A DNA stretch of 64,000 nt from assembly GCA_965263355.1 (NCBI GenBank), contig CBDHHL010000056.1:480001-544000 (forward strand), in the 5' to 3' direction. The translations under genes and the position numbers were made by a program. The DNA comes from Leptolyngbyaceae cyanobacterium (GTDB lineage Bacteria; Cyanobacteriota; Cyanobacteriia; Phormidesmidales; Phormidesmidaceae). The notes below the pieces were generated by a model. The model worked only from the letters and a program-made list of their open reading frames with translations, was not told the origin of the DNA and ran no database searches. This document shows, piece after piece, positions 1 to 64,000 of this stretch (positions are counted from its first letter, which is position 1; each line of letters starts with the position of its first letter).

Positions 1-101
1 CATTCTTTCAGCGGCGCTTTATTCGTTCTGTTATCGACAAAATACAGATCAACTTGCTTACTTACGATGAAGATAAGGAGACTATTCAGCAATGGCTGTA
101 G
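1..101 (+). CDS. xisH: XisH family protein, 3' end only (runs off window start)
   Basis: Frame from nt 3 reads FFQRRFIRSVIDKIQINLLTYDEDKETIQQWL*, a typical XisH C-terminus; overlaps the xisI start. Confidence 0.85.
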   Translation, partial: FFQRRFIRSVIDKIQINLLTYDEDKETIQQWL

Positions 102-424
102 AACAATATCGTCAATGGGTTCAGGATTTACTTCTGGAAAGGGCCAACCGAAAACCCACTTTTCCTGAAATTGAAACCCAGGCCATTCTGGATACTGAAC
201 GAGATCATTATTTGCTTTTACATACTGGTTGGCGTAATAATCGTCGCACCCATGGCTGCAGTCTTCACCTGGATATCAAAGATGGCAAAATCTGGATCCA
301 GCATGACGGCACTGAAATTGGGATTGCGACCCAGCTCTTAGAACTTGGGATTCCTGCAGATGACATTGTCCTGGGTTTTCAAGCTCCCAACAGACGTCAG
401 TACACCGAATTTGCCGTTAGCTAG
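92..424 (+). CDS. xisI: XisI protein
   Basis: DTERDHYLLLHTGW...HGCSLHLDIKDGKIWIQHDGTE...DIVLGF...RQYTEFAVS XisI signature. Confidence 0.95.
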   Translation: MAVEQYRQWVQDLLLERANRKPTFPEIETQAILDTERDHYLLLHTGWRNNRRTHGCSLHLDIKDGKIWIQHDGTEIGIATQLLELGIPADDIVLGFQAPNRRQYTEFAVS

Positions 425-858
425 AACATTCCAATCGTCCATATCAGCCTATATAACAGGCTACAAAAGTCAATATTTTGCGGTCTATTTTGATAATGAA
501 TGCCATAGTCATAAAAGTTGATGCTTTATGGGTTTATGGCTGCTGATAAACCGTCGGGTCCTGAACGTCGTTGGATAGAGCAGTGAACGGGGCATTAAAG
601 ACGCTGAGGCGCTAGTTAATCAGCTAGATCGGATGGATCAAGCCTTACAATGGCAGCTATCGGGGTTTGATGGCAAATATTTATAGCGGGTGAGTGCCGC
701 CTGTTTGTATAGTGAAACGGAAGGCTACCGCCAGTCAGAGGACATTAAATATCATTAATGGCAGTCCTCTGGTAGGGATATGATAAATAAAATCTGCAGA
801 GCTTTGAGCATGCGGCCAGGCAAGTTGCTTTAAAGGTATCTGATGAGAAGCATAGATA

Positions 859-1071
859 ATGCCATATGAGCCAAAAGCCAACGAAACTAACTACTGGGCA
901 GCATCCGAACGTGACTGTGAAAAGATGGAGCGCAATCAAGGGTGGACGCTAAAAAGAACTGAGAGGCATGGCAAAGGTGGGCCGCTGCCAGTAGACTTTG
1001 TGTTCGAGGGTAACGTAACCCTCCCAAAAGGTTCGATGGACTATTCAGCTGGAGACGACACCAATGGTTAG
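859..1071 (+). CDS. small hypothetical protein
   Basis: 70-aa ORF overlapping the next ORF start by 8 nt (operon-like). Confidence 0.6.
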   Translation: MPYEPKANETNYWAASERDCEKMERNQGWTLKRTERHGKGGPLPVDFVFEGNVTLPKGSMDYSAGDDTNG

Positions 1072-1452
1072 GAAATTGATTCTGTTTTATGCTGACAGTG
1101 GCAATAACTCAAAAGATTACGCAACACTAGTCCGTGATGGTGACACCCAGCAGCTTAGACTGATTGCTCAGCACTATGACTCAAGCAATGGTCCTATCCC
1201 TAACGAAGGCTATCGTCTGTCTGAGTATAAAAAAGGAATCGTTGGCGACAGACCGACGACGACCCATCACCGACCAGGCCCATGGCTAGTTGAAACAGTG
1301 GAAAGCTACCTCCCCGCGATTTACCTGTAGGGACTGAGTTTGTAGAGGTCGTTATCTGCAGTTGTAACTATGTTCCTTTGCCCGACCAAGAAAACCCATG
1401 GATTGAGATGATTCAACGCCAAATGTCAGAGGGACACCTGATCGAAGCATAG
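1064..1452 (+). pseudogene. frameshifted cyanobacterial hypothetical protein
   Basis: ORF stops at 1330. Removing 2 nt near 1316 gives ...ESYLPDLPVGTEFVEVVICSCNYVPLPDQENPW...EA* ending at 1452, a plausible continuation. Confidence 0.6.
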
Positions 1453-1710
1453 AAATGGGGATTATATATCGGTTATTGAACATTATCCAATTGCAACAGT
1501 TCGGCACATTAGTGGTGTTTGGTGGGGAGCCTAGGATAGGCAGGCAGTTTTAGAGTTCGACGTGTATGAATAGATGCTAACACCTGTCTACTCTGTAGTT
1601 TCCTGCTACTGATTTTCTGAGTCGCAATCTACCTATAACGCAAAATACAATGGCTACTTTTCTCGACGATTTAGGATCGTTAATCTGTGGCAAGCGCCCT
1701 TGACATCTGT

Positions 1711-3183
1711 TTAAGCATCATCTTCCTTAGGGAATTCCATAAATAGATACTTGAGCCCTTTCCCCTCAGCCAATTCATCAATTCTAAGGCCTTCGATCAA
1801 CCACTTTTCAGTGTTAAAACTTTCATTGGATTGTTGACAAATCAATAAGTGAACCACAATGCTAGCCCCGTACCAAAATAACCAGCTAAAAATTAATGCA
1901 AATGTGCCAATAGCAGCTAAACCAATAGCTTGGATGATTAACAGATCCGCCCCACCACCAAAGAGAATTCCTGAAGTTTCAGGAACAAATAATTTTAATG
2001 GCTTCCAATTGAGATAAATACTTTCATTGCTAAATAGACCAACTGCGAGTGTACCCCAAACACCACAGGCACAATGCACAGGAACAGCGCTAACTGGATC
2101 GTCAATTCTCGCCTTCTCTAAAATAATTTCGGCAGCAAGTACGATGATCCCGCCAATAAAACCTATCAAAGCTGCGCTTGGAATATCCACGTAGGCACAA
2201 GGAGCTGTAATACTTACACAACCTGCTAAAATCCCGTTGATGATAGAGGCCAAGCTTGGTTTCTGATTCCACAGGAAAGAGAAAAATGTTGCAGCGATAG
2301 AACCGGTAGCCCCTGCAATCATAGTTGCAACAACGATGTGGGAAATTGCGCTTGGATCTGCATTCAGAGTTGAACCAGCATTAAATCCAAACCAACCTAA
2401 CCAAAGAATAAAACAGCCAATTACTGCAAACCCAAAATTAAGTTCATCAGATGGAATCGGATTTGATTTTATTTTTCCATTGTCCAGTTTTTCGAATCGA
2501 CCAAGTCTTGGACCAAGTAACCAAGTACCAACCAAACCACCACATCCACCCACAAAGTGGACAACTGTGGAACCAGCAAAATCCCTAAACCCTAGAAGGT
2601 GCAACCATCCACTTTCAGCCCATACCCAATGCCCTAAAAAGGAATACACCAATGTAAATAGAAGGCTGAATATCACAAAGGTACTAAACCTGACTCGCTC
2701 AGCAACAGCACCAGAAACGATAGTCGCTGCTGTACCCGCAAACATTAGCTGGAAAAAGAAGTGAGCGTTCAGAGGCAACGAACCTACCTTAGGGGGAATA
2801 TTCTGACCTGCTAAGAAAAGGCCTCCCCAGCCTAAATAGCTACCGTCACCAGTAAACATTAATCCGTAGCCCAAGACCCAAAAAACGACCGCAGCTAGAG
2901 AGAATACAATCAAGTTCTTAGCTAATACTACAACTGCATTTTTTTCCCTGCATAATCCTGCTTCGAGCATGGCAAACCCCCCACCCATGAAAAATACGAG
3001 ACAGGCAGACAGGATTACCCAGAGCGTATCTTCTGCTGACAATTCTGGAGAAGATGCCTGAGCTGAAGCTGCAGAACATAGAAATATGATTGAAAAGCCA
3101 ACTAGAAAATAGAACAGCTGTCGCCAACTTCGATTTCGTTTTCCGAGCATGACTAATTTTAGTGTCAACGTTTGAGATGCCAA
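1711..3183 (-). CDS. amt: ammonium transporter (Amt family), copy 1
   Basis: [57 protein letters not shown]; both pore His present. Confidence 0.95.
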   Translation of the reverse strand: MASQTLTLKLVMLGKRNRSWRQLFYFLVGFSIIFLCSAASAQASSPELSAEDTLWVILSACLVFFMGGGFAMLEAGLCREKNAVVVLAKNLIVFSLAAVVFWVLGYGLMFTGDGSYLGWGGLFLAGQNIPPKVGSLPLNAHFFFQLMFAGTAATIVSGAVAERVRFSTFVIFSLLFTLVYSFLGHWVWAESGWLHLLGFRDFAGSTVVHFVGGCGGLVGTWLLGPRLGRFEKLDNGKIKSNPIPSDELNFGFAVIGCFILWLGWFGFNAGSTLNADPSAISHIVVATMIAGATGSIAATFFSFLWNQKPSLASIINGILAGCVSITAPCAYVDIPSAALIGFIGGIIVLAAEIILEKARIDDPVSAVPVHCACGVWGTLAVGLFSNESIYLNWKPLKLFVPETSGILFGGGADLLIIQAIGLAAIGTFALIFSWLFWYGASIVVHLLICQQSNESFNTEKWLIEGLRIDELAEGKGLKYLFMEFPKEDDA

Positions 3184-3643
3184 TAAACTATGTCTTCCAA
3201 AAACATTTACGCATAGCGTTCATATGTCAAACCTATGCCTTTAACTGTAAAGGTCTAGCTCAAAGTAGAGCAATCACAGCAACAACTTACATGACTCAAA
3301 CTTAGAAAAATGTGTGTTAAGTATCAAACTTAATCCAAAAGTTGGATAACTGTACTGATATTGCGTACTAATCTATGATACTGTAACTTAACTGAGCTAA
3401 AGATTAGGCCAATCAAAATCTAAAGTTTTGCGTGAGTAACCTTGCAAATCACTTGTCGAGTCTGCAGATTTGTATAGCAATAATCAAAGGCAATAAAACT
3501 TAATACTGTTTTGCATGCATCACTGCTGCATCGATTCTGTGGTGCATGTCAATTGTGTATATGTTTGTTTATACTAAAGGGGAGGGTAAGTTTTTGGTTT
3601 TGTCAAGCCCTTCTAATTGGTTTGTGTGTGGAGTTCTTAAGAG

Positions 3644-4291
3644 ATGTCGGTTGAGCCTGACAAAGACGATAGTCTTATTGATAACGTCGTAGACCTTGCC
3701 AGCAAAAAAGTTATAGGCGCGGCTGCAAAAGGTATTGAGCAAGCTGTCGATGCTAACATTACGGAAAAGGTTGAGGAAAAGGCTCAGACGACTACAATGT
3801 CAGTCTTTTATAGTCCAAAGCTGCTGGGCTGGTTACTTTTGGTTTTCATAATTGTGGTTGCAGGGTATGCGATAGTTGAGAATAATAGCCGTAGGGGAGG
3901 ACGTATTTCGCAGCAATCAACCAGCGGTTCTGCAGTATCCCCCGCACCATCAAGTAATCCTACTCAAGCTGAAGATCCAGTAGAAGCGAACGAACCCGAT
4001 TCTACTCAGAATGACTCAGATAGGAGCTGTAAGGTTCGGAATGATGATACTGCACACGCAAGTGCTCTGTCTCTAGATGCGACTGATGCTATAAGAGTTA
4101 CTGAATATAAAGGCAAAATAGCGTTCTATCAAAAAGGGTGTAATTTGAAGGCAGAAGTTTTCATCAAGCAGCCAATGATAGATGCAGAAATGGCTAGTCT
4201 TGAGAAAGAAATTACCAATATTGTAATGGATAATCTATCTTCAGATGTGAGTCACAAGGTGAGAATAGATTTTACTTATCCTTTGCAATAA
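3644..4291 (+). CDS. hypothetical single-TM protein
   Basis: 215 aa; one hydrophobic helix (LLGWLLLVFIIVVAGYAIV), a S/P-rich linker and a C-terminal globular part. Confidence 0.7.
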   Translation: MSVEPDKDDSLIDNVVDLASKKVIGAAAKGIEQAVDANITEKVEEKAQTTTMSVFYSPKLLGWLLLVFIIVVAGYAIVENNSRRGGRISQQSTSGSAVSPAPSSNPTQAEDPVEANEPDSTQNDSDRSCKVRNDDTAHASALSLDATDAIRVTEYKGKIAFYQKGCNLKAEVFIKQPMIDAEMASLEKEITNIVMDNLSSDVSHKVRIDFTYPLQ

Positions 4292-4513
4292 TCAAAGCAG
4301 TTGAAAAACTAGAATTGTTGCTAGTAATATTATTAATACATTTAGTATAACCCTATTTGAAAAACAAACAAATGGTCCGTTGACGGTGTTGATGCCCTAA
4401 TCATATTGTCGCCAATGGACGATCCGTTGATTTTTGGTGCAAGTGCCTGAGCAAAAACGATGCTGATTCCGAGCAGATTTGCTGAAATAGAGGTAACCTC
4501 CCTGCAAATCCCT

Positions 4514-5008
4514 ATGACCCTCAGAAAAAGTCAGACTCCACAGAAGGACATTACTGGCAACGCCAATAAATATGAAGCCTATCGTGAAGCCTGGTCGCGG
4601 ATTAAGCTAGCCCAGGAAAATCATTTCTTTCTGGAAGCGATTACAATTCAGGAGAGCATTATCTCTGACCGGCTTATTCGGTTTCTATCATTGCCTGGGT
4701 CTAAGAATCCGTTTGCAAAGAAAAAGAAAAAGAAATACATGAGCTTCTCGGACCTGATCCAGGCCTGGAAGGTAAATTATCCCCACGGATTACCGTCAGG
4801 CGATTACCCAGATCTCACCGCTGCCGTAGATACCTGGCGACGTCAGCGCAATGACGCCATTCATTCCATCGTAAATCCTAAACCAGGGGAAGATACTCAG
4901 CCCATTGATTCCTTTTTGAATCAAGCCAAAGAAACGGCAGAGGAAGGTACGCGGCTTGCCCGTGAGGTCTGTAACTGGTGTCAAAAGGTGAAAAAGTCAA
5001 GCCTATAA
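4514..5008 (+). CDS. hypothetical protein, possible HEPN-like domain
   Basis: Helical protein with EAITIQESIISDRL and RNDAIH (RxxxxH); probable start at ATG 4514 (ORF track gives 4460). Confidence 0.65.
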   Translation: MTLRKSQTPQKDITGNANKYEAYREAWSRIKLAQENHFFLEAITIQESIISDRLIRFLSLPGSKNPFAKKKKKKYMSFSDLIQAWKVNYPHGLPSGDYPDLTAAVDTWRRQRNDAIHSIVNPKPGEDTQPIDSFLNQAKETAEEGTRLAREVCNWCQKVKKSSL

Positions 5009-5029
5009 GGTTTGTCCATGGGTTCCCCT

Positions 5030-5056
5030 GTAGGGGCCTTGCATGCAAGGTCCCTA
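5030..5056. repeat. REP-like GTAG palindrome
   Basis: gtaggggccttgcatgcaaggtcccta, an imperfect palindrome starting GTAG. Confidence 0.6.
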
Positions 5057-5127
5057 ACGAGGTAGAACGACCCCACAGTTAGCTATGATCAAGGAAGGAT
5101 AGATTCCTTGTTCTCTAACAATCATTT

Positions 5128-5267
5128 ATGGCTAAAGATCGCTTCCACAATGTAGTGCGAACAGCCCTCGAAAAAGAGGGTTGGGTGATTACTGATGACC
5201 CGTATGAACTTAATGTTGGGGAAGTCGATTTTGAACACGTCAGTATACCGAATTTGCAATTAGCTAA
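5128..5267 (+). pseudogene. xisH: internally deleted xisH-xisI pair
   Basis: 5128-5235 encodes the XisH N-terminus (MAKDRFHNVVRTALEKEGWVITDDP); 5238-5267 encodes RQYTEFAIS*, the XisI C-terminus. Confidence 0.85.
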
Positions 5268-5275
5268 TTCCCTTA

Positions 5276-5812
5276 TTAAATCGACCGATCATAACCATAT
5301 ATATTCCCATAGGCATCTGAAAGTGAGTCTTTATGCCCCCATCCTTCCGTAGCGTTTTTGACGATCTCGTAAGCTCTGGGTTGAAACTGCTCGGTTAGCT
5401 TATGTTTCTGCATTAAGGCTAGAGCTTTTTCAAACATTTCTTCTGGGCGAGAATAGTATTTTTCACCATCAGGCCCATATTCTGAACAAAACCATGAAAC
5501 GCTCTCCACATAGGTCAGCATAATGTCAATAATGGGTTCTGGATCGTTTGTAAGCTTCTTGAAGTCATTAATCGCTTGACGTGCAACCGAAAATCTTGCC
5601 TTTGGCAATGTGCGTGTATGCTGATCAGCAAATTCTTTTTCGATAATGGCTTTATATTTCGCTAAAAGCTCCCAAATATCACCGCATTGAGCCTTATAGT
5701 ACTCTTTGACTTGAGGAAATGTTTTACAAAGCGTCGCTATTTCTTTAATGAGGTCTTCTTTGCTCTTATGAGACAGCTGTTTTTTCAGGTTTGTAATCGT
5801 AAATTTTTCCAT
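5276..5812 (-). CDS. DUF6155-like hypothetical protein
   Basis: LKKQLSHKSKEDLIKEIATLCKTFPQVKEYY N-terminus and GWGH near the C-terminus. Confidence 0.7.
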   Translation of the reverse strand: MEKFTITNLKKQLSHKSKEDLIKEIATLCKTFPQVKEYYKAQCGDIWELLAKYKAIIEKEFADQHTRTLPKARFSVARQAINDFKKLTNDPEPIIDIMLTYVESVSWFCSEYGPDGEKYYSRPEEMFEKALALMQKHKLTEQFQPRAYEIVKNATEGWGHKDSLSDAYGNIYGYDRSI

Positions 5813-5907
5813 TTTTAACCAGCGGAAAAAACGTTCTCAATTATATGAGCGATAACCTCAGTTTCCATTTTAGATTTAGACAGACTTAATTAAAGGGTAG
5901 GTATTGA

Positions 5908-6066
5908 GGGTATCAACTTAAACAGGAAAATCTCGACTAGGGCTGAATTCGGAAGTCAGAATAAGTCCTCTGGGTGACCTAACGGTACGGAAGTCAGCAG
6001 GGGAGGATATTCCGAATTCCGAACTCTAGATCCCTAGGGAAATCGTCCCGCTTTATGTTAATACCC
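5908..6066. mobile_element. MITE (family A)
   Basis: TIRs gggtatcaacttaaacaggaaaat and (revcomp) gggtattaacataaagcgggacgat; flanks ggtattga/ggtaatgt form a degenerate 8-bp TSD; same ends as 49229-49367. Confidence 0.75.
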
Positions 6067-6099
6067 GGTAATGTTTGGCAGGTTTAGTAAGCACATTAT

Positions 6100-7725
6100 C
6101 TACACGTAAACAAACGTGCTATCTGTCAGTGCCAGCCCTTCTGCCCCCTGGATCACAGCTATCAAATCGCTGCCATTATTTGTTTCTATAAAGAGTCCCT
6201 GACCATCCGCAGTGCCCTCAGGTGCGGCCCCCAGACTATAGCTAAACTGATTATTCAACCGAATTGTGTCACCTTCAGCAACTGTCAGGTCCGTAATCAG
6301 CGCATAGTCTTCTGCCCCGTTTAGGGCGTAGAACGCATGGCGGCGGTTACCCAAAACAAACCGATCAGCGCCTTCATCACCAGTCAGGATATCCATATCG
6401 TTAAGACCTTTGCCGGCACCAAAATAGCCACTACCGACAAGAATATCGTTGTCCAAACCACCGATCAGGATATCAGACCCAAGACTCCCCCACAGACGAT
6501 CATTGCCTGCGCCGCCATCCACAAAGTCATCTCCCTGACGGGCCTTGATCCGGTCATTTCCTGCCAAACCAAGGATGGTGTTGTTTTGCCGATTGCCATT
6601 AATTTTGTTGTTATTGTTGTCACCAACAAAGTCAGGTTCGGGTTCTATAACTCTTTCTGGAGCTGTAGGTGTACCATCGCTAGCCGCAGTGTCAACAGTA
6701 TCTGGCCCCGCTTCTGACACTGGCTCAAAAATAGACTCGTCCACTTCATCTGCTTCAGCCACAGGAGCAGCGCTATCGGGGGTGAGATCGCCACTCCCAA
6801 ACAGCTGAGTCCAGTAACGGTTATAGTTCACGTTCCCGGTGTCATCTTCCAGCTCAAAATAGCCCACACCCAACTCCGTATAGCTGGGATTAAGCATATT
6901 TCGCCGATGACCAGGACTGTCGATCCACCCCTGCACCACCTGTTCTGGTGTCCGCTGACCGGCGGCAATGTTTTCTCCCATCGCTCTAGCGGTGTAGCCT
7001 TCTTGTTCAGCCCGGTCCCAGGGTTTAGACCCATTCAAACCTGTATGGCTAAAGAAATCTCCCTCTGCCATAGCCTGGGAATATTTCTGCGCCGTGGTGG
7101 CCAGTTCCTCATTCATCGTCAAGGGCTCTAAGCCATTTTCAGCCCTAAACTCATTGGTAAGCCGTAACACCGCTTGGGTGAAACTGGCATCGTCCATGGG
7201 GACCGCATCGTCAACCGGCTCCGGGACGGGTGCCGGTGCGGGTTCCGGTGTTGGCTCGGGGGTGGGTGCCGGGGTGGGAACTGGCGTCGCCGGACTGTCA
7301 GGGGTGAGGTCACCACTGCCAAACAGTTGGGTCCAATAATGGTTGTAGTTGACCTGACCGGTGTCATTTTCTAACTCAAAGTAGCCAACACCTAACTCCG
7401 TAAAATTGGCATTGAGCATATTTCGACGATGTCCAGAGCTGTCGATCCACCCTTGAACCACTTGCTCTGGCGTGCTGTAGCCAGCGGCAATGTTTTCTGC
7501 CATTGTTCTGGCTGTGTAGCCCTCATCCTCGGCCCGGTCCCAGGGAGCTGATCCATCTTCGCCAGTGTGGCTAAAGAAATCGTCCTCGGCCATAGTCTGG
7601 GAATACTTTTGAGCTGTGGCGACCAGCTCCTCATTCATGGTGAGGGGGGCTAATCCATTTTGTTGTCTAAAGTCGTTGGTTAAATTTAGTACTTCCTGGG
7701 CAAATTCAGAAAATTGCATAGTCAC
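6100..7725 (-). CDS. protein with two CAP (SCP) domains and RTX-type Ca-binding repeats
   Basis: Two near-identical CAP domains (FFSHTG, ENIAAG, W..S.GHRRNML, YWTQLFG), a Pro-rich linker and GGAGND-type nonapeptides. Confidence 0.9.
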   Translation of the reverse strand: MTMQFSEFAQEVLNLTNDFRQQNGLAPLTMNEELVATAQKYSQTMAEDDFFSHTGEDGSAPWDRAEDEGYTARTMAENIAAGYSTPEQVVQGWIDSSGHRRNMLNANFTELGVGYFELENDTGQVNYNHYWTQLFGSGDLTPDSPATPVPTPAPTPEPTPEPAPAPVPEPVDDAVPMDDASFTQAVLRLTNEFRAENGLEPLTMNEELATTAQKYSQAMAEGDFFSHTGLNGSKPWDRAEQEGYTARAMGENIAAGQRTPEQVVQGWIDSPGHRRNMLNPSYTELGVGYFELEDDTGNVNYNRYWTQLFGSGDLTPDSAAPVAEADEVDESIFEPVSEAGPDTVDTAASDGTPTAPERVIEPEPDFVGDNNNNKINGNRQNNTILGLAGNDRIKARQGDDFVDGGAGNDRLWGSLGSDILIGGLDNDILVGSGYFGAGKGLNDMDILTGDEGADRFVLGNRRHAFYALNGAEDYALITDLTVAEGDTIRLNNQFSYSLGAAPEGTADGQGLFIETNNGSDLIAVIQGAEGLALTDSTFVYV

Positions 7726-8476
7726 AGTATCCTTGTGTAATCAGCACGATCGGTCCCCCCGCCGTTTACGTACGGAGATGTGTTGAAAAACAGGGAATTA
7801 ATATTGTCTTGTGCAGAACAACGCCTAATAATCTCTAGCAATCTGCCAAAGCATTGGCAGACAGGCGCTAGCTGCTGAAACTACAGTAGTTGAAAATCAA
7901 AATTTCAATTGAACATCTCAGTCGCATACTGCAAGTTCAAATACATCTCGCACGGACTTGCGGGTAGGGTATTGCCATTGCTTCTGCATGGATGGCAATG
8001 CGGTAGATTGACCTTATGTCAACAAATGCAAACTTAAAAGATGGCGTGTTGCTACGACCTTTGGCCTATACCGCCAACATAACTGGCACAGTGCGAGTTG
8101 GTTTGGTCTAATTTTTACAGTAACCAAATCCTTGCTTTGATTGAACTATTGATGATCTAGCCAGCATCAGTCGTTAGCCGTCACCATAGCCAGCAAACCT
8201 GTTTAGGTTCGGATTGTAAAGTAACCGTGTTACGGACGGTAGGCAATTTATCTACTGGCCCAGACCGATGCCATTTCTATTTACTTATTTTTCCCACCTA
8301 TCACTACCGCGACATTCTCACCCAAGCATCTCATTATTGATGTGATTGTTCGTGGGTAAGGAAGTGGAGGCTATGTCTACTCCCTATTCAAGTTCAATAT
8401 CGTTTGATCTAAGCATCCGCTGCAAAGCCCAATCTGTGGCAATAGCTACTATTCCCATCGTCAACCTACGCTACAT

Positions 8477-9616
8477 TTGCATGGACTAAGTACAGTTGCC
8501 CTCAACGTGCCCAACCTCACATCCCACGATTTGGATGTTTCGCGGCTTTTGTTTGACCTTAAGCGGTGTGGGGAACTGGTGAGTAGATTTACCGGATGGC
8601 TAGACCCGGATGCGATCGCATCCAGCGTTACCAATGGCTTGATCGAACAATTTGACTGTGCCTTTACCCGTATCTGGCTAGTCGAGCCTGACCGTAGCGC
8701 CCTGCGTCTGGTCGCCTCATCGGGTTTGTACACCAGACTCGATGGTGACTTTGCACGGGTCCCCATGGGAGCGTTCAAAGTGGGCAAAATCGCCCAGCAC
8801 TGTATTCCATTTTTGAGCAACTGCCTACCTGACGAGGACTGGGTCAAGGATCGAGAATGGGCCATTGCCAATAATATTCAGGGATTTGCGGGCTTGCCCC
8901 TGATGACCGAGGACCAGGCCCTGGGGGTACTGGCTATTTTTAGCCATCGTCCCATGGCGGCTGAATTTTTAGAGGTGCTCCAAATTTTGAGCCTGTCGGT
9001 GGCTGGGGCCCTGGCTAGCGCAGTCAATCATCAAAGATTACTCCAAACACCCGATACCGCCCATCTATCTGAACAGATGGCCGCTCTCCTGGGGGGACAA
9101 CGACTCAGTTTACTGGGTACAGAACAGCCATTGGCGCTACCCGTTACTCAACTATTACTCCAGATGGCAAATCGTCTGGTCAAATTGTCATGTCAATATT
9201 GTCGTCTAGTCTACGACACTGACACAGTGGTGCTAGAAGCAATGCTAGCTGCTCAGCAAACGCAACCTTGGGGAGAAACGGCACTGACTAGGATTTTTCA
9301 AGACATCTTAATCACAGGCAAAACATTACAAGGTGAGTTACAAATTCAGACCGGTCCAGATGTGGCCCAGATCCGTCTACAGCTACCGCAACAGGGCCAA
9401 TCTACCCCCTCCCTTGTGGCCTCTCCCCTCTCTGAACGAGAATTGGAAGTGATGCAATTGCTAGCCCGAGGACATCGCGATCGCGATATTGCTGAACAAC
9501 TTTACATCAGTGAGAGAACCGTCAAATTTCACGCTAAAAATTTACTGGGAAAGCTCGGTGTCCGCACTCGCATTCAGGCTATTTTTGAAGCTACCCAGAA
9601 AGGCTGGTTAAGCTAG
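8477..9616 (+). CDS. GAF-domain LuxR-family transcriptional regulator
   Basis: N-terminal GAF ([21 protein letters not shown]) and C-terminal LuxR HTH ([15 protein letters not shown]...ISERTVKFH). Confidence 0.9.
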
Positions 9617-12311
9617 TACTGTGGGGCATAGGTTTACTCACCCGTGTTTCCAGCGCTTCAACAATCAGGTCAAACCGATAGGCATAGACTAGTTCGTTTA
9701 GGGTGGCTCTTAAGGATGCATACTGGTCCGGTATTTGGGTAAGAATCTTTTCAACTTTCTTTGTATTCAATGATTGCGAGGCTTGAAGAAGCTGCCTCTG
9801 CCAATCTGTAGATTGATATTTGAGGTCTGCCAGTCCGTGGGACTGGTCAGTGGACGTTGCTGGAGTGGAAATTGCATCATGCTGTCCATCGTCTTCTATG
9901 AAGTTCACCTGCAAATGTTGGGCCATTTGCTCCCAAATTTCCGGGGGACTAAAAGGTTTCAAAACAAATCCATCAAATCCATCCTTTAAGGCTTGGTTGC
10001 GATCGTAATCAAACACATTTGCCGTTAACGCAATGATGATGGGCGGATTATCCATCGCTTTAAGCTGTTTCATCGCGGTTTTGCCATCCATAACAGGCAT
10101 TTGTAAATCCATCCAAATCAGATGGGGATGCCATTGTTGATGTTTCTCGATGGCGTCTTGTCCATTCACAGCTGCTTGAGTGTCAAAACCAACTGAAGCT
10201 AGAAGCGTTAGCAGCAACTGACGATTGTCCATATGATCGTCAACAATTAGAATTCGCCAGGAAGGTTGGTTGGGGGCTAACTGTACCACATTGGTGTATC
10301 GAGGCTCATTGGCTATGGGTGGTGGGGCATAGACCTGTTTAGCTTGTATGGTGCAGTAAAAGGTGCTGCCTTTGTTGAGCACACTATTAACGGTAATATC
10401 CCCACCAAGAAGCCTGGCAAACTTACGACTAATGGCCAGGCCCAGACCGGTTCCTTCCTGGCTTTGTCGCCCCGTTCGAGTTTGTACAAACGGGGTGAAA
10501 ATATCTTTCAAACCTGAAGTATCGATACCTAAACCAGTATCACTAATGGCAAACTGCAAATATAAGGCATCATCTGTTTCCGTATTTTCCAGTTGACATA
10601 CACTCAAGCTAACCATCCCTTTCGGCGTAAACTTAATCGCATTCCCCAGAAGATTAATCAGAATTTGTCGTAACTTAATCGTGTCGGTTTCAATAAAGTG
10701 TGGAAGTGCCGACCCATGGGTAACAGAAAGCTTAATCCCTTTAGTATCAGCTTTCAGCTGCATCATAGATTTCAACGTTTCTAACAGTACGGGGAGATCT
10801 AAGATTGATTGATGGACAATGGCCCGCCCAGCCTCAATTTTGGAGAGTTCTAAAACATCATTGATTAAGGTTAATAAATGTTCGCCGCTGCGGTTGATGC
10901 TGCTGACATGGTTTTGATTGGCCTCAGCTAGATTGCGTTCCCGTTGAAGTAACTGACTGAACCCCAAAATGGCATTTAAGGGTGTGCGTAGTTCATGGCT
11001 CATATTGGCCAGGAACTCTGTTTTGGCCTGGTTAGCGATTTCAGCTTTTTCTTTTGCGGTTGCCAGTTCTGCAGTTCTTTTCTCTACACGTTTTTCGAGG
11101 GTTTGTTGCACCAACTTGAGTTCGGCTTCATTGGCACGCAGTTCTCGTTCAATTTGTCGTTGCTGCCGATTAGAGCGGAGTAACAACAGGATCGTGACAG
11201 AGCCGGTAAAGAAGACGATTGAAATAATAATAAGTAAATTTCGGTTGTCTTCCATCCAGGAAGCCTCTTGATTAATTAAGCGACTGTCTGGGGGTAGATT
11301 ATCCAGGGATAAGCCCGCCCGTTTGAGCATCCTGGCATCAAAAATCCATAAATTTTTCGATTGGGTGACCGGGGGAATTTGCTCAACGGGTTTGCTATCC
11401 AGAATTTGTAGCGCTAACTCAACGGCTTGTTGGGCATGGTAATTCCCATCTAAGACTTTTCCTCCGACCACCCCTTCACCCACCATAAATGAACTGACGG
11501 CGTAAATAGGGTTAGGAATGGTTTTGGCAAGGAAATTTGACCCTTGATTAAAATCGACTAAGGGTCCATTAGCAGAGTCTTGACGAAGTTGTCCCAGCAT
11601 GAAAATGGGCCAATGCTCAGGATATTTGCCAATTTCTTCGGCGACCTTTTGCGGTATCAGATCGATTATATAGATAATGTCTTTAGGAGCCTGGGGGTGA
11701 GTTTGGAGTTGCCCCAGCCGCTTGCGATTCGCTTCACCGGATGCGGTCGAGTCACTAATAAGAATGATGCCATCACTGTTCGTTTGGCGAACGGCCTCCA
11801 GGAACGTTTCCTCAAAACTAAGCGTTTCAAAAACTCCCGTCATGCCAGAATTGTTCAGGAGCGACTCTCGGACATGATTGAGGCCAAAATAGACGAGGGG
11901 AACGTCAGTCAGAAATGTACGACGATACTCCAGGACTAAATCTAAACCTGGGTCGTCGCCCACCATCAATATATCAATGGGCGTCTCTTGATATTTCTGC
12001 TGTAAGTACTTTAGAAAGTCTTGTTTGTGCGGGACATTAGGATATCGCTTCAGGTCTAAGTATTCGTGAAAAATGTTAACATTGCGATCGCTGTTTTGAA
12101 ATCCTTGATCGATCCCCTCCTTTTCCTGTTGGGTCCAGGATAGCTCTGCATGATAGGAGTGAATGACGAGGACATTTTGATTGGCGAAAGCCGGGGCACT
12201 GACACCCGTCATCAACAGCCCAACCGATATCAAAATTTGGTGACCCCTGTGCCTTAAGGCTTTGTGGAGAATCAGCTGAATAATTTTGCTGAATTGACGA
12301 TTTTTCCCCAT
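9591..12311 (-). CDS. hybrid sensor histidine kinase with ABC-substrate-binding-like periplasmic domain
   Basis: VLVIHSYH periplasmic domain, [44 protein letters not shown] (ILIVDD...WMDLQMP). Confidence 0.93.
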
Positions 12312-12466
12312 GGGTTATAGAATTCCAATCAGCGTCAGAGTGGTGCCCATAACATACCCTCCATGGCCAAGCAGTAAGCCCTTCATTCACCCCATTGGAG
12401 TATCGACGCATCTAGTCCTAAGCCAGTAGCCTATCTAAGGCTGTACTCCATAACTTATACCAGACC

Positions 12467-12547
12467 CTAAACGCGTCAATCCCAATTTTTAGCGTTGACA
12501 CAGTACTAGCTTCTTGCCACTAAAATTAAAACTTGACAGTCTACTAG
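12467..12547. mobile_element. short MITE-like element (family B)
   Basis: Ends cgtcaatcccaattttt ... aaaattaaaacttgacagtctactag resemble those of 58186-58294. Confidence 0.5.
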
Positions 12548-12594
12548 ACGTTTTCTAATAGTTTATAAGACTGTTTTTTGGTTTGAGAAAAGCT

Positions 12595-13263
12595 ATGCGG
12601 TATCGTGCGATCGCAACCGACTATGACGGCACCCTGGCCACCGATGGCCAAGTTGATGACACCACCCTGACAGCCCTCAAACGCTACCAGCAAGCAGGCG
12701 GTCAGCTACTGATGGTGACTGGTCGTGAATTGACAGACCTCCAGCGGGCCTTCCCAGATTTAACCATATTTGACGGTGTCGTTGTTGAAAACGGCGCTGT
12801 TTATTTTCAACCATCTAGCCAACGGCTCCAGCTCTTAGCCAAACCGTTCCCCACTGACTTTGTCTCCACTCTTGAGGCTCAGCAGGTAAGCCCTATTCAC
12901 ACCGGTCACATTATTGTTTCCACCTGGCAGCCCCATGGAGCAGTGGTCCAGCAAACCATCGAGGATATGGGCCTGGCTGCTCAGGTGATCATGAACAAGC
13001 GGGCTGTCATGGTGCTGCCAGCGGACGTCACTAAAGCCACCGGTCTTAACGTTGCCCTGACAGATCGTGGTCTTACCGCCGCCGAAGTTGCCGGTATCGG
13101 CGATGCTGAAAATGACTTTGACTTGCTTAAACACTGTGGTTTAGGCGTTGCCGTCGCCAACGCCCTACCCGCTGTCAAAGCGATGGCCGATCGGGTAACC
13201 ACCCAATCTCGTGGTGCCGGTGTGGCAGAACTCATCGATTGGATTCTAAACGATGACTTCTAG
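12595..13263 (+). CDS. HAD-superfamily hydrolase, subfamily IIB (Cof-like)
   Basis: ATDYDGTL, VTGR, ENGA, K, GDAEND motifs; ATG at 12595. Confidence 0.92.
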   Translation: MRYRAIATDYDGTLATDGQVDDTTLTALKRYQQAGGQLLMVTGRELTDLQRAFPDLTIFDGVVVENGAVYFQPSSQRLQLLAKPFPTDFVSTLEAQQVSPIHTGHIIVSTWQPHGAVVQQTIEDMGLAAQVIMNKRAVMVLPADVTKATGLNVALTDRGLTAAEVAGIGDAENDFDLLKHCGLGVAVANALPAVKAMADRVTTQSRGAGVAELIDWILNDDF

Positions 13264-13294
13264 GTTTATCCTTTAGACTGAGCGTAGTCGAAGT

Positions 13295-13729
13295 CTACGC
13301 ATTGGGATCTGCACTCCGATTCAACGAATAGCGATTAATATCCTCTCGCTTTACCCAACCACGCCTAGCCCAGTAGGCATTGGCCAAGCCATTGTCCACC
13401 TGCACATCGATATGGGTTTTAAAAATACCCAGGGTCTCAAGTTTGGATAGACAACAATCAACCAGGGCTGACGCAATGCCCTGGTTACGATAGCTTGGCA
13501 AAACAACAACATGCTGCAAATAGCCCCGTCTACCATCGTGGCCACCCATAGCACAGGCAATCACGATATCCCCATCAAGGGCGACAAAACTTAACCCTGG
13601 ATTACGCTCAAGATAACGAGCTGTTGCCTGCCTAGAATCTGCCGAACGAAACGTTACCCCAGGTGTTTTTCGCATCAATTCTGCCACAGCATCATAATGA
13701 CCGATGGTCATCTCAGCAATGTCTACCAC
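13295..13729 (-). CDS. GNAT acetyltransferase (YpeA-like)
   Basis: GHDGRRGYLQHVVV..YRNQGIA acetyl-CoA motif. Confidence 0.9.
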   Translation of the reverse strand: MVDIAEMTIGHYDAVAELMRKTPGVTFRSADSRQATARYLERNPGLSFVALDGDIVIACAMGGHDGRRGYLQHVVVLPSYRNQGIASALVDCCLSKLETLGIFKTHIDVQVDNGLANAYWARRGWVKREDINRYSLNRSADPNA

Positions 13730-13781
13730 GCTTATAAGTCACCCAACAACAACTTTATAGTTACATGGGTTGCGCCTTAGT

Positions 13782-15119
13782 CTAAACCTCATTTTGAGAA
13801 GACTTATATTCACCAAAGCCCCAGTAGGCCTTGCTACCATGCTCACTTACATCCAGCCCCAGGAGTTCTTGTTGGGCAGAGACCCGAATGCCCACTAGTA
13901 CTTTGAGCATCAGCCAAAAGAAACCGCTAAGTATGACCGTAAACCCGCCGATCACCATCACCCCAAACAATTGAATCATTAGCTGGTTAAAGCCAGAGAC
14001 GGTAGAAAATATACCAACGGCTAAGGTTCCCCAGATGCCACAGACCAAATGTACCGCAAGGGCACCGACGGGATCATCAATCTGAAGCTGATCAAAAAAC
14101 ATAACTGCTGCCACAATGAGTATGCCTGCGATCGCACCAATCATAACCGCATTGCTGTAGCTCACTGCGTTACAGCCCGCCGTAATAGCCACCAATCCCC
14201 CCAACAATCCATTAATACCAATAGACAAATCGGGTTTACCAAATATTAACTGCGACAACAGCAGCGCACTCACCAACCCAGACGCTGCCGAGAGATTAGT
14301 CGTCACCGCAATGTAAACAACATCGGTGTTAGCTGCCAGGGTAGATCCAGCATTAAATCCAAACCAACCAATCCACAAAATCATACAGCCGACCATAGCC
14401 AGACTAAGATAGTGCCCTGGCATCGGTATGGGAATACCATTCTCCTGATATCGCTGCAACCGAGGCCCCAGGAAAATGCCCCCCAACAACCCGGCCCACC
14501 CCCCCACCGAATGCACTACGGTCGAACCAGCAAAATCAATAAACCCTAAAGAGCTAAGCCAGCCATCGGTACCCCAAACCCAGTGCCCCGTAATCGGGTA
14601 AGCAATCCCCGTAAGCAGTATGCTAAACAGCACAAACGCCCTAAACCGAATTCGCTCTGCCACAGTGCCAGAAACGATGGTAGCCGCTGTGCCAGCAAAT
14701 GCCGTTTGAAATAAAAAGAACGTGGGAAGCTCCAAGGTACTGTTACCTAGGCCATAACTCTCAGGCGTTCCAGCTAAAAACCAGTCGCTGCTACCAATTA
14801 AAGGACTGCCCTGCCCAAACATCCAGGCAAACCCCGTTGCCCAAAAGGCCAGACTAGCTAACGCAAAAACAATCAGATTCTTGGAAAGGATGTTGACCGC
14901 ATTTTTACGACGACAAAAGCCAGTTTCAATCATGGCAAACCCGGCATTCATAAAAATGACCAAAATGGCTGCAATCAGCACCCAGATATTATCTAATGTC
15001 GCTTGTATCTGAGCAGCATCCTGAGTTTGGGCCAGCCCAGGTAGAAATAAACAGAGCCAAGCGGCAAAGGTAGCGGTAGAAACTAGGCTTAACCTGGAGC
15101 AATGCGTCAGAAATTTCAT
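13782..15119 (-). CDS. amt: ammonium transporter (Amt family), copy 2
   Basis: [39 protein letters not shown] and canonical tail RVS...GLDVSEHG. Confidence 0.95.
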
Positions 15120-15260
15120 AGGTGATCATTGAACCTAAATCACAAAGTTAGAACGGTGGATTTTCTGATAAAAAAACTACCGTTCTAGCTCTGGATCGGG
15201 TCTAGTCAGGAATAACGCTTCTGCAATACCTAGTATTTCCTAAGTACCCCTAAAAATTAT

Positions 15261-15274
15261 GTAACAATGAACAC
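15261..15274 (-). promoter_or_regulatory. candidate NtcA site upstream of amt copy 2
   Basis: GTG-TTCATTGT-TAC on the - strand (variant of GTA-N8-TAC), about 140 nt upstream of the start; only a weak -10 at the expected spacing. Confidence 0.35.
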
Positions 15275-16244
15275 CCTTACACTGATATACTGTCACGCTA
15301 TATCAAGCACCCCACAGACCTAACGCTAAGTGCTTGCCCGCTCCTCTGAATAGTACATAGGAGCTATGTCATTAGATAACGGGGTTAAATGATAGGGCTA
15401 ACTCTCATCTAAGTTTTTAGGGATGAAGGGGCTAAGACATCAACACAACAACTTACACTTTCTTCTAAGCTGTTGCGATGTTAAGCTCCATTTGACTTAA
15501 TGTTATTGCTGGTTGTAACAATCTATTGTCTATCTGCAGAAATGCTCACGTCGGCGTCAAAAACAGCCCCTATCTGCGAGACTCTCAAAAGATACGAGTA
15601 GGGTGTCCTTTTGTATTTGGTCCATCTGTTTGAGAACAACGTCCTTTGAAAGTTACTTGAAGGTACTTATACCATGTCTAGCATTTTCGCTTCGCATCAG
15701 TCTACAGTTGGTATTGAGACAGTAGTGAATAACCATGATACTAGGGTGCGATCTTATTTGGCCTAGCTGATGCAAGCTGCCCACCAACACAGGGCTATCC
15801 AGCATCCATATTTATCCATATTTAAAGGCATTGGCCAACCGAAGGCACTGGTTCCGTGCAATGAGGAAAAAGGGCTAAAATGCCTGCTGAGCAAAGGTTT
15901 TAGCGATCTATCCCTAAAATAGCTGTATCCCTTGTATTGCAAGCGCTCTAACTGAATTATCCCATCAGGCAGAACCAGTACCCACTCAAAAAGACATCTC
16001 AAGCTAAAACGCACCGCTCATATCTCAGCAAATGGCTGCTTTAGATGCATTAGATGCCGCCCTAAACATCCTGACCACGTTCATACGTTTCGCATCTCCT
16101 AGGGAGATTAACTTTGGGTCAATAATCGCTGCCTGGCCCACGATCGCAGGGCTTATACAGAAAATGTAAACCGACCTCGACGCATGAGCAGAATGTGGGT
16201 GCAGCACCGTTAAAAAATCCTGTGAGCAAAAAGCAATCGTTTGC

Positions 16245-16487
16245 TTATATCGCTTCGGAATAATGTACCATCCGCTTTTCTGGAGCTGGGCGACGGACAA
16301 CCGATACAAGTAAAACCTCGCGTCCTTGACGCTCTATATCGTTGACATAGCGCAGTTGTTCTTCAAGTGCTTCGCTTTCTGACTCAAAAGGACCAAAGAA
16401 ATAGCCGCAGCTCGGAGATGCGGCCATTATTTCCAGCCACCAGGACTGATTAAGCAGGCTAAAGACCTGATTTATAAGGTTTTCCAT
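16245..16487 (-). CDS. DUF1816 family protein
   Basis: WWLEI..SPSCGYFFGPFES..EA motif. Confidence 0.85.
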   Translation of the reverse strand: MENLINQVFSLLNQSWWLEIMAASPSCGYFFGPFESESEALEEQLRYVNDIERQGREVLLVSVVRRPAPEKRMVHYSEAI

Positions 16488-16686
16488 AGTTTAGGTGGGG
16501 CGGTGAATAAACGTAGATGCGTGTTCTTTTAGAACACATAAGTTTTCTTATACTGTGCTGACTGTTTTACACCTGTCGGCCTTGATACTTTTTGACTACT
16601 AAACGCATCAAAAAAGTCACAAAAAAATAATTCTAAGTGAACGGATGATGATTATAGTACATAGAGCAGCATCCTATGGGTGTTAT

Positions 16687-17127
16687 TTAGCTTACTTCCT
16701 GCACAAATTCGACAATATTGCCATCCGGGTCCGCAACCATGGCAATTCTGATCCCGTTGCTAAACTGGGTGACTGGTTGTATGATTGCGATCGCATTCTG
16801 CCGTATTCGTGTCATAACCGCATCAAGATCGGGCATTAGTAAGGTAATATATCGATAGCCCAGTGTTGTCGCAATTCCTGTCGATTTTTGAGCGCATGGC
16901 CCCTGATCTAGTTCTACTAGCTTAATCAATGATTCACCGTGCTTAAGCTGTACCATCCGTCCCTTGCCAATCAGCGAAGTTGTCACTTGTGCTACAACTG
17001 GCAAATGCAATAGGTCTCGATAGAAACCAAGAGAACGCTCCATATTGGCCACAACAATGCCAATATCAATGGCAATACGGGTAGATGCTTGCATTGAACT
17101 AATTGTATTCCTCCCAACCTTCGACAT
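16687..17127 (-). CDS. VOC/glyoxalase family protein
   Basis: IGIVVANMERSLGFYRDLL ... ADPDGNIVEF. Confidence 0.9.
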   Translation of the reverse strand: MSKVGRNTISSMQASTRIAIDIGIVVANMERSLGFYRDLLHLPVVAQVTTSLIGKGRMVQLKHGESLIKLVELDQGPCAQKSTGIATTLGYRYITLLMPDLDAVMTRIRQNAIAIIQPVTQFSNGIRIAMVADPDGNIVEFVQEVS

Positions 17128-17157
17128 GGTCAGGGCCAGAGTTGTTCCTCATAATTA

Positions 17158-17769
17158 TCAGGCATTCTCTCTTGTCATGGTTATATAACCAGGAAGCGCC
17201 TCAAAATCTTTAAACCATCGCTGAATATTGGTATAAGCTGATAAGTCGAATCCACCTTCATCAGCGACATGAGTATAAGCATACAAACTAATATCTGCAA
17301 TTGTTACCTGAGCCCCTAAAAAGAATTGATTCTCAGCTAAATGGTTTTCCATAACGGTAAGTGCCCTATGACCACCAGGCTGCTTAGCATGATATTCAGC
17401 TTCTCGTTCCTTAGGCAACCCTAAATACTTATTAATGTATCTTGCTGTGGCAATGTATGGTTCATGGCTATATTGTTCAAAAAACTGCCACTGCAATACT
17501 TTAGCCCTTGCATAGTTACCCTCAGGAAGCCATGGGGTATCTACAGCTAAATAGTTCAAAATTGCATTGGATTCCCAGAGATATTGACCCCCATCGAATT
17601 GAATAACCGGAATTCTTGCGTTGGGGTTCATCCGTTTAAATTCTTCCGTATGGGTCTCACTGACAAGAATGTCAACAGATATCCATTCATGCTTGATGTC
17701 AAGAAATTGCATTAACAATTTAACCTTGTAGCAATTCCCCGACAGCATATCCCCAAAGACCTTATACAT
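17158..17769 (-). CDS. glutathione S-transferase family protein
   Basis: SGNCYKV, NPNARIPV, WESNAIL, TIADISLYAY; probable start at ATG 17769. Confidence 0.92.
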   Translation of the reverse strand: MYKVFGDMLSGNCYKVKLLMQFLDIKHEWISVDILVSETHTEEFKRMNPNARIPVIQFDGGQYLWESNAILNYLAVDTPWLPEGNYARAKVLQWQFFEQYSHEPYIATARYINKYLGLPKEREAEYHAKQPGGHRALTVMENHLAENQFFLGAQVTIADISLYAYTHVADEGGFDLSAYTNIQRWFKDFEALPGYITMTRENA

Positions 17770-18798
17770 GGCATCTCCTGATTTGACGATGAACCTGTTA
17801 AAACAGGTGAGCCTTCTCACAGTAATAGGCTATTAAAACAGTATCAAAGCATGGCATGCATCATTTTTATACAAACTATCAATAGTTGAATCGTCAAGAA
17901 AAAAATGAGTAGGATTTAAGTTATTAGCGAAGCAACTTAACCTCAAACGTAAAATTTGGGTCAGCGTAGTGGACACATAAGCCCATGGCATTGATCCGGC
18001 ATAGTGCTCAATCGGTCCTTGTTACAGTACTTAAGTTGCGGGTTAAATCCAAGGGTAAATCCTGGTTTGACCCCGCAATAATCCATCACGGGCATTTACT
18101 AACGACCTTTCCGTTCCCAGTAGACTTTAGCGGGGCGCGTTTCGATTACTACCGTTAGCAGTCGAAACCCACCCTGCCCAGCCAAACGTTTTCGCACTGA
18201 ATTCAGATTTGCTATACCCATAAATCATCCAAGGTTTTCCCACAATCTTTACTACCTATGGGATCACCGCATCCCCTCCTGGGAAGAACAAACGAAAAGT
18301 CTAGAGGATGTTTCAGTGGTGGACATAAAGCATTCCTGTGGGCATGACTCGATAAATATAGTTACAAATCCCTCTTTGTCCTCTCTCTTACCATTCTCAC
18401 TCGGCATACAGGTCCGCAAAAATTCTTGAATGCTCAGTCTAGAATGTTCGCTCTGCGAAAGAATGTTAAATGAAAATTGGTAGAATGTGATTGCCTAATT
18501 ATTCTTTTAAATTTGTCGTATGCCCTGCAATATTGTCCCTTTGTAGTAGTTAACCCTCTGACTTTTTAAGAAATCTAAGGCATCTTCTCCAGATTGTTTA
18601 TAGTGTATGCGCACATCCAGTATAAATATTCTAAACAGGCACATCATAATTGGTTACTAGGGATCTGAGCTTGAGTAGTAGCTGATATCGCTAAGCCTAA
18701 CTATATAAACTCTGCATAAAGTTTCTATCCTTCGCCCGTAACCCTCTCTGGGTAGGCTGTGTCAAACCACACAGTCTGCGTTATTCCTTGCATCGCCC

Positions 18799-21504
18799 AT
18801 GAAAACAGCACTCCACTGGCTGTCCCACGCCATCTTTTGGACCTGGAACATCGCCTTTATCGGTTTTATATACTTTTGGCTGTTGCCCACAGCAGCGTTA
18901 GATATCCTAGAAGCCGCTCGCATGGGTGAAATTCCCCCTGCCTTTGTCGCCAGTATCCTCGGTTTGTTGATTGTGCCGTTGATTTGTACCGTGGTCGGTG
19001 GCAAATGGCTACGGAAACACCCGATCTTACTGATGCGGTTGTTTTACGGTGTGGAAGCCCCCCTCTTTGGTTTGTGTCTATTACGCTTGTTCCTGATTCG
19101 CGAAACCACCCCTGCCAGTGCCCATATCCTGCTCACGGTGCTAGCGGCCATTGCCATGTTCGCCATCGAAACCCTGGCAGGCTATGCCGCCTATCGACCG
19201 CGACTGGCCTGGGCTCAAATGGTTGGCCATAGCCTAATTTTAATTACCGGGCTCTATGCAGGCACACTGCTACTGCTCTACACGGTGCCCGCTCTCTGTG
19301 TGATAATCTATGACACCATTACCGGTTTATTTAGTATCAACTGGGTGTGGATGTTAGACGACTTAGGTTGGCTGTTGTTGCATCCTGGAGAATTTGTTCT
19401 CGCTATTTTAGTTTTCACCCTGGTCAGCCTGAGTACCGTAGTGTTTGTTTCGATGCCCTACGTCATGGTCAACTTTTACCTGCGTTCCTGGCATCGCATC
19501 CGCACGGCTTTTGCTAAACAACATGGCCATAGCTGGGCAACAACTGGAGCCGTAGTGGGCATCAGCTGCTTACTATTTGGACTATTGCAACTACATCAGC
19601 CCCAGGTCAAGGCCTTTAGCCTGCTAGAGGGGGCTTCACCGCAAACGCCAGGGGCTCGTCTTACCCTGGTAAACCAGTCCGAGACCATTCGTAAGGGGCT
19701 GCTGCACGGCTATCTCTATCGCTACCGTTACTTGGGCACTGCCGCAGAAAGCAATCAGCTGAGGCATATGTATACCGGGGTTTTTGACATGTCAAAGGAC
19801 GATGCCCAGGTATTTCAAAACTTTCATAATGCGCTATTGTCGCCATTTCTTTATAAGGGCGATCGCAACGATGACAATAAAGCAGCAGACCTCTACGCCA
19901 ACTTTTTTGACACACCCATCCAAAAAGCAGAACGCACCACCGTTCGTCATGCCCTGCAAGCCACGGCCAATCGCGATGAAACCGAAGCTGGTGTGCTCAA
20001 TTTAAACCAAAAGGTGATTCGCTTGGCCGAGCAAACTGTTGCTGTCAAAGAAAATGGCGACTGGGCTGAGGTAGAAATCTATGAACATTACGAAAACAAA
20101 ACAGCCGACGACCAAGAGATTTTCTACAGTTTCTCACTGCCAGAAAGTGCAGCTATCACAGGTGTCTGGCTTGCCGATGCCAAAGATGCCTCCCGCTTTC
20201 CCTTTGTCGTCTCTCCCCGTGGGGCAGCACAGCAGGTCTACAAAGGTGAGATTGAACGGGCACAAACCCGCAGGGCAGAAGACCCAGCATTACTAGAACA
20301 GGTGGGGCCTCGTCAGTATCGTCTACGGGTCTTTCCCATTCCTGCAGCAGAGTCTTCTAAAGAACCGGGGGAACTGCACCTGTGGATGACCTATCAAGTG
20401 TTACAACAGGACGGTGCCTGGCCACTACCTCAGCTGACTGAAAAACGAAACATTTTTTGGAACGATAAAACAGTCCATCAGCGTCGTGGTCAGTCGGTTT
20501 TAGTGTCTGAAGAAACCTGGTTTGAGCCTACAATTCAGGCTAAGAAGACAGTTAAGGCCACTGCCCATCAAATTCAGCTGGATGAGGGCTATCAAGTGAC
20601 CGCTACTCCAGTTGCTAAAACTGTTGTTCCCAAGGGTAAACGGATCGCGGCTATTTTGGATACGTCCTACAGTATGACCGATAGTGGCCACTTTAAGGCG
20701 TTAGCGCAGCTCGACAAAATAAATGGCCAGAATGAGCTGGACTTTTATCGGACTACGGCCACTGGTGAAACCTTAACGCCTAGCGACGATATTGATAGCT
20801 TTGACCTGCTTGTTCCCTATGGTAGTCTGCAACCGGCAGAGATGCTACAGCAGTTCGCGCAGCAGCGTCTGCCTAAAGAGTATGATGCGATTTTGCTGCT
20901 GACTGATGCGGGTAGCTATGAGCTAACGGAGGAGGATCTGGAACTGCCTGAGCTGTCTGCCCCTCTATGGTTGGTGCATATGGGCAATCAGCTACCGGCG
21001 GCCTATGATGACAAACTGCTAGAAGCTATGCAAAAAAGCAGTGGTGGTGTAGCGACGGATGTGACGGCGGTACTACAGCGGTTAGATAAAAACGTAATCG
21101 ATGGGTATGAATGGTCAGTCGTTGAGCAGGATGGCCCAGGGCAGACAGATAAGTTTATGCCCATTGCTGCCCGCCAGATGATTTTACAGCGCAGTCGTAC
21201 GGTAGATATGACACAGCTGGAGAATTTGGATGGGGTACATGCGGTGGCCAAACGGGCTGAAATTGTAACGCCGTATTCGTCGATGTTGGTTTTGGTCAAT
21301 GAGCGACAGCGGCAGTTGCTGCGTCAGGCGGAAGCGGCAGCGGACCGGTTTGACCGCGAGGTGGAGGATGGTGAGGATGAGCTAACGGATCCAAATAATC
21401 CGCTCAATGCGGTGGCGGTACCTGAGCCAGGATTTATGGTCGGCCTGGGGGCGATGGCGGTTAGCCTGTTGGTAGTGAAGCGGAAACGGTCGGCTGATAG
21501 ATAG
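18799..21504 (+). CDS. PEP-CTERM integral membrane protein (TIGR02921-like) with VIT-like domain
   Basis: Multi-TM N-terminus, EIFYSFSLPESAAITG VIT-like region, VTPYSSMLVL and a C-terminal VPEP-TM-basic tail. Confidence 0.88.
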   Translation: MKTALHWLSHAIFWTWNIAFIGFIYFWLLPTAALDILEAARMGEIPPAFVASILGLLIVPLICTVVGGKWLRKHPILLMRLFYGVEAPLFGLCLLRLFLIRETTPASAHILLTVLAAIAMFAIETLAGYAAYRPRLAWAQMVGHSLILITGLYAGTLLLLYTVPALCVIIYDTITGLFSINWVWMLDDLGWLLLHPGEFVLAILVFTLVSLSTVVFVSMPYVMVNFYLRSWHRIRTAFAKQHGHSWATTGAVVGISCLLFGLLQLHQPQVKAFSLLEGASPQTPGARLTLVNQSETIRKGLLHGYLYRYRYLGTAAESNQLRHMYTGVFDMSKDDAQVFQNFHNALLSPFLYKGDRNDDNKAADLYANFFDTPIQKAERTTVRHALQATANRDETEAGVLNLNQKVIRLAEQTVAVKENGDWAEVEIYEHYENKTADDQEIFYSFSLPESAAITGVWLADAKDASRFPFVVSPRGAAQQVYKGEIERAQTRRAEDPALLEQVGPRQYRLRVFPIPAAESSKEPGELHLWMTYQVLQQDGAWPLPQLTEKRNIFWNDKTVHQRRGQSVLVSEETWFEPTIQAKKTVKATAHQIQLDEGYQVTATPVAKTVVPKGKRIAAILDTSYSMTDSGHFKALAQLDKINGQNELDFYRTTATGETLTPSDDIDSFDLLVPYGSLQPAEMLQQFAQQRLPKEYDAILLLTDAGSYELTEEDLELPELSAPLWLVHMGNQLPAAYDDKLLEAMQKSSGGVATDVTAVLQRLDKNVIDGYEWSVVEQDGPGQTDKFMPIAARQMILQRSRTVDMTQLENLDGVHAVAKRAEIVTPYSSMLVLVNERQRQLLRQAEAAADRFDREVEDGEDELTDPNNPLNAVAVPEPGFMVGLGAMAVSLLVVKRKRSADR

Positions 21505-21889
21505 CTGAAACTCACAGCTTGCATCAAGATCAGTGATGGAGCTAAATTCTGCACCAGGTTGAAAACTCGGCGCTAATTGAAATAACTGTCAAAGTGACCC
21601 AAGATTGCTCAGGCCCCCAACCCCCAAATCTGGGGACTTTGAGTCTTATTTGACCAATTTTTTTGAAGTGCCAGTATACCTAATTTTGAGAAGGCTTCAA
21701 TCCTTTCGTTCAAAGGGACTTCGATAGCTGATGGTCAATTGGGACTCTCTACTGAGTTCAAAGGAACGTTTTTATAGTTTGGGCACGTCTTAATCCTGAA
21801 AGGTATTGTAAAAAGTGCGTGAAATAACGTTTGTTTACTCATGCTATTACAGAGCCAATGTACATCTGCCCATATAGTGACGTTTTCCT

Positions 21890-22147
21890 ATGAGTAGCTT
21901 TCCTCTAAAGTCGGGTCTAAAGTCCGCAGCCATTGCTGATGCTGTTGTTAAGCGGCTTAATCAGTTGCCTTTGCAAAGCCAGCAGCAGGTCCTGGATTTT
22001 GTGGAGTTTTTGCTGCATCGTCATAAGCTAGATGAGGCGGTTGAGCCGTTTAATGATGGTATTGAGGAAGATTTGACACTGTGGGAGGCGTCTAAGGATG
22101 AGGATTGGCTAGCGTTAGAGGCACAGCTGGCGGCGACAAAAGAATAG
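21890..22147 (+). CDS. DUF2281-like antitoxin (cognate toxin absent)
   Basis: LPLQSQQQVLDFVEFL motif and acidic tail. Confidence 0.75.
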   Translation: MSSFPLKSGLKSAAIADAVVKRLNQLPLQSQQQVLDFVEFLLHRHKLDEAVEPFNDGIEEDLTLWEASKDEDWLALEAQLAATKE

Positions 22148-22159
22148 CTGAATTTTGGG

Positions 22160-23940
22160 GCAAACTCCACCGATCCGCGCTTATCGCCTTCCCCAGGTCG
22201 CAGGTAAAACGTGGTTAGCAAGTTATTCAGGGCTTTGTCTTCCGATTGTCCGGTGCTTTCTTGCGCTGTTTTAAGCGATGTTGCCACCGGGTTAGAACTG
22301 TCTTGAAATCGCGTCTTTAACATCGACAGCTGGGCCGTTTCATTACCTGACTGCACCACACATAAAGCTGCCTCTTGCAGTACCTCTCGCAAATCCTCAG
22401 GGTCATCCAAGCCAGAAAGCCGCACATTTTCATCCTGGCGCTGCTTTTCTAACACCCAGTTAACCGACTCTCGATATACTCGCAGTTTTGCCTGACTTTC
22501 TTGCTTAGCATCAGCAAACATATCGCTGGTTAATTGTTTCTCTCGATGCAGTCTTGCCAGTAAATAAATTAACAATGGCTCGCGAGCTAAATTATTACTA
22601 ATCTCGTTTGGACAAGCTTGTAAGAATGTTTGAAACTGTTTAACTTCGTCTTCTCCAAAAATAGTCTGCCAATTGTTTAACCATTGTTCCTGCAGACCAT
22701 CATCCATAGGCAAAAGCTTTACCCGCTCTAAATTTTTATCTTGGGTAATGCGCTGTGCCACACCCTGTAACGCTAGCGGTCTGCCGGTGACTAAACACTG
22801 GTGATGGCTATTTTTTTGAAAGTCTGACACCTGTTGTAAAAATTCCTGTAAACCTCCTGTTGAGCGACCCTGCAGTAACAGCTCATCAAACCCATCCAAA
22901 ACAATCAGAAATCGCGTGTTTTTATCTTTGAGCCACCCTTCCTGACCCACAAATTTAACAGGCTCTAACTCAGGGCAGTTTTCCAAAGTTTCAGTCAGGG
23001 TATTTTCAATTGCTCGTAGATTTCGTAACCGGATAAACAGCGGAATATAGGAAAACGCCGCAGTCTGGCAAACCTCAGCCGCAAACATCCGACAAAAAAC
23101 AGATTTTCCCTGGCCAGCATCCCCCTGGATAAACATGACCTTGCGGGGACCTGTCTGGTCTAGAATCCCCTGTGCCCAGTCATGAATATTGACGGGGTCT
23201 GCATACGTTTCTTCACCTGACTGAGTCAGTGGCTGCACCTTAAGCGGCACATAGATATCGTTAAATGTGATCAGCGGGTCGCTTTCATCAAACACCTGTT
23301 CTGTGGGCAGGGGCGCAATTTTCTCCTTTAAGTAAACATCAATGCTCACATACCGATTCTGTTCCTGCTGTCCTCCGGTGCGGTAAAACTCCGCTAACGG
23401 TTCCACACTCTCCCCTGCCTCAGCCATGGCCTGACACAAATATCGAGGCGTTCCCCAGCCCACTTGGTCTGTTATCTTTTGGGCCATTGCTGTCTCTAGG
23501 CCAACCTGCTGTAGCTGTTCCGTTAGGGTGCCCCCAAACTGTTCCGCCAGTTTAGACTCCCGAAATCGGCTGGTGACCATTTTGAGTTCATTGGCAGTCG
23601 GCTTCTCAGCATCTAAACGGTCAATCTGCTTTGCCAACAGTTTTTGCAACGAGACGTTTTCTAGCGTTGGCTTACTCTCAGCATCCGTAATTTTCCCAAG
23701 CACCGCTGCTAAACTTTGCAAATAGGCCAGCTGCGCCACAATCATTACGGAGTTTTCAAACGTAGGCTCAGTTTTACTCAGGTTTAGATAGAGTTTCAGT
23801 AAACCAATGCCCACCGACACAAACGGTAACCCTGAAATTACCATTTGAGCATCTGGATCGTTCAGCACCTTAAAAATTGCTAGCACTAACGGTCTCAATG
23901 CCTTTCTCGGCCAGTTCACCCCACGGAATATCTTTGACAT
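22160..23940 (-). pseudogene. NACHT NTPase, 3'-truncated
   Basis: Walker A GDAGQGKS, Walker B IVLDGFDE, REPLLIYLL. Homology stops at GSVEFA (expected F-x-H-K-S-F); the ORF then runs antisense through the DUF2281 gene to 22021. Confidence 0.8.
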
Positions 23941-24042
23941 CCGTATTCAGAAACAGCCAAAACCCTTTCAAACTAGCCATCAACGATTCTTGATTAGGAA
24001 GAACTGCCTAGACCATAGCTAGCTTTTTTATAGATGGCAAAT

Positions 24043-24074
24043 GGGTGCGTTACGCTTCGCTAACAGCACCCTAC
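24043..24074. repeat. REP-like palindrome
   Basis: gggtgcgttacgcttcgctaacagcaccctac, an imperfect hairpin ending CTAC. Confidence 0.6.
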
Positions 24075-24173
24075 GCTAATACTGGTCTTGTACCTACCCT
24101 GGGATAACGGGTGCTACCAATCCGGAACCCATATCAGTAAAATTTAGCAACGTGACTATAAGACAAAAACACC

Positions 24174-24368
24174 ATGCCTATCATTCGTGTTGAAATATTG
24201 CCCGGTAGAACCGTTGAACAGAAACGAGAGCTAGTGGATGTGCTCACCCGTGAGACGGCTCGTATTGCTGGCTGTAGCGAAGCGTCTATTTATGTGGTGA
24301 TCGAGGATGTGAAGAAGGAAAATTGGGGTGTGGGTGGAAAGCTATGTGTGGATAAGTTTCCTGATTGA
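24174..24368 (+). CDS. 4-oxalocrotonate tautomerase family protein
   Basis: Pro-1 (MPIIRVE), GRTVEQKR, ENWGVGG. Confidence 0.93.
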   Translation: MPIIRVEILPGRTVEQKRELVDVLTRETARIAGCSEASIYVVIEDVKKENWGVGGKLCVDKFPD

Positions 24369-24520
24369 GAGAGTGGTTTGGCGGGTTGGAACGCCGCCCT
24401 ACAACCCAACGTACTGGGGTATCCCTAATGGCATTAAGTTGGGGTTACGGCGAGGACAATTAACTTTGTTTCGGAGTGTTTTGCGAATAGCAGTTTGGAA
24501 TAATGGACTCTACACAAAGA

Positions 24521-25072
24521 TTAGTCTGGAATGCAAACTAATTTTTCAACCTCTATGGCTACATCGGGAAACGCGATTGGATAAATAATTCCATTGCTGA
24601 CAGTAGTCTGATTTAAAAAATCATCGCCTTGTAAGTCTTTAAATATCGTCATTTGCCTTTTTTGAACATCAATCACCCAATACTCTGCAACGCCTGCCGA
24701 GGCATAGAGCATCCGTTTAGTCTCTAAATCATGGGCTAGGGTGGTGTCTGCAATCTCAACTAACCAATAAATATCCTCTGGATATGGATGATGCGTTAGG
24801 TAACGGGTGTCGGGTAGATGCACAATGGCAATATCTGGCTGCGGCTCGGAGTCAGGCAGAGTAATTGGATGGGCTTCAAATACTTCCGCTTTACCCTGCA
24901 TGATTTCGCGTAGATAGTTGACACCTCGATGGTTGACAAACCGATGAAACTCGCCTTCCGGTGCCATGTCCCAAATGTCTCCACGGATAAGTTCACAGTG
25001 ACGCTGGTCGAGAATACCCAGATTGCGCATACGCTGATAGTCTGCAACTGACCATTTGGCTAGTGTTGGCAT
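24521..25072 (-). CDS. Uma2 (DUF820) family endonuclease
   Basis: ELIRG..MAP, EPQPDIAIV, LVEIADTT, KRMLYA.AGVAEYWVID. Confidence 0.93.
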   Translation of the reverse strand: MPTLAKWSVADYQRMRNLGILDQRHCELIRGDIWDMAPEGEFHRFVNHRGVNYLREIMQGKAEVFEAHPITLPDSEPQPDIAIVHLPDTRYLTHHPYPEDIYWLVEIADTTLAHDLETKRMLYASAGVAEYWVIDVQKRQMTIFKDLQGDDFLNQTTVSNGIIYPIAFPDVAIEVEKLVCIPD

Positions 25073-25172
25073 GACCTGAACTCTCCGTTACTTGCCAACT
25101 ATTCTACTGAGATCCTCAATTTCGCAGCCAGCTAAACTGACGTTGACTGATAAAAGTGTCTGACCTCGACTG

Positions 25173-25232
25173 AAACAAAAACTTGTAGAGGTGCTCACCC
25201 GTGAGACAGCTCGCATTGCTGGCTACAGTGAC
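25173..25232 (+). pseudogene. fragment copy of the 4-OT gene
   Basis: Encodes KQKLVEVLTRETARIAGYSD versus KRELVDVLTRETARIAGCSE at 24222-24281. Confidence 0.8.
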
Positions 25233-25265
25233 GTGACAGGGCTTATTTAGCGTCTTGAAATTTCA

Positions 25266-25502
25266 TTACTGACTACTAACAGCCGTAACTGTGATACCTA
25301 TTAATTCCTCGTCCTGATAACGCACAATAATGTCATTATCCATTGCCTCACTGTAAGTCGCAGCCTTAGGCGGATAGGAAAAGTTAACATACATAACATC
25401 AGCTTCTGCATCATAAGACATCCAGAAAGACTGTTTATTCAAACCTTTGATAGCTTTCGCTAGATTCAAATATGCTTCCGTATTGACTTGAGCTATGGCC
25501 AT
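25266..25502 (-). CDS. DUF2283 domain protein (putative antitoxin)
   Basis: YDAEADVMYVNF ... DIIVRY...LIGITV. Confidence 0.85.
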   Translation of the reverse strand: MAIAQVNTEAYLNLAKAIKGLNKQSFWMSYDAEADVMYVNFSYPPKAATYSEAMDNDIIVRYQDEELIGITVTAVSSQ

Positions 25503-25813
25503 ACGACTTTTTTATCCTCCAAGTATCGACGACGTTGATTAAAGAACGCTGTCACAATAAATCCATCGACAATAACACCATCCTCATCAAGTTCACGATA
25601 AATGACCAGTAGCCATTTCTCGTCTGGTTTAATGGTTTTCACACTGATGAGCTGACCATCCCTACCTTGCAATACCTGCTCAGGATTTTTGACAGTATCC
25701 AGAACTTCAACTTGTAAGTCAGTTAATTCTGGATGTTGAAATGTAATGTGTTGCCAACGCTCTTCAGTAAGACGAATGCTTACTCCATTAACTGAATTTA
25801 CACTTGCTAGCAT
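25493..25813 (-). CDS. putative RelE/BECR-fold toxin partner of DUF2283
   Basis: IRLTEERWQHI..HPE...NP...GFIVTAF; overlaps the DUF2283 start by 10 nt. Confidence 0.7.
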   Translation of the reverse strand: MLASVNSVNGVSIRLTEERWQHITFQHPELTDLQVEVLDTVKNPEQVLQGRDGQLISVKTIKPDEKWLLVIYRELDEDGVIVDGFIVTAFFNQRRRYLEDKKVVWP

Positions 25814-25962
25814 TACATGCCCTTATCCTTAGATACACAAACTATGGTTAGGTTTTAGTTCTCAAAACTGGCTCGATTCCTGTTGAACCCAAATCCAACG
25901 TTCTGCTCAACCTTATTCCTGCCATAATACTAAGGTTTTGACTCCACACTTTTAGTACACCC

Positions 25963-28104
25963 ATGGCGACCTTCTTGCTCGAAGTCGGTACCGAAGACCT
26001 ACCAGCCAGCTTTGTCAGCGATGCCCTTAACCAATGGAAAGCCAAAATTCCAGCGGAACTGGAGGAGCAGTTGCTTACACCGGAAAGCATTGAGTTCTAT
26101 GGCACTCCACGTCGACTGGCTCTAGTGCTTAACGGTATTCCTGAGCGGCAGCCGGATCGAGAAGAAGAAGCGAAGGGTCCATCGGTTAAAGCGGCGTTTA
26201 AGGATGGTAAACCGACAAAGGCGGCTGAAGGGTTTGCCCGCTCCCGTGGGGTGAGCGTTGACGATTTTGAAATTCGTGAAACTAAGAAGGGTGAGTTTAT
26301 CTTTGTCACTCAGAAAATTGAGGGGCGGGCGGCCACTGATATTCTGACTGAGCTGATTCCGCAGTGGATTTTGGGCTTAGAAGGTAAACGGTTTATGCGT
26401 TGGGGTGATGGCGATCTGAAGTTTCCTCGCCCGGTGCGCTGGTTGGTGACGCTGATGGATGATCAGGTGCTGCCGATTACGTTGACTAATGGGTCTGAGG
26501 TGTGTGTGAGCGATCGCACTTCCCAAGGCCACCGCGTCCTCCACCCAGAACCCATTACCCTCAACGCTGCCACCGGCTACGTCGATGCCATGAAGTCCAT
26601 CTATGTGGACGTAGACCCCGCAGAGCGTCGCACAAAAATCGTCGCCCAGGTAGAAAAAGCTGCTAAGTCAGTCAAGGGTGACGCCATTGTTAACCCAGAA
26701 CTGCTGGATGAAGTGATCAACCTGGTGGAATGGCCCACCGCTGTCGTGGGCAAATACGACGAAGAGTTTTTAGAACTGCCCTCTGAAGTGGCCATTACTG
26801 AAATGGAAAGCCACCAGCGTTACTTTCCCCTTAAGTCTGGCGATGACCTGCTGCCTAATTTTATTACCATTTCTAACGGCGACCCGGCTAAGTCTGACAT
26901 CATCGCTGAGGGCAATGGTCGGGTAATTCGTGCCCGCCTCTCGGACGGTATGTTCTTCTTTAATGCTGACCGTACCCAGACCTTGGCAGACTATCTACCC
27001 AAGCTGGAGATGGTTACCTTTGAAGAGCGCCTGGGGTCTGTACGGCAAAAGGTGGACCGGATTGTTGGGGTGGCTGTTGCGATCTCAACCCAACTCAACC
27101 TGGACACCACCCAAACGGAACTCGCCAACCGAGCTGCCCTCCTCTGTAAAGCCGACCTTGTCACCCAAATGGTGGGCGAATTCCCCGAACTGCAAGGCAT
27201 CATGGGGGAAAAATATGCTCGCCATAGCCAAGAACCGGAAGCGGTTGCCGTTGCCATCTCAGAGCACTACTTACCCAAAGGTGCCGGAGATAGCCTGCCC
27301 CAGTCCCTCACCGGACAAATCGTTGGCTTAGCCGACCGCCTGGATACCCTGGTGAGCATTTTTAGCCTGGGCATGAAACCGACAGGGTCGTCTGACCCCT
27401 TTGCCCTGCGTCGTGCCGCCAATGCCGTAGTGAGCATTATCTGGGCCGGTGGGTTAGACCTGAATCTGACCGCCCTGCTCCAGGCCATCATTACGGCCTT
27501 TGCTAGTGAACGCGACGGGGTTAATGTCGACGAGCTACAGCAGGAGCTAGAGTCCTTTTTTGAACAGCGGGTACGCACCCTATTCCAGGATGACGAGGCC
27601 ATTGACTACGACTTGATCAATGCTGTCGTTGGTGAAGAGGACCTCGACTACCGGGCTCGGGTACTGAGTAATTTGCTGGATGCCCGCGATCGCGCCCGCT
27701 TTCTACAGGAAATTCGTGCCAATGGTACCTTGGCCATTGTCTACGAAACCGTAAACCGGGCCTCTAAACTAGCCACTAAAGGTGATTTGGATACCACTAG
27801 CCTTGCCCCAGAGGGCATTGTTGATACCAACCTGTTCCATTCTCCTGCTGAGACTGCCTTCCATGAGAGTTTGCAACAGCTAGTGCCCCAAACCGAGGCA
27901 GCCCAGGCCGAACGAGACTACCAAAAGCTGATCGATGGGCTCAAACAAGCAGCCCCCGTCGTCGCAGAATTCTTTGATGGTGAAAACAGTGTGATGGTCA
28001 TGGACGACGATGATGCTATTCGTCAGAATCGTTTGAATTTATTGGGCCTGTTGCGTAACCATGCCAGGGTATTGGCGGACTTTGGGGCCATTGTTAAAGG
28101 GTAA
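25963..28104 (+). CDS. glyS: glycine--tRNA ligase beta subunit
   Basis: [50 protein letters not shown]. Confidence 0.98.
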
Positions 28105-28120
28105 AAAGCTATCCATCGCT

Positions 28121-28140
28121 GGTGGGCATGGCCCACCCTA
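28121..28140. repeat. REP-like palindrome
   Basis: ggtgggcatggcccacccta between glyS and murD. Confidence 0.55.
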
Positions 28141-28223
28141 GCGTTACCTTCTTCCCCACTCCCTTTCCCACTCCCTCCATTAATCTGCTACATTTACTGA
28201 CTTGAGATAGCAGGGAGTCACCC

Positions 28224-29603
28224 ATGGAATCAGCCCAACTAGGTCAGCCCGAATCACAGCCCACTACTTACGTCATTGGCCTGGGACTGTCCGGTGTTGC
28301 TGCGGCACGATTATTAAAAAAACAAGGTTGGCATGTGGTAGTGAGCGATCGCAACGATGGCGAACGTCAAATTTCCCAGCAGAATGCCCTCTCTGTTGAA
28401 GGGATTGAGGTCAAATTAGGCCATACCTTCTCCGCTGACGACCCCATGGATCTGGTGGTGGCTAGCCCTGGTGTACCCTGGGATCTGCCAGGATTAGTAA
28501 AGGCCAGGGAAAACGGAATCAGTACCATTGGTGAAATGGAACTGGCCTGGCGAGCCCTGAGCCATTTGCCCTGGATCGGCATTACGGGCACCAATGGTAA
28601 AACCACGACCACTGAACTAGTGGCTGCCATTTTTAGGGCGACAACGCTTAATGCGCCAGCCTGTGGCAACATTGGCTATGCGGCTTGTCAGGTGGCCCTG
28701 GACCCCGAACCTGACTGGGTATTGGCAGAACTTAGTAGCTACCAAATCGAGGCATCCATTGGGCCTAAACCCAAAATTGGCGTGTGGACCACATTTACCG
28801 CCGATCATTTGAGCCGTCATAAAACCATTGAAAATTACTATGCCATTAAGGCGTCTCTGCTAGAACGTAGTGAGAAACGTGTCCTGAATGGGGATGATCC
28901 CTATCTGCGAGAAACCCTGGCTAATCGTTGGGAAAATAGCTACTGGACTAGTATTGATGGAGCTAATGCGATCGCGCCCCTGGTCCCCAGTACCTACATC
29001 GACCAACAGGGTTGGGTCATCCATGACGGGGAAAAGCTCTTCCCAGCAAACAATCTTAAAATGGTCGGTCGCCACAACTTTCAAAATCTTCTTATGGCCG
29101 TCACCGTTGCTAAATTAGCGGGTATTCCCAATGAAGCCATTGCTAATGCCATCGAAAATTTCTCGGGTGTCGCCCATCGATTAGAACACATTATCACCTG
29201 GGAAGGTGTTGACTTTATCAACGACAGTAAGGCTACCAATTACGATGCAGCAGAAGTTGGTTTAAGCTCCGTCAATAGTCCGACGATTCTCATTGCAGGC
29301 GGAGTCGCTAAAGAAGGTGATGACACCGCCTGGTTAGAACGTATCCAAGAAAAAGCAGTTCAAGTGTTATTGATTGGGGATGCTGCCGACAAGTTTAGCC
29401 AGCGTTTGATCGATGTTGGCTATGGCCGCTTTGAAGATGTAGGCACTATGGAAAATGCAGTAAAGCGCAGTAAAGAAATTGCCCTGGGGCTTAAGGCCAA
29501 AGTTGTTCTTCTCTCTCCTGCCTGTGCTAGTTTTGATCAATATGTAAATTTCGAAGCCCGTGGAGATGATTTTAGAACCCAATGCGAGAGTTTTTTGAAA
29601 TAA
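28224..29603 (+). CDS. murD: UDP-N-acetylmuramoyl-L-alanine--D-glutamate ligase
   Basis: GLGLSG, SPGVP, GITGTNGKTTT, ELSSYQ, HRLE, NDSKATN, LLSPACASFDQY.NFEARG. Confidence 0.98.
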   Translation: MESAQLGQPESQPTTYVIGLGLSGVAAARLLKKQGWHVVVSDRNDGERQISQQNALSVEGIEVKLGHTFSADDPMDLVVASPGVPWDLPGLVKARENGISTIGEMELAWRALSHLPWIGITGTNGKTTTTELVAAIFRATTLNAPACGNIGYAACQVALDPEPDWVLAELSSYQIEASIGPKPKIGVWTTFTADHLSRHKTIENYYAIKASLLERSEKRVLNGDDPYLRETLANRWENSYWTSIDGANAIAPLVPSTYIDQQGWVIHDGEKLFPANNLKMVGRHNFQNLLMAVTVAKLAGIPNEAIANAIENFSGVAHRLEHIITWEGVDFINDSKATNYDAAEVGLSSVNSPTILIAGGVAKEGDDTAWLERIQEKAVQVLLIGDAADKFSQRLIDVGYGRFEDVGTMENAVKRSKEIALGLKAKVVLLSPACASFDQYVNFEARGDDFRTQCESFLK

Positions 29604-29625
29604 CAATTTCCCCCATAGAATGGGA

Positions 29626-29772
29626 TTATGTCGCTGTAGGATGGCGCTTATTGCGAAATAAAATGTATCGACAAATCCAATAAACGTAGGTTTGCTCAGT
29701 CCGGTAAGAATAATGCTTTAGACGGATATGATCCCGAACTTGATCCAGGAGTTTTCTAGGACGCGTTTCCAT
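29626..29772 (-). pseudogene. intI: integron integrase N-terminal remnant (integron A)
   Basis: Manual translation METRPRKLLDQVRDHIRLKHYSYRTEQTYVYWICRYILFRNKRHPTAT* (48 aa, below the ORF-track cutoff); IntI N-terminal SAM-like signature. Confidence 0.9.
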
Positions 29773-29898
29773 TGATGATGGGTACAGAGCATATGTATCA
29801 TTTTTTACTCGCGTCCATGAATTTCTAATATGGTCAGGGGGTAACTATACTGAAACTTTCCATATATCTACCTAATATGAACGCACTATATGGACAGC

Positions 29899-29975
29899 TC
29901 GCAGTATAGTATGCCGATTTGGGTGGATAGGCTGCGAGTTCGCAGTATAGTATACCGATAAGGGGAGATAGACTG
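29899..29975 (+). repeat. direct repeat pair upstream of attI-A
   Basis: 36-nt units at 29899 and 29940 (41-nt period), 30/36 identical, starting tcgcagtatagtat. Confidence 0.8.
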
Positions 29976-29984
29976 AAAAAGTCG

Positions 29985-30003
29985 ATCTAATATTATGTTT
30001 CAC
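29985..30003 (+). other. attI-like site of integron A
   Basis: ATCTAAT-ATTAT-GTTTCAC; the GTT end is complementary (12/13) to the R'' end of the next attC (gctgcggtaaaac). Confidence 0.6.
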
Positions 30004-30056
30004 CGCAGCAATAGTACAAATGTTTGGTGCCATGTGATAAGATCTCGGAAGCTGCG

Positions 30057-30145
30057 GTAAAACAATTGCGCTGGAGCCGACAAACGACCGCTAGCCCAAC
30101 GGCGTCGTACTCGACGGCGTTTGCGGCTCAGCTTAATTATTAGAC
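30057..30145 (+). mobile_element. attC site A1 (R' mutated GTT to ATT)
   Basis: R'' GTAAAAC, L'' GCTGGAGC, L' GCTCAGC, R' ATTAGAC; the arms pair with the typical extrahelical base. Confidence 0.8.
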
Positions 30146-30232
30146 AGCTAAACCAGCAGCGTTGACGTCTCTTACCTGTTGCCCCCCTAAATTGAAGCTG
30201 AGTTAAGATTGTGGGAAATTTCTAGCACCGTA

Positions 30233-31186
30233 ATGACCAAGTTACCTAAACGTACTAAATCTCAAAAGATTGGTATAAGTGCTGCCGATCTACTCAGCTC
30301 CGTTCTTACTAAATTTTGTAATGTTATTCCTGTCCCTCAAGAGAGAGATCTAGGCATCGACTTTATTTGTGAAATTATGCAGGATGAGCACCCAACTGGA
30401 AAATTATTTAATATTCAATGCAAAGGAAAAGAAGAAGCCAAAGTAGAAAGTGATTCAATTCAAGTTCCTATTAAAGTTGCAACCCTCAATTATTGGTTGC
30501 TTCAACTAAATCCTACATTCTTGATTGTCGTTGATCGTCAAAACGATTATTTTTATTGGTCGTTCCCGCAAGATTTTCTTAGTTCACTTGATAAAAACTG
30601 GCAAGAACAAAAAACAGTCTCAATCCCAGTCCCTCTCCAAAATCGGTTTGGGCAAGTTATAGATATCTTACCCAGTCAAATTGTTTCAATAGTTAATTCA
30701 CATGCCTCTGTTACTCCTAAAAATGGTGATTATCTTGGAACATTGACACTTGGTAATGCTATAGATAGAGCAGCTATTGATTATGGATTACATGTGCTTC
30801 GTACACCTTTCCATCGTCCTTTTCAGTATATGGGGATGTCTATCTCTGATGCAGCAAGGGCAGTCAGCGGCAACACTAATAAAGTAGGCAACATTATCGT
30901 TGACTCTGAGCAAGCCCATATGCTGTTAGAGGCAGAAGGTAATTTTATTAATTATGTAGACATTGAATTAAAAAAGACTGCGCCTTGGAGTCTGAGTCGA
31001 CCGTTTGATTCTGAAGCAATCTTAGGAGTACTTAGTATTAACCCAGCTGAGTTGGAACTAGCCCGCAAACAGATACATTTTCACACCTATTATGATCACA
31101 AGAGAAAGTTAAAGATCGGTGTATCTTGTCAGTATGATGGTGCACCACTATCTGTAGGCTTTAGTAGCAAGTACTACAAGGCTTAA
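30233..31186 (+). CDS. DUF4365 domain protein (PD-(D/E)xK-like) with unknown C-terminal domain
   Basis: ERDLGIDFICE...FNIQCKG...TLNYW...PTFLIVVD; directly after attC A1; probable start at ATG 30233. Confidence 0.85.
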   Translation: MTKLPKRTKSQKIGISAADLLSSVLTKFCNVIPVPQERDLGIDFICEIMQDEHPTGKLFNIQCKGKEEAKVESDSIQVPIKVATLNYWLLQLNPTFLIVVDRQNDYFYWSFPQDFLSSLDKNWQEQKTVSIPVPLQNRFGQVIDILPSQIVSIVNSHASVTPKNGDYLGTLTLGNAIDRAAIDYGLHVLRTPFHRPFQYMGMSISDAARAVSGNTNKVGNIIVDSEQAHMLLEAEGNFINYVDIELKKTAPWSLSRPFDSEAILGVLSINPAELELARKQIHFHTYYDHKRKLKIGVSCQYDGAPLSVGFSSKYYKA

Positions 31187-31443
31187 AATAAGGGCTTAAT
31201 AGCTGATTCAGGAAGTTCGTGTGTCGCTAATAGCCATAAATCTCATGGAGTATAGGTTTTCACTGAACCAGGCTTCCAAAACTAAAAGCTTTTTTGACAA
31301 TGCTTTCAGGCATTTTACGAGCTAGACCTGCTTAGAACATAGATTGAGCCAAGTATAATTGATTTGATTTGGCCTCGCTCAGGTCAAATTGAGCATTTCT
31401 TCATTACAATGAGCATAAACAAAGCGTAGCTAAATAAAGGATA

Positions 31444-31686
31444 ATGACGTTACAAGACATACACAATCAGGCATTGCAGCTGTCCATTGGCGAGCGTTGG
31501 CGGTTAGTTCAGTCTTTGTTGCGTTCGATTCAACAAGAAACGCTGGCATTTAGTCTTCCACTTGCCGACACAAGTTCTTTGGCTGGTCTTGATCCTTGGA
31601 CTCAAAGCTTAGTGGGGGTCATTAAGTCGGAATCACAAAACTCCACAGAGTCCTACGTAGACTATTTGGAGGAGAAGTACAGTTGA
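31444..31686 (+). CDS. putative antitoxin
   Basis: QALQLSIGERWRLVQSLL ... YVDYLEEKYS; 4-nt overlap with the PIN gene. Confidence 0.8.
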   Translation: MTLQDIHNQALQLSIGERWRLVQSLLRSIQQETLAFSLPLADTSSLAGLDPWTQSLVGVIKSESQNSTESYVDYLEEKYS

Positions 31687-32099
31687 GACATGTATTATTT
31701 GACAGTGATGTTTTGCTCGATGTCTTGGCTCAACGACAACCATTTGTATTGGCTTCTGCCCAATCGTTAAATACAGTAGTCAAACCGCAAGTGAAAGGCT
31801 ATGTTTCAGGGCATGCAGTGACGAACATTTTTTATATCCTGCGTCGTCAAGTTGGTGGTGAAAAAGCTCGTGAGCTTCTATCAAAGCTATTGCAGCATCT
31901 TGAAGTAGCGAGTGTGACAGATGGAGTCATTAAAGCTGCCTTGGAAAGTTCTATGAAAGACTTTGAAGATGCGGTAACGAGTGAGGCTGCAAACGCCGCA
32001 GGAGTAGAAGTTATCGTAACTCGAAATAAATCCGATTTTACTGCCTCTGCCATTCCCGCATTGTTACCAGACGAGTTTCTAGCAATGTCATTAGAGTAA
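31683..32099 (+). CDS. PIN-domain toxin (VapC-like)
   Basis: VLFDSDVLLDVL, DFEDAV, IVTRNKSDF. Confidence 0.92.
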   Translation: MRHVLFDSDVLLDVLAQRQPFVLASAQSLNTVVKPQVKGYVSGHAVTNIFYILRRQVGGEKARELLSKLLQHLEVASVTDGVIKAALESSMKDFEDAVTSEAANAAGVEVIVTRNKSDFTASAIPALLPDEFLAMSLE

Positions 32100-32114
32100 G
32101 TCAATGATGTCGCC

Positions 32115-32201
32115 GTCTAACAATTCAAATGCAGCGGACGGTTGAGGACTTCTATATTTGTGTGTAAGGTTGCTTATCGCCGCTGATTTGAGTCGTTATC
32201 G
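32115..32201 (+). mobile_element. attC site A2
   Basis: R'' GTCTAAC, caaatgcagcggacg pairing with cgccgctgatttg, R' GTTATCG; 15 nt after the PIN stop. Confidence 0.88.
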
Positions 32202-32480
32202 AGAACAAATCCCAGCTAAATATTGTTTACGAGTCAAGGGGGCAAAATTTATGCTTCTTAGGCTCATGGATAGAATTTATCAGGAGGCTGGGTACCTGTA
32301 AGATGAGGTTATTCCTTGCTAAACGTTCCCTCATTTGCTCCTGACAGTTAACCAAAGCTTAGTGTCAGATATGAGAATTTCGCGCTTTTTTGTTGTTATT
32401 ATAGCGATCGCAACCGAGAACTTAATTGTACAATTGCACAAAATTTGTAAGGCTTAATCAACTTCATTAGCTAAAATCTT

Positions 32481-32972
32481 TCAGATTTCTATCCACAGTA
32501 GCTTTAGCCTACGCTCAAAAGCACCTCGGTCCAAATGTCTTTGCATCTGACATGCCTGAATTTGATTCCGTTGGATATTGTGGACAGTTGCGATCGCATA
32601 AATAATTTCCAAAATATCCGCCAGTTCCCTTACAAGGTCGTCATCGACCATTTTTACAGCTACCTGCACCTTTTCATCTAGCAAATGCCATAGCGCCTGA
32701 TAATACTCAGCTTGCTTCATTTCCTCAACGGCATACCCTATATTCCGACTTTCCAAAATTTCTGGCATGCGGTCCCTGCCCAGCTTATTGCAGTCTTTAC
32801 GAACCAACACATTGGCAACATCCTCTCCAGGTGACAAATACGCCATAGTGTAATCGTTTTGTGGAGCCGAACGACGAAGTAATCGTAGACAATTTTCTGC
32901 ATCCGACCGTTGCCGAAACCGATTAACCACTACCCGCCGCATTTTTGGTAGCAAGCGAATAATGGCCCACAC
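32481..32972 (-). CDS. small cyanobacterial domain fused to a degenerate MazG-like NTP pyrophosphohydrolase
   Basis: N-terminal WAIIRLLP..RFRQRSDAE; C-terminal NKLGRDRMPEI...ELADILEII...RGAFERRLKL. Confidence 0.7.
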   Translation of the reverse strand: MWAIIRLLPKMRRVVVNRFRQRSDAENCLRLLRRSAPQNDYTMAYLSPGEDVANVLVRKDCNKLGRDRMPEILESRNIGYAVEEMKQAEYYQALWHLLDEKVQVAVKMVDDDLVRELADILEIIYAIATVHNIQRNQIQACQMQRHLDRGAFERRLKLLWIEI

Positions 32973-33078
32973 ATGCTAATGGACTAACACTCATCAAAAA
33001 ACAGTTGAATCAGGTCAAACCGGAATGAGACACTAGCATAGAGTGCATTCCGGTATTATCAGCTTGGGAAGGGCTGAA

Positions 33079-33142
33079 CTAGAAATCATTTTCTAGAAAT
33101 AAACGGATTTTGTCAACTCAATTTCTAGAAAATAATTTCCAT
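33079..33142. promoter_or_regulatory. candidate XRE operator palindromes
   Basis: ctagaaatcattttctag (33079-33096) and the related ctagaaaataatttccat (33125-33142) just before the XRE start. Confidence 0.45.
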
Positions 33143-33364
33143 ATGACATCATCTCAGTCTGGACAAGTTAATTTCAAGCAACTGCGGGAGCAGGCTGGCC
33201 TTTCTCAGGAAGCCCTAGCACGAGTTATTGGTGTTAGTAGCAAGACCGTTAGCAATTGGGAACGTGGTATAAGTGTGGCTAGTTTGACAGTGCCTCAAAT
33301 GAAAACGCTTTGTGATTCCTTAAATGTGACGCTAGATAATTTGCCTGACGACTTCAGTTCATAA
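33143..33364 (+). CDS. XRE-family HTH regulator
   Basis: LREQAGLSQEALARVIGVSSKTVSNWERG; ATG at 33143. Confidence 0.9.
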   Translation: MTSSQSGQVNFKQLREQAGLSQEALARVIGVSSKTVSNWERGISVASLTVPQMKTLCDSLNVTLDNLPDDFSS

Positions 33365-33538
33365 AATGTGGATATTCAGAATGCAGTAATCTCTCTAGAT
33401 ATCCCACTATACGGAACCAGTGTCTTGCCGATAAAGGTAGCTAATCCTGTTACTTAAATTCCACCTGTTTTGACGCTTATACGTTAGCCGATAAGACAAT
33501 ATTTACCTGGCTTAGTTTCTTCCAAAGAATGGTAACAT

Positions 33539-34066
33539 CTAGTTTTCTACAGGACGATACGAAATCCCTCCTTCATCGTCATCATAATATTCTTCCATGC
33601 CGACGGAGGCTAAAGACCTCTCCCTTGGACGTTGCGATGCAAATCCACGTAAAGTTTTAGCGGTTGAATCCGATGCCAGCAATGCAGCCCACTTAAACAG
33701 TCTTTTTACATTGAGGCCCATTTTCTCAGCCACATGGGAAATAACTGGTAGGTGCAACAGATTCTCGCGTAAATCTATGCGAAAGTCCTCAATTACATGT
33801 GCTAATAGGGCAATCTTCAATGAATTTTCATCACCATTTCGAATTGCAATTGTTGCAAACCGGCTACTAAAACCAAGGATTAAAGGTCTGATATCATCTG
33901 AAATGATATTCTTTATTTCTTTGGCTTCGGCGGCGGTAACAGAACTATATATTAGTGCAAGTTCTCTAAACTCGTTATCTAATTTTCCAGGAATTGTTTT
34001 CCCGTATCCGACCCACTTCATTTTATCAAAGGTGGCCAAGATTTCTAGAACTCTACTCTTACTCAT
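33539..34066 (-). CDS. putative immunity protein of the RHS toxin
   Basis: 175-aa AT-rich helical protein directly downstream of, and co-oriented with, the RHS gene. Confidence 0.65.
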   Translation of the reverse strand: MSKSRVLEILATFDKMKWVGYGKTIPGKLDNEFRELALIYSSVTAAEAKEIKNIISDDIRPLILGFSSRFATIAIRNGDENSLKIALLAHVIEDFRIDLRENLLHLPVISHVAEKMGLNVKRLFKWAALLASDSTAKTLRGFASQRPRERSLASVGMEEYYDDDEGGISYRPVEN

Positions 34067-34133
34067 TATTTTCGACTAAATTTAGACTTGATTGATAGCT
34101 TAGAAAGCAAAATTAATTAAATTCCAACATTTC

Positions 34134-34167
34134 GATGTACAGACGTTCCATGGAATGTCTGTACATC
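34134..34167. repeat. REP-like palindrome
   Basis: gatgtacagacgttccatggaatgtctgtacatc, a near-perfect palindrome. Confidence 0.75.
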
Positions 34168-34208
34168 ATCTATACTCTGGAATTTCTAATAGCTTGCTTC
34201 TCAATGCT

Positions 34209-37200
34209 CTATGGGCTCGTTGTACCAGTTGGTATTGCCCAACCATTGCGTATAGTATACCCAGCATCTTGTAACTGATTTAACTCTCTCCTATAAACTG
34301 TGTACTTGTATTTCTCACCGGGTGGCTTTTTCAAGGTTGACTTTTTAACTGGACTTACAAGCTTCACTGGTCTCCCTCCATCGATTGCACCTTGAAGCCA
34401 TGCATCGTTTACTTCAGGAGACCAGCCCTTCTTTGTCGTAACATTGAGCCAATGAAATCCTTGCTCAGGACCAACTCTAGAGGTATCGTCGAGACGCCCA
34501 ATAATAGAAGTCATACTGCTTGTTGCTGATTCTTGATACCATTCCCAACCAAGTATGGCCTGATTAGGATTTTTTTTGAATTTTTGATGATATCTTTCGT
34601 TAAATTCGCCGAAGGAGTTTATCAATCGTTTTGATGTGCCAATCTTATTGGCTACGACTGATCTTCGCTGAAAAGAACGTCTAAGATTACTGCGAGCACC
34701 GAGTATTCCCAAGCCAGACAACCCAGTCTGAAGCAGATCTCTCCAGGGGATTTCACCATTACAGCTTTCCCTCCAATTTCGATAGGCCCGCAGACCCGAT
34801 TCCCCTGTTTGATAAATATTGGCTCCTACATTTGTTAATTGAGCAAGACGAATACCATTCCTTGCCCATCGATTAAACTTAACAAAATCAGTTCCACGCT
34901 TTAACGATTGAGACCGATTTACCCAGGATGCGACTTTACCCACCTTGTCTGCATTTCTAACAGCGCCTGCTCCTCCAGGAATTGGTAGCAATAATGCTCC
35001 CACATCAGCCGTAATACCTACCCCATCAATCGCTGCATTTTTCCAGTCTCTTCTGCGTAAATTCACTCCTAATGATGTCACACCAACCCCTAGAGAGAGG
35101 AGATCCCAGCCTGATTCAACATAATTTCCAGTAGGATCAACATAATTCGGAGAACTATTGAAAACATACCGATAGAGATTCGCATCCCCAGCAGCAAATC
35201 CAATCGGATCTTCACTGATAAAGCGTCCTACACCAGAGTCGTAATAGCGTGCCCGATAGAAATACTGCCCACTCTCTTGGTCAAGCTCCCGTCCTGTATA
35301 TCCAAACCTAAAGTAAGCCGTAGTATTACTCTGATTTGTAACCTGTCCAAAAGAATCATAGGCGATGTGATTCAGCACCGTACCCTGGTTATTAATCACA
35401 TCCCGCACACTACCTTGATGGTCCGTCAAGGCCCAACGAGTTTCCCTGTTGGCAGTTTCTTCTGCTAGTATCTGGTCCACCTGCGGACCATGCAGATAGC
35501 GATAGGTCTGATTACCGTCACTGTCAAAGACGAGGGCAATATGGTCACCGTCGTAGACAAATCGTTCTTCTGTTGGCGCTTCTACACCTTCACCATCAGC
35601 ATCCACCACCTTAGCAATACGTCGATCATAAGCATCATAGGTGTAGGCTACTTCTCTGGTAACGCTACCATCACTACTTGTGGTCACCATTGCCGTCAGA
35701 CGATTGCGATGATCCCAGGTGTAGTCAGTGACTTCGTCCGTAGCGATGTCAACTCGGCGAGTACGGTTACCTTCGTTATCGTATTCGTAAGTATATGTAC
35801 CATCGCTTAGCAAACGATTATGGTCTCCAGTTGTATTGCTTGTGCGGTTACCAGTAGCGTCGTAGCTATACGCTTCATCATCTTGATGGTTGTAGTCAGC
35901 ACTCGTTAGCTCACTACGGTTGTTATAGCGATAGTCACTGATACCATCTGGCGTGACTAGCTGGGTTAACCGATCAGCGGCATCGTAGGTAAACCCATAG
36001 TTAGCCAGAATATCTGTACCGTGCTGATGCGTGAGACTTGTTGGCCTGCCTGCTGCATCGTAACGGTAGGCTGTTTCAGCTACAGTCTGGGTTCCTGCCA
36101 AGTCACTAAAGCGGCTTACCCCGGTCATCTGACTGGCCGCATCGTAGGCCATGTCCACTCGTTTCTCGGCTATCCCATTACCACTCTGGGTGACTTGGGT
36201 AACCCGATTCAGCAAATCATAGGCAAAGGTTTCCACACCAACTTGAATGCCATCAATACTGTCAGTAACACTTGTCAGATTATTGGCCTCATCATAGCCA
36301 TAGGTAAAGACGACATGGGATACACCAGGCGTATTGCTGTTATCAACCTCAATTAGTCGTCCGGCTAAATCATAGTCATAGGTGTAGACAGCATCGGGAT
36401 CACTAAGAGACTTAAGCTGGCTGGCCACATCATACCCATAAGTAATTGTGCGTATTAGGTTGTTATCATCATCTAACCATTGCTCAGTGTCTAATCGATT
36501 GAGGGCGTCATAAGCAAAGGTTTGGGTCCGACCATTGCGATCAACTCGCAATATTAGGTTACTGGCTTCGTCGTAGTCATAGGTGCGAGTCAGATCCACA
36601 CCATCCACCGTAATCGTCTCGGTCGTTAACAGGTCTCGCTCATCATAGGTGTAGCTTGTAACATTATCCGACGCATCCGTAATCGAGAGAATGTTACCCT
36701 CGTTATCGTAGGTAGTTGTTGTTGCCTGTTCCAGAGCATCAATGGTCTTGGTTTGACGGTTGAGTTTGTCATACTCATGGCGAGTTTGGTTGCCTAAGGT
36801 GTCGGTAAGGGATGTCAGGTTACCAACACTGTCATACTCATAGGTGAGTGTATGACCAAGTGCATTTGTTGTACGGGTCAAGAAGTCGCGACCATCGTAA
36901 TCGTAACGTGTTGTGCGGCCTAGCTCATCGGTGACTAAAACAACATTGCCGACTTCATCGTAACGAGTTTCTGTTGTGGCCCCATAGGCATCAATCGTAC
37001 GTGTCTGACGGTTGAGATTGTCATAGCTGTAGTTCACCACTCGTCCTAATTCGCCAGCCACTTGGATGAGATTTCCAAAGGCATCGTACCTGTAGTTCGT
37101 GCTATGGTTTAGCGGATCGGTGACTTGGGTTAAACGATTTAAGCTATCGTAAGTATAGGTGGTCTCCCGACCCAGTTCATCAATGGTGGAAAGCATATTA

Positions 37201-40200
37201 CCCACCCCGTCATAGCGATAGCGCATCTCCCCATCCAACGCATTGGTCGTCAAGACTAACCGATTGCGCACATCATAGGTGTAGCGTGTTTCATTCCCCC
37301 GCTGGTCAACAGAAACTGCAATATTCCCCACCTCGTCATAACTAGTTTGGGCTCGATTGCCAGCTGCATCCTCAATCTCAATCAAACGGCTGAGATGATC
37401 ATAGCGGTACCGTGTAATATGACCATTGCGGTCTCTCACAGCAACTAGATTATCCGCCGCATCATAGTCATAGTCTGTAAAGCGCTCTGTAGCATCTCGA
37501 ATTAAGATTAATCGTTGCCGTGCATCATAGAAATAGTTAGTGCGATTGCCTGCCGCATCCTCAATCATTGTGAGATTGTTATCCGCATCATACTGGTAAG
37601 TGATGGTGCCTCCCTCTGCATCGGTTTCCGCGATCAGTCGACTGCGTGCATCATGCTGATAGGTAGTCGTCTCTCCACGGGCATTGGTCATGGCTACCAA
37701 ATTACCTGCCTGGTCGTACACATAATCTGTTGTTTGGTCATCTGCATCCAACTGCTGGGTAAGGCGGTTTAGGGGATCATAAGCAAAGGATGTGGTATTT
37801 CCCCTGGCATCGGTCGTCTTAATCAGATTACCCGCCGCATCATAACCAAATAAGGTAACTGGTGCCTGCTGATCACCTGCGCCATCCGGGTCCGCATCCA
37901 CCTGCCGGATGAGACGGTTCATCACATCGTACTCATAGGTAGTGACGTTGTCATTCTCATCAATAAATTGAGTCAGATTACCGACTGTATCATAGCTAAA
38001 CAACTGGGTGGCTTCATCGGCAGTCCCCTTTGCCAAGGTGAGTTTGACCAACCGTCCAAGGTTATCGTAGTCATAGTCTTTCACCCGACCCAAATCATCA
38101 GTTTCAAAATCAACTAGGCCTGCATCAGTGTAGGTGTAGGTGGTGACAATATCATCACTGCCACCTTCTTCGCCAATCACATGACGCATTTCCAGCGTAT
38201 TTCCGTTTGTGCTATCTACTGTAAACAGAGTAGTACTGCCCAGCTCATCAGTAACTGAAGTGAGTTGACTAAAAGTATTGTCATAAGTGAACAACTTGGC
38301 ATTGACTAGCTCTCGTCGGTCGATAGCAGTTAACGGTGTCTCTGGTTCATCGGCAGGGTCTTCTGATAAGACACTCAGCTGATTAAGAAGAATATAACTA
38401 TTTTGTCGATCATGAAGCAGAACATCCGGTTCCTCGTCTAAGTTGAAATTACCAGTTAACAACGCATCTATATCAGATGGAATGGCATAGTCCTGATAGC
38501 GTTGACTATCTTGAAAATCAAATTGTCCGGTTTCATTGCCCAACAGTACTGATAGGATTGAATTGGGATATTTTCCAGCGGAAAGAATCAAATCGGCATG
38601 GCGATCATTATTAATATCGGCAATAGCAAGATTAGGTTCATCATTACTACTATCAAAACGGGTGATATTTTGAAGCTGTTGCTCACTAAACGAACCATCC
38701 CCACGACCTAAGAAGGTTTGCAAATAATAGCGATTGCTATCGTCTCCATCTTCATAGGTCAATGCGATATCGAGACTGCTATCACTATTTAGGTCTGCAA
38801 GCTTTAACCGAAAGTGATAGAGGAAAGTCTGTGTATCAGAACCTGGTGAAATTTGCTGAGCAAAGCTTTGGGTAAATGAACCGTCAATACTTCCCAACAA
38901 AGCAGCAAGGAAAACATCATTGTTATTGGTATCGTTCTCTAAATTCCCTCGACGCAAGTACACCAGATCATCTAAACCATCATGATTGATATCGGCAATT
39001 TGGGTAATAGATTCCCCATCATGATAGTCATTTGCATCATTGAGACTCACAACCGACGATGACGCTTCTTGGAAGTCACCTGTTTCATCACCCAGCCAAA
39101 TTACTAGTTCTGTAGTGTTGTCGTTACCCGCAACAAGATATGAAAAGTCAAGATTGCGATCGCCATTGAAATCCCCTACATTCAGATGCATAATTTGACT
39201 GGCAAAGAGCCATGGTGTTCCAACGGCTAGGGTTCTATTCTCATCAGTAATAATCGGTACAATCTGACTGAGTTCGGTCTGATAGTCATAGGTTGCTGCC
39301 AGAATATCTAATATCCCATCCTGGTTAAAGTCACCAGTAGCAACACTTTTAACAGTAGCGTCTAATTCAAATGCAATGGGTGTTACAAATGTGGCATCAC
39401 CATTATTAATTTGAAGAAAAACAGAATTCAGAGAATAATCTATCGACAGAAGATCGTCAAATCCATCACTATTGAAATCAGCAACCATGAGTTGTTCACG
39501 ACCTGGGGTCTCAAATGATTGAACAGTTCTATCAGGGAGGGGTAGCGTTAACTCAAAATCACCATTTCTTTGATTTAAGAGAATTGAAATGAATCCAGCT
39601 AACCCATTGCTACTAGCAACTGCAATGTCTGCAAAACCATCTTGGTTAAAGTCTTCAATAGTCAGTGTTACAGGCCATTCACCAACAGCATAATTGGCTG
39701 ACTCAATGAATTCTCCATTGCCTTGATTCAGGAGTACTGACAAGCTACTGTCCGATTCATTGGCTGTCAGAATGTCTAGGTATCCGTCGTTATTAATGTC
39801 CTTTAACTGCAATGAATCAGGTGCTGACTGAAACGAATCTCCATAGTCCCCAATGGTATAATCAGTTGCCAGTGTAAATTCAGTATTCGTCTCAGTCGAA
39901 TTAAGTAAGACAGATACTGTATCAGTCTCACCATTTACAGTAACGATATCGAGCTGATTATCACCATTAAGATCAGCTACCTTAACCTGGTGAGGTTGTT
40001 GACCAACAACATAATGTTCTACTTGAGTCAACGGTATTTCTGCGTTTCCAAAGAGCACTGTAACCGTTGTGTTATTCGTTTGGGTCGAGATAATATCATC
40101 AAACCCATCAGCATCTAAGTCCGCAATGGTGAAAGCGTTAGTTGCGTTGAGTGTTCCATCTGCACTGACTGTATTATGCGTGATAGGAGTAGAAAAGTTG

Positions 40201-43200
40201 CGATCGCCCTGATTGAGGAAAACCTCAATGCCGCCAACATTATTGGGGGTATTGATTTCAGCCTGTCTGACAATATCAATTTCACCATCACCGTTGACAT
40301 CGGCAAGTGCCATATGACCAATGTCATTGCTTTCGTTCAATGTTTCAAGATCGACCTGATCACTCAGGGCACGCTCTGGATTACCGAAGATAATAACCGG
40401 TTCGGATTTGGTATTGTAGAGGATGTCCTTGAAACCATCGTTATCGAAATCCGTGACCAGAATGTTATTTCCACTCTGATCATAATCGCCGCTAAGTCTG
40501 TTATCTCTAAGAGATACTTGTTCTACAAAGGTGCCATCACCATTGCCAAAGGCAACCGCTATTCCCCCTCTGTTGCTGCCAGAATCATTGACAATAATAT
40601 CTTGATTACCATCCCCATCTACATCATCAACGGCAATCGCGGCACCACTATGGGGCTGATTCTCAAAGGAAATACTATTACCGGCGCTAAAGCCCCCTTG
40701 GGCATCTCCAAAGAACAAAGAAATATGGGACGAGTAAGGAGTATCATTAGAACTCACCGACACTAAATCCAGATAGCCATCGTTATTTAAATCTTTGGCC
40801 ATTACTCGTTTAGGGGCCACAACTGGGAAATAGCCAGAATTACCAAATAGCTGAGAAGTAGCACTATCTGCATCAGAGCTACCTTGATTAACGATTCCAC
40901 TGGCAGAATAACCACTCTCCGACAGTTCATCCACCATACGAACTAGGTTGCCACGTTCGTCATATTCAAATGTAGTTGACTTGTTACGTCCAGTTGACAG
41001 ATTTTCTACTAGATTAGCGCTATTGCGTTGAACTGTATATTGAGTACCGACCTGGTCACGAACAGATACTGCTTGACCTGCCACATCTAAAGCCGTTATT
41101 TTTACTTGGCCACGTCCATCGCTGTAAGTAACTTGTGAACTATCGGGTGCATCAGGTAGTTTAGGTGCCACCAGAGGATCTTCAGAGGTTCTTTCTGGTT
41201 TATAAAGACCTTCTACCTGAGGAGGGTTCACCTTAATAATACGCCCATCTTTACCAATCGCTTGTTTGGCACGACCGGCAAAGTCATAAACAGCTTTTTC
41301 CTGATAGCCTCGCTTATCGATTTCACTGACCATATGACTTTTGTCATCGTAAATAAATTGACGACTAGTGCTATCAGGATCAGTAATATGCGTTAAATTA
41401 CCGTTAATGTCATACGTTAATAGCGTTTCACGATTAGCTGGATCAATAATCTTGGAGATACGTTCGTTAGTATATTCAAACCGGGTAGAGAGACCAACTG
41501 GATCAATAATCTCTGTAAGTTGTCCAATTGCATTATAAACATGCTGGGTTTGATTACCATTACGATCCGTAATCGAGACTAGGCGATTATTACTGTCAAA
41601 TGCATAAACTGTTTGTTCGTTAGTATATTCAAACCGGGTAGAGAGACCAACTGGATCAATAATCTCTGTAAGTTGTCCAATTGCATTATAAACATGCTGG
41701 GTTTGATTACCATTACGATCCGTAATCGAGACTAGGCGATTATTACTGTCAAATGCATAAACTGTTTGTTCTTTATCAATCCGCTGGAAGGTACCATTCT
41801 CAAGCTTTTTGAGTGTTGAAAAGTCACCGGGGGGAGCCACATATTCACCCTCGTTTTCAAATACAATTTCTGAGCCATTCCCATCAATGATGAGAACAGA
41901 CCCATCAGCATTTTCAATCAGCTCCTGAACACCTGCAATCCCCCAACCATTTCCAAGCTGGCTGCGAGTGCCATTAACATGCACAATGTTATTGGTAATA
42001 GTGCTAGAACGCCCTGAGAAACGACCATCCGACAATGCATAGATACCCGCTTGCAGATCATATTCATAGACACCAGACGCCAAGTCCTTCAGATTGGCTT
42101 GAATGGCAGGTTTTGCAGAAATACGGCCTCCAGTTTGAGTGCGTGATGGTACATTCCAAAAATGTTCACCACCCTCAAGACCATATTTTCCACCTTCATA
42201 ACCAGGTACTTCATATTCAAAATCACCCTGTTTGAAGGAAAGCTTAGAAATAACCCTAAACGTACTTTGTCTTGTACCATTGGCAGCAAATGTGAGTGGA
42301 ATATCAACATTAAAGTGAACAATAGGACTTGGATCTGCCCGCAGTGAATCGTAGGCTAGTGTTACTCCCCTAGAAATTCCTAACGACTGATATGAAACCA
42401 ATTCATGGGTTTCAATGATACCACCTGAAGCCAGATTTACATTCGAGGTGAAGGGAGCATCTTCTTCGTTGGCACCACAATAATGATCAGGATTACGTGG
42501 ATCACCACCACCTAAGTTAATTAATCCTCCAAGCGGCATAAAGAAATGCCATGAACTGTTGCGAATACCACCTTCAATTGTTTCAACAGAGTTACCATCC
42601 TCTGAAACAATACCAGTCCCCACTATTTCAAAATCCCCTGTAGTGGGGTTAATGGACCATAGCTCCATCTCCATACCGGCTGACCAACCTGCCCGGTTGG
42701 GTAGAGTTAATTGTGCCGGTATGTCAAATGCCATTTCCCCTGGCTGAATGGTGACCACCAGATCAGGAGATAGCCCTTCGGGTAATACAGCTGGTGTTAA
42801 ATCTGTAGGTACCTCTGAAATAGTGAATTGCCCGTCAAAAGGATTCCCTTCACGATCACTGAGCGAGTTTGCCGCTATAAAGACTTCAGCACCAAGACTG
42901 GCATTGGTAACGGTAATATTGTCCTGACTATCGATAGTTTGTTCATTATTAATAATATCTAAAGCGGGCAAGTAAATCGGACGCTCAATGACATTGTTCA
43001 CCCCTGCATAAAGATTGTGGCCTAGCACCAGGTCAATCTTCTCGGCTACATAGGGAAATACTTCTCCCGTAGGACTCTCATACTCGGTACCGTAAAACTT
43101 AAGCGTATCCGCTGCACCTGCAGGGCTAAAGGAAAGGTCATGGCCCATAAACTGACTCCAAGCTAGCATAAAGCCAGTCCCCCCTTGAGCGTCGGGAATC

Positions 43201-46200
43201 GGGTCTGTCTGGGCAAAGAGAGCATTACTAATATCACGGGTATTGGGTCGATTCTCTCCAGCTAACGAGCGGATGCCATCCCCATACTCCTGGGTATAGT
43301 TCACACCCATCAGGTCTCCTGGTGTTCCCTGCCCTGGTTGACCGTGATTGCTGCCATCAATAGCACCATACTCAGTTACGGTCTCACTGGCCACGGTTCC
43401 CGCTGCCTCAGATGCTGTAGGCGCTCCCTGACTAGAGAAGACATACTCTGGCAGCGTCGTAATATCCGTATTGCGCTGAATCAAACTGGCCAACGTTGTT
43501 CCACGAATGTCATCTAGTTCCGCTTGGGTAAACTGACCATTCTCATACCAGAAACGGTCTCCATCCCGCAGTCGGATAAATTGGTCTGCAATGATGGCCT
43601 GGAACAGTTCACCCACCATCGCACCAGAAACATGATCTTCAGCCAGTCCACCGACAATCACATCAATGTCATCGACCTTACCATAGAGCTGCTCTAGTAC
43701 TGTCTGTACCGTTATATTGCTGGTAATCTCAGCAAAGCTGGTTACTGGAGCTAAACCTATATCTACACGGGCCTGGTTATAGTCCGGTAAACCCACATCC
43801 CTGCCCCGTTCAATATCCACAGCAGCCAAGTCAATGCCCCCTGCCCCTGGCGGTCCAAATAAGGTGTTACGTAGTTCATCAATCACCTTGGTATCGATAG
43901 CCTCAGCGGACTGGGCATAGAGGCCACGTAGTATAGAATCAATACCGTACTGGTGAATAATTTCAGGGTTAAATGTACTTTCTCTTAACGATACTGACGG
44001 TAGGAGATCACCATTCTCATTTACCAACAGAAACTCGCTAAAGCTCTGGGTATGGCCCATACGGAAGGCAGCAGCAGAGAACAAATGACTAATAGCAGGA
44101 TCAACGTTCTCGTTATAACCGCTGTAAGTCTCTAGAGCATCACTACCAATCAACAACGGTAGATACTCACCATAGGTAATATGCTGAATCTGCGCCGCGA
44201 TCAGCTTTCTCACCCGGTTATAAATCTCATCTCCAGACAACTCTGGATTGGCAGCTTGAATATCAGTAGCCAGTCGGTTATGCTCTCTCACAAAGACTGT
44301 ATGCATGGCCGTCAGACCAATATTCTCATTGGCTCGGACATCGCCTGTAGCAAAGAGCATAGCCGGATCATTCTGACTACGGTTGCTGTTAGGCAATGGT
44401 CCATCGGGGAAAAAGTCGGTGTTGTTGAGGGGCAACAAATTATTATCAGAGACTTTTAGCTGCCCTGTACCATCTAGTGTTCGTAAGGCATTGGCAGTGC
44501 GAGTGTCATTACCATAGACCATACTGGCATTCATGTAGGCACTGACCAGATTGGGATGTCGCAGCGGATTACTAGGATCAGTACCAGTAGTCCCATCAAA
44601 GGTAGTTCGACGTAGATCAATTACCTGAGTACCCGTAAAGAACGGATCAAAGACGAGGTCACCAAGGGGTACAGCAATGTCTAGCTCATCAGTGGGAAAG
44701 CTGGTTTCTGGAATCGTCAGAGTAAAGTAGCCCTCAGAATCAGTGACTGTTTGAAGCCGACCCAACTCAATAGGCAGATTTGCTAGGGGTGTACCGTGGG
44801 TATCAAGTACGTGACCACTAATGCGCGTGGTGGTGATTGGGTCGGGTACAACAGTAAGGGTAACAGTCTGCTCAACAGTTTCAGCTCCATCAGTAGCGAT
44901 AACGGTAAAGGTATAAGAGCCAATATCGTGGGGGGTAGGTGCAAAGGACAAATTACCTGCACCATTGAGAACACCGGGAGGTAGTTCTGTATCGGTACGC
45001 AATGAATAGGTAACGCGGTCCCCGTCAGGGTCTGAAGCGTTGAGGGGAATCTCGATGTGCTGCCCTGGTAACACCTCAATTGGGTCAATCGGTTCAAAAA
45101 CCGGAGCCTGATTTGGAGCACCTACCAGCACTTGAGGCTTAAAGACAAGCTGCCATTCTTCCGGGTTATTGAAAGTAATTTCAACTGCATCAGAAAGAGC
45201 ACCCGGCGCTAGCCCACCTGAACGAATGGCATTGTAGAAATTGACATAAGGATTTCCATCACTATCTGTACCTGATACGGTCTCAAGACTAACGCTATCA
45301 GGCAGAGCGTCAAACACCACCACTGCCTGACGGCTAATGGATGTATCACTTGTATTATGTAATTGCAGTTGAGCAGTGTACTCACCTGTCTGGGCATTAA
45401 AGCGAATCTGGCTAAAGACAGGCTCAATAACACTGCTCGCCGACAAATTCTCAAGAGATAGCTCATCGCCCAAAGTGACCACCGTATAAGTATGTTCAAG
45501 CTGGATAGCTTCAGTTCCTTCTGGGTCAATGGTATTAGTTAACTGGCTAATGTGAATTTGACTGCCCGTATCACCATCTTGGTTCAGCAGTTGGAAAATT
45601 AGGTGACCATCGGTTTCTGTTTCCAGGGAGGTGAGATCAATCTCCACATACTGACCGTCATAGGTTACTAGTCCAGGGGTGAAGTCAGCAGTTTTTCCTT
45701 TCAAGGAGAACACTGGAGTACCAGGGGTGCCATTATCTAGCAATGTCTGACTCGGATCACTAGTGGAGACCAAGTACACTGCCAGGGTGTCTTTACTCGC
45801 AGGAGTATCGTTTGTTAAATCAAAGGCCGCATCCAAAGCAAACCTGAGCGTACGACTGCCTTGGCTTTGCCCCAACGTCACTGGTGCCTGAGCCTGGGTA
45901 ACAAAACTATTTCCCTCAGCTAGCAGAATCTTATTTTCTGATGTTGCTGCCCAGCCACTGGTATCGGTAGCCCCAATCACAAAAGCACTATCCGCCACCT
46001 CAAAGTCAATCACCTGTTCAGTGACATTGCCTGCTATATCAGTGAAACGAACTGTAAGTTGATGTGTGCCATCTGCTAAGGGCGACTCCTGAAGTAACCG
46101 ATCTAAGGTCTCCGTTACCTCTGTATCCACCGCTGTGCCACCATCTAGGATGGTGCTCAGGGTGCCTGCTTCATTAGTACTGCCTAGCAAATGCACCATA

Positions 46201-47138
46201 TTGCTGTGGATACCACTGACTAGGGGACTTGTCAGCGACAGTTCAGCAGCCGTACGATCTAGGATCATGCTAACTTTTACTGAATCGGAGACATTGCCCA
46301 GAACATCTTCAGCGGTGACTACAATGCTGTAGGCGTTATCTACCAAGGGATGGCCTACTAGTGTTGTTAGGAGGGACTCATCGAGGATGAAACTACCATC
46401 TGGCTGCACCTGATTCGTAATATCAAGGGTAGCCGCACCAACACGGGCACTAACTCGGGCAATCTCACTTTGATCACTGATGCTACCTACCAGAACAGGT
46501 GTCTGTGTAATTCCGTCGGTGGCATCTTGCCCCGTGTCCTCCTTCAATGCTAGAGATAGCGTGGGAGCAACACCATCAGAGCGAGTATCATGGTCTAAAT
46601 TAATGGGCTGATGGTCTACTTGCTGATCGACACCAAATTCTGTCGTACCAGTAGGAGAATTATTAGTTGGTTTATGAATATCAACATGCCCTATCTTACT
46701 CTCTGGGATAAATGGTTCGTTGCTATCGAGTAGGTTATCCATCGCTTCTAACCCAACAGTAGCTAAAAAGTCTCTAAAGTCTGATTGACCTATTAAAGGA
46801 TCAATACTTCGATCCGGGAAGGACTGAGAGGGACTCAATAAATTAGAGGATAATTGCAATGAGGCAAAAGAGTTTTTATTGCTCAGCAAATCTTTTTCGT
46901 TGTTTGATTCATTTAGCAATGACAGCTCTCTGATACCGAGTTCCATCCACTGACCTGGAGCCCCTACACCGCTAAACTGACCACCAGCAAACGGATTCAA
47001 TAGGTGAGCAAGCCACTCCCCTGACCAGACTGGACTACTACTATTAATAGGATTATTAGCAAATCCAGAACCAGATGATGCAAATAGATTAGACATAGCA
47101 AAATAGAGACACCACAAACGATGACCCACCGTAAACAA
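34209..47138 (-). CDS. giant RHS/YD-repeat protein with Ig-like domains, heme peroxidase, FG-GAP repeats and C-terminal toxin
   Basis: 4309-aa ORF (likely start ATG 47096); GDVRANEN and AAFRMGH peroxidase motifs; D-x-N-x-DG-x-x-D repeats; YD repeats; RHS core YTGRELD..ARYYD..GRFISEDP..PNYVDPTG. Confidence 0.95.
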   Translation of the reverse strand: MFTVGHRLWCLYFAMSNLFASSGSGFANNPINSSSPVWSGEWLAHLLNPFAGGQFSGVGAPGQWMELGIRELSLLNESNNEKDLLSNKNSFASLQLSSNLLSPSQSFPDRSIDPLIGQSDFRDFLATVGLEAMDNLLDSNEPFIPESKIGHVDIHKPTNNSPTGTTEFGVDQQVDHQPINLDHDTRSDGVAPTLSLALKEDTGQDATDGITQTPVLVGSISDQSEIARVSARVGAATLDITNQVQPDGSFILDESLLTTLVGHPLVDNAYSIVVTAEDVLGNVSDSVKVSMILDRTAAELSLTSPLVSGIHSNMVHLLGSTNEAGTLSTILDGGTAVDTEVTETLDRLLQESPLADGTHQLTVRFTDIAGNVTEQVIDFEVADSAFVIGATDTSGWAATSENKILLAEGNSFVTQAQAPVTLGQSQGSRTLRFALDAAFDLTNDTPASKDTLAVYLVSTSDPSQTLLDNGTPGTPVFSLKGKTADFTPGLVTYDGQYVEIDLTSLETETDGHLIFQLLNQDGDTGSQIHISQLTNTIDPEGTEAIQLEHTYTVVTLGDELSLENLSASSVIEPVFSQIRFNAQTGEYTAQLQLHNTSDTSISRQAVVVFDALPDSVSLETVSGTDSDGNPYVNFYNAIRSGGLAPGALSDAVEITFNNPEEWQLVFKPQVLVGAPNQAPVFEPIDPIEVLPGQHIEIPLNASDPDGDRVTYSLRTDTELPPGVLNGAGNLSFAPTPHDIGSYTFTVIATDGAETVEQTVTLTVVPDPITTTRISGHVLDTHGTPLANLPIELGRLQTVTDSEGYFTLTIPETSFPTDELDIAVPLGDLVFDPFFTGTQVIDLRRTTFDGTTGTDPSNPLRHPNLVSAYMNASMVYGNDTRTANALRTLDGTGQLKVSDNNLLPLNNTDFFPDGPLPNSNRSQNDPAMLFATGDVRANENIGLTAMHTVFVREHNRLATDIQAANPELSGDEIYNRVRKLIAAQIQHITYGEYLPLLIGSDALETYSGYNENVDPAISHLFSAAAFRMGHTQSFSEFLLVNENGDLLPSVSLRESTFNPEIIHQYGIDSILRGLYAQSAEAIDTKVIDELRNTLFGPPGAGGIDLAAVDIERGRDVGLPDYNQARVDIGLAPVTSFAEITSNITVQTVLEQLYGKVDDIDVIVGGLAEDHVSGAMVGELFQAIIADQFIRLRDGDRFWYENGQFTQAELDDIRGTTLASLIQRNTDITTLPEYVFSSQGAPTASEAAGTVASETVTEYGAIDGSNHGQPGQGTPGDLMGVNYTQEYGDGIRSLAGENRPNTRDISNALFAQTDPIPDAQGGTGFMLAWSQFMGHDLSFSPAGAADTLKFYGTEYESPTGEVFPYVAEKIDLVLGHNLYAGVNNVIERPIYLPALDIINNEQTIDSQDNITVTNASLGAEVFIAANSLSDREGNPFDGQFTISEVPTDLTPAVLPEGLSPDLVVTIQPGEMAFDIPAQLTLPNRAGWSAGMEMELWSINPTTGDFEIVGTGIVSEDGNSVETIEGGIRNSSWHFFMPLGGLINLGGGDPRNPDHYCGANEEDAPFTSNVNLASGGIIETHELVSYQSLGISRGVTLAYDSLRADPSPIVHFNVDIPLTFAANGTRQSTFRVISKLSFKQGDFEYEVPGYEGGKYGLEGGEHFWNVPSRTQTGGRISAKPAIQANLKDLASGVYEYDLQAGIYALSDGRFSGRSSTITNNIVHVNGTRSQLGNGWGIAGVQELIENADGSVLIIDGNGSEIVFENEGEYVAPPGDFSTLKKLENGTFQRIDKEQTVYAFDSNNRLVSITDRNGNQTQHVYNAIGQLTEIIDPVGLSTRFEYTNEQTVYAFDSNNRLVSITDRNGNQTQHVYNAIGQLTEIIDPVGLSTRFEYTNERISKIIDPANRETLLTYDINGNLTHITDPDSTSRQFIYDDKSHMVSEIDKRGYQEKAVYDFAGRAKQAIGKDGRIIKVNPPQVEGLYKPERTSEDPLVAPKLPDAPDSSQVTYSDGRGQVKITALDVAGQAVSVRDQVGTQYTVQRNSANLVENLSTGRNKSTTFEYDERGNLVRMVDELSESGYSASGIVNQGSSDADSATSQLFGNSGYFPVVAPKRVMAKDLNNDGYLDLVSVSSNDTPYSSHISLFFGDAQGGFSAGNSISFENQPHSGAAIAVDDVDGDGNQDIIVNDSGSNRGGIAVAFGNGDGTFVEQVSLRDNRLSGDYDQSGNNILVTDFDNDGFKDILYNTKSEPVIIFGNPERALSDQVDLETLNESNDIGHMALADVNGDGEIDIVRQAEINTPNNVGGIEVFLNQGDRNFSTPITHNTVSADGTLNATNAFTIADLDADGFDDIISTQTNNTTVTVLFGNAEIPLTQVEHYVVGQQPHQVKVADLNGDNQLDIVTVNGETDTVSVLLNSTETNTEFTLATDYTIGDYGDSFQSAPDSLQLKDINNDGYLDILTANESDSSLSVLLNQGNGEFIESANYAVGEWPVTLTIEDFNQDGFADIAVASSNGLAGFISILLNQRNGDFELTLPLPDRTVQSFETPGREQLMVADFNSDGFDDLLSIDYSLNSVFLQINNGDATFVTPIAFELDATVKSVATGDFNQDGILDILAATYDYQTELSQIVPIITDENRTLAVGTPWLFASQIMHLNVGDFNGDRNLDFSYLVAGNDNTTELVIWLGDETGDFQEASSSVVSLNDANDYHDGESITQIADINHDGLDDLVYLRRGNLENDTNNNDVFLAALLGSIDGSFTQSFAQQISPGSDTQTFLYHFRLKLADLNSDSSLDIALTYEDGDDSNRYYLQTFLGRGDGSFSEQQLQNITRFDSSNDEPNLAIADINNDRHADLILSAGKYPNSILSVLLGNETGQFDFQDSQRYQDYAIPSDIDALLTGNFNLDEEPDVLLHDRQNSYILLNQLSVLSEDPADEPETPLTAIDRRELVNAKLFTYDNTFSQLTSVTDELGSTTLFTVDSTNGNTLEMRHVIGEEGGSDDIVTTYTYTDAGLVDFETDDLGRVKDYDYDNLGRLVKLTLAKGTADEATQLFSYDTVGNLTQFIDENDNVTTYEYDVMNRLIRQVDADPDGAGDQQAPVTLFGYDAAGNLIKTTDARGNTTSFAYDPLNRLTQQLDADDQTTDYVYDQAGNLVAMTNARGETTTYQHDARSRLIAETDAEGGTITYQYDADNNLTMIEDAAGNRTNYFYDARQRLILIRDATERFTDYDYDAADNLVAVRDRNGHITRYRYDHLSRLIEIEDAAGNRAQTSYDEVGNIAVSVDQRGNETRYTYDVRNRLVLTTNALDGEMRYRYDGVGNMLSTIDELGRETTYTYDSLNRLTQVTDPLNHSTNYRYDAFGNLIQVAGELGRVVNYSYDNLNRQTRTIDAYGATTETRYDEVGNVVLVTDELGRTTRYDYDGRDFLTRTTNALGHTLTYEYDSVGNLTSLTDTLGNQTRHEYDKLNRQTKTIDALEQATTTTYDNEGNILSITDASDNVTSYTYDERDLLTTETITVDGVDLTRTYDYDEASNLILRVDRNGRTQTFAYDALNRLDTEQWLDDDNNLIRTITYGYDVASQLKSLSDPDAVYTYDYDLAGRLIEVDNSNTPGVSHVVFTYGYDEANNLTSVTDSIDGIQVGVETFAYDLLNRVTQVTQSGNGIAEKRVDMAYDAASQMTGVSRFSDLAGTQTVAETAYRYDAAGRPTSLTHQHGTDILANYGFTYDAADRLTQLVTPDGISDYRYNNRSELTSADYNHQDDEAYSYDATGNRTSNTTGDHNRLLSDGTYTYEYDNEGNRTRRVDIATDEVTDYTWDHRNRLTAMVTTSSDGSVTREVAYTYDAYDRRIAKVVDADGEGVEAPTEERFVYDGDHIALVFDSDGNQTYRYLHGPQVDQILAEETANRETRWALTDHQGSVRDVINNQGTVLNHIAYDSFGQVTNQSNTTAYFRFGYTGRELDQESGQYFYRARYYDSGVGRFISEDPIGFAAGDANLYRYVFNSSPNYVDPTGNYVESGWDLLSLGVGVTSLGVNLRRRDWKNAAIDGVGITADVGALLLPIPGGAGAVRNADKVGKVASWVNRSQSLKRGTDFVKFNRWARNGIRLAQLTNVGANIYQTGESGLRAYRNWRESCNGEIPWRDLLQTGLSGLGILGARSNLRRSFQRRSVVANKIGTSKRLINSFGEFNERYHQKFKKNPNQAILGWEWYQESATSSMTSIIGRLDDTSRVGPEQGFHWLNVTTKKGWSPEVNDAWLQGAIDGGRPVKLVSPVKKSTLKKPPGEKYKYTVYRRELNQLQDAGYTIRNGWAIPTGTTSP
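41462..41771. repeat. exact 153-bp tandem duplication inside the RHS gene
   Basis: 41462-41614 appears identical to 41615-41767; the 51-aa EQTVYAFDSNNRL...RFEYTN occurs twice. Confidence 0.95.
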
Positions 47139-47813
47139 TGGGCAACCAGAAGAGAATAAGTATTGGAAAAAGAACTGTCGAGAGAGCCTGGCATCTATGC
47201 TCTAAAGAATGCCCTCAGACTCATCGTTATCGTAAAGTTTATGTCCTGTTTTCCGATGAGCAGATGTACGTAAATTTGGTCACCCAAAAAATATCTTCAC
47301 AAGAGATTTATCGAACCCTTTACTATGCTGTTCGATGCTTAATGATTGAGTAAAGATGAGAGTTAATAAACAGTCTTTGATAGCTTGAATTGAAATGCTT
47401 ACATGGTTTTGGTGTTTCTCAGATTTTGCACTTGGTAAAGAGGCGTCAGCCCACTTTGGATTCATAGTCGCAAGACTAATTGAATCAAAACTCGCTAAAG
47501 GGTTCAAGGGAGGGGTAAAAGCTGGATATATAGTTTTACGACCAACTTTGCCGCTTTAGCGACAGCTCTCAAACCCTCGCTGGGCTTTAGCCTTACAACT
47601 GAATTAATGCAAGATCTGAGCCTTTTACGAACAGCGTCGCTGTTCGCTAAAACTGAAAGAAACACAATTGTCATTTTTGAGGCGACAATGCTCTCGCTTT
47701 AAGGCTAATTAGTTTATGTTTCTTAGGAGTATTTTTATTATTTATTTCAATTCTTACTAAAAAACTTGGGCATGATAAGTAAACGAGAAAGAATGATTTG
47801 AACATTTTGACAC

Positions 47814-48290
47814 ATGCCAGTAGTGAAAGCAATCGATACCGTCATACAAGAGATTCTTGCCACAGCTCGGTCCTATTCTGGATGTCCAACCTTCACAGGT
47901 GATTACTGGCTTAATGAGCAGCAATTTAATTACCCCACCTGGGTGTTACTCCTAGATGCTCAAGGGACTGAAGTATCTCCTTCCCCGATTTTCAGAGGAG
48001 TGAATTGGCTCAAGATTAATGATCTGCACTCACCTCTTGCCATCTTTCCAGATGCAAATGGCTATGTGGATTCTCAAAAACTACTGGAATGTCTTAATGT
48101 GTATATGTCAACAATTGGAGGATACCAACAGTCTCATGTTAATGCGCCGTTGATTCAAATAGCATTTGTGCAAAACATCTGTTATCTTCTACCCGCAATA
48201 CCTGTAGATAATAAAGCAGGTAAACGTATTCATTATCTCATAGCTGATGGTAACAATAACTGGAAATGTCTTATACGAAATCCTGACTGA
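47814..48290 (+). CDS. hypothetical protein
   Basis: 158-aa ATG-started ORF with no recognised motif. Confidence 0.6.
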   Translation: MPVVKAIDTVIQEILATARSYSGCPTFTGDYWLNEQQFNYPTWVLLLDAQGTEVSPSPIFRGVNWLKINDLHSPLAIFPDANGYVDSQKLLECLNVYMSTIGGYQQSHVNAPLIQIAFVQNICYLLPAIPVDNKAGKRIHYLIADGNNNWKCLIRNPD

Positions 48291-48410
48291 TAGTATCTGG
48301 TATCAAAGGGTATCGACAAGGGATTCCCCTATAGAATTGTCCATTTTTAATCGGGTTTAATAAATTCGAATTTTGATAGAACTATAAGAAAACACAGGAT
48401 GCGGTTAGGG

Positions 48411-48703
48411 CTAACCGCATCCACATTCAGATCTAAGTCTAATTGCAGAACGGTACGGTACAGAAACAGCAAGGCACAGAGTGCTTGATTTTGGGTGGAC
48501 GCGGTAACCTTTTTGGGAACGGCTAAATGAGTCAAAACTGCCTCAATTTCTGGGCCTCCCATATTTCTAGGATGCTGCCAATTATGAAATCGAATGTATC
48601 GCTTAATCCAATTGATGTAACTTTTTTCGGTTCGATACGAGTAATGTTTTACACGAATAGCATCACGAACAGCTTCTAGTAGAGTCCTAGGCTTAGATAC
48701 CGT
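48411..48703 (-). pseudogene. intI: integron integrase N-terminal remnant (integron B)
   Basis: KPRTLLEAVRDAIRVKHYSYRTEKSYINWIKRYIRFH..HPRNMG..EIEAVLTHLA...ASTQNQALCALLFLYRTVL..DAV; catalytic domain absent (ORF track 48347-48751). Confidence 0.92.
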
Positions 48704-48794
48704 GTTAATTAGTACGTAAAAACACTGAAACTCCTGTGTATCAGTTATCACTTAGCAGTTCACTTAAACTATTTAAGGTACTTTAAAGCTTTCT

Positions 48795-48813
48795 GGATAA
48801 CTTATAGTTGTAG
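48795..48813 (+). other. attI-like site of integron B
   Basis: GGATAAC-TTATA-GTTGTAG; GTTGTAG is complementary at 6/7 to R'' CAACAAC of the next attC. Confidence 0.6.
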
Positions 48814-48863
48814 TGACCCGATTTAAATGTTATGGCTTGGGAACCCTTTAGTACAATGGGTCT

Positions 48864-48946
48864 CAACAACATTTCGTTGGAACCGACACTCCGTTAACCG
48901 CCTGACGTCGTTTAGACGGAAGTGCGGTTCAACTACACCGTTAGCC
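48864..48946 (+). mobile_element. attC site B1
   Basis: R'' CAACAAC, gttggaaccgacactccg pairing with cggaagtgcggttcaac, R' GTTAGCC. Confidence 0.88.
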
Positions 48947-48972
48947 ATCTTTAATCACTTGCACTTAATTGC

Positions 48973-49668
48973 TTAAGCGCTCTTTTTTTGCAGATAGGCA
49001 AAGGCCGCATTTGTGCCACTGCCTTGACCAAGTGCAATCTGAATATTGAGATGTGCCATACTTTCAAGATAGCGAGCGGTGTAGAGAGGACCAGTATCAA
49101 TCGGTGCGTAGCCGATATCCCTGGCTAGAGCAACAATCGTTTGTTTAGCCTCGTTGTTATCTCCTGCAATAAATGCAGTAATCGCTTGTCCACCTTCCAA
49201 AAGTTCACCCATAACATCTGCAAAAATAAGGTATCCACTCAAGCCGGGAAATTCTGGTTAAGTAGGAATCTAGAATCCAGGAGCCAGAATTTAGAAGGGA
49301 TATGGCTTCTGGCTCCTGACTTCTGACGTCTATCCTGAGGAAAACTTCCCGCTTTAAGTTGGTACCCCAAAAATAGTATTGAACGCTTTGACGACGTGAG
49401 CGCCTGCCAGCAGACGGTTAATTTCTTTAGATGCCGAGTTTTCCTGCCCAAGCGACTTCGGTGACCAGTCAGCATTGAGTGGATTTGTACTGTCGATGAC
49501 AATTTTTCCGTTTGTTGCCTCAGCTAGTTCTGGTAACACATCGACACAAGCAGTAAACGGAATAGCGATCGCAACAATATCTGCAGCGTTGGCAGCTTCT
49601 TTGAAAGTTGCAGATGGATAGGGTAATTCCTGATTTAGACTTGAGCGCAAGCCGATAATAATCTCGTG
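48973..49668 (-). pseudogene. NADPH-dependent F420 reductase-like oxidoreductase, MITE-disrupted and 5'-truncated
   Basis: GKIVIDSTNPL, VVKAFNTIF / ADVM, AGDN..AK, GY.PIDTGPL; the GxGxxG N-terminus is missing. Confidence 0.85.
49229..49367. mobile_element. MITE (family A) with 8-bp TSD
   Basis: TIRs aggtatccactcaagccgggaaatt and (revcomp) gggtaccaacttaaagcgggaagtt; TSD CAAAAATA at 49221-49228 and 49368-49375. Confidence 0.9.
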
Positions 49669-49779
49669 TGGACAGTCCCTTGTGGAGGTCCTTCGATATC
49701 GGGAGCAGACAATCAGGATTTCGTACAATAACGCTCTGTACCTCTAGAGTATAGAGTTCAGGTATGTAAATTTTATAAC

Positions 49780-50193
49780 TTAGAACGGAAAGGAGCAACC
49801 GTCAAAATTGTTGAGAACAATACCTCTAAAACCTTAAATGAAATTGGTGCAGAAGGTAGGGGCTCAGATTGCTTTGTTTCTCTTCATCTGAATGCCTTTA
49901 ATAGGAGCGCTCAAGGGCATGAAGTATTTGTTCATTCAGATGGGCCATCAACTGATGTGAGACTGGCAACCTTGATCAATCAGGAACTTGACGATGTATT
50001 ACCCATTGATGATAGAGGTGTAAAACGGCGTGGACTGGCGGTATTGGGCGGAGTTCCACTACCTACTCCGGCAGTTCTAACAGAGGCATTTTTTATCGAC
50101 TCAGTTGAAGAGGCCAATACCCTAAATGAGTGGAATACCCTTGCAGCCAATGCGATCGCTACTGGCATAGAAAGGTTTTTGACTATGCCATAA
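49780..50193 (+). pseudogene. N-acetylmuramoyl-L-alanine amidase (Amidase_3), 5'-truncated
   Basis: Frame reads ..DCFVSLHLNAFN..AQGHEVF..DRGVK..LAVL..PAVLTEAFFID; no in-frame start and no N-terminal GHG motif. Confidence 0.8.
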
Positions 50194-50206
50194 AGCCTAT
50201 ATGCAC

Positions 50207-50238
50207 CGCCCGCCAAAAGATACTCAATATGGCGGGCG
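50207..50238. terminator. hairpin between convergent genes
   Basis: cgcccgcca ... tggcgggcg inverted repeat. Confidence 0.5.
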
Positions 50239-50278
50239 AATGCCCATTTACTCGTCATATTGAGCAAGAAAACTGCCG

Positions 50279-51496
50279 CTATAAAAGTTGAAAAGTTGTT
50301 TGAGGTTGGTAGTTTGGAAATAGCTGAGATCGCAGATCTGCTCCGAGATCAAACTGTTGCCCCAAGAGCGATAGTAAGACATCTCGAATATCGGTAGTGA
50401 TGGCCAGATCACGCAACTGATCTTTATCAGAGGGCTCCAAACCAGGCCATTTACCATAAAGCCGTCGACCTCGAATACCACCACCCATCAACCATAGAGC
50501 ATTGCCATAGCCGTGGTCGGTGCCACCACTACCATTCTCAGCCACCGTGCGGCCAAATTCTGACATCACGACAATGACTGTATTCTCATAGACAGCTCCT
50601 AGACCTTGAACCAGGGTTGTTAGGCCAGCCCCTAGAGAACCCAAATGACGATTCAAAAGCCTAGTTTCATTCACATGAGTATCCCATCCACCCAATTCCA
50701 TAAAGGCTAATTGTGTTCTAGCATCTCCCGACATTAACTGCGCAAGATACTGAGCACTGGCCACAAACTTTGCAGGCGTAGGGGCTCCCTTTGAAGCTGT
50801 CTTCATTTCATCCGTCAACTCACGCAATAGACTATCACGCGCGATACGGCCCTCTTTATACACTGGTCCCAGCTGATCGTGATTCGCATAAAGGTCATCA
50901 AACGCTGCTTGGAGGCGAGGTTGATCAATCAATAATGGGCTAATGCCTCCATTCTTAACTGTCAGACTAGCAACAGATTCTGAGCCAGCAAAAATCAGGG
51001 GTAAGTTTTCCCCAATATTCACTGCCTGGGTAGAGGTACTGTTTGGCAGCAAGGCCAATAGTCGATTTAACCAACCTTTAGAGAGAGATGTTACGTCAAG
51101 AGTCCCCGTTTCCAGGTAATCTTGGGCTTGAAAATGAGATCGGGAGGTATCCCGTAATCCACAGGCCTGGACAAATGCTAGATGTCCCGCCTGCCACTCT
51201 GGCATTAATGGCGCTAGGGCTGGATGCAAACCAAATTCACCATCCAAGTCCAAAACCCCATCCGTCTCGCCCGGTTTAGCCAGGGCAATCGTCGGCCTCA
51301 ATTCATAGTAATCAGACTCTTGATAGGGCACGACAACATTAAGCCCATCAACAGCTCCCCTAAGGAAAATAACAATTAATCGAGGTGAGCTAACGGTCTG
51401 GGCGGCTCCTCGCCAAACCCATCCGTGGGTGCCCACTGAGATCAGTCCTGAGGCTCCCAACAGGGCTGTTCGCTGAAGAAAGTGACGTCGTTTCAT
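50279..51496 (-). CDS. DUF1501 family protein (Tat signal)
   Basis: MKRRHFL Tat motif, LRGAVDGL, RSHF, GGWDTH, SEFGRT, GTDHG. Confidence 0.92.
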   Translation of the reverse strand: MKRRHFLQRTALLGASGLISVGTHGWVWRGAAQTVSSPRLIVIFLRGAVDGLNVVVPYQESDYYELRPTIALAKPGETDGVLDLDGEFGLHPALAPLMPEWQAGHLAFVQACGLRDTSRSHFQAQDYLETGTLDVTSLSKGWLNRLLALLPNSTSTQAVNIGENLPLIFAGSESVASLTVKNGGISPLLIDQPRLQAAFDDLYANHDQLGPVYKEGRIARDSLLRELTDEMKTASKGAPTPAKFVASAQYLAQLMSGDARTQLAFMELGGWDTHVNETRLLNRHLGSLGAGLTTLVQGLGAVYENTVIVVMSEFGRTVAENGSGGTDHGYGNALWLMGGGIRGRRLYGKWPGLEPSDKDQLRDLAITTDIRDVLLSLLGQQFDLGADLRSQLFPNYQPQTTFQLL

Positions 51497-51506
51497 TGCG
51501 GTTGCC

Positions 51507-52895
51507 TCATCGGTACATCATGTCAGGACTGCCTAAAATTAAGGCATGGCGTAGGTGCACAGGCGCACTGTCGATAACAGTACGAGTTTTGGGAGACAAC
51601 TGAGCATCTAAAGCTTGCAATAAGACTGCAATATTCAGATTATCTTTTTTAGCGAGCTGCGCCGCGCCGATTGCAAAGCTGACACGACGTAGCATGGCAT
51701 CTGGACTCAGCCAAGTCGTTTTAACCTGGGAGTAACCATCCGGTGTTTGACAGCGGTAGAGCGGCATTCCCAATTGCTGCATCGCTCGCGTTAGCCGTCT
51801 TAATGTCTCCTGAGAAGGGGAAGTCATACCTGTGGCCCGAGCTAGGGAAATTAAATATTGGTAAGGTGTCTTAAACTTACGTTGGTAATAAGTTGAATCC
51901 CAAAAGTCGGGACTCTTAAACAGTGTTGATAAGACATTACGAATGTCACCATCCGTGGCTAAAAAACGATCTGCCAATCGTTTGACTAAATTATCGGGGG
52001 GAGTATCAGCGACAAAGTACTGAGCTAGTTTATACCCAATATGATGGGCTGTGGCTGGATGTCGAGCCAGGATATCCAGGGCGGTTTCAATCTCGTCCAT
52101 GCCTCCCCCGGCTATAGTCTGGCCAATCAGCACCTTATCGCTGGTATCGTGGCGCTTGGGAAAAAACTTAAAGCCACTTCCATCAGAACTATGCTTGCGG
52201 CGTTTTACCAACCCCCAACCGGTCAAAATCCGAGTCAGACTTTCTACGTCTGCTTGAGTGTATCCACTATTGACGCCAAGGGTATGTAGCTCCATAAGCT
52301 CGCGGGCATAGTTCTCATTCAGCCCTTGAGATAAGCGACTAGCATAGTCACTGTTAGGGTCTATGTTGCGCCAATTGTCCAAATAAAAGAGCATGGCTGG
52401 ATGTTTAGCCGTTGCCCCCAATAAATCCCGAAATTTACCCAGGGCATGGGGGCGAATTGCTGTCTGCTCATAGACTCCAGCCCACAGTTTGATTGGCCCC
52501 TTCCCCACAAACACATTAAAATGATTGAACCAAAAGTCCACCATGACCTCTTGCAGCTGGCGAGGGCTTGCAACAGCCCTGAGTAATCGGGCCTGTATCG
52601 CTTCTTGCAACACCTGCCTCTGACGCTGCCTCAAAGATTTTCGTTCTGTCTCGGGCAGGGATGAGTTATTCAGAGGCACTGCGTATTGCTCAAACAGCTC
52701 AACCGGGGATAGTTTGAGGGTAGATAGCTGTCGTAATCTTTTGGCCAGAAAAGCCGGTTCAGACAAGCCAGTGGGGTTTAGCTGAGCTTGAATATAAGCA
52801 TCGACGCTATTACGTTCAAACTGCTGGCGATCATCAGGACGAGTTCCCAGGCTCAAACGATTTAGAACGTGAGTAATGCGTTGTACCGAATTCAC
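51507..52895 (-). CDS. DUF1800 family protein
   Basis: DFWFNHFNV, PAMLFYLDN, NENYARELMELHTLG, ILTGW. Confidence 0.93.
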   Translation of the reverse strand: MNSVQRITHVLNRLSLGTRPDDRQQFERNSVDAYIQAQLNPTGLSEPAFLAKRLRQLSTLKLSPVELFEQYAVPLNNSSLPETERKSLRQRQRQVLQEAIQARLLRAVASPRQLQEVMVDFWFNHFNVFVGKGPIKLWAGVYEQTAIRPHALGKFRDLLGATAKHPAMLFYLDNWRNIDPNSDYASRLSQGLNENYARELMELHTLGVNSGYTQADVESLTRILTGWGLVKRRKHSSDGSGFKFFPKRHDTSDKVLIGQTIAGGGMDEIETALDILARHPATAHHIGYKLAQYFVADTPPDNLVKRLADRFLATDGDIRNVLSTLFKSPDFWDSTYYQRKFKTPYQYLISLARATGMTSPSQETLRRLTRAMQQLGMPLYRCQTPDGYSQVKTTWLSPDAMLRRVSFAIGAAQLAKKDNLNIAVLLQALDAQLSPKTRTVIDSAPVHLRHALILGSPDMMYR

Positions 52896-53114
52896 AATCC
52901 TGTACCAAAGCCCTCTTATACAGTCAAGTCTAATATGCCCACCTGATTCTAGCGTCTCAATTTATTCTACGCCCCTGCTCCGTATTCGAGATCGCATGCT
53001 TCACTTCAAAGGTTTAACTAGTCTTAGAGCTACATTAACCTGGACGATCTAATTATTAGAAGGGATTCATAAAATCAAAATACCATTATTTCTTTCTAAA
53101 AAGAAAAGATTAGT

Positions 53115-54133
53115 ATGTTGCGATCGACGCTGCAAGGCTACTACCAACAACGCTTCTGCTCACCCTCGCCATCTTTCCCAGTGCAGCCAAAGCGGCTGAT
53201 CAGCTTATCGGTATAGACAATAACCGATACTTTATCGATGTTCCTGAAGGAGAAATCAACACCTTCTTTGACTGGACAGCCGATTTCCCCGAACTTATTG
53301 CAGCCCATCGTGGCGGTGGATTTCTCCCTGGTTTTCCTGAAAACGTGATTGAAACCATGGACAATAGCCTGCGCTTTGGGCCAACCATCATGGAAATCGA
53401 CATTCAGCGCTCTTTGGATGGTGTTCTACTGTTGATGCATGATGACACCTTAGATCGCACCACTACCGGCAGTGGCCTGGTAGCTGAGACTGATTGGGCG
53501 ACCATTCAAACCCTCAATGCCGTTGATAACTTTGGTAAAACCACATCCTTTGGTATCCCTTCACTAAAAGAGACTCTGGAATGGGGCAATGATCGAGCAC
53601 TATTTGCGCTAGATCTAAAAGCAGATGATTTTGTCGACGAAGTCATTGGTCTAGTAACTGATCTGGAGGCAGAAGACGATGTTTTCTTCTTTGCTGACAG
53701 TGTTGATCAAATGTTAGCGGTTTATAACCTGAATCCTGACATTCACTTTGCCCTGTTTATGACCCCCGATACCCGAGAAGATTTGGTCACAGCCGTTGAC
53801 GAATCTCCCATTCCCCTAGAAAGTCTCACTGCATTTACAGTGGCCCCAACTACTGACCCCGCTTACAATCAGGCCCTTCATGACCAGGGTATCACCAGCA
53901 TCTTTGGTGCCTTTATTCCTGAATTCGGGTTGTCTCAGGAAGATGCAATTTCACTATACCAAGACCTGACTAGTCAGGGTGTGGATTCCATTTCCACCAA
54001 CCGAGTCCCTGATCTAGGAGCAGCGTTAGGGTATGAGCCCCAACCTGTCCCTGAACCTGGTGCAACAACTGCTATTTTGTTAGCACCGTTTGTGTTAGCC
54101 TGGGCAAAGCGTCTCCGTCGTAACTCCCACTGA
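53115..54133 (+). pseudogene. PEP-CTERM glycerophosphodiester phosphodiesterase, frameshifted near the start (or sequencing error)
   Basis: Signal peptide and IAAHRGG..PEN lie in frame upstream of the ORF-track start (53345), but ATG 53115 is out of frame; EIDI..DG..LMHD and VPEP tail present. Confidence 0.8.
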
Positions 54134-54167
54134 TACTGCTTTCAGGTATTAATCTATCGCGTGCGGC

Positions 54168-54201
54168 AAAAGCTCAGTTATGGCCATAACTGAGCTTTTT
54201 T
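54168..54201 (+). terminator. rho-independent terminator
   Basis: aaaagctcagttatggccataactgagctttttt. Confidence 0.85.
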
Positions 54202-54521
54202 GTATCCATAGAACAATTAACCAGTAAAACGTAACAAAAGAAAAAATCGTTTTTGATAGTGATAAAAAAGACTTTATGAAAGTTATCGCTAACAAATTAC
54301 TTGAAAAGGGTGTACGTCTGACCGATAAATAAATGTTCTTATTATCACATTAATCTTATTTAATGATTTGAAAACCTTTTGTTGGCCAGGGGTTGACCTA
54401 TTGTTTTCTTGGGGGAATTTCTACAGTCCAAAGAGGTGGATAATGATTGTTACTTTCAGTCTTTTTAAGAGGAAAATAAGGTCTCTATCCTAGTAGGTTT
54501 TGCATGATTTAGAGGTGAAAA

Positions 54522-55775
54522 ATGGTTCGCGTAAAAGGGTTCGCGTCGTTTCTTGCTGATTCCTTTGCAGAGGGGGCAGCGATTTCCACTCCCAACATTC
54601 CCACCTTCAATACATTAAATGGACAAGCTCCCATTATTATCGGCCACCGGGGTGCCTGCGGTCTTTGTCCCGAGCACACATTAAATGGTTTCCATCTAGC
54701 CTTAGAGCAAGGGGCTGACTTTATTGAGACCGACTATGTTATGACCAAGGATGGTGTACCCATTGTGCGCCATGATCCCCTGCTCAATAATACAACCGAT
54801 ATTCTGGATCATCCTGAGTTTGCCGATCGTAAAATGACAAAGGTGATTGATGGTGTTAAAGCTACAGGATTCTTTGCAGAAGATTTTACGCTGGAAGAAA
54901 TCAAAACGCTCAAGGCGAGACAGCCACGTCCCGAACGTAGCGATGCCTTTGATGATATCTTCGAAATTCCTACCATGGCTGAAGTGATTCAGCTGGTCAA
55001 AGACTTTGAAGCAGAAACAGGGAAGAAAGCAGGTATTGTCCATGAGCTTAAGCACAATGCTTATTTTGATAGCATTGGCTTGAATTTGGAAGAAGCCACT
55101 GTGCGGGTAATGGTGGAAGAAGACTTTACTGATCCTGAGCAGAATATTATCCAAACGTTCCAAATTGCACCGCTAATTGCCCTGGATAAAGAGATCATGC
55201 CTGCGGCGGGCATTGATGTGCCTCTGCATCAACTGACAGGTGCTGCTGCAAAGAACGTTAGCCCCGATTTTTCGTTTCCCTACGATGTGGTGACGAACTT
55301 TAGCAATCCTGACTTTACCGAGGAAGATGCTCGGACGGTTTATGGTTACTTGGTGGATATCGTTGACCTGAATGCGGAGACTGGCTACGGTGATTTGTTG
55401 GCCCTGTCTGAATTCTATGAATTTATGGCCACCTACGCCGAAGCGGTCAACCCCTGGAAAAATACGATTCTGTTGCGGGAGGGCTTGGCGGAACCCGTTG
55501 ACGGTGATGGTAATGGGGTGGCCGAAATTCGCAGCCAACTAACAGGCGAGGTGTTCCCGCTGATCGACCTGGCCCACGATGCTGGGTTATTGGTGAATGT
55601 ATACACCCTGCGGGATGAGGAGCGTTATCTAACTCTAAACCCTGATGGTTCAGTGCAAACGCCCGCCCAAGAAGCGGCTGATTTGATCAAACTGGGGGCA
55701 GATGGTTTGATTGGGGATCACCCCCTGACCATCTCTCAGGTGCGGGACCAGATCGTGGCAGATGGGATGCGCTAA
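54522..55775 (+). CDS. glycerophosphodiester phosphodiesterase (GlpQ-like)
   Basis: IIGHRGA..PEHTL, GADFIETD, TKDGV..RHD, DFTLEEIKTL, YTLRDE. Confidence 0.93.
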   Translation: MVRVKGFASFLADSFAEGAAISTPNIPTFNTLNGQAPIIIGHRGACGLCPEHTLNGFHLALEQGADFIETDYVMTKDGVPIVRHDPLLNNTTDILDHPEFADRKMTKVIDGVKATGFFAEDFTLEEIKTLKARQPRPERSDAFDDIFEIPTMAEVIQLVKDFEAETGKKAGIVHELKHNAYFDSIGLNLEEATVRVMVEEDFTDPEQNIIQTFQIAPLIALDKEIMPAAGIDVPLHQLTGAAAKNVSPDFSFPYDVVTNFSNPDFTEEDARTVYGYLVDIVDLNAETGYGDLLALSEFYEFMATYAEAVNPWKNTILLREGLAEPVDGDGNGVAEIRSQLTGEVFPLIDLAHDAGLLVNVYTLRDEERYLTLNPDGSVQTPAQEAADLIKLGADGLIGDHPLTISQVRDQIVADGMR

Positions 55776-55890
55776 TAAAACTTCGTGATTATTCAGAATT
55801 GCTTTGTAGATTCAGATGGTGGAGGTTTGGCAAATAGTGTTATTAGAGTGCGTTCGTAAACTAATATTAAGCAACCTGAGGAGTCTTTAA

Positions 55891-56034
55891 GGCACTGGGC
55901 TGGGGCTTTCCATCAGTTATTCAATCATCGTCAAGCGCCACTGCGGCACCCTAGAGTGCCATTCGACACCGAATGAGGGCACTGAGTTCGTAGTCTCCAT
56001 ACCTATCACAACGAAGTCCAGAATGCCGTCTTGA
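55891..56034 (+). pseudogene. histidine kinase C-terminal remnant
   Basis: GTGLGLSISYSIIVKRHCGTLECHSTPNEGTEFVVSIP...*, preceded by an in-frame stop. Confidence 0.85.
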
Positions 56035-56117
56035 TGAGGCGATAGGCATGGGATAGGTGCCTGTATACCCATTTACGTGAAGAGTGGAGTTATCCCCACT
56101 TTAGAGGACAATACAGG

Positions 56118-58145
56118 TCATACCATGCCCTGCAAAATCTCTAATTCCTGCTGAATGCTACCTTCCAACGACTTTAATCGTTCCACCGTTTGCTCACGAT
56201 TAATCTCATTCTGTTGTTTCTTTTCCACCAGACTGCTCAACTCTAATCGCCGTGCTGCAATATCGCTACTAATCCGCTCAATTGCCCGTTCTTCATAGGT
56301 GCCAAAACAATCTGTCACCGCCTTGTAAATTGGCTGCCACTGATCTGTTGCAATCTGGGGTAAGTATTTAACAAACTCTTCGCGCATTGCCCTGAGAAAC
56401 TCTTGGCGCACAAACTCTGCCTGTACGACTACAATGCCACCACCAGCGGCTATCACACCAACAATATTTAAGAACAAACTACTAAATAACAAACCTGAAA
56501 TTTGTTGTATGATCCAAACACAAACACAGGTTAATGTTCCTTGAAATAGGGATTGCCAAAAGTCGTTAAAGGGTTGAACTGCCTCATTCAGGGTGTAGGG
56601 AATCTCGTCAAAGATATCATGAATATTATCGCTCCATGGACGAGCCTCTTCGGCAATATCTGTATCAGGAGCGTAAAACTTACGACCCATCATTTTCTCG
56701 TGGATTACCTCGATCACCTCACTATAGGCCACCTGATAATCTGCAGCACTCTCGTTGAGTTCATCAAATACCTGACCAATTTTCTGTTTGACGGTAAACT
56801 CCCAAGCGGCTAGACGGTCATTTATATAACGTTCAAAGGCACGTTTGAATTCCTTGTAAAAGTTATCTCGTTCGTCTTCATCTAAAAAGTCGAGAAAGTC
56901 GAGATCGGGCTGAGATGCAACAAAATCGGATTCAAAGGTTTCTTCTAGATTGAGGATGTAGGTTTTGAAGGAATCGGCGATGGCTTTGGCGGTGCGATCG
57001 CACCGCCCCCGGATCAGCTGTTGGTAGTTATCCCGAATTTTCTCTAGTTTGCTAAATTCATCTTCTAACGAAGCTACCCGCTGCTGCAACTCACTCAGAT
57101 CTTCATCGAGTAACGGAATCCGCCGAGCCACCGATGCCTGCACTGTGCTGTAAGCCCGATGGGCCAGCTTAGCCGCCCGTCGTATTTCTACTTGACCCCG
57201 ACGTTGGGTCAAAAAAGATTCCAGGGCAGTCAAAAACGTATCTACTCCGCTACCGACCATAGAGTTACCCTGACGTCGCTGACGTAGGGCATTTAGAGCT
57301 GATACCTCAAACCAGCTGGCATCCTCTGGTAAGTTTTGGGCAAATACCTGCCGCTGCCGTTGCTCTGCTTCAGCCAACGCCACTGAGTCATGCTGGTTAA
57401 CCAGACCAAGTTTAATTCGGTCCCAGCCATTGACTACATAGAAACACTCTAGGTCACGGCTGTGTACATAATTTCTCAAATAGCGATGCTCATCCAATGT
57501 AATCGGCTGTAGTGCATCCAACACAAAGACCACCGCTTGGGCCTCGTTCAAGTAACTAAGGACTTGCTGATTGCGAGCTTCAGTATCGTTAAGGCCAGGA
57601 GTATCAACGATTTCTAAACCTGATTCGAGTAGCGGAACTGGACATTCAATCACCACATGGCTAATGTCGGAAAACGTATTGGCCGCCAACTTGCGGGCTT
57701 CATTGGCGGCAATGGTGTAATTGACACGGAAGGTGTCAAAGTCAACAATCTGAGGGGGCTTACCATCGTTGTAGTGCAGCGTGGCCCGTTGCTCTGGACC
57801 GTAGCGTAGCAGGCTCAGCAAGGCCGTACAGGGGGTTACATCGCTAGGTAGCAGTGCCTCACCTACCAGGGCATTGATTAGGGTACTTTTGCCACGCTTC
57901 ATTTCTCCCAGCACAACGATGCGATATTTACCCTGCTGTAGCTGCTCTGCCGTGCTCTTGAGGGTACGAATATGGCGAGTTAACCCCAGCCTACCGGATT
58001 TTTCGGTGGTTTCGGCTCGGTCCATAGCAGTCGCAATTTGGCTTAACACCTGAGCAGCTTGCTGGCGGTTATGGGTTAATACATCAAGGCTGGTTGCCAT
58101 GGATGGATGAGTATTAGAACCATTGGCTGCTGAGGGTATGACCAT
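56118..58145 (-). CDS. bacterial dynamin-like GTPase
   Basis: GEMKRGKST, LPSDVTPCTA, DTPGLND, VNGWD; helical stalk with a hydrophobic paddle. Confidence 0.92.
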   Translation of the reverse strand: MVIPSAANGSNTHPSMATSLDVLTHNRQQAAQVLSQIATAMDRAETTEKSGRLGLTRHIRTLKSTAEQLQQGKYRIVVLGEMKRGKSTLINALVGEALLPSDVTPCTALLSLLRYGPEQRATLHYNDGKPPQIVDFDTFRVNYTIAANEARKLAANTFSDISHVVIECPVPLLESGLEIVDTPGLNDTEARNQQVLSYLNEAQAVVFVLDALQPITLDEHRYLRNYVHSRDLECFYVVNGWDRIKLGLVNQHDSVALAEAEQRQRQVFAQNLPEDASWFEVSALNALRQRRQGNSMVGSGVDTFLTALESFLTQRRGQVEIRRAAKLAHRAYSTVQASVARRIPLLDEDLSELQQRVASLEDEFSKLEKIRDNYQQLIRGRCDRTAKAIADSFKTYILNLEETFESDFVASQPDLDFLDFLDEDERDNFYKEFKRAFERYINDRLAAWEFTVKQKIGQVFDELNESAADYQVAYSEVIEVIHEKMMGRKFYAPDTDIAEEARPWSDNIHDIFDEIPYTLNEAVQPFNDFWQSLFQGTLTCVCVWIIQQISGLLFSSLFLNIVGVIAAGGGIVVVQAEFVRQEFLRAMREEFVKYLPQIATDQWQPIYKAVTDCFGTYEERAIERISSDIAARRLELSSLVEKKQQNEINREQTVERLKSLEGSIQQELEILQGMV

Positions 58146-58185
58146 AAGAACGTACTAGAACTAAACCGAGAGTGGAAACTATTGA

Positions 58186-58294
58186 CCAATGCAGCGTCAA
58201 TTCTAAGAATTTGGGCTAACATTTCCTGAAAAGCTTGATTTGCAGGGCTTCTAGAAAGTGCCTACCCCAAAATTTAATCTTGACGGACCACGAG
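58186..58294. mobile_element. MITE-like element (family B)
   Basis: cgtcaattctaagaatttggg ... ccccaaaatttaatcttgacggaccacgag imperfect TIRs. Confidence 0.6.
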
Positions 58295-58368
58295 TATTTT
58301 TCGACTATAAGCTATAGTCTAGTGTGCCTCAAATCCTTAAATCTGTGTTTTTGGATGTAGTTTAGAAA

Positions 58369-58420
58369 GGTATCAACTTTAGCCGGGTAATCTTGGCTAG
58401 GTTAGATGTCGGAAGTCATA
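58369..58420. mobile_element. partial MITE (family A, one end only)
   Basis: ggtatcaactttagccgggtaat followed by cggaagtca as in 5908-6066; no second TIR found. Confidence 0.55.
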
Positions 58421-58590
58421 AGGGTAACGCCTTGGACTGAATCGTCAGAAATTTCGGATGGGATGGCGAGTAGTGAGTAATCAGTAGTGAGTCATTGAGT
58501 TAAGTGAATTGTAGATTACGCCTCATCTGACTAAATGACTACAATAAGGACATCTCTTGCACTAATATCCTTTGCGTCCCACTTGTTTGG

Positions 58591-59919
58591 TTGTCTATGG
58601 CCATTCCTGACGACTATTACGCCCGGTTACAGGTATCGCCAGATGCCACTCAAGCAGACATTAAAGCGGCGTTTCGAAGGCTGGCTCGACGCTATCATCC
58701 TGACTTAAATCCCAATGATCCTAGAGCCCTTGAAAAGTTTCGGGCCCTGCACGAGGCCTACGAAGTGCTCATCGATCAGGTACGACGACAGCGCTATGAC
58801 TGCACGGGCACGACTGAGTACGACGGGACTCGACCTCGAACCGCCCCAGATTTTTATCTACGTGGCATTCAGCAAACCTTGGCGCGACGTTACAAAATAG
58901 CACTGGCAGATTTTGATCGGGCGATTGAACTCCAACCCAATTTGGCTGAAGCCTATTTGCGTCGGGCTCAAGTACGCTACATCTTAGAGGATGATGCTGG
59001 GGTGTTGGCGGACTGTCAGCAGCTGTTGCAGTTTACAAAGCAATTGCCTCAGACCTACTACTATCTGGGGTTAGCTCGCTATCGTCTAGGGTATACCGAG
59101 AGTGCGATCGCAGCCTTCACTGAGGCCATTGATCAAGAACCAGACGATCCCCAGGCGTATTTTCAGCGGGCTGTGGCCTATGAAGATATCCAGGAATGGG
59201 ATGAGGCTACCACTGATTTCCAAACCGCATCAATGCACTACCAGTCGCAAGGTGATCTAGAAGGCTATCATCGCAGTTGCGATCGCATCCACAACCTGCG
59301 CAAACAAAAACGGTTTAAGCTCAGCCAACCCACCCGCAGAATAGCAATCAAACGCTGGGGATTAGTAGGTCAATTTAATCGTCTACTATTTGGATTACTG
59401 GGCAACCCTGCAGAGGAGGTGCCTGAAATTTACAGCCATCTCAATCAACGTCAGGCTCTTCAGGTGGGTTGTTTACTCGCTACATTGGGGTTAGGCGGCT
59501 TTACCCTAGGAGGGTATGTTGTTGCTCTACAATCTTCCCCCCCATTAGATGTCAGCCAAAGCATTGCCCTCAGTGGCCTATGGATATCAGGATGTGCCAC
59601 ATTTTTAAGTCTGACAATTATGTTAGCTATTTCACGCCTCTGGCTACGATGTCACAGTAGCTGGGCTAGTGATACGTTTATTGCCGGAGCTACGGTTCTT
59701 CCTATGGGTATGCTTGTGCTGGTTACCCCTGTTGTCATCAATGTTCTATGGCTCTGGCTATTCTTGCTATGTATCGGTTTACACCATACTTGCCTCACCC
59801 TATACAGTGGCTGCCATCATATTCATCACTATTCCAAAGTTGTTACAACTTGGTTATCTCCTAGTTTGCTATTTATTTGCTTAAGTGTTGGCTATGTAGT
59901 GTGGAATACCTGGATATAA
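58591..59919 (+). CDS. DnaJ-domain, TPR and multi-TM protein
   Basis: J-domain with YHPDLNP, TPR repeats and several C-terminal TM helices. Confidence 0.9.
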   Translation: MSMAIPDDYYARLQVSPDATQADIKAAFRRLARRYHPDLNPNDPRALEKFRALHEAYEVLIDQVRRQRYDCTGTTEYDGTRPRTAPDFYLRGIQQTLARRYKIALADFDRAIELQPNLAEAYLRRAQVRYILEDDAGVLADCQQLLQFTKQLPQTYYYLGLARYRLGYTESAIAAFTEAIDQEPDDPQAYFQRAVAYEDIQEWDEATTDFQTASMHYQSQGDLEGYHRSCDRIHNLRKQKRFKLSQPTRRIAIKRWGLVGQFNRLLFGLLGNPAEEVPEIYSHLNQRQALQVGCLLATLGLGGFTLGGYVVALQSSPPLDVSQSIALSGLWISGCATFLSLTIMLAISRLWLRCHSSWASDTFIAGATVLPMGMLVLVTPVVINVLWLWLFLLCIGLHHTCLTLYSGCHHIHHYSKVVTTWLSPSLLFICLSVGYVVWNTWI

Positions 59920-60439
59920 CCCAAGGGCGTGCCAAACAGTATTCAACTATCAAAACGGTATTCAGACTAGTTTAAGCAAGATCTAGAAGAAATTAGACAA
60001 TGTCCTCATGTAGATAAAATTTTTTAATTTGTTACACCCAGTCTTCATGAGGGAGTATATTGACTAAAGCATAATTTAGCTAAATAATAGTTGTAGCTTA
60101 ATTATATATACTGAAGACTTCCAGGGTACGTCGATAGGACAGTGGAATGTTTGTTCCGCGAATTGAGAAGTATTTATAAACGTAAAAACACACAGAAAAT
60201 TATCTTACTGGGAAACACCAAATTTATCTACACATTCAGGTCCTGCTTCAATCTTTTTCATAGGAAAAAATCAAGTGCCCGTATGTGTAGAAACTTTTAG
60301 TGGTAGCGTTTTGGGCTTGGGTTAAGACGTCACTTTAATTTAGGATTGGGCAATGGCAAATTGGCTCTAATGTTATTAACAGTATCCAATTATTTGGAAT
60401 CATTTGAGGCCAGACACTTATAAAATATGCGTCCTTTAT

Positions 60440-61378
60440 ATGACAAAGAAAATTCTATTGGTTGATAACGATGAGCCTACGTGCAAGATGCTACAACAAC
60501 ATCTTGCACCGTACGGATATGAGGTGGTGGTGGCCCAGGATGGAGGAGATGAGGGAATTTTAATGGCGGTGACAGAGTCGCCTGATGTGCTCTTAATAGC
60601 AACAGATTTGCCAGTAATTGATGGTTGGCAAACCATTAAAATTCTCAAATCCTCTACTGTCACTCAAAAAATACCTGTGATCGCACTAATAGCGCTGACT
60701 ACAGACTCAGAATGGAGCAGAATATCAGAGTCTGGCTGCGATGATTACGAACTGAAACCAATTGATTTGAACAGCGTCTTAAATAAAATCAAAGCTCTCC
60801 TAAATTCCGCAGGCATCCCTGCCATTCCAGCTACTCCCCTTGATTCAGGCAGTTCACCATGTCAGGATTATCAATCAAAACCTCTAAAAGCAAGGGACTC
60901 TCAAATATCTCAAAGTTTAGCCACAGTAGCTAATACGGCTAGCCAGGTAACATCTGATAATACGATGGTGGTTTATATTGATGATAGCCCAATCGATAGC
61001 CAAGCCATGGCAGATATTGTCAGGGGCGCAGGCTATTGCTACAACAACATTACCGAACCGCTAGAAGCTATTCCTCTACTTTTGGAGCTTAAACCTAAGC
61101 TAATTTTTCTGGATCTGGTCATGCCATTTACCAATGGTTATGAAATCTGTGCTCAGATTCGACGCACATCTACCTTTCGAAAAACCCCTATTATTATTGT
61201 TACCAACAACGATGGTATTGTTGATCGAATCCGAGCCAAAATCGTTGGTGCATCTGGACTCTTTAGTAAACCCGTCAAGGAACAACAAGTCTTCAAAGTA
61301 CTCAATAAATACTTAAACTCTGACCATAGAGAAAAGTCTAAGGGCATTGCTCAAGGTAGGCTTTTACCCTTTTTCTAA
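60440..61378 (+). CDS. response regulator with two receiver domains
   Basis: REC1 ILLVDND..PDVLLIATDLP (atypical); REC2 YIDDS..IFLDLVMP..KP; probable start at ATG 60440. Confidence 0.88.
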   Translation: MTKKILLVDNDEPTCKMLQQHLAPYGYEVVVAQDGGDEGILMAVTESPDVLLIATDLPVIDGWQTIKILKSSTVTQKIPVIALIALTTDSEWSRISESGCDDYELKPIDLNSVLNKIKALLNSAGIPAIPATPLDSGSSPCQDYQSKPLKARDSQISQSLATVANTASQVTSDNTMVVYIDDSPIDSQAMADIVRGAGYCYNNITEPLEAIPLLLELKPKLIFLDLVMPFTNGYEICAQIRRTSTFRKTPIIIVTNNDGIVDRIRAKIVGASGLFSKPVKEQQVFKVLNKYLNSDHREKSKGIAQGRLLPFF

Positions 61379-61407
61379 CAGAGCATTAGGACTTCATGTT
61401 GCCCGAT

Positions 61408-62679
61408 TTATACCTGAGGCGGTACGTTAATCTCAAAGTGAATGTGATCATCATGCCCACCGAAACTTTGGCATAAACCTTTACGAATCAAAGCCGGATC
61501 ATTGAAATATAACGCTCCTTTATCAACCCAAGGTTGAGCCCTTAGTGCCTTAAGAATTGCCTCAGTCGCGTCACGGTCATAGTCAGAACTTGTCCATTGG
61601 ATGCCACCAAACCGACCGTCCTTGTGGGGCAACACCACATCTCCCGCATTCCCACTTTGGTGTCCGGCATGATCCGGTGTCCGCCCCCCTTTGGGTAAAC
61701 TGACATCATTAATAGCCATGGGAGCCACATCTGATTGGTTTTTGCGATAGGCCAGCTCGTAGTGAATACCAGCTGCTCGAATCACATTGCTCATCCAGTC
61801 AACACCATAATCATGAGTATCTCCCGGTTGGTCAAGTACCTCGAGGTTGTAGAAGCCTACCCCTTGCCCCGCCATCCGCATCCACTGGGGTGCATTGGCC
61901 AATTCCAAAAATCGTTGGGTTCTACCATTGACATCCACCCGTCCATCGCCTCGAATCGTCGTGCTTCCAGAGATTACCGATTGAAATAGCTGAATCGCCC
62001 GAATCAATTCATTCATAGAATTTCCCTGGGCAAAGTCATAGCCTAGTTCCACCAAACGGTCACGCACCAGTTTGACATCGCTAGTACGATTGGCACCGCG
62101 TGAACCAACACTGGCACTCAGGGCCAGTTTCTTCGCACCTGGATGCTTTTCAATGTAGGGAGTTAATGTGAGGGACGCGATGTCCGTGACCTGACCAGCA
62201 ACAACCTTAAGCCGCCGTAGTTGAGGCTTGGGTACCGCCAAAAAGACTGATTGAAATGCCCATTGTTTATTGGCATTAACTGTCGTTGTCGAAATAGCTT
62301 TTTGATTGTTGTCAACATATAAACTGACAGTCTTACCCACCAGGTCATTACTGGCGGTACCGGCTAGCTGATAGGGATGGTAGATTTTTACCTGATTAGG
62401 AACCTTGGTGATTTTGATGCCTTGGTTAGCTGGCACCTCAGGGTTTGGCGTCACTGGCTGTGTTGGCAGGGGTTGGGGTTCATCGGTACCAGTGCCAACA
62501 GACACCAGAAAAAAACCGGGTGCGTCGGTTCTATTTAGCCATTCTTTAAGCAGCTGAGTTCTAAAAAAGGTTTCACCGTCTACCTCACCTTGTCGAGGAG
62601 TCTTGTCTATTTTTTGACGGTAGTAGCCACCTTCCATCAGATAAATGGCTTTATCAGTTTCCTTAATCCAAGTCCCCAT
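61408..62679 (-). CDS. MepA-like murein endopeptidase with peptidoglycan-binding domain
   Basis: SVG..GAN..DV...L..LGY...IQLFQ...DGRVD binding region; DVSLPKGG, HAGHQSG...D and HDDHIH zinc motifs. Confidence 0.8.
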   Translation of the reverse strand: MGTWIKETDKAIYLMEGGYYRQKIDKTPRQGEVDGETFFRTQLLKEWLNRTDAPGFFLVSVGTGTDEPQPLPTQPVTPNPEVPANQGIKITKVPNQVKIYHPYQLAGTASNDLVGKTVSLYVDNNQKAISTTTVNANKQWAFQSVFLAVPKPQLRRLKVVAGQVTDIASLTLTPYIEKHPGAKKLALSASVGSRGANRTSDVKLVRDRLVELGYDFAQGNSMNELIRAIQLFQSVISGSTTIRGDGRVDVNGRTQRFLELANAPQWMRMAGQGVGFYNLEVLDQPGDTHDYGVDWMSNVIRAAGIHYELAYRKNQSDVAPMAINDVSLPKGGRTPDHAGHQSGNAGDVVLPHKDGRFGGIQWTSSDYDRDATEAILKALRAQPWVDKGALYFNDPALIRKGLCQSFGGHDDHIHFEINVPPQV

Positions 62680-62929
62680 AGCTCCTCCAGCCGATCATAT
62701 TGGATATATTATCTAAGGTGGCAATTTAGATTACATCAAAGCTATTGCCGATGGTAGCAGATCGAGTTGCTCAACAACTTACTGCATAGGAGTTCTAGCT
62801 TATTTTCAATAAGAATGACCTATTGTTGACTTATTTTTGAGGCCCTGCCTGGTTAGTCCAATAATTGGCTAAATTGAAATGTAAATGTCAGTTAATCTAA
62901 ACCATAGCCGCTAGGGCAATGGCCATTCT

Positions 62930-64000
62930 TTACACTGTCACCTGTGCTACGGAGATGGGAATTTCAATGGAAAACTGAGTGCCTTGCTGACCTAAATTAG
63001 GCTCACACCAGAGTTTTCCTTTATGGGTTTCAGTAACAATGCTATGACTGATGGAAAGCCCCATACCTGTACCTTTGCCAACTTCTTTGGTAGTGAAAAA
63101 GGGATTAAAAATTTGCGATCGCAACTCCTCAGGCACCCCTAACCCATTATCTATAATTCGAACCATTAATCGGTTGTTTTGAATCCGTGTCGAAATCTTA
63201 ATGACGCTAGGATCTTCCAAAGCTTCTGCCACTGTACGTTTAGCATCGCGCTCATTGACGGCTTCAATGGCATTACTCAACAGATTCATAAAGACTTGAT
63301 TGAGTTGCCCCGCATAACATTCAATTAGGGGCAATGAACCATAATCTTTAACAACATGGATGTCGGGATAGCTATTATTACGACGCAAATGACTTTGCAA
63401 AATACTCAGAGTACTATCAATACCCTGATGAATATCAGCTTGTTTAACCTCAGCCTCATGGAGCCTTGAAAAGGTCCGCAGAGAGGACACTATGGTACAA
63501 ATGCGTCTGGTGCCAAGACTCATAGATTGCAAGATTTTGACCAGATCTTTCTCAAGATAGTCAAGCTCAATCTCATCTATTTTGTTTGAAATTTCCTTTG
63601 GTGGGTTGGGAACGTGTTGTTTATAGAGTGCAACAATCTCCAATAGTTCCTTGACATAGCGCTCAGCATGGTTAAGATTAGCATGGATAAAATTTACTGG
63701 ATTATTGATTTCATGGGCAACACCAGCAACAAGTTGCCCCAAACTCAACATTTTCTCATTGTGCACCAGCTGTATTTGTGTTCTCTTAAGTTCCTCAAGG
63801 GCCTGATGTAATTCATTTTCCGCTTGTTTTCGCTCATTGATTTCACTAAGTAGCTGCATTTGCGTGTATCGCAATGTCAAATGCACCCTAATGCGAGCCA
63901 GTACCTCATCAGGATGGATGGGTTTAGTAATATAATCAACAGCTCCTATACTAAGCCCCTTAACCTTGTCAATTTCATCGGTTAAGGCCGTCATGAAAAT
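62930..64000 (-). CDS. receiver plus histidine kinase (5' end outside window)
   Basis: GAVDYITKP, LGQLVAGVAHEINNP, NQVFMNLLSNA, DNG.G, FFTTK.VGKGTGMGLSIS. Confidence 0.93.
   Translation of the reverse strand: MFMTALTDEIDKVKGLSIGAVDYITKPIHPDEVLARIRVHLTLRYTQMQLLSEINERKQAENELHQALEELKRTQIQLVHNEKMLSLGQLVAGVAHEINNPVNFIHANLNHAERYVKELLEIVALYKQHVPNPPKEISNKIDEIELDYLEKDLVKILQSMSLGTRRICTIVSSLRTFSRLHEAEVKQADIHQGIDSTLSILQSHLRRNNSYPDIHVVKDYGSLPLIECYAGQLNQVFMNLLSNAIEAVNERDAKRTVAEALEDPSVIKISTRIQNNRLMVRIIDNGLGVPEELRSQIFNPFFTTKEVGKGTGMGLSISHSIVTETHKGKLWCEPNLGQQGTQFSIEIPISVAQVTV

Follow-up and report, generated by a model that had tools for sequence, protein, structure and literature searches.

The stretch of DNA analysed here (the window) comprises 64 kb from a Leptothoe/Adonisia-like cyanobacterium and contains two loci, platforms A and B, which are confirmed as genuine integron remnants. 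Each consists of a truncated integron integrase gene (intI) on the minus strand, an attI site, a short gene-less cassette and an attC site. This common layout, proposed for both loci in an earlier sequence-only reading, held throughout except for the cargo of platform B, which proved to be only a truncated, inverted npdG cassette.

Platform A is bounded on its left by murD (28224..29603, plus strand). Collinearity with the closest relative stops 7 nt past the murD stop codon (the L001 match reaches 29610), none of 80 murD loci shows an IntI match, and relatives lack the whole region beside murD. The intI-A remnant (29626..29772, minus strand) is a 48-aa ORF in which about 45 codons of the gene survive, covering the beginning of the SAM-like domain. 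It matches positions 1-39 of 85 in PF13495 (E 4e-12) and only positions 1-39 of 315 in the integron-integrase model; these Pfam and NCBIfam matches bear out its earlier description as a truncated integrase lacking the catalytic domain. Over 43 columns it is 95% identical to the intact IntI of a relative (L145). The adjacent attI-A region (29773..29999, plus strand) carries two direct repeats (29896-29934 and 29937-29975), an L box (29985-29991), a 5-nt spacer and the crossover point G29997|TT. It is 85.8% identical to L145 across 29634-29992, and this homology stops at the attI-A GTT, past which the cassettes differ. A scan for Pc promoters directed toward the array returned three weak sites at platform A, with 1.7 expected, and none at platform B.

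At platform B, the intI-B remnant had been placed at 48411-48703; its truncation and minus-strand orientation stand, but homology covers 48373..48703, or about 110 codons. Nor is it strictly invisible to the ORF track, as had been claimed, because an in-frame GTG ORF (48347-48751) is present in the mechanical listing. The frame matches positions 1-83 of 85 in PF13495 (E 2e-29) and positions 1-106 only of the 315 in the integron-integrase model, the catalytic domain again being absent, and is 86% identical over 96 columns to the intact IntI of L146. Its start codon is ACG where that of the intact relative is ATG, and a perfect hairpin with a template-switch signature (48397-48422) lies within it. 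The attI-B core (48795..48809, plus strand) comprises an L box, a 5-nt spacer and the crossover point G48807|TT, with the upstream direct repeats of L146 cut to one; once more, homology to L146 stops at the GTT and different cassettes follow. The cut end of intI-B adjoins a MITE copy of about 113 bp (48273..48372, plus strand) whose family has 35-36 matches in each of two related genomes and three copies within the 64 kb. A motif shared by the cut ends of both intI genes was considered as an island boundary and rejected, since at platform B it is MITE interior.

The best NCBIfam matches of both stubs are integron-integrase models, and no further IntI pieces were detected within the window. The stubs share 26 of 42 residues, and each has its own intact counterpart among the IntI types (intI-A groups with L145, intI-B with L146), in agreement with the view that they are diverged and not the product of a recent duplication. 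The reading that they are non-integron recombinases fails, as full-length integrases of relatives match them at 95% (intI-A) and 86% (intI-B) identity.

To locate attC sites we used a covariance model, R1, trained on 20 cyanobacterial attC, all from other genomes; covariation in the training set amounts to 72 compensated cells (0/500 shuffles). Across the window R1 returned exactly the three sites named beforehand and nothing else, all on the plus strand: attC-A1 (30057..30145; E 3e-8, 42.4 bits; z -4.4; the bottom strand folds), attC-A2 (32115..32201; E 1.8e-11, 55.4 bits), with a canonical GTCTAAC ... GTT and a further weak match on the opposite strand, and attC-B (48864..48946; E 7.5e-7, 36.9 bits; z -3.5). 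Platform A thus has two attC and platform B one. According to our own models, which are not those of IntegronFinder, all three possess R and L boxes, extrahelical bases and a bottom-strand hairpin. A second model, for which 11 attC of proteobacterial mobile integrons were the only training data, places A2 first and B second, with weak E-values (0.056 and 0.37), and misses A1. Rfam at its gathering threshold gave no matches within the window, while a plain RYYYAAC...GTTRRRY scan gave unrelated palindromes only. A pattern detector, which is noisy (5-7 matches per shuffled window) and missed attC-A2, was used solely for gathering training sites. The R' of attC-A1 reads ATT rather than GTT, a variant common to several homologs; we rejected the notion that this reflects decay, as ATT occurs in 7 of the 10 A1 copies with a readable R' (GTT in the other 3) and in a tandem pair. 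The start of each first cassette complements its own R'' side, at 12 of 13 positions for A1 and 11 of 13 for B1.

These first cassettes are both gene-less. Cassette A1 (29998..30139, plus strand) has 13-nt complementary ends and 67 nt ahead of its attC; cassette B1 (48808..48940, plus strand) belongs to the motif family GTTA-N2-4-CTTGGGAA-N-CC and is 91.7% identical to L270 over 156 nt. Both types recur behind different attI types. PCC 7375 carries one gene-less cassette at four loci, 98.5-100% identical and arranged as a tandem pair at two of them; intI is present at one of the four and at none of the other three, 11 kb having been examined at each. Two of the four share their left flank and may represent one segmental duplication. 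Runs X1-X3, all from one study, contain the window and may be its source; in X1 and X3 a contig places an attI-A-type site before a B1-like body with four other letters, at a further locus. Because these runs are mixed assemblies of large size, extra copies could stem from another strain. We rejected loss of the RHS region through attI x attI recombination as an explanation of the joint 29999-48814, three of the four intervening letters differing from B1.

Behind A1 lies cassette A2 (30140..32195, plus strand), which spans about 2 kb, ends at attC-A2 and encodes a DUF4365 restriction-endonuclease-like protein (30209-31186), a probable antitoxin (31444-31686) and a PIN toxin (31683-32099). It is 97.8% identical over 1990 nt (30134-32122) to PCC 7375 locus L253, while murD is 79% identical in PCC 7375. 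A2 has moved horizontally between species, and the near identity of its body implies recent acquisition. Array A ends where the 3' remnant of a Uma2-like chromosomal gene (32196..32370, plus strand) is fused at the attC-A2 crossover point (L349, L350), one base off GAT in L350; in PCC 7375, 32197-33368 is ordinary chromosomal DNA. At platform B, B1 is followed by the remnant of cassette B2 (48941..49669, minus strand), an inverted npdG-like oxidoreductase pseudogene whose own attC is gone. A repeat at about 49228-49368 interrupts it, a half MITE (49658-49741) truncates it, and in L341 and L343 its homology begins at the same crossover base.

In both A1 and B1 a gene-less body lies between the attI/attC joint and the cassette's own attC, as expected of a promoter cassette. 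A1 additionally contains a LexA-like box (30013-30026) ahead of a TG (30035-30036) and a -10-like TAAGAT (30038-30043), the latter two resembling an extended -10. The box departs from the cyanobacterial consensus RGTACNNNDGTWCB at a single position, where the recA boxes of relatives depart from it too (a comparison without the recA locus L324), and the copy in L302 is an exact match. Against a LexA reading, 6 of 17 copies have GC in place of the conserved GT in the right half (two mismatches), and boxes with one mismatch occur in the window at background level (18, with 18.4 expected). A LexA box with at most one mismatch is found upstream of intI at 5 of 29 loci (intI-A, two mismatches; intI-B, none). 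A candidate LexA box in cassette B1 was rejected, as homologs do not keep it. We suggest, more weakly, that A1 is a portable promoter, possibly controlled by DNA damage through LexA, for the cassette behind it; if true, this would take promoter cassettes beyond constitutive promoters to a repressor-controlled one. Our literature search found no paper on a cassette with a LexA box; supplementary cassette lists, outside that search, could hold A1-like cases.

Between the platforms lies an RHS locus (33539..47138, minus strand) encoding a 4309-aa protein with Ig, haem peroxidase, FG-GAP and RHS repeats, together with a candidate immunity gene (33539-34066, minus strand). The toxin and immunity roles are suggested by this layout; the RHS C-terminus has no family match. 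The two platforms do bracket the locus, as previously remarked, yet a link to it does not follow: the RHS gene is on the opposite strand with no attC nearby, and array A has already ended in the Uma2 gene, some 2 kb away. RHS itself is no cassette, and its bracketing looks incidental.

Integrase loss of this kind is not confined to the window. Among the 148 IntI matches listed, a tally that leaves out 89 weaker ones and leaves contig ends unfiltered, there are 133 loci in 58 genomes: 61 retain only the 5' part of the gene, 19 only the 3' part, and 42 are near full length, a ratio of 5'-only to 3'-only stubs of about 3:1. On the same matches, 31 of the 58 genomes have more than one IntI locus, 18 combine a near-full copy with a remnant, and 26, many of them incomplete assemblies, have remnants only. 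Where 5'-only loci have at least 1.4 kb of flank, an attC lies on the expected side and strand in 21 of 33 (training sites only in 4 of the 21). Integrase-dead 5' stubs are common in this cyanobacterial family. Their breakpoints are scattered, with internal deletions, IS ends and repeats among them, and inspection by eye of the junctions of 72 partial loci revealed no fixed integrase-made breakpoint. Integrons are numerous in these cyanobacteria, with cassettes exchanged between species; they are little described in the literature searched, which yielded no paper on those of this family.

We consider it probable that the window holds two unrelated chromosomal integrons whose intI genes were cut to their 5' ends while attI and the first cassettes were kept, and whose cassettes likely move only in trans. 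Each platform would have arrived whole and been filled by normal attI x attC recombination, the integrase later being lost in place, at a MITE edge in B and by plain deletion beside murD in A. We propose that what preserves the 5' end of intI is its link to attI and to the promoter region keeping the cargo expressed, and that RHS sits between the platforms because the region is variable and strain-specific. The platforms would be unable to recombine alone and would need an intact IntI elsewhere in the cell to act on them, A with its complete attI perhaps being the better substrate and B with its shortened attI the poorer. Service in trans had been suggested beforehand; it draws its support from comparison only. 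One gene-less cassette at four PCC 7375 loci with a single integrase supports trans action in that strain, and the X1 and X3 contig shows an attI-A-type site with a B1-like cassette at a further locus; the related genomes with remnants only and, at B, the reduced direct repeats of attI-B temper the idea. A tentative extension is that the integron of these filamentous cyanobacteria is a distributed system, in which one or a few intact integrases would serve many scattered attI sites stripped of their own intI, and very small, highly mobile gene-less cassettes would occupy the first position as plug-in regulators. One of these, A1, would bring a LexA-controlled promoter and a non-canonical ATT-type attC. 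If this is true, insertion of A1 puts whichever cassette lies downstream under SOS control, which here means the nuclease-fold gene and the toxin-antitoxin pair of A2.

An appreciable possibility is that the platforms, although of the same origin, are frozen relics no longer acted upon, their cargo being retained through drift or through addiction to the toxin-antitoxin pair of A2. Both arrays are cut at the right, by the Uma2 fusion and by a MITE, attI-B has lost repeats and intI-B its ATG, B2 is a pseudogene, and the window has no intact intI; the joint of an excised cassette circle is also absent among the contig joints listed, but contigs drop rare variants and such circles would therefore not show. 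The intactness of attI-A and of both first attC and the recent acquisition of A2 argue against this. It is unlikely that platform B (48273-49728) moved in as a composite bounded by two MITE copies in inverted orientation: the outer ends of both MITEs are intact and point inward, with the left copy adjoining the place where intI-B is cut and the half copy on the right adjoining that where B2 is cut, but the outer flanks (TTA vs CAA) show no target duplication, MITEs gather in dispensable DNA (three copies in 64 kb), and insertion with adjacent deletion gives the same picture.

Quite improbable is the idea that the platforms are the ends of one RHS-carrying mobile island, or that RHS is excisable as a giant cassette from attC-A2 to attC-B. 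The att sites all have the same orientation, which makes an attC-A2 x attC-B excision of 32196-48940 formally possible, and the absence of the region beside murD in relatives would suit an island. Yet the two intI types are unrelated, the PCC 7375 counterpart of 32197-33368 is chromosomal, and the motif apparently common to the intI ends is, at B, part of a MITE; the R'' of attC-B pairs with the first bases of B1 rather than with the sequence that follows A2, and the joint 32195-48941 is absent among the contig joints listed. That the stubs are non-integron tyrosine recombinases beside chance attC-like hairpins is almost certainly wrong: PF13495 also occurs outside IntI, and the stubs lack the C-terminal insertion that would be diagnostic, but such identity to full-length IntI beside homologous attI regions, together with attC E-values of 1e-6 or better, speaks against it.

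Compared with a complete integron, both platforms possess intI sequence of the integron-integrase family, attI and attC but lack a full IntI with its catalytic domain. Platform B resembles the MITE-flanked class 1 integrons reportedly described by Gillings and colleagues in 2009, in that a piece of integron lies between two MITE copies, and differs from them in having no outer target duplication and one MITE that is only a half copy. In the accessible portion of a study of Xanthomonas (bioRxiv 10.1101/2025.06.18.660453, which also summarises Gillings et al.), sedentary chromosomal integrons with inactivated intI occupy essentially one platform, at ilvD. As there, intI was lost by deletion or stop while attI and a short array were kept in a divergent intI/attI layout; unlike that single platform, the present family has several IntI types and many platforms per genome, at unrelated, strain-specific loci. 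Of integrases overall, 43-46% are predicted to be inactive, according to the available part of Cambray et al. (PMC3108266); dead integrases are common, and two stubs alone are therefore ordinary.

Gene-less promoter cassettes with measured activity are known from Vibrionaceae and Treponema (bioRxiv 10.1101/2023.11.21.568050; 10.1101/427781). As far as the accessible text of these papers goes, A1 is like them in being short, ORF-less, furnished with an attC and, as they often are, first in its array, and in its proposed role as driver of downstream cassettes; it differs in having only 67 nt before attC, in its LexA-like box and in its promoter, which is predicted only. The Vibrionaceae paper (bioRxiv 10.1101/2023.11.21.568050) nowhere mentions 'LexA', and in the accessible part of the Treponema paper (10.1101/427781) it concerns the integrase promoter. 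Against the LexA reading of A1, Blanco et al. state that in silico analysis was unable to identify promoters in cassettes lacking genes.

Finally, CALIN and SALIN elements are attC sites without a detectable integrase (Cury et al. PMC4889954; Loot et al. bioRxiv 10.1101/2022.09.11.507474, both in the parts available to us). Platform A, with two attC and no IntI C-terminal domain, would be classed as a CALIN, and platform B, with one attC, fits a SALIN. Unlike the elements as described in those parts, both platforms keep attI and a 5' intI stub, and unlike SALIN or CALIN born by attG (GWT) insertion without attI, both arrays begin at a real attI. Pseudogenes matching the IntI C-terminal profile lay near 15 of 279 CALINs in the accessible text of Cury et al. 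(PMC4889954); 5'-only stubs escape such a search, and some CALINs and SALINs deemed never to have had an integrase may therefore be decayed integrons.

The two integrase stubs, intI-A and intI-B, group with integron recombinases, as the sequence-only reading had proposed: both match PF13495 and their top matches are integron-integrase models. The catalytic domain is indeed missing from each (model positions 1-39 in A and 1-106 in B, of 315), and no further IntI pieces were found within the window. Their divergence was also borne out, with 26 of 42 residues common to both. In a tree of 28 rows built from N-termini only, intI-A pairs with the intact integrase of L145 (95% over 43 columns, support 99/96), while intI-B clusters with L148 and the intact integrase of L146 (86% over 96 columns). 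The start codon of intI-B is ACG and its in-frame homology extends to 48373, there abutting a MITE of ~113 bp. A natural near-palindrome of intI has become perfect in intI-B, with its 2-nt loop inverted, which is a template-switch signature.

The attC sites named from the sequence were recovered by a covariance model (R1) built from 20 sites of other cyanobacteria. In its training alignment 89% of cells are paired and 72 compensated (0/500 shuffles as high) and, with filters off, it matches only 32115-32201 (attC-A2), 30057-30145 (attC-A1) and 48864-48946 (attC-B) in the window. A second model, from 11 attC sites of proteobacterial mobile integrons, puts attC-A2 first and attC-B second, both at weak E-values, and does not find attC-A1. 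Bottom-strand folding z-scores are -4.4 (attC-A1), -2.3 (attC-A2) and -3.5 (attC-B). Homology to intact relatives ends at the attI GTT, past which the cassettes differ; attI-A retains its direct repeats and attI-B has one left of those present in L146. Intergenic stretches at 13741-13877, 15318-15390 and 17935-18048 have inverted ends, two of them ATTTAACCC-type, and do not match the attC model.

By MurD, the closest group is Leptothoe/Adonisia (91% to L001, a related locus; 88% to Adonisia turfae and Leptolyngbya sp. PCC 7375). Collinearity with L001 runs for ~11 kb and ends at 29610, shortly past the murD stop. Platform A is strain-specific, since none of 80 murD loci compared has an IntI match and none of the 16 closest an attC match.

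An intact IntI query matches 64 of 81 genomes. Of the 150 matches listed (89 weaker ones left out), 2 come from a non-integron recombinase; the remaining 148 fall into 133 loci, spread over 58 genomes: 42 near full, 61 5'-only, 19 3'-only, 8 middle and 3 with both ends, contig-end loci included. From 72 hand-picked partial loci (52 chosen as 5', 20 as 3' or middle), the 65 with contig on both sides comprise 40 5'-only, 10 internal deletions, 8 3'-only, 5 middle and 2 near full. An attC lies on the expected side at 21/33 5'-only loci versus 0/6 middle loci, and attI-A-like regions without an intI match occur at several loci in three of five close genomes. In one genome (G004), stubs of two types (L095, L096) are cut by one same IS-like end. 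Downstream of many intI genes in this family (L088:1590-2103, L134, L135, L146, L150, L151, L154, L158, L206, L211, others) come a conserved non-coding stretch and then a gene of 80-110 aa, which has no Pfam or NCBIfam match and a single weak SymR match (E 0.03). The window lacks this module, which is also seen away from intI (L010, L015, L019).

Cassette A2 holds a DUF4365 gene, a probable antitoxin and a PIN toxin. Over 1990 nt it shares 97.8% identity with a copy in PCC 7375, where murD is at 79%. That copy adjoins the 3' half of another intI. Its attC interior differs, diverging directly after the R'' box (L253, G003:C5:7966820), as in a swapped or hybrid attC. In Microcoleus (L056) the DUF4365 gene forms a single-gene cassette by itself. 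Homologs of B2 at two loci (L341, L343) begin at the identical crossover base, preceded by an attI-like and an attC-like end. At the right end of array A, the attC-A2 crossover is joined to the interior of a Uma2-like gene, a junction likely made by the integrase at a secondary site; a 4-nt microhomology explains it too.

In principle the RHS region could be excised between attC-A2 and attC-B, which are co-oriented, but this has no support. The RHS gene lies on the opposite strand and has no attC, and a stretch of ordinary chromosomal DNA stands between it and array A. Its 4309-aa product, with RHS, FG-GAP, Ig and haem peroxidase domains, would be a toxin, judging from its layout. In each of the three runs covering the region, the contigs leave out a perfect 153-bp tandem repeat within the gene (41462-41767); its presence in the window is probably an assembly artefact. 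A 158-aa ORF (47814-48290) weakly matches an oligonucleotide cyclase model (E 1e-5, 83/332 positions) and is perhaps a defence-gene fragment. Right of platform B there is more decay, with an Amidase_3 fragment (49777-50193) whose homolog in G005, another genome, looks intact. Further dispersed repeats (47418-47731, 49228-49370, 34098-34202, 24088-24146) are an IS-like end or members of MITE families, which relatives carry in many copies.

The earlier suggestion that an intact IntI elsewhere serves these platforms in trans would stand at about an even chance on comparative grounds. PCC 7375 carries a gene-less cassette at four loci (98.5-100% identical), in tandem copies at two and with intI at only one within the 11-12 kb taken; two of the four have the left flank in common and may have arisen by duplication. 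In four genomes, homologs of B1 follow attI sites of three types. In two mixed assemblies from a single study, which may be the window's source (X1, X3), attI-A is linked on one contig to a B1-like body with four other letters; contig ends left loose at 29723, 29802 and 29806 suggest additional intI-A-like copies. Several different gene-less first cassettes have the motif GTTA-N2-4-CTTGGGAA-N-CC in common (window 48822-48840; L081, L268, L269, L276, L279-L282, L289); it occurs in 16 of 150 genomes, with 3 matches in a reversed control, and a few of the matches are due to chance.

Homologs of the gene-less cassette A1 were found in 10/150 genomes by DNA search, in 8/172 by pattern (one new) and at four metagenome loci, the set numbering 17 copies including the window's own. 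By eye, 13 stand behind an attI-like site and 4 behind an attC, and their 13-nt complementary ends covary. A box resembling RGTACNNNDGTWCB, given as the cyanobacterial LexA site in PMC3091678, is kept in all 17 copies, which were partly collected with a pattern that itself enforces the motif. It lies 11 nt upstream of a -10 hexamer (TAAAAT in 12/17, TG upstream in most), and A1 would rather plausibly be a promoter. LexA control is a more tentative proposal, somewhat short of an even chance. One copy (L302) has an exact box, and the same sequence lies ~24 nt upstream of a glutathione transferase-like gene; lexA promoters of relatives have two exact boxes (5/5), and their recA genes a box mismatched at A1's mismatch position (4/4 read). 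Against LexA control, however, such boxes occur in the window at background count, GT has become GC in 6 of the 17 copies, and the pattern, chosen post hoc, also matches 3 of 60 shuffled windows.

Platforms A and B are real features that belong to a known kind, and relatives anchor them well. Integrase decay itself is ordinary, because PMC3108266 gives 43-46% of integrases as predicted inactive and 10.1101/2025.06.18.660453 reports intI deletions in Xanthomonas. What is new beside these cases is the family-wide scatter of 5' intI stubs and orphan attI sites and, as a candidate, A1 as a regulated promoter cassette.
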